A stretch of DNA of 44,167 bases, taken from positions 310,001 through 354,167 of the forward strand of contig RSEE01000075.1 of the NCBI GenBank assembly GCA_003971905.1. The letters run 5' to 3'. Shown here one piece after another: positions 1 through 44,167 of the stretch. The translations under genes and the position numbers were made by a program. The notes under the pieces are model-generated. The model was not told where the DNA came from. It worked only from the letters and a program-made list of their open reading frames with translations, and made no database searches. This stretch comes from Moniliella sp. 'wahieum' (lineage: Eukaryota). Each line of letters opens with the position of its first letter. Position 1 is the first letter of the stretch.

Positions 1-705
1 TCGTGTGTAGGCGTCTGCACCCCGTTGGCCAAAGGATTTCTAGGCTGGTCCACGTACCATCCATTCCATCATCCTCATCCCGTGTGGGCCCAATGGCAGT
101 CCCTTTGCCATGGAGTCATGACGTGCTTGATCCGGATCGGAATCGCTTTGTGGATCGCCTGCGCCATAGTGAAGGGATAAATGACCTCCGAGCCGTAAGG
201 AGTCAGCTCAGCCGCCTCCTCTCTGGAGATAGCGGGAATGACATGGGCAGAGGGCACCTTGGGTGGATCGGCAGTAAACGCCCCATCTACTTCTTTCCAA
301 ATCTGCAGCTCCTCTATCGCCACCCACCACACATACGCTAATAAGCGCCGCACAGAGATCAGTGTACCCACGCACAACTTGGTCCAGGATCGGCCAGGAC
401 CGAACCAAAGTATCCAGTGACGACCCGAACGTGGTCGAGTGGCGTAGCGTTCAGAACATTGCCTAGCCGGTGACCCAGGTGGGAGTAGAAGCAGTGGTCC
501 AGGACGGGGCGTCAGCGCTAACCCGGCCTGCTCCAGAAGAGTCGCATTAGCCACACATTTGCAAACGTGACGAGGGTGTTGGGAAAGTTCTGCTCCTCTA
601 GCGCCCTTGCCACGATTCGACACGACATGCGTTCGTCCAGACTCAAGATTGAGTCCTTCATGGCGCGTGGAGAGATGTCATCGAGATCTGAGCTGATGAA
701 GATGT
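1..705 (-). pseudogene. HOM3: Aspartokinase fragment, 5'-truncated and degenerate; runs off the window edge
   Basis: Across frames reads DISPRAMKDSILSLDERMSCRIV...VVTGYFG...QVVRGYTDLCAAL...EELQIWKEVDGAFTADPPKVPSAHVIPAISREEAAELTPYGSEVIYPFTMAQAIHKAIPIRIK, the fungal aspartokinase core. Usually conserved positions are altered (GER>DER, GRG>VRG, DPR>DPP, YYG>PYG). No N-terminal KFGG region is visible before the MRPL8 3' end. Confidence 0.75.
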
Positions 706-933
706 TAACTATTAGTATTGTCTAAGGGTGTAGAGAGGAAAGGTGGCGTACCCGGGCTGCAAGGAGGAACTCGCGTAGACGTGCAGGTGGCACTCAGTGT
801 GAACCACCACCGTTTCCCACTTGGGGTCTCTATCCTCTCATCCCCCACCCGGCCAATCCCCGCTTTACCTGCTTTTGCGCCAGGGTCGTACAGGCACATC
901 TTCTCGCTTTTCCCTGCGGATGGATCTCATGCA

Positions 934-2130
934 TCATGCCTCACTATTTCCCAGAATCTCGTAGGACTGTGACGCTCTGCCAAGCCTATGAACGACACCT
1001 CTTCCCACACTCCCAGCCATCTGGGTAGCAAAGCCAAGCATATCCGGCAAGCGCGTGCAATATGAAGTACATATGAACGCGGGGGACGGGAGGAGACCGA
1101 ATACATCAGGCCTTCTGGTAGCGCCACTTGGGCAAGGGTTTGGGCACCTCGGGATCTCGGTATAGCGGCCAGTACGACGGGCATAGATACCCTTGGCCAG
1201 ACGCACGACCGAGTGCTTTTTAGGGCCACGCTTGCTCATCATACGAGGCGACACCAGCCGGCCCGCCGAGCCCTGCTCCTCCTGGCCGGCAAAGAAAGGT
1301 TTTCCCTTCTTGGGCCGCATCACCGTCGCCCCCGTATGCTCATGGTCCTGAACATGGTACGGAGCGCCCTCGCCCATCTCCTTGAACTTGTTATCGTCGG
1401 GGCGCTGCATACCAAACGCAGCCTCCTCGGCCCGACGCCAGAGGAGGTACTTGTTGGCCAGGTCGGCCAGGCGCTGCCGGCCGGCGAGGCCGGTATAGTG
1501 CGTCACTTTGCGCAGGTTGGCCCTCGTGATCTCCTGGAACCGTTTGATACCCTCGAGGGTAAAGTCCTCGGCGGTGAACTGCTTGCCGGTTGCATACGCC
1601 TCCAGCTCCGGCTTGGCAAACGTGCCGGTGCGCAACGACTCGTGCACCACCGCACGCGCCGCCATCTCCAACTTGAGGTCACGCGGGTTGTCCACCAGCT
1701 CCAGGATCGCACGGTCGGCACAGTCGCCTTTCCTCAGGCCAAACTTATGGATGCGCGTGTACCCGCACCGCCGCACCTCATACCGCGGCATAATCGACTT
1801 GGTGCGCTCCACCATCGATTTGTCATTCTGCCCAGCGCCGACCCACCAACCAGAAGCATGTCAACAGGCCGCCGCGCACGCACACCAGCACAGCCTCCTA
1901 CACAGCAGAGAGCAGAGGAGGAAAAATACGCACGCCAAAGTAGCCCCAGATCTTGGACCAGCCTTGCGGGGTGTCGTGCTTGGCTTTGGTGATCAGCCGT
2001 TCGGCAATCTGCCCGGCCAGCTCGGCGCGCTTGTGGGTGGTGATGATGCGGTCGTGGTGAAGAGGAACTTGACCAGCTGGTGCATGACGCCGGTGGTTTT
2101 TGATGTCCCTACGCGGCGATAGAGAACCAT
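934..2130 (-). CDS. MRPL8: Mitochondrial large-subunit ribosomal protein bL17m (L17 family)
   Basis: ATG at 2130; HDRIITTHKRAELAGQIAERLITKAK; intron 1933-1828 (GTGCGT...GGCAG) joins YFG|NDKSMVER in frame; RYEVRRCGYTRIHKFGLRKGDCADRAILELVDNPRDLKLEMAARAV is the L17 signature. Exact stop uncertain because of indels. Confidence 0.88.
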
Positions 2131-3383
2131 GGTGGGCAAGCAGCCGGCGCGGCGGCGGCGTCGGCAGGGGAGGGGGGAAGGGGGGAGGAGAGGCGGAGGT
2201 GGGAACCGTCAAGCCGGCTCGCTCCGCAACTCATCTTCTCGCCAGCGGGAACGGCGGCGGAACGCATCGGCTCCCGACCGGGTCCGGGCGGAATTAGAAT
2301 TTTCCAGCGCCTCCTGCTTGGGCCGCGGGGGGAAGGCGGGGTAAATTGCGCTCCGTCGACGGTGCCTCTGATGGACGGTCGTCGTTGTTGGCGGTCATGC
2401 CATGCTTTGCTCTCCCGATGGCTTGCGAAGGCACGAGCTGTAGCTGATCTGCCCTCACCCTGCCCATCACATCCGCTTCACTGGGTCCCACTCCACCGTC
2501 TTGCCTACACATCATTGGCGTCATCCACTCGTCTGCACCTGTGGTGGGAGCCCATCGATCCACCGGGTCCCGTAATGTAGGCTGTGTATACATTCTGGCA
2601 GGGCCAGCTTTAGACGGGCATGATGCCAGCCACCCATCTGGGCAAGAAAGATTCTTCAGCCTATGTGTTCCACAGGGCGGGCCTGGGTCGCTTGCTTGCT
2701 TGCTTGCTTCTGTTTCTCTCGTCTGCGGAAGGATGAGAGAGTGAAGATATCTCAGATGTGGCCGTTGAGAGCAAGGCCCATAGCTACCTGCTCTTTGGTT
2801 GCATACTTCCACTATTCTATGGATGCCACAACCAGCCGTCTCAGAAGCAACTCTTAAAATCCCTTTCGCACTGTTCCCACGGCTAGTTGCCTCCCCTCTC
2901 GCTAACACCAGACAATCTGCTGGACATATGGTCCTGGCTACTGCCCAGTTCTCCTCTCTCAAAGTCAATGGTTGGTCCAGGTGCATTTCTGACGCTTTTT
3001 GCGTCTCTGGTCCCAAAATGCGGTACGCGCCATACGAATATCGGGTGTCATGCATCATGGCGATGTTCCTCTTCAACAACGACGTCATTGCAGACGCTCG
3101 ATGTTGACTGTGATCCTCTGGCTCCCAGTCGGTAGACCAGGTTCGCCTCGGTTCCATCGGCTTCCACGCTGACGTCCCTGCGTGTCACTGTCCCTGTGCC
3201 CTGCACTCTCTCCTGTGTGACTCACTGTCCCTGTGCCTAGTCCAGCCTCCTATATAGATGCCTCTGTACCCAGACCCAACTCTGGCTCCAATCCATCACC
3301 TTTCCTCTCATCCTTCTGCCCGTCCGGCTCCCTAGGCCAACACTCGAGTCTGGGTTCGTCAGAGGTCCAACAGGGAGGGGCCG

Positions 3384-3536
3384 TAACCCTAACCCTACTT
3401 GCTTTCCGACAACGACCAGACAGGCATTTTACTGAGAAGGTGAAAATGAAATTTGGCCGGCACCTCATCGCTCATCTTTTGTTCCCACCAAAATGCTGCG
3501 GCAAGTTCAATAGTGCAGATGTGCGCCAACCCTAAC
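3384..3536 (+). promoter_or_regulatory. RPS3 promoter motifs: telobox TAACCCTAACCCTA (3384-3397), AACCCTAAC (3528-3536), PAC-like CTCATCGC (3464-3471), RRPE-like TGAAATTT (3447-3454)
   Basis: Motifs read directly, 75-230 nt upstream of the RPS3 ATG; function inferred from known fungal ribosome-biogenesis promoter elements. Confidence 0.45.
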
Positions 3537-3609
3537 ACCCCTTGGACACCCGCTCTGCATCGCGTTTGCGTTGCTCGCCCGCCCCGCCTGCTTCCTCCAC
3601 CACCAAACC

Positions 3610-4413
3610 ATGCCCAACGTTGTCGGATCCAAGGCGCGCAAGGTATGTGTCCCTGCGCTCGTCATCGCCATGTCCTGACTCTTCCTCTTTCCCTCTCTCA
3701 GTTTGTCGCAGACGGTGTTTTCGCCGCTGAGCTCAACGAGTTCTTCACCCGCGAGCTCTCGGAGGAGGGCTACTCGGGCTGCGAGATCCGCGTGACCCAG
3801 GCCACGACGGAGATCATCATCCGCGCCACCACACCCAGCTTGTGCTTGGTGAGCGTGGTCGCCGCATTCGTGAGCTCACGGCGCTCGTCCAGAAGCGCTT
3901 CCGCTTCCCCGACAACTCGCTCGAGCTGTACGCGGAGAAGATGAGAACCGTGGTCTGCACGCGACGGCTCAGTGCGAGTCGCTCGCTTCAAGCTGCTCGG
4001 TGGTCGCCGTGCGCCGTGCTGCGTACGGTGTGCTGCGCTACGTCATGGAGTCGGGCGCCAAGGGCTGCGAGGTGATTGTCTCGGGCAAGCTGCGTGCCGC
4101 CCGTGCCAAGGCGATGAAGTTCACTGACGGCTTCATGATCCACACGGGCCAGCCGCACAAGGACTACGTTGACATTGCTGTCCGCCACGTGCTGATGAAG
4201 CAGGGTGTGCTCGGTATAAGGTCAAGATCATGCACGCTTGGGACCCCACTGGCCGCGCTGGCAAGCCTTTCCCCTGCCCGACGCTGTCACCATCCTCGAG
4301 CCCAAGGCCGAGCGTGAGGTCACCCAGCCCACCTCGGAGTCCTTCCTCACCCCCCCGCCGCGGCCATTGCCCCCGAGGCGGCCCCGGTCGAGGCGGCCCC
4401 CGTTGAGGCGTAA
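3610..4413 (+). CDS. RPS3: 40S ribosomal protein S3 (uS3)
   Basis: [11 protein letters not shown] | intron 3643-3701 (GTATGT...CTGAC...CAG) | [26 protein letters not shown]...[22 protein letters not shown]...[49 protein letters not shown] 4411-4413; several indels. Confidence 0.97.
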
Positions 4414-5148
4414 GCTAGCTCAGCTCGTTTCTGAAAAGTTCGTTGCGAACATGCCGGCATGGTTTGTCATGCCAATGCACTTGTTTCTTTGGCCTGCCCA
4501 AGCCCTCTTTCGCGTGCTTCTTAGTTTGGCATAGTACCCATATGTCGGCAGTTGATAAGACTACCAACTGGGCTGCGACGTTTCCCATCGATGCATACTA
4601 GTCACTGTAGCAGTACTGACAAAGGCACTTAGTTGCTCTCGGCGTCGTCCCAAGGCTCGCAAAGCTACGGAAGGCCCAGCCGAGGGTGTCACCTAAAGAA
4701 ATATATCATCTCGACCTAAGGTGCATGGCTTTGCCCTCTGGCCCTCCTCGATATGCCGTGCGCTTTCGATGCGCTCCACTTGTCACCAACATCGGGTTTT
4801 CAGGATAATGGGGCGTGCTTCGATATGTGTCTGTTGATCGTCATATCCATCCAGTCTTGTACCTTTGAAAACCATTGCGACATTGATGATCATTCGCCGA
4901 GATGTCGACGATTCAAAAGGTACTATGGAGAGGAAACGCAAAATAACCAACGGTAGGTTCGTCTGATGGGTCAGAGAGTCTGGCGTCTATCACACGAAAG
5001 AGCGATCGCATTTCGGATTGAAGAGCAGAGCAGAGCCAAGCCCAACAACGGGTATTTCCAAGGATACACGGAGGCTACGAAGCCTCAAAAAAAAAAAGGA
5101 ACGATAAGCACAAGAGACAATACAGAAGAGAGAAGGGGGAAGTGGGGG

Positions 5149-7316
5149 TTACGCCACTTGCGCTCTCCTTCCGCCAAGTTCGAGACTTGGGTGTGACTCG
5201 GAGACGCCGCAACGTCGTTGTGCCCGTGCAGCTTGTCCTCCATGTCAAAGAAATTGGCCAGTTCGTGCTCGAGAAAGTCGCGCTGCTCTGGTGTCAGAAG
5301 GTCTCCATCGTCGCCACCTTCTTGAGTACTGAGCGCCTTCATCGACTCGTAAGCCTGGCGCAACTCGTCAATCTTGGCACGCCGATCCAGGTCTGGATTG
5401 TACGCCCGATGGCGCTTTTGCACCACCCGCTCCCAGAGCGAAAGGTGCCGGGGGTGAACGGCAACACCATGGTAATCACCCGCACGACCATCACGAACGT
5501 AGATCCAGTACCGTTCCAGCTCCCGCAAGTCCAGACCGGACGTGTCCGGCACAAACACCCAAGTGGAATCGCACCCGCTAGAGCAAACCAGGTCACGATC
5601 CAAAACTTGGTGCGCGCACCTACCGAGTTGTACACAATGGTCGGCACCAACGCGCCCAGCTTGCCCCATGCGGCCGAGACCGTGGGAGGTAGCACGGATC
5701 GAGGCCGGGTAGCATTCGGCAGCCAGCAAAAAGGTGGTGGTGTTGGGTCCAAATTGATTGAAGAAGCCAATGAGAAAGTAAATTGCCTGGAACCCCTTGA
5801 CGCCAGCACCGGGAACGGGTGGGAAGTGTAAGCGGCAGAGGCAATGAGAAGTAGGACAAAAAGCATGAAAAATCCGTTCAACTGCATCCACTTGCGCCGT
5901 AGCTCTTGTGGTCGATCAGCAGGGCACCCAATAGTACCCGACCAGACTGACTCCCACATTGATCAGGTTGTACAGCCAAGTGACGCGAACCGACGAGGTG
6001 CCTGTAATGATTTGGATAAAGACACCACTGAAAACCTTGTTGCCGTAAAAGGCAAAGTCATTGGCAAACCACCCAAACGCTGTGCCGATCAAGCGGCCAT
6101 AGTAGTGCGTAATGGCATGCTTGAGCGAAATAACGTCGTAGCCAGCCGTATTGGTACGCTTTTTCGCCGCGCGCACCGCATCGTCCATGTGACGAATATG
6201 GTAGTAGCGCAAATAGGCCAGATAAAGCGTAAAGAGCGAGATGATGCCAAAGGAGACACGGAACGTCCACTGGGTCGACTTGGCATTGTACCCCGAGTCC
6301 CCCAAGTCATTGTGGAAGAGAATGAGAATGATGAGCATCACTTGGTTCGCCACTTGGCCCCACCCTTGCATCAAAAAGGAAAGTGTCACCCGACGGCCAC
6401 GGTGCAGACGGTCGCGCTCGCCCGAACCGTGACCGGAAACCGGCTCCATCGCAGTCGTACCTACCACTGGGTATTCGCCCCCAACTCCAAGACCGTAGAC
6501 AAATTGGGACCAGGCGTAGCAGATCACCCAGCCATTCAGCGACGTCCCCCACATGGCAGTCAGCATGATCGAGCCCAAGCCATGACCAATGCGTCTTGTA
6601 CCATGCCAAACTAGTTGAAACCCATACCACCAATCTCAGCATGCACGGTCCACATCCACCAACAACAGATGACCCTACAGAATGATATCATACGTACGCG
6701 ACGCCCAATCCAGTCCGCCTCAATGCCCACTCCAATCTGGCCACAAATGATGCCCACGATCTGGAGATAATCGGTCGAATGGACCCAGGTCGCATTACAC
6801 ACCTTGTGCGTCGCCCAGCACTGGGCCAGACTTCCTTGAAGATCGGGTTGAGGTTGCCGACCGAGAAGAGTGTGTAGCCCTCGACAAACAGACCCAGTCC
6901 CGGCACCGCATAGTTGTTCCAGTACGCACGGGGGGAGAGGGGATCGTCTTTGAACATGGTCCACACCATGCTGAGTTCGCGTTTGGCTTCTGCATTGCTT
7001 TGTGCATTGATCCACCGCGTCCGCTCGGCCCTGGGCAAATCGGCCCAGTACTCTTTGATCGGTAAACGAGTCGCGCGGGAAAAGGATGGCGTCGAGTCGG
7101 GTAGCTGCCTCTTCCGACAAGGCCGTGAGATTGGTATCGTACTCGACATGCATACGTTCCTGCGTCCCGACCGAAGATGACTTATTGGGAATCTTGTGCA
7201 TCAAATGGACTGGAGTACGGCCAAGGAGGAGGTCAGCAGTGCCGCTTCATCGGTATCCTCAGAGGACCAGACCGGATGGGAAAGGATGCAAACTCAACGC
7301 TCACCTCTTCCGACAT
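5149..7316 (-). CDS. MFS phosphate:H+ symporter / glycerophosphodiester permease-like transporter (Pho84/Git1 family)
   Basis: GLGLFVEGYTLFSVGNL; QIVGIICGQIGVGIEADWIGRR | intron ~6696-6611 | FGMVQDA; GLGVGGEYP; HRGRRVTLSFLMQGWGQ; GTAFGWFANDFAFYGNKVF; FFNQFGPNTTTFLLAAECYPASIRATSHG; SAAWGKLGA. A short first exon ATGTCGGAAGAG|GTGAGC at 7316 and the stop near 5149 are inferred. Confidence 0.88.
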
Positions 7317-8176
7317 GGCGGCGCTGAACGTGTTGATGGGCAAAGAACAAAAGAGCACGAGGGAGGATATGTCCCTGCATATACTGTTTTAATGGGCCAC
7401 ACACACAGATTGAGGAGTGCTTACTGCAGTGCCACGCCGCACAGACACCTGTCTGCTCCTGCAAAGCGCACGAGAGGAATATGCCCGCAGCAGAGGGGGG
7501 GGCAGAAGCGCTACGGCACAGGGCGTGGGGACACAGTGTCGAAACGGGCAAATGTGTGGGTGGCGGTAAGGCCTAAGGGATCCATCAATCAGGCACATGA
7601 AAACGGCCGATATGACGCGGACGCGAAGGGGCACACCTGACTCACGTCAACGTCAACGTTCAACGGTTGACTCTTTCCTTGTTGACTTGACGAGGGGAGG
7701 GCACGAGCGGTATTGCATCCGTCGCATGAATATGAGGTCAGTCGGAGCACACAGTGTGGCATGTGGCGCCCTGCTGGATGGACCAGACACTGTGAATCGG
7801 GTGGGGTTACGTGGTACGGCAGTTACTAGTTAGTGCTAGTTGCGCATTACGACCCGAGGCCGAAGCGCTAAGCGATGCAACGCCGTCAAGCTTCAAGGCG
7901 ACGAAGTGTCTGTGCGTTGTGGCCACCTCTCCAGCTGTCCAGTTCTTGGCAGGGGGATACGGCACATGTGACGCCCTTGGGGACGGGGGCGGTGCGCTGG
8001 GCAATGCTGCGTCACATCTCAGATCTCACATAGCAGCGCATCCGCTGCGACAGACCAGCATATCGTTTGGGGGTTATGCAGGGCTACTCGTTTACGCGCG
8101 GCACCCTCCCACACCAGCTACGTCCTGCTACCCTCTGCCTGGCACTTGACGATTGAAGCTGAAGCTCGAGAGAGCG

Positions 8177-8812
8177 AACGTGCCCTCCACACTGGCCTGC
8201 GGAAGCGGGCGACACGGGAGCGCGAGGGGGGCTGCAAGTGCGAGTGCGAGAGCACTGTGGCCTATGTACTGTACTGATCGATGATCGTCGATCAATGTAC
8301 ACTGTAGCCGGGGATGCAGCTTGCGGCCCCAGCGCCGAAGAGGGGGGGGCACACTGAGGAGATTGATGATGAAGTCGGCCGATGATCTCGCCGGTGTCGA
8401 TGATGCATGATGCAATGCAGACGGATGGATGTTCTACTTCGGACGTTGGCCATTCGACCGCTTACTTGTCGTACATAGTCACGATACTCAGGAACACTCT
8501 GCTGGCCACCCCCGTGCCTGCAAAGTCGAGCGGAGCATGCAAGACGCCCTTCTTGCAGCCGTACCATCCACGACCGGACGAGGGAAACTGAACACTGAAC
8601 AACGGGACTGTACCGCCACATGCGACACACGTGTGGAGTACTGAGTACTGAGTACGTTGGGTGACTATAGCGCTATAGCGAAGTTAGTTCTCCAGGCACG
8701 GCGTCTGTTGCGGCCTGAAGTGTCAAGCATGTCATGCATCATGCATCAAGCATGTCCAACCCAAGCTTCGTAAAACGGAAAAGCGAGACTACGTGGTTGG
8801 TATGCGCACGTG
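8177..8812. promoter_or_regulatory. E-box/Pho4-type sites upstream of the transporter: AACGTG (=CACGTT) 8177-8182, CACGTG 8628-8633, CACGTG 8807-8812
   Basis: Hexamers read directly 0.9-1.5 kb upstream of the transporter start; such short motifs can occur by chance. Confidence 0.3.
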
Positions 8813-9238
8813 CCCTTATATGAATGTTGGCGTTGAACTTCAACGTCTTCAACGTTACTGGACGTTGAGTGTTGGTGCACTGAGTTTTGGTGATTACTTG
8901 TCCTCGGGTATCAAATCAGCTTGATCGATGATCTATGGATAGGGCGAAATGCAGAACCGAATAGGATTCACTGCTACGATTCACTAGCCCATTCGCTCAC
9001 AAGCTCAGGTGCCAAAAACAGAGTGGGAAGAGTGTTGACTAGTGACTTCAGCAGTCAACCTGCGGTCGTCGGCGGTCACGGTCGGACGGACGGAACACTA
9101 CTGAGTATCGAATCCGATCCATCTGACAGGTCGGTGCATTGGTGCCCCGGTGCATGATGAGGATATGCATGAGATTGAGAAAACAGCGAACGTAAGTGGT
9201 GCAGCGATAACGAATGAGTGTCTCCTCTCCATCTGCCG

Positions 9239-11491
9239 CTAACTCGCTTCCTGCTTGAGTTCAACTGCCATTGTTGGGCTGGAAGCTCGGGGGCGAAGGC
9301 GAATCACCTGATGCCGGCAAAAACGCCGTGGTGGGCAGGGCCAGCGGAATCGTCTGCTCCGGTCGAGGCTTGGCCAACATTTCTGCCGAGGGGGTATACA
9401 GCGCCTCGATGCGCGCGCGGTTGGGGGCCAGAATACTCGTCCGAGTTGCAGGGATAGCCAAAGAGGCGGGGATGGGGTTGGTGGACCAGAGAGGTGAGGA
9501 ACCGTCTTTGGCTTTTGATCCCCCAGTTCCTGCGCACTAGTAAGCACCGAGAGCAACGCACGCAGCGCCTCGTTTTCCTCCCGTGCCGCCACCAACGCCG
9601 TTTCGCGTCGGGCCAAACGCGCTTGGATGCGGTACAGGTATTCGTTCCCGTGCCGCAGCACGGCGGCCTTGGAGATGCCCCGGTTGACCATCCAGGCTTG
9701 GGAGGGGGGAACGAGGTGGTCGGGATGAAAGTCTTCTGCCTCCTCATCTTCGGGCAGACCATCAGGCGCAAGAAAACTCCCCTCCTCCGCTTGCTCGTCC
9801 AGCACGATTGCCGGCAAGTTTTTCGCAGTTGGTCAAAGGAGTCTTTGAGGCTGTCCCGTCGTCTCTGCTCGGCAAGTTTGTGTGAAGAGCGGCGAGAATC
9901 GCACGGGGCAGCCAACGCAGCTTGTTTCTTCATGGCTTGCGCCGCAGACGCAGAATGGTAATACGTGATCCGATTGGCTTCCGTCCCTTTCCCGTCTTGG
10001 CTTTCCCGCGGCTGGTACCTTGAGGAAGAGAGGGCTGTGAGCGACGCCTCATCGTTTCGCGGCCAGAGATGGAAGAGAGAGGAGCGGGCGGTACCTGACC
10101 TCTCTCGTACCACGCTCGCCAGTCGTTGAGTGGGTACCAAGGCCCCTTCCTCTAGTGGTCCAGGCCGAGCCTCGTTGGAGTCCAATCCATTCTCTGTTGC
10201 CTTAGTGTCATGGGCTGGCTGTAGACCCATTAATGAGGCAGGTGTCACAGGGCTTTGCGTGCACGGCGAGGTGGATGTAGTAGGACCCAGGGGGTGCCTG
10301 TCCAGCGGGGCTGGAGGAGAGGAGAGGGCTTGGGTGGGTTGGCGAGAAGAGGGTGGGGTGAAGGTGACCTGCGGGGCAGCCTGACAGAGAGCTGCGGAAG
10401 GAGGAGAGCATATGACCCAATCTTCCAACGGATGGGAGACGGACTTGTCCCCACGTCTCAGCAGCCGGAAGCCAGCTCAGATCGTCAGTTCCAGAAGGAG
10501 CAGGGGGCAGTACGGTGGCCCCTTCCTCCCCGTCTCTGGTCCGCTTGGCTGCCTCCTTGTCCTTTCCCTCTTGCTGCCCGTACGAGGGTAGAGGAGTCAG
10601 AACGGACCCACATGGTGGTTCGGGCGGTACAGGAGAGCATGTGGAAGTGGATGGGAAGCAGGGAGCAGCCCCCCGCCACCCACGAAGGATTCAGCTGCTA
10701 CTGCTGGGGTTGAAGGCGTCGACAAGGACGACGAACCGAATTGGTAAAGGGCAGCGACAGGAGAGCTACCGGTTGCCCTTCCGCGGCGAACATGGGGTGA
10801 CAGGAACAGGTCATCACGTCGCGGTCGGGATTGGCTTCGCTCTTTCCCTTGCGGGTAGGTCAGAGGAGAAGCACTGCCGCGAAGAAGAGACGCGAGTGCT
10901 TACGGCCCGGCGACTCCCGCCGCGAGATGGACCAAGGCTAGAAGGGTATGCAGTAGATGGGGATCGGTGTGACTCTTCGTTCGCGGCACGAGAGCAGCCC
11001 ATCGGCTTGGTAGACTGCTTGGCACATCCAAGGCAGCAGCATTGCTGTGTCAGTGTCGGCATCCATGGTTGGTCCTGTGCCTGCGGCCAAGGGGTAGGGT
11101 GGCGCAGAGGATGAGGGAACCGAGTCAGAATAGCTAAACAAGCCAAGAGTGGGGCTAGAACGGGGTGCCAGGGCCCATGGCGAGTGGGGCGCACTCGCAC
11201 TTCCTATTGCTGGGCGAGGGTGGATTTCAGGGGCAACGGTGGGGGTGGCGGGGCCGTGGGGGGCATCAGGTCCATCTGTTGCAGTGTTTGGTCCAAGGGC
11301 GGGAAATAGGATTGGAGGTGGCCATGTTGTGGGAGGGACGGAGGCTGTGGCGCGGATGGTGATTGCTCGGCTTGTGGAATGCTCGCCATCGTCAGCGATG
11401 AGAGCATCTGCAGGCCTTGGGCTTGGTCGGCCACATTGGAAGAGGCCAAAAGAGAGATGACAAAGGGAGGCAAAGACGGCAGTGGCTCCAT
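9239..11491 (-). CDS. bHLH transcription factor, basidiomycete Pho4-like
   Basis: Basic region/helix 1 RRSSHKLAEQRRRDSLKDSFDQLRK, long acidic loop, helix 2 NRGISKAAVLRHGNEYLYRIQARLARRE followed by a coiled coil. The long P/S/Q-rich N-terminus starts at MEPLPSLPP (11491) and is split by indels; both ends approximate. Confidence 0.8.
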
Positions 11492-12551
11492 CTTTTTTTC
11501 GGATGACAAAACTGGGTGAGGAACTGAAGATGTTGGGACCAAAATGGTTGACGAAGAATAGAGTGTAGGCGAGATGCTTTCTGTTGTTGGTGCAGTGAGG
11601 TGCAGGGGTGCCCCACACGGGAGTAAGAGAGGAGGCCGGTGGCAGGCCCCACGGGCAACAAATGTGGAGGGGGGCGCAGAAGAGGGTCAGGAAGCACGAA
11701 GCGGGCAGATGAGAGCTGTATGGTCGGGGATGCAGGAGGGCATATCCGAATAGGATAGCGGACTTGGTGTTAGAGTACACATGGTGTGGGCCTGGACAGT
11801 CGATTTGTACATACAACACACCTGCCCCAGTACCCAGTATTCAGGAGTGACTACCAGACACTTGCCTGGGGCCTGGCCAGCGAAGACAGCCTGGGTGCCC
11901 ATGCTCACTGACACGGTCGCTGTGCCGTTCAGGGCACCAGCACCAACTCAGGCATGGCAGGGCATGGCTGGCATTGGCTCGCAGCGCGCAGCGCTGCATT
12001 GCATGGGGGCAAGGACGGATGCAGGCGAGCAGCTGCGGGCAACACTTCGTCACGCGTCACGCGTCAGTACTCAGGCGCGGGTGTGCCCTTCTGCGCCAGT
12101 GCGCCACCCGGTGGCTTGCGCCGGTGCAAGTCATGCATCACACACCGTGGGTGGGGGATGTGTGGCAGCCAGCCAGCGCGTGACGCGTGAGCGTGACCCT
12201 GCGTGCGGCGAGCGGCGGCTGGCCAATGTGGGCACGTGGCGGCGGCGGGGGGGCAACCAGAGTGTGCCTGCCGCCTGGGCCGCCCAGCGCACCGTCCACC
12301 ACAAGCATCCCAGCCTGGCAGCGCGTGCTGCCGATTCAATCGATATTCAAGTTCATGCAACATTGCAATTGCCATAGCATTTGAAAGTTAAATATCAGCA
12401 TGAAATTCTGGCAATGTGCGTCCGTCTGCTCTCGACGAGCGCCCTCGGCAACGGGCAGCACGTGACCGCCTCGCGCTCTCCTCTGGTCGAATGCTGGCTG
12501 GCCATCGTCCACGCATCTCTCCGCTCGCCGCTCGCCTCCCTCCCCCCCCCC

Positions 12552-13602
12552 ATGGCTCTCCGGCGCGGCGGCGGCATCTCGGCGCTTGCGCGCGACAGCG
12601 CCGCCGAGGCGTCCTACTCGTCGCTCGCTGCCGACGTCAACGCCGCCCAGCTCGCTGAACTGCGCGCCCAGCTCGACTCCTTTGGCTCGGCCCTCGTCCG
12701 CTTTGCCAACGAGCACGGCTCTGACATCCGCGCCTCACCCGACCTGCGCCATGCGTTCCAGAAAATGTGTGCCTCCATCGGCGTCGACCCGCTCGCCGCC
12801 CCCGCCCCGCCCCCTCGTGCCAGTACTAGCTCCTCCATCAGCGCCAGTGCCGCCGGCGCCAGCCTCGGCCGCATCGCCCATGCCGCCCGCGGCCAGTGGA
12901 ACGTGTGGGCTGCCGCACTGGGCCTGGGCGACTGGGTCTACGCCCTGGCGGTGCAGGTAGTCGACGTGTGCGTCTCAACGCGCCCTATCAATGGAGGTCT
13001 TATCTCCATGCCCGAACTCATTGCCCGTGTCGCCGTCCTGCGCTCGGGAAAGCGCATCACCTCCACCACTCGCGCACCCATCGGCTACCTCCCTCGTCCC
13101 CGACGCTGCCGAAGCTACCGTCACGGCATCTGATATTCGCCGAGCGATCAAATCACTTGCCCCCCTTGAAACGGGCTATGCACTGGTTGAAACAGGCGGT
13201 ACCACCTTTGTCCGCTCCGTCCCGGCTGAACTGAGCCAGGACTCGGCGATTGTTCTTGGCCTGCTCGCTCGTGCTGCTCCTTCTTCCGACCCAGCTCCGG
13301 CTCCGCGGGCACCAGGGGAACATCAATTGCCTTGCGATCCGCAGGGCCTGCCCTTTGTCACACGGGATGCGCTCGTGCAGGTTTGCCCCGGTGGGACCAT
13401 GTGGACGACCGAGCGCGCGCACGCTGCACTCGACGGCATGGCGCGCAACGATGGCCTTCTCTGGATCGACCTCCTACCAGCTCGGGCGATGCAGCAGCAG
13501 ATGCCGTCCTTGCACCGGCGACTGCACGCTATTACTCCCTCACAGTGGCCGAGGGCGTCTGGGCTAAGGCGTCGCCTACTTGATGGCGGGGCGAGTCTTT
13601 AG
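12552..13602 (+). CDS. SNF8: ESCRT-II subunit Snf8/Vps22 (EAP30)
   Basis: MALRRGGGISAL...LRAQLDSFGSALVRFANEHGSDIRASPDLRHAFQKMCASIGVDPLA...LGLGDWVYALAVQVVDVCVSTRPINGGLI...DIRRAIKSLAPLETGY...FVRSVPAELSQD...WTTERAHAAL...GLLWID; one frameshift near 13090. Confidence 0.93.
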
Positions 13603-13996
13603 TGGATGGTGGGGGCGAACCGAACGACTGTATTGTATTTCGATGTACACCTATTTTTCTCTGCTCATCTTTTTCTGCCTCATCGCCCATCCTGCAGGCA
13701 GCAATGGTCAAGGCGTGATGGTAATGGCGATGGTGATGGTGGTGGGGATGTCAGTGGCAGTGGGGCGGGCCGGCGTAGGCGGCAAAGGACTCCAACTGCC
13801 AGCACCATTTTGGCTACCCGAGGGGCTGTGTAATCTAACGCCACTGGCCGCAATCTGCCGCCAATAACTGCGCAGCGGCGCCCGCAGCTTTCACAGCAAT
13901 TGTGCTTTCAATTTATTGAGGCTATGCTAGTCGCTCCTTGCCATCGGCCCGCTCCCAATCAAAATCAGTAGCGCCGCAGCCTCCTGTCCATCCCAA

Positions 13997-14026
13997 CCCC
14001 ATCCCCATCCCCATCCCCATCCCATC
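13997..14026 (+). repeat. (CCCCAT)n hexamer microsatellite
   Basis: ccccatccccatccccatccccatcccatc just upstream of the TBC gene. Confidence 0.8.
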
Positions 14027-14055
14027 GCCACCCTCGCGATCCCCCCTTTCTCTTG

Positions 14056-16870
14056 ATGAGTTCGCGCACCCCCATGTCCCCCTCCCCACCCACTCTCAGT
14101 ACCGCCACTGGGCCTCCAGCGCCCCCTCCCGCTGCGGCGGCTGACGCCAACGCGAACGAATTCCCGGACGATCTGATTTTCCCTTCGGCGACGGCGACTC
14201 ATCTCACAGGGCTTGGGACCTGGCATGGCCCCTCTCTCGCTGACTTGCACGCTGCCGGTGCGGATGTGGCGGGTGGAATGGGCACATGGGGTCTAGCCCG
14301 GCTCCGCACTGCGTTGACAGGAACAGGGATGGACACGTTGGCCGACTTGGTTGCGCCGGGCTGGCTGCCTCCTGCGACCACCGATGGGGCCGAGGCGGCG
14401 CGGACGGGCGCGGACGAGGTGGCGGAGTGGGCGGCCCAAGCGCGATCCAGTGTGCTGAGCGACTTTGCGTCGATCACTGCTGTGGCACGCGACGGCGTGC
14501 ATGCCGCGCTCACCCACCCGGTTGCCGCCGCCTTGGGTGCCTCCTCGGTCGTTCCCGCCCCCATTGCCACCTGGGCCCACGTCGATGCGTCGGGTCGAGC
14601 AATGATCGTACCCCCTTCCCATCCGTCGCAAGAAGAACAGGCCTCGATGGCCTACGACCCGCAACGCATCGCCTTGGCCCAGTGGGCCTCTCGCCTCGCT
14701 GCGGCTGCGGACCAAGCGCGACAAGACACGGATACGCCCCAAGTTCGTCGCAGCTCGGCCGCCAGCTCAGGTTGGCGGTTGCCTTGGGACCGCGCGGCGC
14801 GCCCCGTCCCCATTGCTCTTTCCGAATGGAAGGCTTGGATGAACGATGCGGGGCAGTTGGACGCAACCAATCCCCACGCTGGCGCCGCCATCTGTACCTG
14901 TTCCCCCGTCCTCCTTGTCCTCTGACCCCGCTATTGCAGTGGGTCAGGCTGTAGGGCGCAAATTTTCTCGCGCGGCGTGGCCAGCGACGCGCGCCATGTT
15001 ATCTGGCCTTTCCTGTTGGGCGTGTACCCGTGGGATAGCACCTTGGCCCACCGCCAGTTGCTTCTCACGCAGCTTCAGACCGAGTACACTGACTGGTCCG
15101 CCCGCGCCGAGGCCCTGCTGCGCTACCAAAAGCATAAGGCCTCTTCCTCCGACCCCGACCCCGGTTCCGATCCCGTTCCCGATCCCGATCCTGACCCCGA
15201 TTCACACCCTCCACCTCAGGCTGCCCCCGCCCCCCCCGATCCGTCGGGGGAGATTACTTACCCTACTCTTCGTCCTCTTCGTGCTGTTCTTTGGAGTCAA
15301 GATACTGATCTCGACGTGGATGTTCGCGAGGAACGGCGGCGGATCCGGCTCGACTCGGAACGCACTGATCGAGAACACATCCTTTTCCGCGTGCCCACCA
15401 CTCCGCTTCGCTCGGTGCCCGACCACGCGGCAACGGCAGTGGAGCAGGGGAGGAGGATGCTGTGGAAGATGGCCCTCCTCCCACTAACATCCACATTGCC
15501 GCCCTCAACTCCATCCTCCTCGCCCTCGTCTTCTGGGACACTCGCGCTACCGCGCTTGCAGAGCAGAAGCCTCAGGACCCCGTTGTCTCCGCCTCTACTC
15601 CACCTCTTCTTCGGCCTCTGCCTCCGTCTCCACCTCGACCGACGTGCCCGCCAAGTTGGGCGGCTATGCACAGGGCATTTCCGACATCTGCCGTCCTTTA
15701 CGGCTCTTTTCCCTTTGGACAGATCGGCGTGGGAATGGGAATGGGAATGGGAATGGGAATGGGAATGGGAGCGAGAACGAGGAAGTGCCACCGCGTTCGC
15801 TGGTCGAAGCACTACGTTTGGCTGCTTGCGCGCGCTCTTGACTTGCTTTGGATGGAGCGCGCCGTTCCGCCGGGACCAAAAGGCCATGACGGCCGCACTG
15901 GCTTCGTTGCGCGGCATGTTGCGCACCTGCGCCCCCGACACGTATCGCCACTACTCGTCTCGAGGCGGACAACTTGTTCTTTGCTTATCGGTACGTTTCC
16001 CACTCCCAGTATGAATCCGAATCCCAATCCGAATCCGAATCCCAATCCCAATCCCAATCCGAGCCGTCGTCCCTACGCCCGCCCGGCCGAATCCGAACGT
16101 ACTAACCTCTTCCCTTCCCTTTTCTTATCTTTTCTTATCTTATTTTCTTATTTTCTCTTTTGTCTCTGACTTCTGGCTTGGCTCGTTGTTCCCTCGCGCG
16201 TGCAGCTGGCTGCTGGTCACCTTCAAGCGCGAGTTGGAGTTGGAAGATACGTGCCGGGTGTGGGAGGCGATCTGGGCCGCAGATAGCGAGCTGGCCGGTC
16301 TGTCGCGCTCGGTCGTGCCAACCGAGAGGCAGAGACCGATGCCACGGCAACGGCCAAGGCCAACGCGGATGCTGATCGGCACCGGGCCGCGTTGCAGCAA
16401 GGACCAGGTACGCCAGCCAGCTTCAGCTTGGTCTTGGCCTTTGCGTTGATCGTACGCGAAACGTTAGCCTGGCTCAGCTCCAAGTGTTTGACGAGGCATT
16501 GCATTACTTTAACTCGCTTGCTCCGCCGGCCGGCACGGCAGCGGCCAATCATCCTTCTGCCTCTGCCTCTGCCTCTGCTCCTGCCTCGGACTTGGCGTCG
16601 GGGTCCGGGCCGGAATCCGGTACCGAACCAACCGTACACTGCCGTCGGGGACGACTTGCTCTTTCGTGCGGCACGGGCTGCTCGCGACCTCCCAGGACTC
16701 TGGCCGCCCCCGCCTGTCAGCTTTCCAACGCGGCCGTGAGGCGCGGGTACGGGCCGTGGCGCGGAGGAGGGCTGCGCTGGAGGCACTGTATTGCTGAAAT
16801 GATATATCAGAATGCCGAGGGCGCGGACGAGGATGAAGAGGATGAGCTTGAAGAGAACGACTGCACCTAG
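14056..16870 (+). CDS. GYP7: TBC-domain Rab GTPase-activating protein, Gyp7-like
   Basis: RHVIWPFLLGVYPWDS; IRLDSERTDR (IxxDxxR arginine finger); GGYAQGISD (YxQ glutamine finger); FRRDQKAM; LFFAYR | intron 15991-16205 | WLLVTFKRELELEDTCRVWEAIWA; FDEALHYFNSL. Low-complexity inserts; ends approximate. Confidence 0.85.
15731..15770 (+). repeat. (GGGAAT)6 microsatellite inside a TBC exon
   Basis: gggaatgggaatgggaatgggaatgggaatgggaatggga; encodes a dipeptide repeat, probably GN in the YAQG frame. Confidence 0.85.
16014..16061 (+). repeat. (AATCCS)n microsatellite in the TBC intron
   Basis: aatccgaatcccaatccgaatccgaatcccaatcccaatcccaatccg. Confidence 0.85.
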
Positions 16871-17158
16871 GCTCTTGTAGTGGTGCAGTGGTGCTTCCTC
16901 TCTCGCCTTGTGTCGGCGCTTCCTCCTTTCGGCCCCTTCCCAATGTGGCCTCTCCGCGCATTCATTATTCGTGCTTCTATCGCTCGTGACCTTTACGCCT
17001 TTCCTTCCTCCCCCTTCCGCGTTGCCCTTTAGTTACTATCGCATGGAACAGCCTTGCTTCTTCGCCTTTTGGACTACAACCTAGTAGATCCTACAGCCGC
17101 TGACAGACAGTACAGGCATACCATTATGGGGGGTGGGTAGGGTGAGGAACGCAGCATC

Positions 17159-19468
17159 TTAGACCTCCACCTGGGATTGGGCCAACAAGGCCCGCTTTTG
17201 GTCCCGTACCTTCTTGGCCAAACGGGCAGCGGCCTCCAGAGGTGCCTCGGACGCGTCCTGGACAAAGTCCATCTTGGACATATTGTTGCGCAGCAACTGT
17301 GCCGGAGCAAAGTCCAGCTTGGCCCGGCGCGTCTCGAGCCAAGTCCGCTGCGCGTCAATCTTGTCCGCCAACGTTTTCAGCGTGGCTTCACCCTTAGTCT
17401 TGTGACCCTTGGCCTTGCCAGTCTTGGCCGCGTTGGCAGCGCGCAGCTTGCGCCGCAGCTGGATCACCACCGGCGTCGTCATCTCTGGGAAGGCAAGGCT
17501 GCGGGATTGGGTGGCAAGGAACTGGAGCAGAAGGAAGGACATCTCGTCGGCAATCAAATCGGCATAGATGGATGTCCGGACAAAGTTGACGGGCACGCGC
17601 AGCTGACTGTCCAGTTCCAGCTCCGAAGCGACGCGCCCTTGGTCTTGCGGGTAAACTCGGGGCATCGAGCATCTCAAGAAGGTAGGGAGCAAGCGGGATG
17701 TAGATCCCCGTCCGCTGCACCAGACGGAGCATAGCACGAATCAGATGGAACCGAAGCGGGAAGTAAGTGAGATGGGAATCAGGCGCATCGCACCCAACGC
17801 TACCTGAACCAAAGGGTAAATGAGCGGCTCCATGTTGCTGGCAGTGATATCGCCGTTGGGAAAGACGGATTGGTCGCAGGTCAAGGAAAGAACCGAGGCC
17901 CAGAAGTCAATGCCGTGGACAAACTGCCAGTTGTACACATTTTGGTACGACTCTTTGCTTTTGGTCTGAAGCGCATTGCGAAGCAGGATGGCAGCTGACG
18001 GATAAACCCAAAGGCCTGTTGGTACGAGGCGGATGGGTCGATGCGGAAGAGCTCGGCAGCCGAGTTCTTCATCAGGTTGATCTGCGGCAGATTGTGGATG
18101 GAAGTGCGCTTGGACACCTTGAGCAACGTGTGGTACACGCCCCGCAGGACCAAATCCCTCGCCTCGCCTTCCCCAGCCGCCACAACCGCGCGCAGGGCCA
18201 AGAAGGCCGACACCCGCGTCCGGTCCCGGCACTGGCCCAGACCGAGATGAGCATGCGGACGTAAGCCTTAACCACTTGGTTGCTCGGGTGTGCAACAATG
18301 TAGGGCACCAGCTTGATGCTCTGGTCCACCACGAACCGGAGCAGCGCGCCCGAATCCCTCTCCTCATCTTCATCCTCCTCGTCTGCCCGACCGTTGGGGA
18401 GGGTTTGGGCAAGGGCGGCAAGGTTGTTGACCAGCGACTTAACCGGTTGCTGGATTTGACGCGTCTTGGCGTTTTGGGTGACCCGGAAACGGAACAAACC
18501 ATCGGCCTCGGCGCTGCCAGGGAGGGGGAAGGCCTTGAAGGGGACGTAGTGCTTCAGCACCAGCGGCACATACGACATGGTTGTCTGAACAACCTTCTCA
18601 AATACCCGAGGGTTGTTCACGACAAAAATATTGCGGGCATCCTCTTCGGCCATGCGCTGTTGCCGCCGCGCAATCGCTTCTCGTTTGGCGGAACCGCTGC
18701 GCTCCAGCGCCGACTCAAGGTTCATGTCGTTGGTCCCATCATCGCCCGTGCGACTGGCAGCACGGAAGGCGAGAAGGAGCAGCCGGAGCGAACGTAGCGA
18801 ACGCGATTGGATGATGGCCGCTTGCCAGGTCCGCAGCTGGGCCATGGTCACCACATCCTTGGCCCGTTGTTCCTCCTCATCCTCCATCTCCTCGTCAGAG
18901 CTGGCCTCGTTCTGCGCAGGCTGGGCGGTCTCTGCATCCGGGTCAAACTCGAGCAGGTCCGCATCGTTTTTCTGAAGATACTTGAAGAACTCGGGATCTT
19001 TTTGCTCCAGAGCAGCCAGCTCTTCCTTCAGATCACCCTCTTCGTCTGTCCGAGAACAATTAGGTGGGGCATGTTAGTACTGCTTCGTGAGGACCAAGCT
19101 TTACCAGAAAAAAATGACACCACATACCCGACGCCTCTTCCAGCTCCTCCATCTCACCATCATCGTCATCGTCATCGTCCTCGTCCTCCGAGTCGGAAGC
19201 CAGGTCCTGGTTCAAAAAATCATCCACGCTCATTCCAGCAAACTTGTTCTCTCCGTCCGCTGGCACATCCGCGTCTTCAGCCACAGCCTCCTCGTCACTG
19301 TCGCCGTCCAGACCCGGTAGAGCGCGACGCTGACGCGGCGGACCGCGCCGCCTTCTTCTGGTTGCGCTGCTGCAGAATTTTCTTGGTGCGCTGCTGTTTC
19401 TTGCGCCCCTCGATCGCGCTGTCGAGTTTCTTGTGGGCAAACTTCTTGGTGCGCTTGCTTACGGCCAT
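17159..19468 (-). CDS. NOC2: Nucleolar complex protein 2 (60S biogenesis)
   Basis: MAVSKRTKKFAHKKLDSAIEGRKKQQ; MSVDDFL; intron 19127-19046 (GTATGT...TACTAAC...CAG); LEQKDPEFFKYLQKND; INLMKNSAAELF; YQQAFGFIRQL; YQNVYNWQFVH; PLIYPLVQV; SLAFPE; stop at 17159. Confidence 0.95.
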
Positions 19469-20226
19469 GGTGCGAACGTTTCCCTGGAGAAGCGGGGGGC
19501 CGGGGTGGGGTGTGGCAGGAAGGCGTGCACAGTGTGTGGTAGCAACCAGCCAACTTGCCCCGCCGCGCCTGGTTTCGTCTTGCTCGCAATTTGCAAACCA
19601 ACCAATCAAAAAAAAAGTGGGGGGCGGAACAAAAATTGCAGGGTCTGGACACCTTTGTTCCGCTCGGCGCTTACCTTCACGCGCTTTCCCAGTGGCCAGC
19701 CGCTCAGCTGCATCAGGACACAGTGCCCTGGAAGCACTGGGGGGCTCTCCATCGTCATTGTCGTAGGGGCTGCGTCGTCACGCGTCACGCGTCAGATCTC
19801 ATCACCCTGTTTCTGCAACTTCACACCATGTACTCTGCTTGCTTCGTATATCGCCCTGTGTCAGATTTGGAGGGGGATGGCCACGAGATATTGACATCAT
19901 GATGGCGACGCCCTCTTAAATGGGTTACGAAGAAAGAAAGCTGCATTAGCGAGTCATGTGGGCAAGTGCTGTTTTCCGTCTTCGTCATTCTCAAGTTCTT
20001 TTGTGGACATGATATATGGAGACAGGGATATTCACTCAATAAAAAGATAAATGGACTCGCATTCGCATTCGCATTCACAAGTCCACAGTTCAGACCAGCT
20101 GAAGCAAAAATAGATTGGAGGGTGACTTGCACTGTCCCAAGAAAATAAGGCAGAAAAAAGATAAAATAGGCAGAAGGAAAATGATGCTGGCGCAGCCAGC
20201 GTCCCTAGAGAGAGGGGAAGAAAGCA

Positions 20227-21515
20227 TCAAGCCTCCATAACCCCGCGACGAATGGAGCGGGTTTGGCGTTGGAGCCCTTTGATGGCCCGTATCACGTTCC
20301 GTTTCGACGCAGTCACCTTGGTTCCCATGAAAGATACGCGCTGCCGGTCGGGGTGAGTGAAGCCACTCGGGCGCCCGTGTAAGCCGTGGTGAGGTACGAA
20401 TGGGGTCCGTTGTACGCATCCGACAAAGCATACCCGATGACGCGTTCGTCCGCCTCAAAGATCTGTGTCGCCTCTTGGATAAAAGCGGTGGTACGCGCTT
20501 GGTCACAGTACCTTCATTAGGGTCGTTGTAACGAGAATGTCAGTATCTAACTTCGGTCTTTGCTATAGGCCACATGTCAAAATAAGAAGATGGACGAACT
20601 TAGTGGGGGCGTCACGGTAGTCAAAGCAAACTCGGTGATCATCATTGGCTTGCCATATTGCGCGTAGTGATTCAGATCTTTGCGAAGCAACTCGGTGTTG
20701 TTGACAAAGACATGGACAGCAATGATGTCCGGCTGGGTCTGGACTGCGGACAAAAACGGTTTCATCCACGTCTCGTCGGATTGCTTCGCACACGAAGGCG
20801 AAATGAGCTTCGCCCGCATGGCCATGCGGGCGATGTATTTGTCCCCGCCGCCGCAGCCTCCTGTGGATCAATCAGCCCGCTCGACCCATCCCCCGCAAAG
20901 TCTGGCTCATTGAACCCTGCGACATACTTAGCTGCCGGCTTGGGCAGTTGCTTGAATTGCTCCAGGCGCGGCTTGTCCTTTGGATCACTTGTCTTGCCCA
21001 ACCCCCAGAGCATGGGAATGCGCTGCAAATTATCAGCGTGGGTGTTGTTGGGGGTCGGGGACCAATCGTAGTACCAGCCCAGGTGTTCCGCCAACCACGG
21101 CAGCGGTCGCCACCGGCCACCCCAGCCTTTACACCATTGGGGATCAGTTTGTTTCCCGAGGAGGGGGCAGGGGGTGTACTGGGCGAAGGAGCCGCCGAGG
21201 AGTGGTGTGTGATGGGGGTGGTGGGTGGCTGTGGCTGTGATGGTGATGATGGTGATGGTGACTGTGGCTGTGGTGGTGGTGATGGTGATGATGGCGGCTG
21301 TGGCTGTGGTGATGGTGCTTGTGGTGATGGTGGTGGAGGTGGATGGCTGCCGCAGTCGACACAGCGCTAGGCCGGGCTGCCTGGGCAAGAACCAGAGAGG
21401 AAGAGGACTTGGTGCGGAGACATTCGCTGTTCTTGTTGCGGGCTTCCGCGCTGACGGTCAGCGTCAGGACAAGAAGGAGGAGGGTGAGGAGCGGGAGCTT
21501 GGCGAGTGGGCTCAT
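20227..21515 (-). CDS. Secreted GH128-family beta-1,3-glucanase with a low-complexity linker
   Basis: Signal peptide MSPLAKLPLLTLLLLVLTLTVSA; PNGVKAGVAGGD; LGWYYDWSP; IPMLWG; GFNEPD (acid/base Glu); DIIAVHVF; GKPMMITEFA (nucleophile Glu); intron GTTCGT...TACTGAC...AAG near 20597-20512; final exon YCDQARTTAFIQEATQIFEADERVIGY...; TGA at 20227. Confidence 0.88.
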
Positions 21516-24173
21516 GGCGACAGCTGGGGGGAGTTGGGGCGGGGGGGAGAGTAAAGACGGTAGGGCAAAAGAGACAGAGAAAGAACGTAAAGGCCAGCTT
21601 CCGTCTTGGAGTGGTGGATAGGAGGGGGAGGGGGGCGGGAAGGCGAGAGGAGGTGGAGGAGAGGTGGTGGGGGTGTTGGATTGGGGAGAGGGGCTGGTAC
21701 TCAAGAGAGCCGCTAGCTGCTAACCATTTTGTTACTACTTCAATGGAGTGACTATAGGCAACGCACACACGCCGGGACTCGTGTGCTTTCATCAGCCATT
21801 AGTTGGACTATGCCGGACTGCCCCTCTGCCCTAGGGCGATCGGCGATGGTGGATGATGACTGCTTGCCGCTGGTGAAGATCTGGTATCGGGTGCGATGCG
21901 CCTCGCAGGCTGAACTTGGCGGCGGAGCGCTTGCAGGAGCGCTTGCAGACAACCCCATGGGATTCCGCATGTGTGCGCTCCACACATCATGGCTGTCGGG
22001 GGGGCTGGGAAACAGGTGGGCGCAGAGCCAGTGCGCGGGCATCGGCTTATCATGTGCTGGGCGTGTGGAGACTTAGGGGTGCTCACTGCCCCGTGCAGAG
22101 GGGAATTGCCCCACACTGTGCTGTGGCGCGTTACCTCCTGTGCGTTACTTCTTTGTGCGCCCTTTTGGTTGTCATGCATCATGCATCATGCAGTCTCCAT
22201 GTCACATGTCATGAGCACCCACATCTACCGGCATCACCAGTATGCTCTTATCCACTTCCTCCGCACGGATGATCATGACATCAGGGCTTCACAGATCTAT
22301 AGTAGGACTAGAGAACCACAAGGCCTATACGGCCCCCAGACTGGGCGGACCTTATATCGATGCTTTGTTTACCGTGCGTTGTGTGTATTGAAGGTCTGAG
22401 CCTTCGCTTCCCCCGTGTTGGTGGAGACAACCCACGGCCATTTTTCTCCCCTGAGGCACACCGTTCCATACTATGCCCCTTACCCCCCTGGTACCCCGTT
22501 CCATAGACCTCTCTCTTCGGTCTCGTCCACGCTGTTCATCGTTCACGCCAACAGAGACCTCCTCTCCAGCATGCAACATAGGTTAACATTCCATTATATT
22601 CAGGGTGGCGTAGCACGCCGTTCCGTTGTCAGGAGCAGGAAAGCGCGGAAGACCACTGGAGAGCAGGATGTTGATATTAGTGTATCGCATTGCACATGTG
22701 TTACACAGAAGCTAGATAATATTCCTACGCGCCAGGAAGGAACATTGCAATGAATGAATCCGAAGGTTCCGGGCTTGGGCTACCACTACACTAGTGTGGC
22801 GTCATAGAAAGCGTTGTGGCAGCCAGTAGCAAGAAAGCGTACCAGGCTGAAGCAGGAACACGCGACTGGTATGGCCCCACAGACAAGCAGGTAACCGAGA
22901 AAAGCGGTGCGCCTCAAAGCACATTTGTCGTTGTTGATCTGCCATGCGATGAAGATCGAGGCCCGGGTTGTCGACGGATGGCAGGCCCCTGATTCTCGGC
23001 TGCTGCTCCGTCTGGGAGCCCCGCCTAGTGCTTACTGTTCCATCTGGGATGCCCGCCTAGTGCTTCTTCTTGGCCAGGAGGGGACAACTTATAGTCACAC
23101 CGTTGCATCGTCGTCGTCGCGACCGCAAGCACCGTCTATGGCCCACAGCGCTGATCGATAACCGTGTCTGCCTTAGCAACCGTTCCTTCGGCCATCGTTC
23201 CATTACCCAATCGTGATCGTGAACCGCAGCCACCATTCCATCGTCCATGCGTCCTGATGAGCCACCGTAGGCACTGCCCCGCGTCGTTTCAGCCGTAGCC
23301 ACCGTTCCACTGTCCACCTTGATCCTTCACCGCACGATCCGTCGCCACCCGTCCACCGTGGGGAGTTGCGACCACAGCCCCTAAGCGGAGGGGGCTGCTC
23401 ATGTGGCAAGGCTACCACGTACGCACCGGCTTGGGTCGTAGTAACGTATCTGAAGCCTCTGGGGCTTAGGGACGGGTGGAGAGGTAGTGGAGGACAAACA
23501 CTGCCAGAGCTCGGGCTGAAGAGGGGCAGCTGATGACGTGGCTGTGGAAAGGAACCTGCGCGATAAGCTGGTACGGTACGGGGACTCGACGCGGCTGATT
23601 AAGGAAGGCTCGCGCGACTGGGTAATGCAGAAGCTGTGGGAGACAAGGATGGAAAAGACGAGAGGAGGCAACTAAATGAAGACAAGGTTGACTGTACCGA
23701 ACCAATTGGCTGGAATCGGGCAGGAGTTGAACAGAAAGGCGGGAAGGGACGCGAATGGAAGATGGTGAAAGGTCCTCCTGACCCGGTACAGAAGTTAGAT
23801 CCGAAAAGGGAAAAGTGTTGGAGTGTGGTGGCATGTGGCACCACTTGGTGTGATGGCTGGATCGGCCATGTCGCTGGCAAGCGGAACTGGCTATAGAGTT
23901 GCGCGACTCGCGCGCTCCGGATTGGTTACCGTCGCGCCCTCGTTCCCCTCCTTCCTCTTCTCCTGTTGCATTGAAGGTTGGACTAGCGTCAGGAGCTTAC
24001 AAGAAGCTATCTCTGACTGTTCCCACCTGCACAGTGCAATCGTCCTTAGCTTGGTAGCGTAGCTACTTCTCAGTTAACGGACAACCGCGGTTCTGGGCTC
24101 TCACTGCAGTGGTGTGACCGATTCATCGCGCTCACCCATTGATCGCCCGGTCTAGTGCTTCACCCTAGCCCCA

Positions 24174-24205
24174 ATCTACAAATTCATAACGCAGACCCCC
24201 TTTTT
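24174..24205 (+). repeat. 32-bp direct repeat B, copy 1 (ATCTACAAATTCATAACGCAGACCCCCTTTTT); candidate Helitron 5' end A|TC
   Basis: Identical to 27781-27812. Confidence 0.9.
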
Positions 24206-27200
24206 GAATTCATATCATTGACAGAGCTTAAGGCTGGGACAGGGGGAACGCTACGTCTAAACCGAACCGTTCATCTTGCGGGGGTTACTTGGAAGCGCCA
24301 CCAAGATTAAGGGACCAGGGGGATCGCCAGGATATCAGGACCCTCCGGCTCACGCCATCCGGTCCCGTACCCTAGGAAGCGCGTGTGGACACGGAGGAAC
24401 GTGGTTGACATACGAGCGAGGAACCATTTCCACTGAGACTTAGTAGCCAACTCCTTCCAATGCGCAAACAACTTGCCCGCCGTCTTGGTGCCGTAGTATC
24501 CTCGCGTCGTCAAAACCAGGGGGAAAAACGGTTCTTGAGTGCGTCCCTGGTACTTGGCGTTCTTGTCGCATTCTGCTTGTTCAAGCAGCCGAAGCAGTTC
24601 CTTCTCCCGGCGTTCCAAAGGCGACGCAGTGCTCTCATGCACCACCCGCCGGTACGCGCTCTGCGCCTCCTGCGATCCCGTGTCGCGCAGCGTGTGTCTA
24701 CCTCCATTCCGGTTCCTCCCAGTGCTCCGGGCCCCATCACGGTAATCGGTGCGCTGTGCCTTCCGTCCGCGCCTCGTCCCATCCTCTTCCTCCACCATAG
24801 GTTCGTTGTGGACGTGGGTGTCGGGGATGGAGCGGAGGAGCTGGAGAATGGGCTCCCGCACTGCCTCATGCAACGCACCAAACTTGGCCTGGGTGCGGGT
24901 GCAGGACATGATGTGTTCCAGCGAGGACATGACGCCGCACTTGCACATGCTGCGCGTGGTGCGGCACAGCGTGCGGAGCTGGAGACCAACCTGGACCTGC
25001 TGGTCAGAGAGCTTGAGGTACGGGACGGATGGAATAGCGGAGAGCCAGTTGTGGCTCAGCGGGTTGCTGTGCTCAACCACATGACGACCATCGGCAGCGT
25101 CCAGCTTCTGGAGCAGCTCCTGTCGACTTTGCTCCCACATCTCGCGGCAGCGCTGGCGTTGCTTCGTAAATGCGTTGGCCCTTGCCGTTTGCGGTCCCGA
25201 ACGGTCAACATAAGTGGTAATAAGGTAGTCGTTGACCTCGTTGGCCGCGGCACGGGCGTGGGGCGCAATATACGAGTAAGCAAGCGGGCTGCCACATCCT
25301 CCCAGCCGAAGAGGCAGGCTCATGAGCATGTCGAAGTGGTCGTCCTTGGGATCCTCGTCGCCCCGGATCCGTCTGAACTCCGTACAGATGAAGGCATCAA
25401 TCTCGGCCAGCACGTCGTCTAGCTCTCCTTCCATCTGCATGGTGCGGAGCAGGTGGCGCAGCTTGGTCTGAGTGCTGAGCCGCCATAGTAAGGGCGTCCC
25501 TGGCGGGTGATGCCATCAAATTAGGCATGTTCTCCCTCAGACTGGCCAGTTGGGCCCGGAGCCACGATCGACGACAGTCTACCCCTCCCACAAGTGCCCA
25601 GAACCTGCAGACCATCCACCCGAATCTGGTCCCGGTCCCGCTCGACACACTTGCGCAGGTTGAGCTTGAGGCCTGACGCGTCGTCGTCTTCCAAAATCTC
25701 CGCGGCTAGGCCGGTAATGCCTGGCCCTGGACCGAAGATCGTAATGTCGTCCAGGTATGCCATCACCAGGTGCCCCGGCGGCAGGTCCTGTTCCAGTTTC
25801 TCCAGCGGGGCCCGCACTGCGATGGAGAAGAAAAGGGGGGAGGGGGTCGCCCTGCCGTACGCCCTCTGCCGACAGGACGTTGGTCTCATTTCCGCCCGAC
25901 GCGACCCAGAGCTGGGTGGGGGAACCATAGATCCATCGGCCCAACGTGAGGAGATGGGGGGCGTAGGATGGAGCGTTGGCGAGTGTGCGAACGGCGCACA
26001 GTGTTGAAGGCGTTGGTTAAAGTCGAGCATGGCGACGTGGCTGAAGTCGCCCAGTTCCGCATCGTTTTTCCCCGCTGGCGATGTCATGCGTCGACCATCC
26101 GTACGATAGGCTACACCCCGTTTTGCGATGCTACTCCAAGGGGTGGGAGAAGCCAGCTGTTGGGGGCGATCGCTCGAGCGATGGCCTTGGCGCACAGGCG
26201 TAGATCACTCGCTCCACAGGCGATGGGGCGGATGCCTCCCGATGCCTTCTCCAGGGGGTGAGGCGGGAGGCCAACAGGAGCTCGCGTCCTGGGGCGGTGC
26301 CGTGGAAATACTCTTGGTGAGGGCGGTGAGAAAGGCGACGAAGCGCTTGCATTCAAGGGCCGTTCGTAGAGGGGCTGGGTCCACCCGGATAGACCTGCCC
26401 CAACGTCGATTCTGAACGTGGCAATCAAGGCAACAAAGTCGATTTCGTCCAAGTCCACCACGATACGGTCACTGTCCGTCGTGTCGGTGAGGGTGGTGCC
26501 CGGCGGTACCACGCGGCCTGTGTGGGTGGGACGAGTGCGGGTGGTGGTGTTGCCAAAGGCTGTGCCCGGGCCGAGGCTGAAGGGGTTCGCCTCTCCAACG
26601 GGATGGAGCTTTTCCAGGCTTGCCTGGTCTCGGGGGTAGAGGGGCAATGGTGGATTGGCCGACGAGGGTACTTGCTGCGCGCTGAGGCAGCCCTCCCGAA
26701 TGAGGCGGTCGGCCTTGGTGACTGGGTCGAGTGCCTCGCGCGTTGAGAAGTCGGGGGGCGGAGGGAGTTGCCAGGCGCTGTTGGGGTACGTCCCGATGAG
26801 TTGTTGTCCTTGTTGTGGTAGCGGAGTACTTCCTTAGGCACCGCTAGAATATCCATCAGGTGTGCTGACGAGGGCTCCTGCAAGTAAGCGTCCGCCAAAC
26901 GGCCGAGCATCTGGAGGAAAGGGCGCTTCAGGTGTGGCGGTTCTTGCGTGTGCCGGGCGCTCGGCCAGGGCGGTCAAACGGGAAGGAGGTCGGCCCCGTG
27001 TCGGTCGAGGGGTTGCGCGGTCGTCTGGTGGCGGTGGTGGTGGGCGCGGCCGCGGCGGCGGGGGGGGCGTGTCGCGGGGCGCGGGGGGGTTGAGGGGTCG
27101 GGGTGGCGGGGCGGGGGGGGGGCTGTCTGCGCGGGGGCGCGGCGCGGGCGTGGGGTAGTGGGGCGTGGGGTTTCGGCGCCGTAGCCATTGGTTGGCTGTT

Positions 27201-27700
27201 CGGAGCCCAGCCGGGGGCTGCGGCGCCGGGGGCGAGTGGGGGTTGGGAGGAGGGGCGTGCCTTGACCCGGTACTTCGGCACCGGGTTCCTGCTTCGGAGT
27301 TGCGGGGGCAGCGGGCCCTGTTGTGGCCAGGGTTCGTGCAAAGGGAGCAATGATACTCGCGCTTGGGGGTGGGTCGGTGGCGGGGGGGCGGGGGGGTGGT
27401 GGGTACGGGGACGGGGTGGTGGGATGGGGTGGGGTGGCGGCGGGCGGGGCGGCGTGTCACGTGCCAGGACCCCAGGTGGCAGCAAGCCGGCGCCGGTCAC
27501 GTGGTCAGGCATCTGCTCAGGTTGAGTGAATGTCTCATCGACCGCACTTGGTGCTCTGGGGCCAAAGGGCGGGTGTGGGGGACGGGGCGGGAGCGGGGGG
27601 CGGGGCTCCCGGGGAGGGGGCGTCTCGGGCGCCAGGACCTCCTCGGGGGGATCCGCCATACGGGTGCGCAACACCATGGGCGGTGCCGGGGTGGTGGTCC
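24206..27700 (-). mobile_element. Non-LTR retrotransposon with restriction-like endonuclease (CRE/Cnl1/MoTeR-like), single ORF 27677-24307 broken by indels
   Basis: Pro-rich N-terminus with CCHC knuckle CSLCTNPGHNRARC; RT motifs GAGLSGW, GGIRPIACG, GVRQGDPL, VMAYLDDI, SGLKLNLRKC, LPLRLGGCG; C-terminal CKCG..HIMSC, NEP, RTD, KNAKY, FFPLVLTTRG (RLE). No APE domain. About 100-nt 3' UTR ends at the A5 of repeat B. Confidence 0.92.
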
Positions 27701-27896
27701 TTTACGTAAAATTACACAAGCATGCCACCTGGCACGTTTCACCCGGCGCGTTCCAGGCGGGCGCAGCCAGGCGGATGCGCATCTACAAATTCATAACGCA
27801 GACCCCCTTTTTACTTTACGTAAAATTACACAAGCATGCCACCTGGCACGTTTCACCCGGCGCGTTCCAGGCGGGCGCAGCCAGGCGGATGCGCAT
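27700..27896 (+). repeat. 83-bp direct repeat A (27700-27782 and 27814-27896) separated by repeat B copy 2; period 114 bp
   Basis: CTTTACGTAAAATTACACAAGCATGCC...CCAGGCGGATGCGCAT occurs twice, identical. Confidence 0.92.
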
Positions 27897-28074
27897 GGGT
27901 GATAAAATTCCGCCCGAGGCGTAGTGGTGAATACTATTCCGCTCTCAGCGTGGAACGGTGGACCGGTGGCTACGGTGGCGACGGGGGAACGGTGGCTAAG
28001 GTGGCGACGGTGCACCAAGCATCAAGCTGGGGCGAAGCCCCAGCTGACCGGGCCGTAGGCCCGTGGTCTTCTAG
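27782..28074 (+). mobile_element. Candidate non-autonomous mini-Helitron (293 bp)
   Basis: 5' A|TCTACAAAT...; internal 9-bp minisatellite ACGGTGGCN (~27953-28013); GNA-loop hairpins AGCTGGGGC-GAA-GCCCCAGCT (28025-28045) and CGGGCC-GTA-GGCCCG (28049-28063); 7 nt later CTAG|T. This matches the TC...hairpin-CTRR, A|T insertion hallmarks. Confidence 0.7.
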
Positions 28075-28335
28075 TCTTTCAAATGGGGGTGTAGAAAGGG
28101 AGATATGACAAAAGGGGTTGGCTGCCGCAGGCGCAACGGAGAAAGATAAAGTAAGAGGTGACGCGGGGACAGTCGTCGCAAAGATGCCGGAAACTTGGTG
28201 GTGTCATTTAGGCCAACCGACTTCGACTTAAGCGGGGGGCGACTCTTGAAGCTTGACACGCGGATGCGTGGCCGCTCGGGCCACCGTACATCGTTTAACG
28301 TTTAACTGACCACCTCGGAGCAACGTACTCAGTCT

Positions 28336-31300
28336 TTTTGAACATTGTTAAGCGCTGGGAACCGACGTCCAGCCCTCTTCGATAATTGATCTCGGCTTGT
28401 TTCGGAGATCAGATCGATCAACGTCAACCATCTCGACCATCAAACGGTCGAGCAAACCATTCATGTCGACCACATGGAGGGCGCTGCTTCTGCCGATGAA
28501 CTTGTCCAGGCTGTGGTGCGTGTCATCCTGCCGCGCATGTGTGAATGGGGCTGACGGGAAGGTGCCTTCCCCCCCCCGAACGACTTGGAGCAGCATGTCC
28601 GTTCGGCCCTGCGTGAGTTGGACCCGGGTTCACCGTTGTCTCAAGTGATGCCTGTTGTCGCCGCGCGCGTGGTGACCTCGTCTCTAGTCAAGAACGGCCT
28701 GCTTCCGGTGCCGGCGGCGATGGATGTTCAGCTCGGGGTCTGCGGTGGGGCGTGGGACCCATCCACTGTCCGAGCCTACCCGCTCTTGGCTCTCGGCCGT
28801 TTCCAACCACAGGGCGATCTGGCCAAAGCGCATCTCGCCCTCTGTGGCCACATGTTCCCTGCACCCCCGACGTGCGATGGAGAGGAACGAAATACCAGGC
28901 TTCGTCCTCTTCTGGGTGCTGCGCCCGTCCAAGACGCTATTTCCCATGGTGTCCACTCCATTCTTCAGTTGCTGCGTTCGGCTGCCTCAGACTTGCACAC
29001 AGCGGTCACGCCTGACCGGCCTGATTCTTGCCCGTCTCCCATTCCCCGGGATGGCTCGTCATCCGCGGTACAATCTCCACCCCTAGATAATGATTCTACC
29101 CACCTTTCAAATATACCGCTCTGCCCTTCCGATGTTTCCGTTCACCACTCCGAGGATCTGCAGGCTACCGGTGATGTCCAGCAACGGCTGCACGAACTTC
29201 AGCAAGGGAAATGCCCGTGGACGAGTATGCGCGCAAGTTCATGGACCTCCTATTTGATGTAGAGGCCTATCGCGACAGTCCCGAAATGGCGATGACCCTA
29301 TTCACGCGCGTCTTTCCCCGGAATTGCGCCAAGCCTACTTTTATGTGAACCACTCTTTTCAATTCAAGTCCCTGGATGAACTAGTCGAGTGGGCGGTTCG
29401 GGCAGAGTCATCGCAGGACGTCCTTCCCGCGACGGATGATCGCCCAGTAGATGTGCGCGAGGCTTCTCCTGCTGGCTCCATTTTGTCACCGAGCTATGAA
29501 TCCTGCGTGACATCCGATGACGGATCCGACCCGACAGACTTGGATGGAGCAGGACTCCTTGAACGCATTGACAGGCGTCATCTCCCCATCAGCAGAAGAA
29601 TACGTACGCCGACGTGGATTCAATTTGTGCATGCGCTGTGGGAAATCTGGTCACTGGCGTGACGCCTGTCCTCTGCGACTATTCGAGTGGGCGGATCAGG
29701 CGGAGTCATCGCAGCACGTCTTTCCCGCGATCAATAATCGCTCAGTAGATGTGCGTGAGGCTTCTCCTGGCTCCATTTTGTCACCGAGCTATGAAGCCTG
29801 CGTGTCTTCCGATGACGGGTCCGACCCGACAGATCTGAATGGAGCAGGACGCCGTCGTCGCATTAGCAGGCGTTATCGCCCCATCAGCAATGAAGAGTAC
29901 GCCCGCCGACGTGGATTCAATTTGTGCATGCGCTGCGGAGAATCGGGCCACTGGCGTGACACCTGTCCTCTGCGCCAACTAAGTGGTTTGCGGCGTGGGC
30001 GGCGAAACAGTGGGTTTCCGTCCTGAAGAAGATGGGACCAGTGGAGCAGCCAGGGCTATACTCATCCTAGGGCGGATCGGGTCAGGCGCGCCATTAAGGG
30101 CATGCGCCCCAAGGCGCCCAATTATAGGGGTAAGGGCCGCACTGTGGATGTGTATCGGGTCCACCTACTTCGTCCCTGATGGTCGATACGTTTGTCAAAT
30201 CGCCCAGAGTCACCACCCCCACCGCCCCTGTGGCCTGATGCGCCCATTGCGCGTTTCTTCTTGTCCCTGGTCCAGTTTCAGTATGGACCACTTCGTGCCC
30301 CTACCGGAAAGAGGGATTGGAACTTGGGTGGGGCGAGGTGCTCGACATGATGCGGATGATGGTCGACGGCAGTCCAAGATAGTGCTCATCCCGTGCAGCC
30401 CGAGTGATACTGCGACTCCCTTGTTTGAGCCGCTGACGCAGAAAGTCTTCTACGTGTTGGACCTGCTTACCGAGCGACCGAGGACCTCTGTTCACCTGTG
30501 TCCAGATGAGTGGCTTTTGTGACTGGCATTTCATCCGTCAACGTTTGACCACTACCCAGCATCCCCATGCCGGATGGGCAGTCTGTGCGGTTTGTCGATT
30601 TGATCAAGATCTATATCTGCACCATTTTACCAATTGCACGCAGTCCGATTAGCCACTTCTTCCATGCGGCTTCTTTTGATCTCACCACCTCCCGTTCCAC
30701 TTTCAGTATCCATGTTCGACATCATACATGGATCCCAGTCGTTCAACCGGGAGACCCCATGGAGACCGCACTTACGCCAGGGAAGGAGCATCACTTGGTC
30801 CGAATCAAGGCGACCAGCTCGGCCAGGAGTCTTTGGAGAAGATCGGCCTGAAGCGTTACGCGAATCGTATGCTTGTCAATCATGTTCTCCTCTTGGACGA
30901 GGGAGATTAGGTAGTGGTCGACAAGGGGAGGGCGCCTTTCACTCGGGCAAAAGTGACTCTTTGGGGATTGAAGTGCGTGGGCTCTTTCAAGGTTAAGTTG
31001 AAGGCGCACGGGTGTCTTTTCTCATTGATCATCCTCCCTGCATTAGAATCCATCCCATATAAGTGTCTCTGCCTTCGAACAGTACCGTTTCGACGCGGTT
31101 CTCGACGCTGTTCCGTTTGAGTGATGAGCCAGTGCCTCCTCCGTCCACGGTTGAGCGAGGAGAGTAGTCCTGGCTGTTTTATCAGATCTTTGACTCGCGT
31201 CTCCCCCATTATCAGCTCCAGTACTTTTCTTATTTTTTTGCTTCCCTGATTTGGATATTGAGGAATGACTGCGTCTCACCCCAACACATGAGGGAAATGA

Positions 31301-31540
31301 GTGCCTGTGCGGTGATCACTTGCTCACACGGAGCATACCCCGACAAGATCTGCTCCCAACAAGCGCGAAAGCGGGCTTCGGAGGGCCCATGCCGGGTGCA
31401 GATCCCGGCTTGCCTTTTGCAGTTGGTGTGCAAATTCAACGCCAATTCCATCTCCCCAGTGAAATAGAAATGAGGAGACCATCCAGCAAAGCATGGTTCC
31501 CGTGTTGGCGCCTCTTGCGAAACAAGGGGGCGGGATGCTC
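28336..31540 (+). mobile_element. Degenerate Ty3/gypsy (chromovirus-like) element, copy 1: gag with duplicated CCHC module, integrase remnant, no PR/RT/RH
   Basis: Gag-like LHELQQGK.PVDEYARKF...KSLDELVEWAVRAES; EEY.RRRGFNLCMRCG.SGHWRD.CP twice; integrase CQ...HRPCGLMRPL...PWSSFSMDHF...PDGQS; GPY/F-like VGSFKV...RIHP; purine-rich tract near 31520-31535. Confidence 0.8.
29385..29973 (+). repeat. Tandem ~297-bp duplication carrying the gag zinc knuckle
   Basis: 29385-29676 and 29683-29973 both run TCGAGTGGGCGG...CCTGTCCTCTGCG, diverged by substitutions. Confidence 0.85.
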
Positions 31541-31713
31541 GATGCCTGCCCGTTTCCGGGATCTGCCATGGACACTGAGGCTCAGATCTGAGGCTCCGAC
31601 CTGAGGGACTCTACTGACGCTGATGCATGATGCGCTGATGGCGCTGATGCGTCAGTGATTCTACGCCCGCCCCGCATTTTTCTCACCGATGCCTCTAATC
31701 AGCGCAATCAGCC

Positions 31714-32990
31714 TTTTGAACATTGTTAAGCGCCGGTAATCGACGTCCAGCCCTCTTCAATTCATTCCGGCTTTTTTTCGGAGGAAGCTAGGAAGGTCAA
31801 TCATCTCGACCATCGAACGGTCGTCGAGCAAGTCATCCACGTCGAGCACCATGGAGGGCGCTGCTTCTGCCGATGAACTTGTCCAGGCTGTGGTGCGTGC
31901 CGTCCTGCCGCGCATGTGTGAATGGGGCTGACGGGAAGGTGCCTTTGCCCCCCCCCCCCCCAGAACGACTTGGAGCAGCATGTCCGTTCGGCCCTGCGTG
32001 AGTTGGACCCGGGCTCACCGTTGTCCCAAGTGATGCCTGCTGTCGCCGCGCGCGTGGTGACCTCGTCTCTGGTCAAGAACGGCCTGCTTCCGGTGCCGGC
32101 GGCGATGGATGTTCAGCTCGGGGTCTGCAGTGGGGCGTGGGACCCATCCACTGTCCGAGCCTACCCGCTCTTGGCTCTCGGCCGTTTCCAACCACAGGGC
32201 GATCTGGCCAAAGCGCATCTCGCCCTCTGTGGCCACATGTTCCCTGCACCCCCGACGTGCGATGGAGAGGAACGAAATACCAGGCTTCGTCCTCTTCTGG
32301 TGCTGCACCCGTCCAAGACGCTATTTCCCATGGTGTCCACTCCATTCTTCAGTTGCTGCGTCCGGCTGACTCAGACTTGCACACAGCGGTCTTAGTGCCT
32401 AAACTCCCTGACCCTTCCTCGTCGTCCATTCCCCGGGATGGCTCGACAACTGCAGTACAATCCCCCCCCCTCAATAATGATCTTACCCCCATCCAACTAT
32501 GCCGCCCTGCCCCTCGGTTCAAACGCAGCACGCTCAACTTGATGATGAGAGAAGGGACAAGCAACATCTCTCTGCATGTGGACCAGGGTTAGATTCTCGC
32601 AGTAAGATGCAAGGCAAACGTCCTTCTGAAGGCAAGGCGCGAGAGGGAGCTTCAAAGCGCATGATGCTACCTAAGAAACAGCACGACGTAGTGCCTTCCC
32701 CACTGCCTTCGAACCGTGCCGCAGGTATATTGGAAGGTAAGGTGCTCCTCAAGATTCTCCAGAGTCGTCGTGAGGAAACTTCGCGGGTGATACGCCTACT
32801 TGGCACGCTGGACCGACTTTCCTAGCAGTGAAGACGAGTGGGTACCCGCCGCTGCGTTTCTTCACCTCGTGCCTGCTGTTCTCGACTTTCACAGCAGTCA
32901 TCCAGAAGCCCCATGTTCCAATCGTCGCCGTCTATTAATACGCGTTGCCTCCTCCAAGGGCAAAGGAAGAGGGGATAAGGTCACGGGTGG
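31714..32990 (+). mobile_element. Degenerate Ty3/gypsy copy 2: gag 5' region joined to chromodomain and polypurine tract
   Basis: 31714-32490 repeats 28336-29105 (near-identical in 31970-32390); then chromodomain-like ARWTDFPSSEDEWVPAAAFLHLVPAVLDFHSSHPEAP, PPT AAAGGAAGAGGGGATAA, then GTCACGGG (degenerate TGTCAC LTR start). Confidence 0.8.
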
Positions 32991-33714
32991 ACCGTAACTC
33001 CATCTATCTTTATTTTTGGCCTTGCCTGCATTGTTCGCGCGTCCCTTCACATCTCAGCTTCAAGCAAAATTCAGCCCTGTCTCATCTGCGTGTTGGCCAC
33101 GGCCACCTACCCCCCCCACATATGGTGCTCTCTCTATCATGGAAACGCACGCTGCCACATGCCTGTGAAGACGAAACAACTTGGACGAAACTACTGCCAT
33201 CGCGATGCGCTTTGCTTCTCGAGCGACGAGGTCACCGTGAGAGGGGTTACACTGGATAAACATGTTGAGCGCCGAATGGGCTCAAGAATGGGCCCAACAA
33301 TGGCCTGGGGCGGGGCTCATAGAAGGGTGCGCGCGTAGGCGCAGGGGTAGCGTCCAAGACGAAGAGGGTCCTGTGTTCGGGGGGGCCCAGACGTAGAAGC
33401 AGATGCAAGATCAGCTCAGCAACTCGTGGGTGGCCGTTGAGAGTTGAGTCTCAACTCTGAGAAGATGGGGATTTGGGCGTGGTCGATCCCCTGGATCATC
33501 GATCATTAAGATCATTAAGATCATTGCTTAGCGCTTATTGATCACACGTCACGAAACACCTCTAACCCTATACCTGCGTTTTACAATCTGAAATCAAGTC
33601 ACTCCCGGCGGACTCCAAGAACGCCGGTCTCAGATCTCCGATCCCTCAGCCGGCGGTGGACCAAGGCGCCTCGGAAGAACAGCGCCAGTCCTCCTTCGCC
33701 TTCTTCCCACCACC

Positions 33715-34710
33715 ATGGGCTACGACTTCATCTCGGGCGAGGCCGGTGCAGAAGCCTTGCTGAGCAGGTACGACACATTCTTATTCGACTGTGATGGCGT
33801 GCTATGGTCCGGCTCAGACCAGTTGGCTGGCGCTGCGGATGCCCTGGCCAAGTTGCGCAAGGCTGGCAAGCAGGTCGTTTTTGTGACCAACAACGCGTCC
33901 GTCTCACGCGCCAAGTACATCCACAAGTTCGAAAAAATGGGAATTGAGGCCAAGGTCGAGGAGATTGTGTCGTCTGCTTATGCAGCAGCGGTGTACGTGG
34001 CGCGGGTGCTGAAATTGGGCGAGTCAGCACGGCCGAAGGTCTATGTCCTGGGCATGGCAGGCATCGAGGACGAGCTGGCGATCGAGGCATTCCCTTTTGC
34101 GGCGGAACTGATCCTAAACAAGGCTTTTCTCTGCCTGAAGAGGGTGATACCTGGGCACCGCTTAATCACCCAGATGCCATTGACTCCGAGGTCGGGGCCG
34201 TACTGTGCGGAATCGACTTGAATCTGAATTACATCAAACTGGCCAAAGCGTACAAACACATCATGCGCGAGGGAACCCATTTTATCTTGACCAACGATGA
34301 CTCTACCTTTCCTGCTCCAGGCGGACCATGGCCTGGCGCAGGTGCCATGTCGTCCCCGCTGCTCTTCTCAACCAAGAGACGCCCACGATCATTGGAAAGC
34401 CCCACCAGCCTATCCTCGATTCGATCCAAGCAGTGTGCGTTGTTGTTCCTTTCTTATACATCGTCGAGCAGACGTCTCTTCCGAGCACATGAACTAACTT
34501 TCTGTGCGAACCAGGCATCCGTTCAATCCAAAACGCACCCTCTTTATTGGCGACCGCCTCGACACGGATATCGCCTTTGGCGGCCACGCTGGCATCGACA
34601 CCCTCATGGTTCTCACAGGCATTTCCAGCAAAGCCGAGGTGGACGCACCAGGGGCAGAGGTAGTGCCGACGTACATGGCCGACTCGCTCGCATCGGCGCT
34701 CCACGTGTAG
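33715..34710 (+). CDS. PHO13: HAD-IIA phosphatase (4-nitrophenylphosphatase / phosphoglycolate phosphatase)
   Basis: YDTFLFDCDGVLWSG (DxD motif I); VFVTNNA; NYIKLAKAY; FILTNDDSTFP...PGAGA; IIGKP; intron 34435-34514; FIGDRLDTDIAFG...TLMVLTG; TAG at 34710. Confidence 0.92.
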
Positions 34711-35646
34711 TGCCGGTCCAAGTTATGTGTGGGCTCCGCCCCGCTTACGCCTGCCCTTTAATCGATGCAAGATACTTCGTGCATGGATCCATGGGGTGGG
34801 AGGGGAAAAGACGAAGCAGGTGTGTGGGCAAACCTTAAGTTGCCTATTTACGTATGCGGGGGAACGTCGATCCCGAACCGATCCTGATCCTGTGGGGGTG
34901 GGTGGCCTTGGGCTCATGCAAACGGGGGGATGAGGAGTCTGAGCGGCGGCAGCGGATGCGTCCTTTTGTTGTGAAAGCACTGCCATCTGCTGCCGCACCT
35001 CCTGGGTCGTGCCCTAGCAAGTTGTATAAACGGTCTGCGTCTTCGGGTTGCTTCCCGTCGAGTTGTAGGAACGGTCGAGCTTGGCCCTTGCGCAGCCGCT
35101 TTGCAGCCGTGCCACTGTAACCACCCCAGGCCAGACCGCGGGTGGACCATAAGGAAGAAGCTATCGCTTCTGTTCCCGATCTTCGGCGTCCATTGTCCTG
35201 GCAGCACCCCGCTCTTGGTTTGCACCGTGCGTCCTGGCCATAGTATTCGGGTTGGCGTCCTGTATACTATCCAGGCGGAGCCGCACAAGGGCGGGTCATG
35301 GAGAGTGAGGCCGGCATCCCCGAAGCTCCATGCACCCATTAAACTATTGACTAAATCTACAACACCTGCGAGCTCCAGGTATCGCCACTGGTGCAGATGA
35401 CCGAGCAATAGGAAGCAAGAACACAAGGAGAGAGAAAAACAGCCTGCGAATACATTCGTGTAGAGAGCATGCGAGCAGAACAGAACATGAACAAGCAAGA
35501 GCAGCAAGACGGGAAGAGACTGGGGGTAGCATGCAGTCGTACGTGCGGGACTGGGAAATGCTTTTGGACATTGAAGCTGGCCCACTGCCCCCATACATAG
35601 ATCGACTACAATAGACAGGGTGGGCAGCTGCCGCACAATGGCCATG

Positions 35647-37292
35647 CTAGCGTCCAAAGATGGGCACGAACGAGCCACGCGGACCGGGGACGACAGGCAA
35701 GAGTTCGTAGCGGAACGCGGCCAGCTGGTTGAAAAAGTGCGATCGGAAGAAAGGCGCGCAAACTAGGTATTAGGAATGCCAAGAGGTTAGTACCAGCTCG
35801 TTGCGAACAAGGTGCAAAGCAAGGTCCGGCAAGGCCAACGTACACAGAGGCGCAACCAATACTAGGAAGCTGTGGAGCATCAGAAGGCCAGCCAGTGAGG
35901 AATCTTGGCGTTGATGTGGGGGTAAGAGCGCTTGAACCAAGCTGCCACCACGCTATCCAACAAAGTCAATACACCAATTCCCCTCCACCTCTCGTTCCAC
36001 AACCTGATCCACAAGGAGTAAGGTACGTACGCTGCTGCCCCGTTGACAACGAAGAAGGAGAAATTCTCTAGCGTCGCGGTCCCAAAGGTAAAGTAAGTGA
36101 TGTGTTCGTGAAAGATGCCCGAGACAGTAAACGCCCGCTGCCAACGCCTTCTTGTTAAAACTCTTGTTACTGCTGCTAGGCACATGAGGCTTTTCGGGAG
36201 CGGGCGACGACGTAGGCGACGCCGTGGGCGTCATTCGAAGTGCACTCATCTTTGCCGCCCCATTCCCATTCAACGAGGTTTAGACGCATCGTCAGGCTCC
36301 GTATCGGTCGTCAAGCTGGTGCGGGCCGCCTTGCTCGAATACTTCTTAGGGGCCCCGGCAGCTCCAGCAAAGATGACGCGGTGAAGAATGACAGTAATGG
36401 CCTTGTTCCAGGTGGACCAGAAGCGTTGGATCGAAGTGGCTGAGACAGGTGATTCAAACATAGGCGCCATCTCCACATTCAACAGGAAACCAAGCGCGTT
36501 CAACATCCCATCGCCAAAGAAAGCCAAAACAAAGAGAATGTCAAAGCCAAGGAGGTACGAGTACAGGTGGAACGCCCAGCGCGGCATGGCTTCAACATCG
36601 GCTTGGGTGGGCACAAAGTAGAGCAGGGCAAAAAACAATGCAGAACTGGACAAAGACCAGTGGAAAGACCTGGAGGCACTGCCAGCGAGCATTCCGCGTA
36701 AATCCTTCGGCCTGCCTCCGCTCCTCCAACTCGGACTCTTCCACCGGGAATGCCCAGAGATGCGCCAAAAGGCGTGGAAAGGACCATGAATACACCTCAT
36801 CCCACCTGGCGCAGAGCAAAGATGTCCCAGGCCAGCAGGGCGGAGCGGAAACCAAGCGCAGGCATCCAAAAATCAAGCATCATCACCCCCGACTGTCCCG
36901 CCAAAGCAGGCCAGAAGAAGAGGGTGATCATTAGGGGGGTAGCGAGAACGATGCGAAGAGTACGTGATTGGTTGGCTTGCGGGCTATTGGCCGCGACACG
37001 GGGCACCAGGAGATGGTAGGCAAAGTAGGCGTACAGGCCCGTGCAGAGAATGAAGGACAGGATATGATATAGGACGCCACCAGCGCGTTCGAGTGGATAG
37101 GGGGCATGTCATATAGGATGGCGGGCTCGGAGGAGAGCCGACTCCAAAAGGTGAGGAAGGGTCCTTGGCCCAGGGCATGCCCAGCGTAGCGCCCAAGCGG
37201 GTGGGGGCGAGGTAGTGCGTTGCCAGTCCTTCCCCCCGGGATTGAGCGGCAGCGATGAGGCCGCTCGAGTAGGAGGCAATGCGGCCGGCCAT
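35647..37292 (-). CDS. Membrane-bound O-acyltransferase, wax synthase-like (MBOAT_2)
   Basis: Multi-pass hydrophobic protein; PMFESPVSATSIQRFWSTWNKAITVILHRVIF; AFTVSGIFHEH (catalytic His); intron 35843-35763 (GTACGT...TACTAAC...TAG) joins VAPL|FCAPFF; TAG at 35647. Confidence 0.87.
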
Positions 37293-38705
37293 GGCGGTAG
37301 CGATGGCAATAAGAGGATGCAGAGAAGGCGGTGGGGGGAGGGGGTGGGGGTGGAAGAGAGGGATGGAGTTAGAGAGGTCGCGCCAAGAAATAGAGAATGC
37401 CGGCCCTGCTCTTGGTTGCAGCTGCTCAGGCCTCAGGCTGAGGAAGCAAGGGCGGGGCAGTGCGGTGGGGTGGCGTCCCCCACCGTGTGGTGCCAGCAGC
37501 AGGCGGCACCAATAATCGATCAGTATCGATTATCGCGCATTGCATCGCCACGTCACTGAGTTTCAGCCTGTTTTCAGCGGCTTCGCCCAGCGGCCCCGCA
37601 GAGCTCCGCGGCGTCAGGTTGCGCTCAATGCGCTCAACCTCAACGTCCAGACGTAACGACAAGGACAACGCTTTTACGCTGAACGTCCGCATCCCACCAG
37701 TGCCTCAGCCGCTCAGCCGCGCAGCGCTCAGCGTTGGAAGCGTTCGGGGAGATGCGTGACGCGGACGCGTGACACGTGACATGTGTGGCCGCAGCGGACC
37801 GCAGGGGACGTGTGTTGAGACGCTTTCACTCGTGGCGTGTTGCATGTTTTTACGCGTTGCGCTTTCCGCGTCATTTGCGTCACCGATCCCCTGACCGCGT
37901 GACCGTGTGACCGGCTACTGGGCGGCAAGGAAGGGTTGATGCGTTGATATTTGATCAAGATTGGGTACTGGTCTGAAAGACCTGAATATTGAATAGAGCC
38001 AGCTTGAATCTCCTGAAAGGTGGAGTTTTTCCCGTGCAAGAACGCTGCCATACGTAGACGTGTAGTACATATAGACGCGTACCCCACAGACATACATAGC
38101 CGGCATAACCCGTAACGCGTAACGCGTAACCGCGTAACCGGTAACCTAGCGACCAAGAACACGGACCGTACCCATCCTGTACACGGAGGCCGAAGCCAAC
38201 AAAACACCATGACATACCGTCCTGTCTGCCTTCCGGCTTCCCAGACCGGAGACCGGTGACCGGTGACCCGTCGGCGACCGATGCCGGTTGCGGCTCTTTC
38301 CGACTTACCCCGCCTTGCTCCGGGAAGCCACAATGACGTGAGCATCACGCGTCACACTGTCAGTCCGGTGAGCCACTAGTCACTGGTCATGCACATGGTG
38401 GTGATGCCGGTGATGCACTGGTGGTGCATGTGGCGGGGAGATCCTAGAGATCCCGGGCTGTCCGCTCGCGGGGTGCAAGCTATGTTCAAACAGAGAACAT
38501 AATTATGCCACGGGCGAACCCACTATGGCGCGCCTCCTCCGGCTTCCAGCTTCAAGCGTCAAATGGACCTTCAGCATCCCCTTGTCGGGGCGGCCAGGAA
38601 AGGCAAAGCGGCAAGCGACAACGGCAAGACAAACGACAAGCTGCAAGATTGCATGGAGCGATCCGCCTGTTGCTTTGTGTGCCCCGCCACTGTCCTCGCC
38701 ACTGC

Positions 38706-38756
38706 CCGCCACCGCCACTGCCCCGCCACCGCCACTGCCCCGCCACCGCCACTGCC
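38706..38756 (+). repeat. 17-bp minisatellite (CCGCCACCGCCACTGCC)x3
   Basis: Three exact units plus degenerate units upstream. Confidence 0.8.
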
Positions 38757-40046
38757 CTGCCCATTTGCACTTCTGAGACACTCAAACTCAAACTGCGAAG
38801 CTTTCACTTTTCACTTTTGGGGGACGGTGCCTGCTGTGGCAGGCTGTGGCCGCCCGCAGGGGAAGGGACGCGAGATATTGAAGGCGTCAGATAGAATAGT
38901 CACTAGTCACTAGTCACTAGTCTGTACTCAGTCTAAGTACTTAGTGGCTCATGGACACAGGCACAACACGCTATAATAGCTTCCGTTCAACATGTGATTC
39001 TGTAGCCGAACGCCACCCACCGCCACCCCACCGTCTCCTCTTCTCCCCCCCCCACATGTCCCACTCGCGCTCGGCGCTCATGCACTCAGTGAGTACTCAG
39101 TACTCAGTACTCAGTCTGAGTACTCACTATTCATGTCACATGTCACAGTACTCATCAGATAGCAGCCGTACTCTTCAAATCGCCCTCGCTTATGCTTTGG
39201 CCCAGGATCTTGGTCTTTCCATCTCCGTGCCCATCAGTGCATCCGCAGACGTGCATGTCCGCCTGGCCGACGTTCGCAGTCGTGACCGGGTGGCCCTGGT
39301 GGCCCAGACACATGGATGTGGTGCATGATGCATGATGAGATCGATGAGAGGGCGATGTACCCTGGTGGCGAAAACGATACCGAGAACGGTACATACCCAT
39401 GTGTGTGTGTTGTGGTCCAGGTATACCAGGCAGAGCCATGCGATGTTTCAACGTGCTACCTCGGTGCCGTTGACCGGTGAGTTCACCGCTCTCCTGAGCC
39501 GAGAGCGCGTGAGCACACGTTTTCTCTCCTCCGTTCCTGTGTGGGGTAGAGAGACTAGAGAGGCTAAGCGCTAAGCTTAGCGCTAATATATAAGGCCCTC
39601 GCAACGATATGTAGATGCGATATTGCATGCGGCCAGTTCTCGGCGGAGGAACTGTCTGCATCGTCTTGATCCACAATCCTTTTCACTTCTCCTTCTCGCA
39701 TCTCCGCACCTCAGACCTCAGGCTGAGGCCTCATCCACTGCCCATAATCTTCCTCGTGGCAGTCCTTCCTGGGCAGTCCTTGGTCCGACTCAGCCAGGCT
39801 TCAGGGCCTCAGGCCCTTTTCAGGCCGGCCTCCATGGATCAGGCCATCGGTGCATTACGCCCTCAGAAGGGTTCATCCAGTCGCTTTCATTTTTTACCTT
39901 CATGGATACATACCTCGTTACGTGTCATGCGCACGCTTGAGGCCGGCCGAGGCTTCGGGCTGGTTTCGGAACCACATATGCAAGAATGATTACTGACCTT
40001 ACGTTTACCTCCGCTCATCAACACAACTCGAGACAATGTGCCGGGG

Positions 40047-40170
40047 TCACCGGTCAATATTCAACGTATTCAACGTACATTCAACGATGATCGATGAAGC
40101 TTGAAGCTTGAAGCTAGCTTGAAGCTTGAAGTTCAAGCTTAGCTGCTTCAAGCTTCAGCTTAATGCATCA
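40047..40170. repeat. Densest TNA+palindrome heptamer chain (cores CCGG, ATAT, ACGT, TCGA, AGCT, TGCA)
   Basis: TCA CCGG TCA ATAT TCA ACGT ... TGA TCGA TGA AGCT TGA AGCT TGA AGCT ... TCA AGCT TCA ... TAA TGCA TCA. Confidence 0.85.
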
Positions 40171-40923
40171 TGGTGAAGATTATATAGCGCACCAGTGCAT
40201 CTGCGCGCCTACTAGCTACTGGCGCCTCATGAAGCTGTGGAGTGCATTCTTATAACATTAGCATCAGAACAAAAGCTAGAGGGACATGATGCATGATGCA
40301 TGATGAAAAACGGGGAACCCAAGGATTCGGTTGTTGGGAACCTCACAAAAGAAGTAAAGTAACTAGTAACTAGTGACCAGCAATGCCAAGGCAATGATGG
40401 TGATCTAAACCGTTTGTTCCACACCTGAAGAAGACAGGGAGACGATAATTAAGCGATTGCCCTGGTTTTTGGTTTCTCCCGGGTGCTTCAGGTTAGAGTG
40501 GGGGGGGGGTGCTAGGGAAAATGGATGGTGGCTAGTATGATTGTTGTCATTCTTCGCGTGTCATGCAGGCAGGCGCTGCACTTGGAGACGGGGGTTTATC
40601 CCGCACTTATAAGTGCGGTGGATCTGGAGCTTCCAGTGCTTAGTTCCTTGTCCCTCTTAAGTCGACTACACAAACTGGTAATAGTCATCACAAGATTGCA
40701 TCGTTTCGATCATCCAAAAACATCGCAAAAAAGACAGGTAACCCCGACGGAGGTACTCTGACAGTCCTCTCTCTCCTGCCCCCATCGTTAGACACACTGT
40801 AAGCTCAGTATGCAATGACAACTAATAAGCGGAGACACCCCCCGCCTCCTCCTCCGGATGAGAGTACCCCGAGACAGGGCCACTCTTCGAGCAACGGGAG
40901 GGTCAGCCATCTCTTTTCGCAGC

Positions 40924-43900
40924 TTAATGGCCATGGTACAGACAATGGTCCGCACTCCCTTCCGCCGGGTTGCCCCACCACGCAGGGAAGGGCCGTGCCT
41001 GTGGTCCACCCAAATGAAACACAACAACCGTCAGTACTCCATATCAATCTCGTGAAGAGCAAAAAGCGACAGAAAGGGGGGGGAAAGGAAATCGGATACG
41101 GTACGAACCTTGCCAGCTGCCCCAAGCACGGCGTACGACAGGACAAACATGATGGTTTGCGATCCGCCATCGAGCGCGGCGCCCAGCAAATAATTCAGGC
41201 GGCGGTACTGCACAGGGTAGTACCGTCGTACCACGACTTGCGATCCCACGCCAACCAAGATGGACGCGACCAAGTAACTCGTGTTGCCTGAGTTGGTCCA
41301 TCCGGCATACTGGATAATGATGGGCGTGTTGAGCGCGGCGATCCAACTGTACCAAGTGCGTGCGGCAGGGCTGCGGGCTTGCCAGTGGGAGAAGAGGCGC
41401 AGGACCGCCCAATGCACAAACGGAAGCGCGGCCCCGATTAACAAGCCCAATGGCACCAACACATACGACCCAGAACTGCTGTAGGTTTGACGGCTGAGGG
41501 ACCAGGTGACAGCTTGGCTGTTGAGACTTTGCAGCGTCGCTCCGGACCAGACGCGACTGCCAATTGGATCCAATAACACCTCCCGTTGCGCGTGCAGCAC
41601 GGATATGCCAATGCCATAGTTGATGTAGGCACCGAGCAATGTGCCATACACTTGGGTGGCAAACATGGCGCGGTGGCTGATCTTGAGATACTGTCCGATC
41701 TGCGGGAAGAATCACAGAGGAAAGCAATGCTGGTCAGTATACTTTACTCTCTCTCCTTGTTGGAGCGGGACAACGCACTTTGAGCCAGTTGCTCAGGTTG
41801 ACGGCAAGCAAAATGACTTGGTGAGACCAGGCAGCGCCATACAAGCCAGCTAAGGGGCGGTGAGGCACCATGGCGCCACACACCATCTTGCTCAGCTGGT
41901 TGGTGGCAATGCCGTTGCCGTAGAGCGAGTAGAGGATCATGGAGAATGGCGCAATGGCCAGCCCGAGCGCGACCATTACCACATATGCCCAAACGGGTAA
42001 CGTTGTTTCGCCCACCGCATTCACAATAATCCCGGCCACAAACGCTAGGACAAAGAGACCCCATACCACCACATGGGCACATCTTTGTACCGCAGCATGG
42101 CTTGGTAGTGCCGGTCGGGCTGCGTGTGCGTGCGAGCGGAACGGAGTGCTTCCCACATGGGACGCCGGTAAAAGATGGCAACGTGGGTGATCAGCCCGCC
42201 AATCGCCGCGTTGGCACATAAGTACACCCAGGCTGACGATGCTGTCAAGCTCGGCAGGCCGTACGTAGCAAGTTTCTCGGAGTTGATCACCGGCGAAGCG
42301 CCGTCCAGAATTTCGGACACGTCGTACACCGACCCGTCGGATCGGAACAGGGATGAGCTCATGAACGGAAACGACTTGGCCGACCACGCATTGGTGTAGT
42401 ACAGGATGGGAATCACAAGCCAAAATAGAGCCAGACCAATCCAGCTGTTGGCCTGTTGTTTGAGCGGAAGGGACATGTAGGTACTAGTAATGTACTGCCA
42501 GTCGAGTCCGATCTCCCCGAGCCCAAGTCCTTCGTTGCTGGCCAACTAGTGTAGGTGTATACCCATGCAACCCCGACCATTGAACAGGCAAAGAGAGAAA
42601 GTAACCAACACCAACGAAAATAAGCAACAAAAGCATCACCATGACACCATCGACACAACAACGGTATCATCAAGTCAGAAATCCACATCCGATGAGACAA
42701 AGTCAGTCGTGCGACTCGAACGAGAATTATTAGTATAAAGAGAGTGCCAACGTACACCACCAAAGATGTTGGCAAATACCTTGCGCGTCGAGGTGGCTGC
42801 TTTCATCGAGGCAAGGCAGAAGATGGAGATGCCGCCGACAAAAGGCATCATGTAGGTTGCCACCACTTCCCATGCCGCCGATCCAAGGAACGCCCACCCG
42901 CGGTCTTGAGGGCTCCTTTGTGCTTGGCCGGATCAAAGTGAAGCGATTGAAAGAGGGCAACTTGGGGCAAGGTGGACCAATAGACCGCTTCAGAGGGAAA
43001 GACTGTGTGGCACGCATCACGCCGGCCAAAGTAAACCCAATCAACGAGATGGAAAACGTGCCGAGCACCGCTGTCACGGGCTTGACCGACCGACCGTAAA
43101 ATAAATTCTCACACAACATCACCTCCACTCCACTCAGACCATTGTTGGAGGACGAGGCAATGAGCGAGGCAACCGCATGTTCTTTGATCTGAAACGGCTG
43201 ACCAAAGTTGAGAAGGCGGAGAAGGGGCCGGAGCCGCGGAATGGGAACACGTTCCGGCGCGGGCGTGAGGTAGGCCCACAATTACCGGCTAGGTAGACCA
43301 GTAACTCCAAAAAGATCGCACTGACTTGGACCGAGGTCGGTTTGAGCGTGTAGGCATCGTGATCACGCTCGCAAACGCTGCAAATCCCGATCCGAGCACG
43401 AGCGAACGAAAGGTCACCGCCGGATCGCCATCGTCGCGGACCGAGATGAAGTTGGACACATCCACCCCTTTACAATTTGTGCACAAAAGGGATGGTACAG
43501 ATTGTGAGTTTCTTATCGCACCGCAGGGTCATATACCCGAGGGAGGGGGGGACGAACCGGTACGAAGGATGCGTTCGCCCTTGTAGTACTGGACCTTGGC
43601 AGTGTCGGGGTCGGTAAAGTCGCCATAGGCCTCGTCGGTGGGTTCCTTCTCTAGTATGGCCTTCTCCGGTGGCTCCTGCAGCTTCTCGTGCGGGGGAGGC
43701 CGAGGCACATGGGAGTCAGCACTGTTGTTGCTCGCCCGCTCTTTTTCGTCGCCGTCCAAATGTGAAGCTGTTGACTTGTCTTCTTCTTTATCGACCTTCT
43801 CGGCCTTCTCTTGCTTCTTCTCGGCCGTCGTTGGTGCGAGGACGTGCGGGAGGTAGTCGATGGGGTCAGCGTTGTCGGATGGGTCCGAGGCCAGCGTCGG

Positions 43901-43933
43901 TGCGCGGGCGGGGGCAGGGACAGGTGAGGGCAT
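40924..43933 (-). CDS. OPT-family oligopeptide transporter
   Basis: RDDGDPAVTFRSLVLG; LNFGQPFQIKEHAVASLIA; SNEGLG...LDWQYI...PLKQQAN; DRHYQAMLRYKDVPMWWY; NWLK|IGQYLKISHRA; FATQVYGT; NYLLGAALDGGSQ; FPAWWGNP; four GT-AG introns (~43558-43470, ~42754-42547, ~41778-41700, ~41108-40999); TAA at 40924. Confidence 0.93.
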
Positions 43934-44141
43934 GAAGAACGGACGCCAAAGCAGAGAGAGATAAGAGGCTGGGAGACCAGACCGATATATAGCATCGTCA
44001 GCGCAAGCGCATTGTAGTACTACGTATATACTGCTATATAATCGCCCTATGCTGTGTCCCAGAAGTGTTGTGCTGTGGCGCAACAAAAATGCATTGTGTA
44101 CGCATGTGCAGGACAAGTCCCCAAGCCGCCCCGGCATTCCC

Positions 44142-44167
44142 GGGTTAAGGGTTGGGTTAGGTTAGGT
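44142..44167 (+). repeat. Degenerate (TTAGGG)-like repeats at the window end; possible start of a telomere tract
   Basis: GGGTTAAGGGTTGGGTTAGGTTAGGT, G-strand pointing outward as expected for a right telomere; only about 4 imperfect units. Confidence 0.45.

Follow-up and report, generated by a model that had tools for sequence, protein, structure and literature searches.

What process has written the same pattern, a T-N-A trinucleotide followed by a four-nucleotide palindrome and then by the same T-N-A again, into the intergenic DNA of this 44-kb window (the whole stretch of DNA that was analysed), a setting described as a fungal chromosome end? A full scan of the window detected 58 matches with the same N in both trinucleotides, compared with a mean of 1.6 (SD 1.2, maximum 6) in 200 dinucleotide-preserving shuffles. 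The earlier note which drew attention to these heptamers had asked for this control and for tests of other scaffolds and cores, and neither of the latter showed a comparable excess: the TNA scaffold with a non-palindromic core was found 34 times against 22.6 in shuffles, and a palindromic core on all non-TNA scaffolds pooled was found 78 times against approximately 45.6, part of these being rotations of TGCA arrays. Among scaffolds of the form a'-N-a, enrichment was seen solely for a' = T and a = A. All 15 of the 10-mers quoted in the note were found where it had placed them, and its tally of 14 of the 16 palindromic tetramers and all four TNA spacers was reproduced by the full scan; AATT and TTAA were absent as cores among the 58 matches, and the trinucleotide was TCA in 28, TGA in 20, TAA in 7 and TTA in 3. 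The heptamer observation is real and lies far above chance expectation.

The pattern is also strict in its dimensions. The spacing of identical TNAs had its sole peak at 7 (92 against 25.2, SD 5.0), and neither a spacing of 6 (41 against 25.7) nor one of 8 (31 against 23.9) was clearly enriched. Palindromic cores of 2, 6 and 8 nt between TNAs gave 8, 0 and 1 matches respectively, with enrichment restricted to 4-nt cores. The N of the second TNA was a direct repeat of the first in 58 cases, its complement in 7 and otherwise different in 5. As the note had proposed, the heptamers are confined to non-coding DNA, with 56 matches in the 19.8 kb that gene and transposon ORF spans leave uncovered (0.77 in shuffles, SD 0.81) and two in the 24.3 kb within them (0.76 in shuffles); these two, at 5323 and 25667, have no relation to their flanks and are at chance level. 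The intergenic matches lie mostly upstream of genes.

The core is constrained in its identity: in 38 of 45 arrays its outer half is the same as the two bases immediately beyond the array, mostly on one side only, where approximately 12% would be expected by chance, and the typical product is a 12-mer, TNAxy-y'x'-TNAxy. The description of the core as 'sequence-free' in the earlier note therefore has to be given up. Fourteen arrays were R-type, 12 L-type, 12 both and seven neither, 26 thus matching the flank one-sidedly, and 31 of the 45 have a single core between two TNAs. Over the 90 array ends, the core was repeated at the first and second bases beyond the array in 59 and 58, and at the third and fourth in 38 and 33, and the subsequent TNA positions (24, 25 and 19) were at baseline. 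When the class was defined as a 5-nt direct repeat plus 2 inverted nt, T.A was at offset 0 in 68 matches, compared with 3 and 8 at other offsets and 0.0 in shuffles. A flank match is absent in five non-ORF arrays (8732, 12131, 38345, 39471 and 39584), and three internal cores are predicted by neither flank (GTAC at 12064, GATC at 19792 and ATAT at 40054); at 40088 each core is predicted by its own flank, TCGA by the left and AGCT by the right.

Rarer junctions are present at the same type of site, in which two full copies of the 7-mer ab-TNA-xy are separated by 0, 1 or 2 inverted bases. In the +9 class (7-mer, 2 inverted nt, 7-mer) T.A is exactly central in 10 of 14 matches, corresponding to seven loci, against 0.1 in shuffles. 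One +8 junction with 1 inverted nt is located at 38125, and a +11 junction, AGCTAGCT, at 40109 has both predicted overhangs present. Perfect non-palindromic duplications of a 7-mer with TNA central are found at 8587, 37768 and 38802 and a further one is listed at 39708, giving 3 to 4 loci against 35 perfect 12-mer loci. The +6 class (5-mer plus 1 inverted nt) has 7 matches against 0.8 in shuffles. A single 7-mer, CGTAACC, accounts for four different junction types. The main loci are listed below, none being assigned to a strand; R-type and L-type entries are candidate footprints.

927..939: R-type, TCA-TGCA-TCA-tg, at the 3' end of a mitochondrial L17-like gene.
3048..3059: R-type, TCA-TGCA-TCA-tg, in the divergent promoter of the L17-like and uS3-like genes.
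7567..9047: intergenic hot zone of 12 TNA-pal4-TNA arrays between a transporter-like gene (-) and an HLH gene (-), with array positions given as 7567, 7653, 7823, 7886, 8019, 8275, 8401, 8642, 8732, 8922 and 9036; variants are a +9 locus at 8838, the perfect duplication at 8587 and +6 loci at 7647 and 8154.
12048..12190 region: mixed array cg-TCA-CGCG-TCA-CGCG-TCA-GTAC-TCA upstream of a Vps22/EAP30 gene, L-type CGCG twice with GTAC unexplained; further arrays are TCA-TGCA-TCA at 12131 (no flank match) and L-type TGA-CGCG-TGA at 12181.
19776..19801: array cg-TCA-CGCG-TCA-CGCG-TCA-GATC-TCA upstream of a Noc2 gene, L-type CGCG twice with GATC unexplained.
22172..22213: R-type TCA-TGCA array of three TNAs and L-type TCA-CATG-TCA.
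28245..28306: L-type TGA-AGCT-TGA and TTA-ACGT-TTA, the latter matching both flanks.
31621..31712: R-type TGA-TGCA-TGA at 31621 and two +9 loci (7-mer twice plus 2 inverted nt), GCTGATG at 31634 and AATCAGC-GC-AATCAGC at 31697.
33494..33550: L-type TCA-TCGA-TCA and L-type TTA-GCGC-TTA upstream of a HAD-hydrolase gene, with a +9 array, GATCATT-AA-GATCATT, of 2.8 units.
37425..40376: 3-kb intergenic hot zone of 21 TNA-pal4-TNA arrays, with +9 loci at 38400, 39334 and 40059 and perfect duplications at 37768, 38802 and 39708.
38106-38146: L-type (CGCG twice), +8 (one inverted nt) and R-type (CCGG) junctions, all from CGTAACC.
40047-40157: TGA and TCA arrays with cores TCGA, AGCT, CCGG and ATAT, including the +11 junction at 40109.

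The arrays at 12050 and 19778 have ACGCGT repeats in common. The longest arrays reach up to 3.7 exact copies, and there is one degenerate 7-copy tract.

The heptamers are probably footprints, left on excision by a cut-and-paste DNA element which is absent from the window. We infer a footprint in each case, because the element itself was not found, and the following scheme, with its element, its hairpins and its sequence of steps, is drawn from the observed sequence grammar and its statistics. The element would integrate by a 7-bp staggered cut centred on T-N-A, at a target ab-TNA-xy in which a, b, x, y and N are nearly free, and the insertion would then be flanked by two copies of the 7-mer. 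On excision, the transposase would close each chromosomal flank into a perfect hairpin precisely where the 7-mer copy ends on its outer side, a geometry of the RAG/Transib type without the 1-nt offset of hAT, and host nucleases would open the hairpins approximately 2 nt off the tip to leave a 4-nt self-complementary overhang at each end. These overhangs would be xy-y'x' at the left end and b'a'-ab at the right, the duplex stopping at ...abTNA and restarting at TNAxy.... End joining would keep one overhang and trim the other, for a net gain of 7 nt and predicted products of ab-TNA-xyy'x'-TNA-xy or ab-TNA-b'a'ab-TNA-xy. As the new site y'x'-TNA-xy would again be a target, repeated cycles, or slippage, could give single-core arrays, and events that used the outer flank would add a different core to the same scaffold.

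Several of the observations are consistent with this scheme. The repeat of TNA is direct (58) and not inverted (7), with 7 as its sole spacing, which is the behaviour of a target-site duplication, and such a duplication remains in full at the seven +9 loci, the +8 locus and the 3 to 4 perfect loci. The inserted nucleotides are the inverted end of the adjacent flank (68 matches at offset 0; 38 of 45 arrays). The side products that a 7-bp duplication predicts (+9, +8, +11, perfect duplications and +6) are all present, and longer inverted tracts would be expected to yield TNA-pal4-TN'A, which was found 7 times against 0.9 in shuffles. The recurrent TNA-centred event adding 7 nt in non-coding DNA, with a hairpin behind the core, that was suggested in the earlier note is thus supported. 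Its insertion at a 3-nt site is better replaced by a 7-bp duplication (ab-TNA-xy) with +2/-2 end processing, given that the +9, +8 and +11 junctions carry the full 7-mer, and its undescribed process has a counterpart in the hAT footprint model of target duplication plus P nucleotides from hairpin-closed flanks (excerpts of PMC5873905). Footprints with P nucleotides of the hAT and V(D)J type already illustrate this principle; the unusual points are a 7-bp target with TNA at its centre, a hairpin that is even-centred and a density that is very high.

The hAT target consensus is nTnnnnAn, and the duplication is usually 8 bp. As here, both copies of the target duplication remain in hAT footprints (Ac/Ds, Tam3), with flank-templated short palindromes arising from ends that have been closed as hairpins; most products are of one or two kinds, and host factors open the hairpins and join the ends (excerpts of PMC5873905). 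The same excerpts describe Ac/Ds footprints in three fungi and in plants as deletions and as added palindromic P nucleotides from hairpin-closed flanks, with host factors such as Pso2 (PMC5873905). The hAT palindrome is however centred on the complement of the element-adjacent base (odd-centred, with a 1-nt offset), whereas the window has a 7-bp duplication with TNA central and even-centred palindromes (xy|y'x'). A hAT superfamily footprint, of the 8-bp type or a hAT5/6/7 variant, was rejected on this duplication length and centring and on the lack of clear enrichment at spacings 6 and 8, at which odd-centred cores would place the TNAs, and no hAT transposase was found in the window.

In V(D)J recombination and in Transib/RAG systems the flanks form perfect hairpins, which on being opened approximately 2 nt from the tip yield self-complementary overhangs of 4 nt and P nucleotides of 2 nt; Transib duplications are 5 bp. 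The perfect-hairpin chemistry proposed here is like that of V(D)J coding joints and Transib/RAG-type transposition, for which one expects even-centred palindromes, mostly of 2 nt, exactly where the duplicated target ends; these are seen across the +7 (2 inverted nt), +9, +8 and +6 series. The resemblance is one of chemistry only, and the 5-bp duplication of Transib is not shared; no RAG- or Transib-like gene was seen in the window and the host here is a basidiomycete-like fungus.

Kyakuja (KDZ) and hAT7 elements share the 7-bp duplication length with the window and are present in Basidiomycota (excerpts of PMC12730594). Kyakuja differs in its CA..TG termini without inverted repeats, and from hAT7 one would expect odd-centred palindromes. 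Galileo, of the P superfamily, also duplicates 7 bp, and its target (consensus GTAGTAC) is quasi-palindromic around a central base that is free to vary (excerpts of PMC2775673). It is a Drosophila element, and its centre is A-N-T as opposed to T-N-A. To our knowledge, flank hairpins are not used in P-type excision, and we are aware of no described family in which a 7-bp duplication, a central TNA and even-centred hairpins occur together.

No transposase domain was detected in the 114 ORFs scanned against Pfam, out of 201 of at least 100 aa, the only mobile-element domains being a LINE-like reverse transcriptase and CCHC zinc knuckles. The nearest protein relatives are only approximately 50% identical. 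Within the 44-kb window no cognate element was found, either with a TNA-centred 7-bp duplication and terminal inverted repeats, for which the best candidates (2 of 1202 pairs) reached 9 of 12 matches, approximately the control rate, or with a 3-bp TNA duplication. For footprints, 43 non-ORF arrays and approximately 20 variant loci in 19.8 kb make an extreme density. The 35 perfect 12-mer loci compare with approximately 17 excess one-mismatch loci, which suggests that the loci are young, with a divergence of roughly 4% or less; a very active element, or homogenisation, would therefore be needed.

A possible alternative is a host process independent of any transposon, in which a nuclease or domesticated transposase would cut nnTNAnn with a 7-nt stagger and the ends would be filled in, processed or hairpinned and rejoined, adding 7 nt without a resident element. 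The lack of a detected element, the very dense and young-looking loci and the identical grammar at every locus would fit such a process. We nevertheless regard it as unlikely, since no known nuclease yields a 7-nt fill-in duplication plus inverted P-type nucleotides with a coupled +2/-2 outcome, the window holds no candidate gene, and integration followed by hairpin excision delivers both duplication and inverted nucleotides in one known scheme.

Heptamer microsatellites, with units of N plus a 6-bp palindrome that form hairpins on both strands and expand by slippage, and with cores made palindromic by quasi-palindrome correction (template switching), are quite unlikely as the general explanation. 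The multi-copy arrays, the strand-symmetric unit and the twelve two-sided arrays would all be compatible with slippage, which may have contributed to the longer arrays. Slippage, however, requires a repeat to be already present, and most loci are minimal, with two TNAs, and form one-sided 12-mers that stop abruptly after 2 or 4 nt. Enrichment is limited to a' = T, a = A, slippage does not produce the +9, +8, +6 and +11 junctions with their inverted nucleotides, and few 7-mer duplications are left uncorrected and non-palindromic (3 to 4 loci against 35). A slippage microsatellite was rejected on the 31 single-core arrays, the 26 one-sided arrays and the strict TNA registration.

In Tc1/mariner footprints, nucleotides of the inverted ends are left behind, and by the same principle a PIF/Harbinger-ISL2EU-Spy (PHIS) element leaving a 3-bp TNA duplication and 2 nt from each inverted terminus (TNA-xy|y'x'-TNA) would make a 4-nt palindrome. 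Groups with a T-N-A target, as here, and TNA duplications (NuwaII, C|TNA|G) are present in basidiomycetes according to excerpts of PMC4482050. This origin is very improbable: the termini of a single family would give one core and not 14, GG...CC termini would give GGCC, the core of only 3 of the 58 matches, the core follows the local flank, and the +9 loci duplicate 7 nt and not 3. For comparison, excision of mPing was precise in 83% of approximately 30 events in one study and at only one of approximately 70 sites in another (both as quoted in excerpts of PMC4423477). Selected cis-regulatory or structural promoter motifs (ACGCGT-type boxes, all-frame stop codons), or a sequencing or assembly artefact, can hardly be credited despite the intergenic, mostly upstream location and the ACGCGT repeats shared by two arrays, since a core that varies freely and repeats its flank does not make a binding site, an artefact would neither avoid ORFs nor copy flanking dinucleotides inverted, and neither predicts the +6 to +11 junction series.

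If the excision-footprint reading is true, the approximately 60 independent junctions in 20 kb are a natural catalogue of the repair of hairpin-capped breaks in a fungus, with a stereotyped +2/-2 outcome, and they point to a highly active element with the unusual pairing of a 7-bp central-TNA target and perfect hairpins. Promoters could then gain heptamer tandem arrays and 6-bp palindromes from footprints alone, which bears on the birth of microsatellites and on promoter evolution, and the grammar is directly searchable in other genomes. More tentatively, an undescribed eukaryotic DNA element, or a host-domesticated enzyme without a resident element, might be at work in a basidiomycete, joining a staggered 7-bp cut centred on TNA to perfect flank hairpins like those of RAG, and might have struck intergenic TNA sites so often that roughly one in every ten to fifteen has been hit. 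Were this the case, it would rank among the main origins of new sequence between the genes of this genome, and of its 6-bp palindromes and heptamer arrays.

The TNA-palindrome signature, in which a 4-nt palindromic core lies between two TNA trinucleotides with an identical N, is real, strong and specific. All 15 sites quoted in the earlier note match their description in the sequence, and an exact-pattern scan of the window detected 58 such matches, as against a mean of 1.6 (SD 1.2, maximum 6) in 200 dinucleotide shuffles. Non-palindromic cores on the TNA scaffold were near background (34, with 22.6 in shuffles). The control with other scaffolds was less clean; palindromic cores on all non-TNA scaffolds pooled numbered 78 against ~45.6, and part of this excess consists of TGCA arrays (runs of matches) parsed another way. 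The spacing between identical TNAs has its sole peak at 7 nt (92 against 25.2, SD 5.0), and palindromic cores of 2, 6 and 8 nt between TNAs gave 8, 0 and 1 matches respectively. There is no general palindrome enrichment in the window, as 6-mer palindromes number 672 against 696. The N of the second TNA is a direct repeat of the first in 58 cases, its complement in 7 and otherwise different in 5; since it is mostly repeated directly, the scaffold is a direct repeat and not a long palindrome. The count of 14 of the 16 palindromic tetramers among the cores was reproduced, and the placing of the signature in non-coding DNA was borne out, with 56 of the 58 matches outside ORF spans (19.8 kb; 0.77 expected) and 2 within them (24.3 kb; 0.76 expected).

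The window of 44,167 bases has a G+C content of 58%, its longest ORF is at most 377 aa (usual start codons), and neither tRNA genes nor anything useful in an Rfam family search was found in it. Domains in the ORF fragments are eukaryotic and fungal: mitochondrial L17, uS3, an HLH factor, Vps22/EAP30, Noc2, a glycosyl hydrolase, a HAD hydrolase and an OPT transporter. Mobile elements are represented by a reverse transcriptase of LINE-like type and by gag-like ORFs with zinc knuckles. In a homology search the nearest matches of the Vps22 exon were basidiomycete proteins at only ~42-52% identity, so the databases hold no close relative. At the right edge (44142-44167) lies a degenerate TTAGGG-type tract made up of GGGTTA-like units, its G-rich strand pointing 5' to 3' toward the end, which suggests a chromosome end, and the entire window would therefore be subtelomeric. 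Repeats of other kinds in the window are as follows.

15149-16062: hexamer repeats CCGATC, TGGGAA (6.8 exact copies) and GAATCC (8.3 copies) within a long ORF, translating in frame to repeated dipeptides (WEWEWE, PDPDPD and the like)
21202-21346: degenerate GTGATG/GTGGTG repeat with a 36-nt super-period, in or adjoining the glycosyl-hydrolase gene; read on the minus strand, a Thr/Ile/Ala-rich run
24174-27896, minus strand: LINE-like retroelement; it carries a reverse transcriptase domain as well as a proline-rich zinc-knuckle ORF and a C-terminal Cys/His ORF
24174-24205 and 27781-27812: identical 32-nt direct repeat bracketing the retroelement
27700-27782 and 27814-27896: two identical 83-nt copies
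28336-29101 and 31714-32488: duplicated CCHC zinc-knuckle gag-like region, 3.38-kb spacing, 78-98% identity, the copies differing in a C run (C9 in one, C14 in the other, 31948-31961)
29380-29974: internal tandem duplication of ~297 bp in the gag-like region, 86-89% identity

The 58 matches group into 45 arrays. The core had been thought to be free of sequence constraint, which did not survive comparison with the flanks, as 38 of the 45 arrays match a flank (right only 14, left only 12, both sides 12, neither 7), whereas chance would give ~12% of arrays a 2-nt match to one flank or both. Matches in ORF spans account for 2 of the 7 that match neither flank. Among 90 array ends, the first two bases past the array copy the start of the adjacent core in 59 and 58, the third and fourth copy the core in 38 and 33, and the three positions where a next TNA would lie are at baseline (24, 25 and 19). 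Because the core follows the flank, often on one side, the usual product is the 12-mer TNAxy-y'x'-TNAxy (primes denote complements) or its mirror image, that is, a 5-nt direct repeat whose copies are split by an inverted copy of its final two bases. In this class of a 5-mer with 2 inverted nt, the repeat starts with T.A in 68 cases, and T.A lies at the other offsets in 3 and 8 (shuffles 0). The leading T is required, being found before NAxy-y'x'T-NAxy in 68 of 76 cases, and a 4-nt repeat with 3 inverted nt that lacks this T was ruled out accordingly. Perfect 12-mers occur at 35 loci (0.1 expected) and one-mismatch forms at 23 (5.75 expected); with perfect 12-mers many and one-mismatch loci few, the one-sided form does not represent decayed longer arrays.

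Less common junctions occur at the same kind of site and leave more of the repeat visible. They are classed here by the net nucleotides gained over a single target ab-TNA-xy.

+6: 5-mer, 1 inverted nt, 5-mer; 7 matches against 0.8
+7, plain: non-palindromic duplication of a 7-mer that has TNA at its centre; 8587, 37768, 38802
+8: two full 7-mer copies around 1 inverted nt; 38125
+9: two full copies of the 7-mer ab-TNA-xy around 2 inverted nt; 7 loci (8838, 31634, 31697, 33501-33510, 38400, 39334, 40059)
+11: adjacent pair of 4-nt palindromes of different origins; 40109

Of the 14 matches in the +9 class, 10 have T.A at the exact centre (shuffles 0.1). At 38106-38146 a single 7-mer, CGTAACC, accounts for four consecutive junction types, and at 40088 each of the two cores is an inverted-plus-direct copy of the flank on its own side (left TCGA, right AGCT). 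Perfect palindromes of the form TNA-pal4-TN'A number 7 against 0.9, and TNATNA (+3, neither overhang kept) showed no significant enrichment (21 against 13.6, SD 4.1). The sequence grammar itself is established. In the array-dense intergenic stretch 7567..9047, CTATAGCGCTATAG (8665-8680) forms a perfect 14-nt palindrome from two 8-nt units, consistent with a 6-mer and 2 inverted nt junction, but TATAGC begins with TAT and not TNA.

A single scheme accounts for all of the junction data; the element behind it, its hairpins and the sequence of steps are inferred. An element would insert with a 7-bp stagger that has TNA at its centre, and its excision would seal both flanks as perfect hairpins at the outer end of each 7-mer copy. 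A nick ~2 nt off the hairpin tip would leave each end with a self-complementary overhang of 4 nt (left xyy'x', right b'a'ab), and if joining retained one of these and dropped the other, TNA-palindrome-TNA would result, for a net addition of 7 nt. Since T pairs with A, a nick 3 nt off the tip would yield an identical junction; one at 4 nt would give a complemented N, and other combinations of opening and trimming would give the +6, +8, +9 and +11 products. The newly made site y'x'-TNA-xy could be targeted again, which would account for both single-core arrays and mixed arrays on a common scaffold.

Against excision footprints counts their very high density, with ~43 arrays and ~20 variant loci in 19.8 kb of non-ORF DNA that has 918 TNA sites. 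The loci also look young, and three internal cores (12064, 19792 and 40054) and five non-ORF arrays (8732, 12131, 38345, 39471 and 39584) are unpredicted by the present flanks. No DNA transposase domain was found among the 114 of 201 ORFs of at least 100 aa that were scanned, nor was a resident element flanked by the predicted duplication found in the window. A comparison within the 3.4-kb internal duplication, one copy against the other, turned up nothing useful on 7-nt indels. Because of the points against footprints, a host enzyme working without any element may be the source of the scars, or slippage may have enlarged the longer arrays. Two arrays 7.7 kb apart, 12047-12073 and 19775-19801, each upstream of a gene, have their initial 21 nt in common (TCG-TCACGCG-TCACGCG-TCAG, including two ACGCGT hexamers), and these may have arisen independently from similar cg-TCA sites or may be a shared regulatory box.

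A 5-bp duplication (TNAxy) with 2 inverted nt fits the 12-mer and is asymmetric; it was replaced by the 7-bp model because the +9 and +8 loci display the complete ab-TNA-xy. Decayed 14-mers would require ~25% divergence, yet one-mismatch loci are few. The 14 cores, together with the way the core follows the flank, ruled out a TNA duplication of 3 bp that leaves over 2-nt termini; a 4-nt palindromic target duplication with TNA as the leftover was ruled out by core-TNA-core lacking a second TNA in just 1 of 24. Neither hAT-type odd-centred hairpins nor inverted (rolling-hairpin) duplication produces the observed 12-mer, and both were rejected. As the palindromes of the window are even-centred, its hairpin geometry is presumably closer to that of RAG/Transib than to that of hAT.

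Ac/Ds footprints are described in Candida, budding yeast and plants, with a few products dominating, and hAT palindromes centre on the complement of the element-adjacent base (PMC5873905), whereas those of the window are even-centred. Duplications of 7 bp are made by hAT7 of rust fungi and Kyakuja of Agaricomycotina (PMC12730594), Galileo has a 7-bp quasi-palindromic target, GTAGTAC (PMC2775673), and NuwaII elements in two basidiomycetes have TNA as a 3-bp duplication (PMC4482050). Excision of the Mutator-like element Muta1 is mostly precise (PMC5225508), and in rice exactly two duplication copies were left in just 8 of 94 inferred excisions (PMC4423477). A search of open-access papers and preprints found no description of TNA-palindrome heptamers, which may still be in print, and no relevant occurrence of the exact array strings. 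Even-centred hairpins combined with a TNA-centred 7-bp duplication are unusual and match no family that could be checked, and the array density is likewise out of the ordinary. The most likely cause of the TNA-palindromes is transposon excision, leaving footprints with hairpin-derived palindromic nucleotides, which is a known principle.

Follow-up and report, generated by a model that had tools for sequence, protein, structure and literature searches.

TNA-centred palindromic heptamers in Moniliella DNA as probable excision scars of a cut-and-paste transposon

In a 44,167-nt stretch of DNA from Moniliella sp. 'wahieum' (the window, meaning the whole stretch analysed), a small structure recurs in which two TNA triplets enclose a 4-bp palindromic core. 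These heptameric insertions are probably scars left by the excision of a cut-and-paste element, which would duplicate 7 bp at NNTNANN and leave its flanks as blunt, RAG/Transib-like hairpins, each opened some 2 nt from its centre; arrays of such units would have arisen through revisits or slippage. As their source, we infer a single cut-and-paste DNA transposon, or a few of them, along with the hairpins and a host nuclease.

Form and distribution of the TNA heptamers

A preliminary description of this DNA had reported units of the form TNAxy+rc(xy)+TNAxy, and its examples were recovered as written at 9036 (TGACTAGTGACT), 8922 (TGATCGATGATC), 37426 (TCAGGCCTCAGG), 37983 (TGAATATTGAAT) and 28295 (TTAACGTTTAAC), as were those of the mirror form at 8017 (TCTCAGATCTCA), 7821 (AGTTACTAGTTA) and 40045 (GGTCACCGGTCA) and the arrays with two cores each (40086 and 38111). 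Reverse complementation turns the mirror form into the first, so that there is a single asymmetric structure, visible on either strand. Over the whole window, the 12-mer occurs 35 times on the plus strand and 33 times in mirror form (i.e., on the minus strand), against a mean of about 0.07 per strand (maximum 3) in 200 second-order Markov shuffles; for both strands together, 68 perfect copies compare with about 0.17. With the remaining 15 triplets in the outer positions, this pattern is found just 21 (plus) and 20 (minus) times in all, TNA being the only enriched triplet among the 16 tested. Regarding the decamers TNA-N4-TNA (n=135), the core is palindromic in 70 (8.4 expected), and in these 70 the two triplets have the same N in 58, complementary N in seven, which are perfect 10-bp palindromes, and another combination in five. 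Self-complementary tandem units are enriched at period 7 only (49 vs 4.4 expected), other periods staying near the shuffle means (18 vs 9.3 at period 5), and even palindromes of 4-10 bp show no general enrichment in the window.

The scars range from 927 to 40374, exceeding the span first proposed, and amount to about 50 loci in 44 kb, a density that, to our knowledge, is well beyond any known for transposon footprints. An intergenic cluster without Pfam-supported ORF (7567..9047) has 11 starts of +7 scars in 1.5 kb (7567, 7653, 7823, 7886, 8019, 8275, 8401, 8642, 8732, 8922 and 9036). Further on, the array CG-TCA-(CGCG-TCA)x2-GTAC-TCA, together with sites 12131 and 12181, lies upstream of an EAP30/Vps22-like gene (12048..12190), and TCA-CGCG-TCA-CGCG-TCA-GATC-TCA, whose GATC core breaks the flank rule, adjoins a Noc2 gene (19776..19801); an identical 19-nt array containing ACGCGT is present at 12048 and 19776. 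Smaller groups comprise a (TCATGCA)x3 array with a neighbouring TCA-CATG-TCA scar (22172..22211), the scars CT-TGA-AGCT-TGA and GT-TTA-ACGT-TTA-AC (28245..28306), a +7 scar at 31621 within 31621..31712, and +7 scars at 33496 and 33528 within 33494..33537, upstream of a HAD-hydrolase gene. The densest cluster, also intergenic, covers about 3 kb (37425..40374) with many +7 scars and arrays (38897-38922, TAGTCAC x3.7; 39092-39115; 40085-40131; 40285-40305), TNA-centred palindromic heptamers reaching 15-16 per kb in bins 38-40. At 38243, the duplication involves a variant unit (AGA-CCGG-AGA-CCGG-TGA).

Alongside the 68 perfect copies, 50 12-mer windows carry a single violation (about 5 by chance), and 15 one-violation windows on the plus strand are remote from any perfect one. 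Such copies beside perfect ones point to a spread of scar ages, decayed copies being common. We consider it very improbable that the heptamers are selected cis-regulatory sites, such as dimeric transcription-factor sites, and not mutational scars. The loci do lie in intergenic, promoter-like DNA, and the 19-nt array shared by 12048 and 19776 holds ACGCGT, the MluI cell-cycle box motif; yet the cores draw on 14 of the 16 palindromic tetramers that exist and track the adjoining flank, where a protein-binding site would be fixed in sequence, and decayed copies are frequent.

Flank templating and duplication geometry

At isolated sites with the same N in both triplets (n=35), 13 cores agree with the right flank alone, eight with the left alone, eight with both and six with neither. 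In this tabulation over the window, the core is concordant with at least one flank in 29 of 35 sites, against about 12% by chance, which upholds the proposal that it is templated by one flank, whose two end nucleotides it repeats in inverted form. At the 21 one-sided sites, the opposite flank has two mismatches in 14 cases and a single one in seven; this is the distribution of an unrelated dinucleotide, and hence the target was not palindromic. As the core matches one flank and the other seems unrelated, the palindrome was made by the event and not by a palindromic target. The exceptions already signalled are genuine, since 19792 agrees with neither of its flanks, and the 8732 array has mismatched outer flanks. 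More broadly, a flank match is lacking at six of the 35 isolated sites and on the outer side of a number of mixed arrays (12064, 19792, 39584, 40054), and sites matching neither flank are not predicted by the excision-scar model. Matches to both flanks (8/35) are also above the 1-in-16 of random targets and call for a further premise, namely that palindromic targets are preferred or that these sites are repaired better.

Each unit had been read as a 5-bp duplication plus two P nucleotides. The inverted dinucleotide is borne out, the spacer being y'x' in 68 of the 80 TNAxy-nn-TNAxy cases; the 5-bp duplication as underlying geometry is not. Indeed, the T-side spacer N'A predicted by a 5-bp model is never independent (8/8 apparent cases equal y'x'), and the direct repeat in the +9 class is a full 7 bp. 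This class comprises seven loci, at which 7-bp direct repeats centred on TNA are separated by two inverted flank nucleotides: CTTCAAC + GT + CTTCAAC (8838..8853; centre TCA, the spacer being the reverse complement of the left copy's last 2 nt), GCTGATG+GC+GCTGATG (31634), AATCAGC+GC+AATCAGC (31697), the threefold array (GATCATT+AA)x2+GATCATT (33501-33525), GGTGATG + CC + GGTGATG (38400..38415; reverse complement of the right copy's first 2 nt), GATGAGA + TC + GATGAGA (39334..39349) and ATTCAAC + GT + ATTCAAC (40059..40074). When TNA-centred 7-mers are repeated after a 2-nt spacer, the spacer is the inverted adjoining repeat end in 9 of 11 cases, compared with 5 of 39 for other centre triplets and 0.017 in shuffles; the nine fitting positions represent the seven loci, and their outer dinucleotides are mutually unrelated.

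Three loci are plain, TNA-centred 7-bp duplications whose flanks form no palindrome, namely AC-TGA-AC x2 (8587..8601), CG-TGA-CA x2 (37768..37781), where a run of exactly 14 nt fixes the phase with TGA central, and TT-TCA-CT x2.4 (38802..38818). Minor classes are also present, with a +8 scar, CGTAACC + G + CGTAACC (38125..38139; one inverted nucleotide), and two +11 scars, ACTCAGT + GAGT + ACTCAGT (39084..39101; four inverted nucleotides, from the right copy) and CTTGAAG + CT + AG + CTTGAAG (40107..40124; each copy giving two inverted nucleotides). The scar palindromes are even, implying a blunt hairpin as for RAG/Transib and not the complemented-base centre of Ac/Ds-type hATs. A hAT-type 8-bp model with a one-base offset fits worse, as it reproduces only 11 of the 21 one-sided sites, and these with the position of the duplication shifting. 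The blunt-hairpin 7-bp model fits 21/21, which is true by construction, these sites having been chosen by that pattern.

Excision model and rival explanations

At insertion, 7-nt staggered cuts centred on TNA would convert pq-TNA-xy into pqTNAxy[element]pqTNAxy. On excision, by analogy with RAG/Transib, the flanks would be left as blunt, covalently closed hairpins, each of which a host nuclease of the Artemis/Pso2 kind may nick about 2 nt beyond its tip, +2 being the opening position that Artemis prefers. The two ends would then bear self-complementary 3' overhangs of 4 nt (xyy'x' and q'p'pq, respectively), and one-strand ligation would join them into pq-TNA-xyy'x'-TNA-xy or pq-TNA-q'p'pq-TNA-xy, each exactly +7 nt with a palindromic core copying one flank; both the nick at +2 and the joining of one strand are steps that we infer. 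Opening of one hairpin at its tip would give +9 (full repeat, two inverted nucleotides, full repeat), tip opening of both the plain 7-bp duplication, and retention of both overhangs +11. The new unit would itself be a TNA-centred palindromic heptamer with cohesive overhangs, which later visits or ordinary slippage would lengthen into arrays of 2-4 units. Among the two mechanisms put forward in the preliminary description, a transposon with a TNA-centred 7-bp duplication and flank hairpins fits best and also covers classes absent from it (+9, +8, +11 and plain +7), whereas fold-back over a triloop does not hold up well.

Indeed, fold-back or strand-switch copying at TNA, which would create the first inverted dinucleotide and repeat before slippage expands the palindromic heptamers, appears unlikely. 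Although slippage could produce the 2-4-unit arrays and the duplicated variant unit at 38243, and the seven complementary-N perfect 10-bp palindromes are the product expected from true fold-back copying, copying beyond the dinucleotide predicts complementary N and the same N is kept in 58 of 70. Furthermore, a 2-bp stem with a 3-nt loop is unstable, and neither the full 7-bp repeats with two inverted nucleotides between them and unrelated outer dinucleotides (9/11 for TNA vs 5/39), nor the restriction to TNA and to period 7, are explained by replication errors.

The search suggested earlier for TIR elements with 7-bp NNTNANN duplications found none within the 44-kb window: a TIR scan of the whole window for 5-9-bp duplications gave only chance-level matches, none of them TNA-centred, and none of 1011 identical TNA-centred 7-mer pairs, 20-12000 nt apart, encloses inverted termini. 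As to transposon remnants, the window showed only a reverse-transcriptase fragment and gag-like genes with zinc knuckles. With no element found in 44 kb, a very high scar density and loci concentrated in promoter-like gaps, one may think of a domesticated transposase or other dimeric endonuclease repeatedly making 7-nt staggered cuts at intergenic TNA, after which end-joining that combines fill-in with occasional turn-around synthesis would leave duplications and inverted nucleotides; the plain +7, +9 and +11 forms would then be filled-in 7-nt overhangs with 0, 1 and 2 palindromic additions. We regard such an origin, free of any mobile element, as rather unlikely. The dominant class (68/80 TNAxy-nn-TNAxy) gains two inverted nucleotides on one side and loses exactly two on the opposite one, a pattern unpredicted by independent fill-in and resection but predicted by symmetric opening of two hairpins; complementary 7-nt overhangs should moreover re-anneal mostly scarless, and we know of no nuclease making such 7-nt staggered TNA breaks.

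Relation to known footprints and biological meaning

Tc1/mariner footprints, made of TA, 2-3 end nucleotides from each side and TA, resemble the window scars in placing a short, near-palindromic insertion of fixed length between copies of a duplicated target, i.e., a duplication plus few nucleotides. In Tc1/mariner, it is the transposon ends that supply the inner nucleotides, which do not vary within a family, whereas those of the window copy the local flank and form 14 of the 16 palindromic tetramers. In the P nucleotides of V(D)J coding joints and in excision by Transib (RAG1-like) transposases, a blunt flank hairpin is opened off centre and gains an even palindrome in which the end nucleotides of the flank are inverted; the scars would arise alike, with xy then y'x', mostly of 2 nt. 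The target duplication of Transib/RAG is 5 bp, unlike the 7-bp unit centred on TNA, and no RAG/Transib-like gene or element was found in the window.

Regarding hATs, whose excision footprints include those of Ac/Ds in plants, yeast and Candida and, reportedly, of Ascot-1 in Ascobolus, the duplications are 8 bp (consensus nTnnnnAn) as against 7 bp in the window. In the literature searched, we found no report of hAT footprints at such density or growing into arrays. Flanking DNA is left with hairpin ends by the transposases of hAT, Transib and MULE elements and by RAG1, and host enzymes such as Artemis may open them (PMC5499845). Ac/Ds excision in Candida yields P-nucleotide insertions, with 28 footprint types among 128 events; like the window scars, hAT footprints keep both copies of the duplication with small palindromic indels at the joint and fall into a few predominant types plus rarer ones, but their palindromes have as centre the complemented base that adjoined the element, whereas those of the window are even and keep the last base (PMC5873905).

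Basidiomycete DNA transposons with 7-bp target duplications, i.e., hAT7 of Pucciniales and Kyakuja of Laccaria bicolor, are described by Kojima 2025 (PMC12730594). They occur in the phylum to which the best protein matches of the window belong, and share with the scars a duplication length of 7 bp. hAT7 groups with the Ac/Tam3-type hATs, which hairpin their flanks; hAT chemistry predicts odd palindromes, whereas those of the window are even, and no copy, terminus or transposase of hAT7 or Kyakuja was found in the window.

Finally, only one of 40 loci lies within a Pfam-supported ORF, such ORFs making up 25.8% of the window (binomial P ~1e-4). This avoidance would be expected if coding DNA purges 7-nt insertions, or if the element favours promoters. 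Scars appear to be so frequent in this DNA that short tandem repeats may have been seeded by them.

TNA-centred heptamers and the templating of their cores

In the preliminary description of this stretch, attention was drawn to short sites in which a TNA triplet and the two nucleotides next to it are repeated after an inverted copy of these two nucleotides, and all the sites then cited are present exactly as given. The window contains 35 copies of the complete 12-mer, TNAxy+rc(xy)+TNAxy, and 33 of the form regarded as its mirror, abTNA+rc(ab)+abTNA. Both forms thus exist, but they are not separate, since the mirror is the reverse complement of the first, and what is seen on either strand is therefore a single asymmetric structure. 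Shuffling (200 second-order Markov shuffles) gives a mean of 0.07 such 12-mers per strand, while the identical pattern built with the 15 other outer triplets was counted 21 and 20 times in total. Regarding periodicity, runs of period 7 reaching at least 12 nt number 114 versus about 40 in shuffles, and 49 of the 115 listed period-7 runs have an odd palindrome as unit. Self-complementary units are found 49 times at period 7 (4.4 expected) and 18 times at the runner-up, period 5 (9.3 expected); at periods 4-12 other than 7, comparison of the window with shuffles never revealed a comparable enrichment. Palindromic heptamers centred on TNA are likewise in excess (189 versus 112 +/- 10 expected), those centred on ANT, CNG or GNC equal expectation in the window, and even palindromes of 4-10 bp show no excess there.

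Taking as core the four nucleotides between two TNA triplets, 70 of the 135 TNA-N4-TNA decamers have a palindromic core (8.4 expected), with cores drawn from 14 of the 16 possible palindromic tetramers. The middle base, N, is the same in both triplets at 58 of these 70 decamers (same-N sites; C or G at 48 of them), complementary at 7 and another base at 5.

It had been proposed that the core is templated by its flank, and this is borne out: among the 35 isolated same-N sites of the window, at least one side is concordant in 29, versus about 12% by chance. The core inverts the right flank alone at 13 sites, the left flank alone at 8 and both flanks at 8, which leaves 6 without a match on either side. 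The non-matching flank of the 21 one-sided sites differs at both nucleotides in 14 cases and at one in 7, as expected for an unrelated dinucleotide, which implies that the target is not palindromic and that the event creates the palindrome. Empty sites reconstructed on this basis share a consensus limited to T-N-A, with nothing further. The two exceptions already recognized, at 8732 and 19792, are real, with unmatched outer flanks in both, the 8732 array sitting between 9-nt direct repeats; the same holds for the outer flanks of other mixed arrays (12064, 39584 and 40054). As for the two-core arrays GA-TGA-AG (40086) and CG-TAA-CC (38111), each would follow from one ancestral unit expanded off each flank, as had been suggested.

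Several other repeats lie in the same stretch. Period-5 duplications at 203, 4417, 33411, 29358 and 37061 have 5-bp odd palindromes centred on TNA as units (e.g., TCAGC twice) and could either reflect a shorter stagger, as a minor class, or have arisen by chance. The tandem repeat (CTATAGCG)x2 at 8665-8680 has an 8-bp unit that combines two even palindromes and lacks TNA; it is one of two self-complementary period-8 runs (0.5 expected), and the 7-bp model leaves it unexplained. A perfect 12-bp palindrome, CTCAGATCTGAG, lies within a 13-bp-period repeat at 31575-31606; a scar whose inverted tract is long is one possibility, an unrelated origin another. Unlike the heptamers, the perfect hexamer repeats found inside ORFs at 15730-16062 and 21200-21346 (TGGGAA x6.8, GAATCC x8.3, GTGATG-type) are ordinary in-frame microsatellites encoding dipeptide runs such as WEWEWE.

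Length of the duplication and a possible route to the scars

Where TNA-centred 7-mers are repeated after a 2-nt spacer, 9 of 11 spacers are an inverted copy of the repeat end beside them, these nine positions collapsing to seven loci; with other centre triplets the same test gives 5 of 39, close to the chance rate. In shuffles the figure is 0.017. Loci with a net gain of 9 nt (8838, 31634, 31697, 33501-33525, 38400, 39334 and 40059) hold full 7-bp repeats plus 2 inverted nucleotides, and in all seven the outer dinucleotides of the repeat are mutually unrelated. The duplicated unit is hence 7 bp (pq-TNA-xy) and the 2 added nucleotides are P-like. Further classes are a +8 locus at 38125 with 1 inverted nucleotide, +11 loci at 39084 and 40107 with 4 and 2+2 inverted nucleotides, respectively, and plain 7-bp duplications at 8587, 37768 and 38802, in which TNA stands in the middle between non-palindromic flanks. 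A +6 class, in which a single inverted nucleotide would separate the TNAxy copies, shows no enrichment (7 of 26 TNAxy-n-TNAxy, the chance rate being about 25%).

The initial formulation of a 5-bp duplication plus 2 nucleotides has to be abandoned, as it predicts P nucleotides on the T side too, and the spacer N'A (primes marking complements), seen eight times, was each time identical to y'x'. Combined with symmetric opening, the 5-bp duplication reproduces none of the 21 one-sided sites, and neither a 7-bp duplication with a one-base offset nor a blunt 8-bp duplication reproduces any (0/21 each). An 8-bp duplication with a one-base offset reaches 11 of the 21 only, with an inconsistent placement of the duplication. 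The blunt 7-bp model fits all 21, a fit obtained by construction, and reproduces the +9, +8 and +11 classes independently. Cores left by transposon termini in the manner of Tc1/mariner were ruled out because the cores follow the flank. A 3-bp TNA duplication, as made by PIF/Harbinger or CACTA elements, was set aside by reasoning: hairpins on its flanks should yield TNA-TN'A instead of a core that copies xy.

We favour, with somewhat better than even confidence, the reading of these sites as excision scars of a cut-and-paste element. Insertion would occur with a 7-nt stagger at NNTNANN and excision would form blunt hairpins on both flanks, each then nicked by a host nuclease about 2 nt beyond its tip to leave xyy'x' and q'p'pq as palindromic 3' overhangs of 4 nt. 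Depending on whether the top or the bottom strand is ligated, the product would be pq-TNA-xyy'x'-TNA-xy or pq-TNA-q'p'pq-TNA-xy, a gain of 7 nt in every case. A nick 3 nt off the tip would leave this product unchanged, because T and A pair, and a nick at least 4 nt off would generate the complementary-N class, of which three of the seven sites are flank-concordant. Opening one hairpin at its tip would give +9, opening both at the tip the plain +7, and keeping both overhangs +11.

Scars made by a nuclease acting without a mobile element are an unlikely alternative in our judgement, and scars of replicative origin a distinctly unlikely one, both giving a poorer account of the dominant class than excision does.

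If excision is indeed the source, the two overhangs of a unit that has become palindromic would be cohesive, which could explain both the excess of sites matching both flanks (8/35) and the lengthening of arrays through revisits. Slippage may also help to extend existing arrays; the variant AGA unit at 38243, itself duplicated, is cited for such a contribution. As the origin of the pattern, ordinary microsatellite slippage was rejected, since single-unit sites hold inverted flank nucleotides and the pattern shows specificity for TNA and for period 7.

Known transposon families and the search for an element

Excision footprints with P nucleotides are classical, and hAT elements have a target duplication of 8 bp with the consensus nTnnnnAn. 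The scars described here recall hAT in keeping both copies of the duplication together with a flank-templated P insertion; they differ in having 7-bp repeats whose third and fifth bases are T and A, and in that the palindromes are even (xy followed by y'x'), the last flank base being kept. With Transib and RAG, the likeness resides in the cores, xy+rc(xy), whose even P nucleotides are as from a blunt flank hairpin. The target duplication of Transib is 5 bp, whereas full 7-bp repeats are found here in the seven +9 loci and the three plain ones. Even palindromes with the last base kept thus point to a chemistry resembling that of RAG/Transib, which the duplication length does not. A published account describes flank hairpins as established for hAT, Transib, RAG1 and MULE and proposes an Artemis-like opening (PMC5499845). 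Among basidiomycete elements, hAT7 (Pucciniales) and Kyakuja (Laccaria) are given 7-bp duplications in another (PMC12730594); the likeness is one of length, here inferred from scars. Literature searches for TNA-centred heptamer arrays and for 7-nt palindromic insertions in fungi returned no description, and neither a 7-bp TNA-centred duplication with even P nucleotides, nor a scar-saturated region, nor growth into heptamer arrays was found in the literature searched.

Within the 44-kb window, no duplication-flanked copy of hAT7 or Kyakuja and no related transposase candidate was found, nor any hAT element (transposase, terminal inverted repeats). Searching the window for 5-9-bp duplications around inverted termini produced chance-level matches only, none TNA-centred, and none of its 1011 identical TNA-centred 7-mer pairs encloses inverted termini. 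The only mobile remnants in the window are a reverse-transcriptase fragment and gag-like zinc-knuckle genes. The former belongs to a truncated, non-LTR-retrotransposon-like ORF at 24310-26204 (- strand), with a weak RVT_1 match at 25524-26204 (E 2e-4, under the Pfam cut-off); next to it lies a 402-aa ORF that lacks a Pfam match and has a Cys/His-rich tail resembling LINE ORF2 C-termini. The gag-like CCHC zinc-knuckle ORFs (29511-30023) are flanked by a directly repeated segment of about 770 bp (28336-29101 and 31714-32488; 91% identical, 96-98% in its core, spacing about 3.38 kb, with a C-run 8 nt longer in one copy), which might represent either a gene duplicated in tandem or LTR-like retroelement termini. 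Its shared part holds no heptamer scar and hence offers no filled/empty pair. Regarding comparison alleles, no public sequencing run was listed as containing window positions 31000-40990, and a metagenome scan with the Noc2 protein returned one distant 3-kb locus only (30% identity), useless for allele comparison; two Logan relatives stand at 68% protein identity.

Genomic setting, age and significance of the putative scars

The window (GC about 58%) carries eukaryotic, intron-split ORFs with mitochondrial L17, S3, bHLH, EAP30/Vps22, Noc2, glycosyl hydrolase, HAD hydrolase and OPT transporter domains; among named organisms, the Noc2 piece best matches basidiomycetes (30-34% identity) and the OPT matches are distributed across Dikarya. 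These matches indicate a fungus, probably a basidiomycete, that has no near relative among those named. Same-N sites form 40 loci. Pfam-supported ORFs account for 25.8% of the window and contain one of these loci (P about 1e-4); scars occupy the gene gaps at 7.5-9.0, 12.0-12.2, 19.8, 22.2, 28.2-28.3, 31.6, 33.5 and 37.4-40.4 kb. With about 50 loci in 44 kb, their density is, to our knowledge, above that of any transposon footprints. Beside 68 perfect windows of the pattern, 50 contain one violation (about 5 by chance), and 15 of these, on the + strand, are remote from any perfect window, which argues for a spread of scar ages.

An identical 19-nt array, CGTCACGCGTCACGCGTCA, lies at 12048-12066 and 19776-19794, upstream of the EAP30/Vps22-like gene and of Noc2; each copy contains ACGCGT, the MluI cell-cycle-box motif, twice, and scars may have created regulatory motifs. 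At 27700-27896, two 83-nt copies with 100% identity and a spacing of 114 nt lie beside a very G-rich proline-coding stretch and look like a recent local tandem duplication.

It is conceivable, and we advance it tentatively, that the scars come from a new cut-and-paste group, or from a host-captured derivative, combining a 7-bp NNTNANN duplication with RAG/Transib-style blunt hairpins and visiting promoters so often that scars, extended by revisits, have become the main source of the non-coding short tandem repeats of this genome. The scars would in that case record, in directly readable form, how microsatellites are born by transposition and which hairpin openings the host prefers. An element of this type, with a 7-bp duplication centred on TNA and blunt hairpins, would stand outside the textbook definitions of hAT and Transib. 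The combination of NNTNANN, 2 inverted nucleotides and a repeat could moreover serve to detect past element activity in other genomes, whether or not the elements are gone. If these are excision scars, the genome would be a store of many natural "coding joints", the spectrum of which (about 40 loci of +7, seven of +9, three plain and a few of +8 and +11) would reveal, experiment-free, how this fungus opens and joins hairpins. Transposition would then lead to heptamer microsatellites and to new palindromic promoter motifs.

Follow-up and report, generated by a model that had tools for sequence, protein, structure and literature searches.

A decayed RLE-type non-LTR retrotransposon between duplicated sequences in Moniliella sp. 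'wahieum', with junctions suggestive of a single integration event

The stretch of Moniliella sp. 'wahieum' DNA analyzed here (44,167 nt; GCA_003971905.1, contig RSEE01000075.1, positions 310,001–354,167, forward strand; hereafter the window) harbors a full-length but dead non-LTR retrotransposon (LINE) which, judging from its motifs and predicted fold, bears a restriction-like endonuclease (RLE), and which lies in reverse orientation among perfect repeats of 32 bp (B) and 83 bp (A). Along the forward strand, the order is B-LINE(reversed)-A-B-A-tail. We propose, at a probability of roughly 0.4, that one target-primed reverse transcription (TPRT) event gave rise to this entire pattern, in which B would be a target-site duplication (TSD) of 30–32 bp and the left copy of A a stretch of upstream target that was carried on the LINE RNA. 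For now, the locus amounts to a single dead copy from an already known type of fungal retrotransposon, and its junctions are unusually informative.

Perfect repeats at the insertion

The repeats adjoining the LINE are listed below; none is assigned a strand.

24174–24205: B1, left copy of B, adjoining the LINE 3′ end; 32/32 identical to 27781–27812
27700–27782: A1, 83-bp copy of A joined to the LINE 5′ end; 83/83 identical to 27814–27896
27781–27812: B2, right copy of B, in the uninterrupted context (B, then the base a, then A)
27814–27896: A2, 83-bp copy of A in the uninterrupted context, identical to A1

Exact repetition over 32 and 83 bp lies far outside what chance would produce, and the 44-kb window contains no further copies of A or B. 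B1, which ends in GACCCCCTTTTT and which we read as one copy of a TSD, is preceded by CCCCA, whereas GCGCA precedes B2. The last two bases of A1, AT, are also the first two of B2, which leaves B with a length of 30–32 bp. At the uninterrupted junction, the T5 run of B2 (27808–27812) is followed by a single A at 27813 and then by A2, while at the interrupted junction the T5 run of B1 (24201–24205) directly abuts the LINE 3′ end. The initial annotation of this DNA had listed the same copies, coordinates and order, the unlike left flanks and the interruption of the B/A junction at the T5 run, all of which were recovered in our analysis.

A is an imperfect palindrome, the stem of which ends 2 nt from the duplication boundary. 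In LINE-sense RNA it folds with −38.7 kcal/mol (z = −3.2), compared to z = −1.35 for the opposite strand, a weak asymmetry that involves four G-U pairs versus two potential ones on the other strand. B shares nine of ten positions with the last bases of the LINE, which was reached by 102 of 5000 shuffles, and has AATTCATA in common with the adjoining LINE 3′ end.

Class, extent and decay of the retrotransposon

The following features were assigned to the LINE, all on the minus strand.

24206–27699: RLE-type non-LTR retrotransposon, full-length but dead, 3,494 bp; minus-strand ORF pieces in four frames and tblastn
24206–24306: LINE 3′ UTR, 101 nt; the last ORF has its stop codon at 24307–24309
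24499–24945: predicted CCHC zinc knuckle and RLE domain; alignment, AF2 model and Foldseek
25590–26450: reverse-transcriptase (RT) domain, broken by frameshifts and one stop; RVT_1 regions of relatives align here
27675–27699: LINE 5′ end, with a 22-nt leader (27678–27699) and the first ATG (27675–27677); ORF 26928–27701

Using the C-terminal 402 aa of the LINE, 314 relatives were identified, in which a central RT is accompanied by a CCHC and an RHE..EP..RTD motif and which have no APE domain; the exonuclease-endonuclease-phosphatase family was detected in 0 of 14 relatives and in 0 of 4 ORF pieces of the window. RVT_1 scored above the cut-off in 13 of the 14 relatives scanned, and in the window copy (25521–26204) it was recognized below the cut-off of 29.6 (E = 2.3e-4, 21.4 bits). 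N-terminal C2H2 fingers are present in three of the 14 relatives. Those relatives that can be named are uncharacterised proteins of Tilletia caries and Kwoniella shandongensis with about 30–34% identity. The window copy retains the CCHC/RLE residues C191, C193, H201, C205, H216, E238-P239 and R255-x-D257, and an alignment of 30 sequences has C191, C193, H201, C205, H216, E238, P239 and D257 as invariant positions. Structural modeling of the CCHC/RLE region (AF2, pLDDT 79.4) followed by Foldseek yielded seven matches at E ≤ 1e-3, all seven of them R2 proteins (TM-score 0.44–0.52 on the query), and the next match had E = 0.49. Sequence-only searches against solved structures, conducted with the single LINE C-terminus and with a 30-sequence profile, returned nothing useful and no R2 chain; thus, it was only the fold search that resolved the class. 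Motifs and modeled fold strongly indicate that the insert is an RLE-bearing non-LTR retrotransposon of the R2 superfamily, similar to Cnl1 and MoTeR, in line with the reversed RLE-type element that had been annotated initially.

By tblastn, ten full-length relatives covered positions 27021–24367 and revealed frame changes near 26830, 25990, 25830 and 25590–25491 and one in-frame stop near 26110. The coding capacity is therefore not intact, and the copy is dead owing to at least four frameshifts and one stop; in addition, the nearly invariant second acidic residue of the family (alignment column 461) is missing. The copy is nevertheless full length, as the ATG is located 22 nt from the 5′ boundary and the relatives, which align from about residue 247 at position 27021, leave room for an N-terminus. 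In LINE sense, the 3′ UTR ends in ...GATATGAATTC, and the A5 run of B comes next. A 27-nt match at 18946 was considered as a second LINE copy and rejected, since this region is the Noc2 gene and tblastn resulted in self-matches only.

The tail and its Helitron-like signature

Downstream of A2, the uninterrupted sequence continues with the following elements.

27897–28074, plus strand: tail with minisatellite, two GC-rich hairpins and CTAG, then T; a Helitron-like 3′ signature, the meaning of which is unproven
27955–28010: minisatellite, 26 bp, 2.2 copies (TRF)
28025–28045: hairpin with a 9-bp stem
28049–28063: hairpin with a 6-bp stem and a 3-nt loop, CGGGCC-GTA-GGCCCG; seven spacer bases before CTAG
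28071–28074: CTAG, with T at 28075

The DNA of the tail folds with z = −2.84. By the definition in PMC4289320, Helitrons have a 5′ TC and a 3′ CTRR, and we found TC at 24175–24176 and 27783–27784 and CTAG at 28071–28074, with the composite flanked by A at 24174 and T at 28075. When the HelSearch rules as quoted in the same source were applied, one 3′ signature was observed with 0.84 expected per window (57% of shuffles had at least one), and looser rules gave five with 2.76 expected. The sole window site that follows the HelSearch rules is on the correct strand, 178 bp downstream of A2; for a placement within 300 nt, the probability by chance is 0.003. Only the boundary of repeat B defines the TC start, which, if B is a TSD, would simply mark the position of the second nick. 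Furthermore, the minisatellite motif recurs in inverted orientation in the left flank (23171–23359), outside the supposed Helitron. The window contains no second copy of the 294-bp unit (27781–28074), and none of its 100 ORFs has a Rep/helicase (RepHel) domain. A 94-aa ORF across A2, the tail, the 3′ end and the flank, used as a proxy for the unit in a protein database, had no matches, which is a weak test as such ORFs are rarely predicted. The initial annotation had interpreted the unit as a mini-Helitron: TC, hairpin, CTAG and the A/T flanks are indeed present, but minisatellite relatives outside the unit and a signature for which chance predicts 0.84 occurrences per window leave the Helitron identity unsupported, and we consider it doubtful that the host sequence is a Helitron.

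Two further candidates were discarded. The CTAG/T end might have been another copy of CTAGTGCTT, three copies of which occur in the left flank, but the local alignment was not significant, as 448 of 500 shuffles also attained its score of 16. In a collection of bacterial and archaeal genomes, 27 nt taken from A had 0 matches, and a weak Bradyrhizobium stretch from a single-protein scan of that collection (E = 8e-4 among candidates only) was taken as spurious; as the collection is free of fungi, its scans have no bearing on copy number.

Surroundings of the locus

Rfam searches were empty both around the locus, at E ≤ 1, and, at gathering scores, across the whole window, and they detected neither an HDV-like ribozyme nor any other RNA family in or beside A. 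No tRNAs were detected, and no rDNA lies nearby. By these Rfam and tRNA searches, RNA genes such as those targeted by CRE, NeSL, Utopia or R2 are absent. The LINE copy is interstitial and resides in a gene-rich region; for a neighbouring ORF of 235 aa, a protein-feature atlas search gave a best score of 0.84 and was uninformative.

Discussion

The simplest account of the locus is one event, because two perfect duplications touch one insertion. In an original flank-B-a-A-tail arrangement, the plus strand would have been nicked after the T5 run of B, 5 nt beyond the telomere-like GACCCCCT, by a full-length LINE of RLE type and of the basidiomycete Cnl1/MoTeR-like kind, and the freed ...CCCCCTTTTT-3′ end would have primed cDNA synthesis. 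A second nick on the minus strand, 30–32 bp to the left, would then have led to duplication of B as the TSD. The LINE RNA is proposed to have brought along, on its 5′ end, 83 nt of upstream target, namely A. As only 22 nt precede the ATG, the LINE was probably transcribed from outside itself, which would place the source copy at the same B/A junction in another copy of the same sequence, and thus the element might be specific for this site. For 5′ joining, the cDNA end ...GCGCAT would have paired not with the duplex A but, by way of a 2-nt microhomology (AT), with the single-stranded 3′ overhang, resulting in LINE-A-B-A.

The exact layout TSD-LINE(3′→5′)-A-TSD-A counts in favor of such a single event, and the position of the LINE 3′ end at the T5/A5 run is as expected for priming at a T run. 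According to PMC4640811, most RLE elements are target-specific, their 3′ boundary is precise while the 5′ one varies, and their TSDs measure 0–20 bp; as stated in PMC3636483, all known CRE and R4 elements make TSDs. R2 RNAs bearing up to 36 nt of upstream 28S sequence on the 5′ end (PMC3774820) provide a precedent for the carried target. One of two readings offered in the initial annotation, a TSD of about 32 bp with target-derived A at the element's 5′ end, is thus retained as a better fit than its alternative of a Helitron-targeting LINE, since it requires one event and has the R2 precedent, although the order of events and the RNA carrying A are inferred. Several findings argue against the single event. 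An RNA bringing 83 nt of target should anneal and give a clean junction free of duplications, as proposed for R2; the extension exceeds the 36 nt reported for R2 in PMC3774820; and the searches of A and its vicinity recognized neither a ribozyme nor another RNA family. The 9/10 match between B and the LINE end fits a LINE-derived B rather than a target. In addition, at least four frameshifts and a stop in the LINE, set against 115 bp of unchanged repeat, call for an already defective source copy or for assembly errors in homopolymer runs.

Should further copies turn out to have this B/A site together with the 83-nt leader, the few targets of site-specific RLE LINEs would gain a new one. The locus would then also represent a natural case of a LINE RNA with a long upstream stretch of target, which would bear on the joining of the LINE 5′ end, the least understood step of integration.

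Alternatively, two unrelated events might have occurred, an older tandem duplication of 114 bp, (B-a-A)x2, and a later LINE insertion at the first B/A junction with loss of the base a and without a TSD. The layout does correspond to a tandem repeat with a period of 114 bp and the LINE within the first unit. The palindromic nature of A, with its stem end 2 nt from the duplication boundary, is compatible with a slippage duplication, which palindromes favor, and the AT overlap at the unit boundary would equally fit a microhomology-mediated duplication. Small deletions in place of TSDs are possible for R2-group insertions, as stated in PMC3636483. However, a rare local duplication and a LINE insertion would have to coincide within 230 bp, other tandem copies of the unit are absent from the window, and the older duplication would have remained without a single change (115/115) over a time in which the younger LINE acquired at least four frameshifts and a stop. 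We therefore regard this sequence of events as unlikely, if still worth serious consideration.

A and B might also be the LINE's own ends, with A as a 5′ UTR hairpin and reverse-complemented B as the 3′ terminus, and with no Helitron involved. An internally deleted derivative of 116 bp (A-T-B′) would then stand head to tail with the full-length copy, originating from a template jump of the RT between RNAs or from a Cnl1-style insertion beside a resident copy, and tail and left flank together would be the interrupted host sequence. Such an origin would account for the leader, which without A is just 22 nt long, for the stable LINE-sense hairpin in A, for the presence of AATTCATA in both B and the adjoining LINE 3′ end, and for the kinship between the tail minisatellite and the left flank, as expected if both belong to one host sequence. 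There are parallels in other systems, as CNL1 is reported to insert into its own copies in arrays (PMC12810828) and R2 yields short non-autonomous derivatives by internal deletion (PMC3414825). On the other hand, the deletion must then have stopped precisely where A5 begins, a run more simply explained as the poly(A)/T-run priming site at the true LINE 3′ end; an RT that has to recognize its 3′ UTR would find very little in a 116-nt derivative with 32 nt of 3′ end; and the strand asymmetry of the fold is weak. Thus, this origin appears improbable.

We likewise give little credence to a reading in which the 294-bp unit is a genuine, multicopy Helitron of the non-autonomous type, the LINE family targets its 5′ end specifically, and RepHel can mobilize the composite from TC at 24175 to CTAG at 28074. 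The TC after A, the CTAG followed by T and the 6-bp GC hairpin with its 3-nt loop and 7-nt spacer agree with the HelSearch rules in PMC4289320, and the placement of this sole site shortly downstream of A2 is hardly expected by chance. LINEs targeting a DNA transposon have a precedent in Tx1 and Tx1d (PMC6719617). This is countered by the chance frequency of the 3′ signature in the window as a whole, by a TC start known solely from the boundary of B, by the inverted minisatellite relatives outside the supposed element and by the lack of a second copy or a RepHel in the window; the empty protein-level proxy adds a weak negative. Moreover, a LINE specific for a rolling-circle transposon was not found in the literature searched, and if the target is a true Helitron, the element would be the first of its kind as far as that literature shows. 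In a still less likely extension, an RLE LINE family of an Ustilaginomycotina-like fungus would home to a single site in a small Helitron of the non-autonomous type, some 32 bp in from its 5′ end, would be promoterless and transcribed from the Helitron so that its copies carry the 83 nt, and would also travel as rolling-circle cargo between TC and CTAG. If this was true, a retroelement would both parasitise a DNA transposon and be carried by that transposon. Finally, a long TSD of the entire unit of 114–116 bp was dismissed, as it would put B-a-A to the left and to the right of the LINE, unlike the order observed.

With regard to Helitrons, the fungal non-autonomous HELPO elements of Pleurotus possess a 5′ TC, a 3′ CTAG, a subterminal hairpin and A/T flanks (PMC4289320), all of which also occur in the window unit, the 5′ end of which, unlike theirs, is set solely by a repeat boundary and which occurs once in the window. 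Tx1L and Tx1D of Xenopus home to one site of a DNA transposon (PMC6719617), a lifestyle that the window LINE would share if its host unit is a Helitron; yet Tx1 has an APE-type endonuclease and a cut-and-paste host transposon, whereas the window LINE is RLE-type and the transposon nature of its host unit is unproven.

The R2 elements, as judged by the seven significant Foldseek matches, have thumb, linker, CCHC and RLE folds in common with the window LINE, and R2 co-transcripts carry upstream target (PMC3774820), as is proposed here for TPRT of the window LINE. In contrast to R2, the window LINE displays no sequence-level match to R2 chains, no HDV-like ribozyme and no rDNA nearby, and while R2 is proposed to use the carried target for a seamless junction, the 83 nt at the window LINE are duplicated. 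The target in the window also differs from those of CRE/SLACS/CZAR and R9 in that it is not an RNA gene, according to the Rfam and tRNA searches. The TSD of SLACS is 49 bp, and an extra target-derived block at the 5′ end is not known as a feature of CRE, SLACS, CZAR or R9. All of these are RLE LINEs that always make TSDs (PMC3636483), and a title in the reference list of that source calls the TSD of R9 'exceptionally long'.

The window LINE also resembles Cnl1 of Cryptococcus and MoTeR/FoTeR, fungal LINEs of the R2 superfamily with a C-terminal REL endonuclease, with which it shares one long RT-REL protein, a basidiomycete or other fungal host and the lack of an APE domain. This likeness rests on motif order, size and host, the named relatives being only about 30–34% identical, one of them from Kwoniella, a genus close to Cryptococcus. 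CNL1 forms subtelomeric arrays and is reported to have TSDs of 0–13 bp, compared to an interstitial copy with a putative TSD of 30–32 bp in the window. The size of CNL1, about 3.5 kb (PMC12810828), compares well to the 3,494 bp of the window LINE, and the motif of MoTeR1 (PMC12857005) shows the same CCHC-RH(D/E)-E-R(A/T)D order as the window LINE family. Similarly, the GACCCCCT beside the insertion point resembles the CACCCCT of CNL1 TSDs (PMC12810828).

Structure of the locus

The arrangement B-LINE-A-B-A-tail was confirmed. The two copies of repeat B are identical at 32 of 32 positions and those of repeat A at 83 of 83, located where the initial annotation had placed them, and no further copies of either repeat occur within the window. 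On the + strand, the features are ordered as follows.

Order of features on the + strand
Left of 24174: flank ending ...CCCCA
24174-24205: B1, left copy of repeat B
24206-27699: insert of 3,494 bp, the LINE (coding strand minus)
27700-27782: A1, copy of repeat A joined to the 5' end of the LINE
27781-27812: B2, right copy of repeat B
27813: single base A
27814-27896: A2, second copy of repeat A
27897-28074: tail, 178 bp
Within 27950-28010: minisatellite of the tail, 26-bp period
28025-45 and 28049-63: two GC-rich hairpins of the tail
28071-74: CTAG at the end of the tail, followed by T

The LINE is almost certainly an element of the R2 superfamily with a restriction-like endonuclease (RLE), and the class originally proposed for it is upheld by motif order, fold and domain content. 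In a library of 1.84 billion proteins, 314 sequences are related to the last ORF of the coding strand (402 amino acids, 24310-25515) at E ≤ 1e-3, including 11 at E ≤ 1e-30. Among 14 relatives scanned, 13 contain a central RVT_1 domain and three N-terminal C2H2 fingers; an APE-type domain was found in none. An alignment of 30 sequences revealed an invariant C-x-C...H-x3-C followed by (R)H(E), E-P and R-T-D, an order identical to that outlined for the REL motif of MoTeR1 (PMC12857005). Sequence searches of solved structures with the LINE C-terminus gave no match. At E ≤ 1e-3, the AlphaFold model of the C-terminal ORF (pLDDT 79.4, pTM 0.80) had seven structural matches, each of them a chain of an R2 retrotransposon protein; the following match had an E value of 0.49. 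Relatives with a species name come from Tilletia caries (34% identity) and Kwoniella shandongensis and are uncharacterised. In its size the LINE is close to CNL1 of Cryptococcus (~3.5 kb), which has been assigned, alongside MoTeR, to the R2 superfamily (PMC12810828). Against bacterial genomes the LINE protein produced a single match, in a Bradyrhizobium liaoningense contig (6001-6246; 34% identity, query residues 215-320), which at a weak E value of 8e-4, relative to candidate stretches only, was taken as chance.

As judged from the first ATG, 22 nt from the 5' boundary, and from the reach of the relatives' alignment (27021 to 24367, starting at about residue 247 of the relatives), this copy is full length. 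It is nonetheless dead: the frame changes near 26830, 25990 and 25830 and between 25590 and 25491, an in-frame stop is located near 26110, and the second acidic endonuclease residue of the family is absent. No frame is open all the way from the ATG at 27677 to 27021. Some of the frameshifts fall in G/C homopolymer runs and might therefore be assembly errors. On the + strand, G is very strongly enriched in the N-terminal third (26900-27650; GC 0.70, GC skew +0.31), where G runs and short tandem repeats are numerous. A proline-rich region is encoded there, and one frame (ORF 26834-27496) contains a CCHC knuckle, HCSLCTNPGHNRARC.

Origin of the arrangement

We favor, at a probability of roughly 0.4, a single integration event as the origin of B-LINE-A-B-A. 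Target-primed reverse transcription would have started from the + strand, nicked after T5; a second nick 30-32 bp to the left would have led to duplication of B as a target-site duplication (TSD), and A would have been brought by the LINE RNA. The T5/A5 run located exactly at the 3' end of the LINE and the 2-nt AT overlap at the A1/B2 joint are consistent with such an event. Target specificity characterizes most RLE LINEs, whose 3' junctions are precise and whose 5' junctions vary (PMC4640811). TSDs are a constant feature of CRE and R4 elements (PMC3636483), and R2 RNAs are described to retain as many as 36 nt of the target sequence upstream of the element (PMC3774820). As the leader comprises only 22 nt, transcription must begin outside the element. 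If A1 was delivered on RNA, the source copy would have occupied the equivalent junction in a further copy of that sequence, which in turn would imply site specificity. Against a single event, an RNA carrying A should anneal and leave a seamless junction, the extension is long at 83 nt, a search for a ribozyme found none, and a decayed LINE lies between perfect repeats.

Alternatively, a 114-bp tandem duplication may have come first, followed by insertion of the LINE without a TSD. Repeat A is an imperfect palindrome in both copies (~26 paired positions), whose stem ends 2 nt from its right boundary, the boundary of the duplication, and this would favor slippage; still, we regard this order of events as rather unlikely.

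Two further explanations are more improbable. In the first, both repeats belong to the LINE itself, A and reverse-complemented B being its termini, and the full copy is joined head to tail to a 116-bp derivative. In line with this, A folds better as LINE-sense RNA (-38.7 kcal/mol, z -3.2, one of 200 shuffles being as good) than in the opposite sense (-28.7 kcal/mol, z -1.35), and B resembles the terminal bases of the LINE at nine of ten positions, a value that 102 of 5000 shuffled versions of B attain; however, the A5 run is located exactly at the supposed deletion point. The resemblance is between AATTCATAAC in B (24181-24190) and the last LINE bases, AATTCATATC on the + strand (24207-24216), and could reflect target mimicry, shared origin or chance.

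The other, put forward in the initial annotation and overlapping with the single event, is a LINE specific for a Helitron. A LINE homing to a DNA transposon has a precedent in Tx1 targeting Tx1d (PMC6719617); the parts of the literature covered contained no report of a Helitron-specific LINE. 

Instead of recognizing a Helitron, the LINE may have used a telomere-like seed, since GACCCCCT (in 24194-24205), which ends 4 nt before the T-run nick site, resembles the CACCCCT of CNL1 TSDs and of telomere seeds in Cryptococcus (PMC12810828); the likeness is no more than a resemblance. The TSDs in question, 0-13 bp long, stem from CNL1 insertions into a reporter gene; apart from these, CNL1 integrates into arrays of itself close to telomeres (PMC12810828).

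Nature of the host unit

Helitrons are defined by a 5' TC, a 3' CTRR, a subterminal hairpin, insertion at AT and the lack of a TSD (PMC4289320). The supposed unit comprises B2, the single A, A2 and the tail (27781-28074), and all structural marks are present: in B1, TC follows A at 24175, and in the tail a 6-bp hairpin (loop of 3 nt) is separated by 7 nt from the terminal CTAG, next to which lies T. The label of a mini-Helitron is nevertheless unproven, and three points weaken this evidence. HelSearch-like rules gave one site in the window, that of the tail, where 0.84 are expected by chance. At least one such site occurred in 57% of 300 shuffled windows, and looser rules yielded five sites versus 2.76 expected. 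The position of the signature, 178 bp downstream of A2 on the correct strand, is less likely to arise by chance than its presence in the window (0.003 within 300 nt, ~0.04 with generous freedom). The TC start is defined solely by the left boundary of B; if B is a TSD, this boundary is simply the place of the second nick. A degenerate minisatellite of GGAACGGTGGCTACGG-like units (23171-23359, minus strand, best segment 23261-23317), about 0.9 kb left of B1, is related in inverted orientation to that of the tail (alignment score 47; 200 shuffles, mean 20.7, maximum 31). Such a relationship would be anticipated for a tail and left flank that belong to a single host sequence, but not for a tail brought in by a transposon. 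No RepHel was identified among 100 window ORFs and no second copy of the unit within the window; a protein-level proxy search for the unit, a weak test, gave no match. A 27-nt piece of A had no match in bacterial and archaeal genomes either, a set without fungi that has no bearing on copy number. Overall, we consider it doubtful that the unit is a Helitron, and the reading as a 'parasite of a parasite' is unproven. Three occurrences of the 9-mer CTAGTGCTT fall within 1.2 kb (23003-23065 and 24152-24161), two of them in a 31-bp tandem pair and one 13 bp before B1; the similarity of the 9-mer to the CTAG-T end at 28071 is not significant.

Surroundings

The locus represents a known kind of LINE with an informative junction, and its significance would be greater if LINE copies throughout the genome displayed the identical site and the 83-nt leader. 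Genes are densely packed in the window, a piece of a fungal chromosome whose ORFs match an amino-acid kinase, ribosomal proteins L17 and S3, Vps36/EAP30, Noc2, a glycosyl hydrolase, a HAD hydrolase and an OPT transporter. Among named matches of the Noc2 exon, that from Tilletiaria anomala ranks first (66% identity), ahead of Jaminaea, Microstroma and Parajaminaea; the host is thus a basidiomycete resembling Ustilaginomycotina. Two direct repeats of ~770 bp (28336-29101 and 31714-32488; 78-98% identical, 3.38 kb apart), the first beginning 261 bp to the right of the CTAG end, enclose CCHC zinc-knuckle ORFs; an internal 297-bp tandem duplication is located at 29380-29677 and 29678-29974. A 235-aa ORF inside the ~770-bp repeat has no recognizable relatives. 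The repeats in 28336-32488 could represent an LTR-like non-autonomous retroelement or a segmental duplication.
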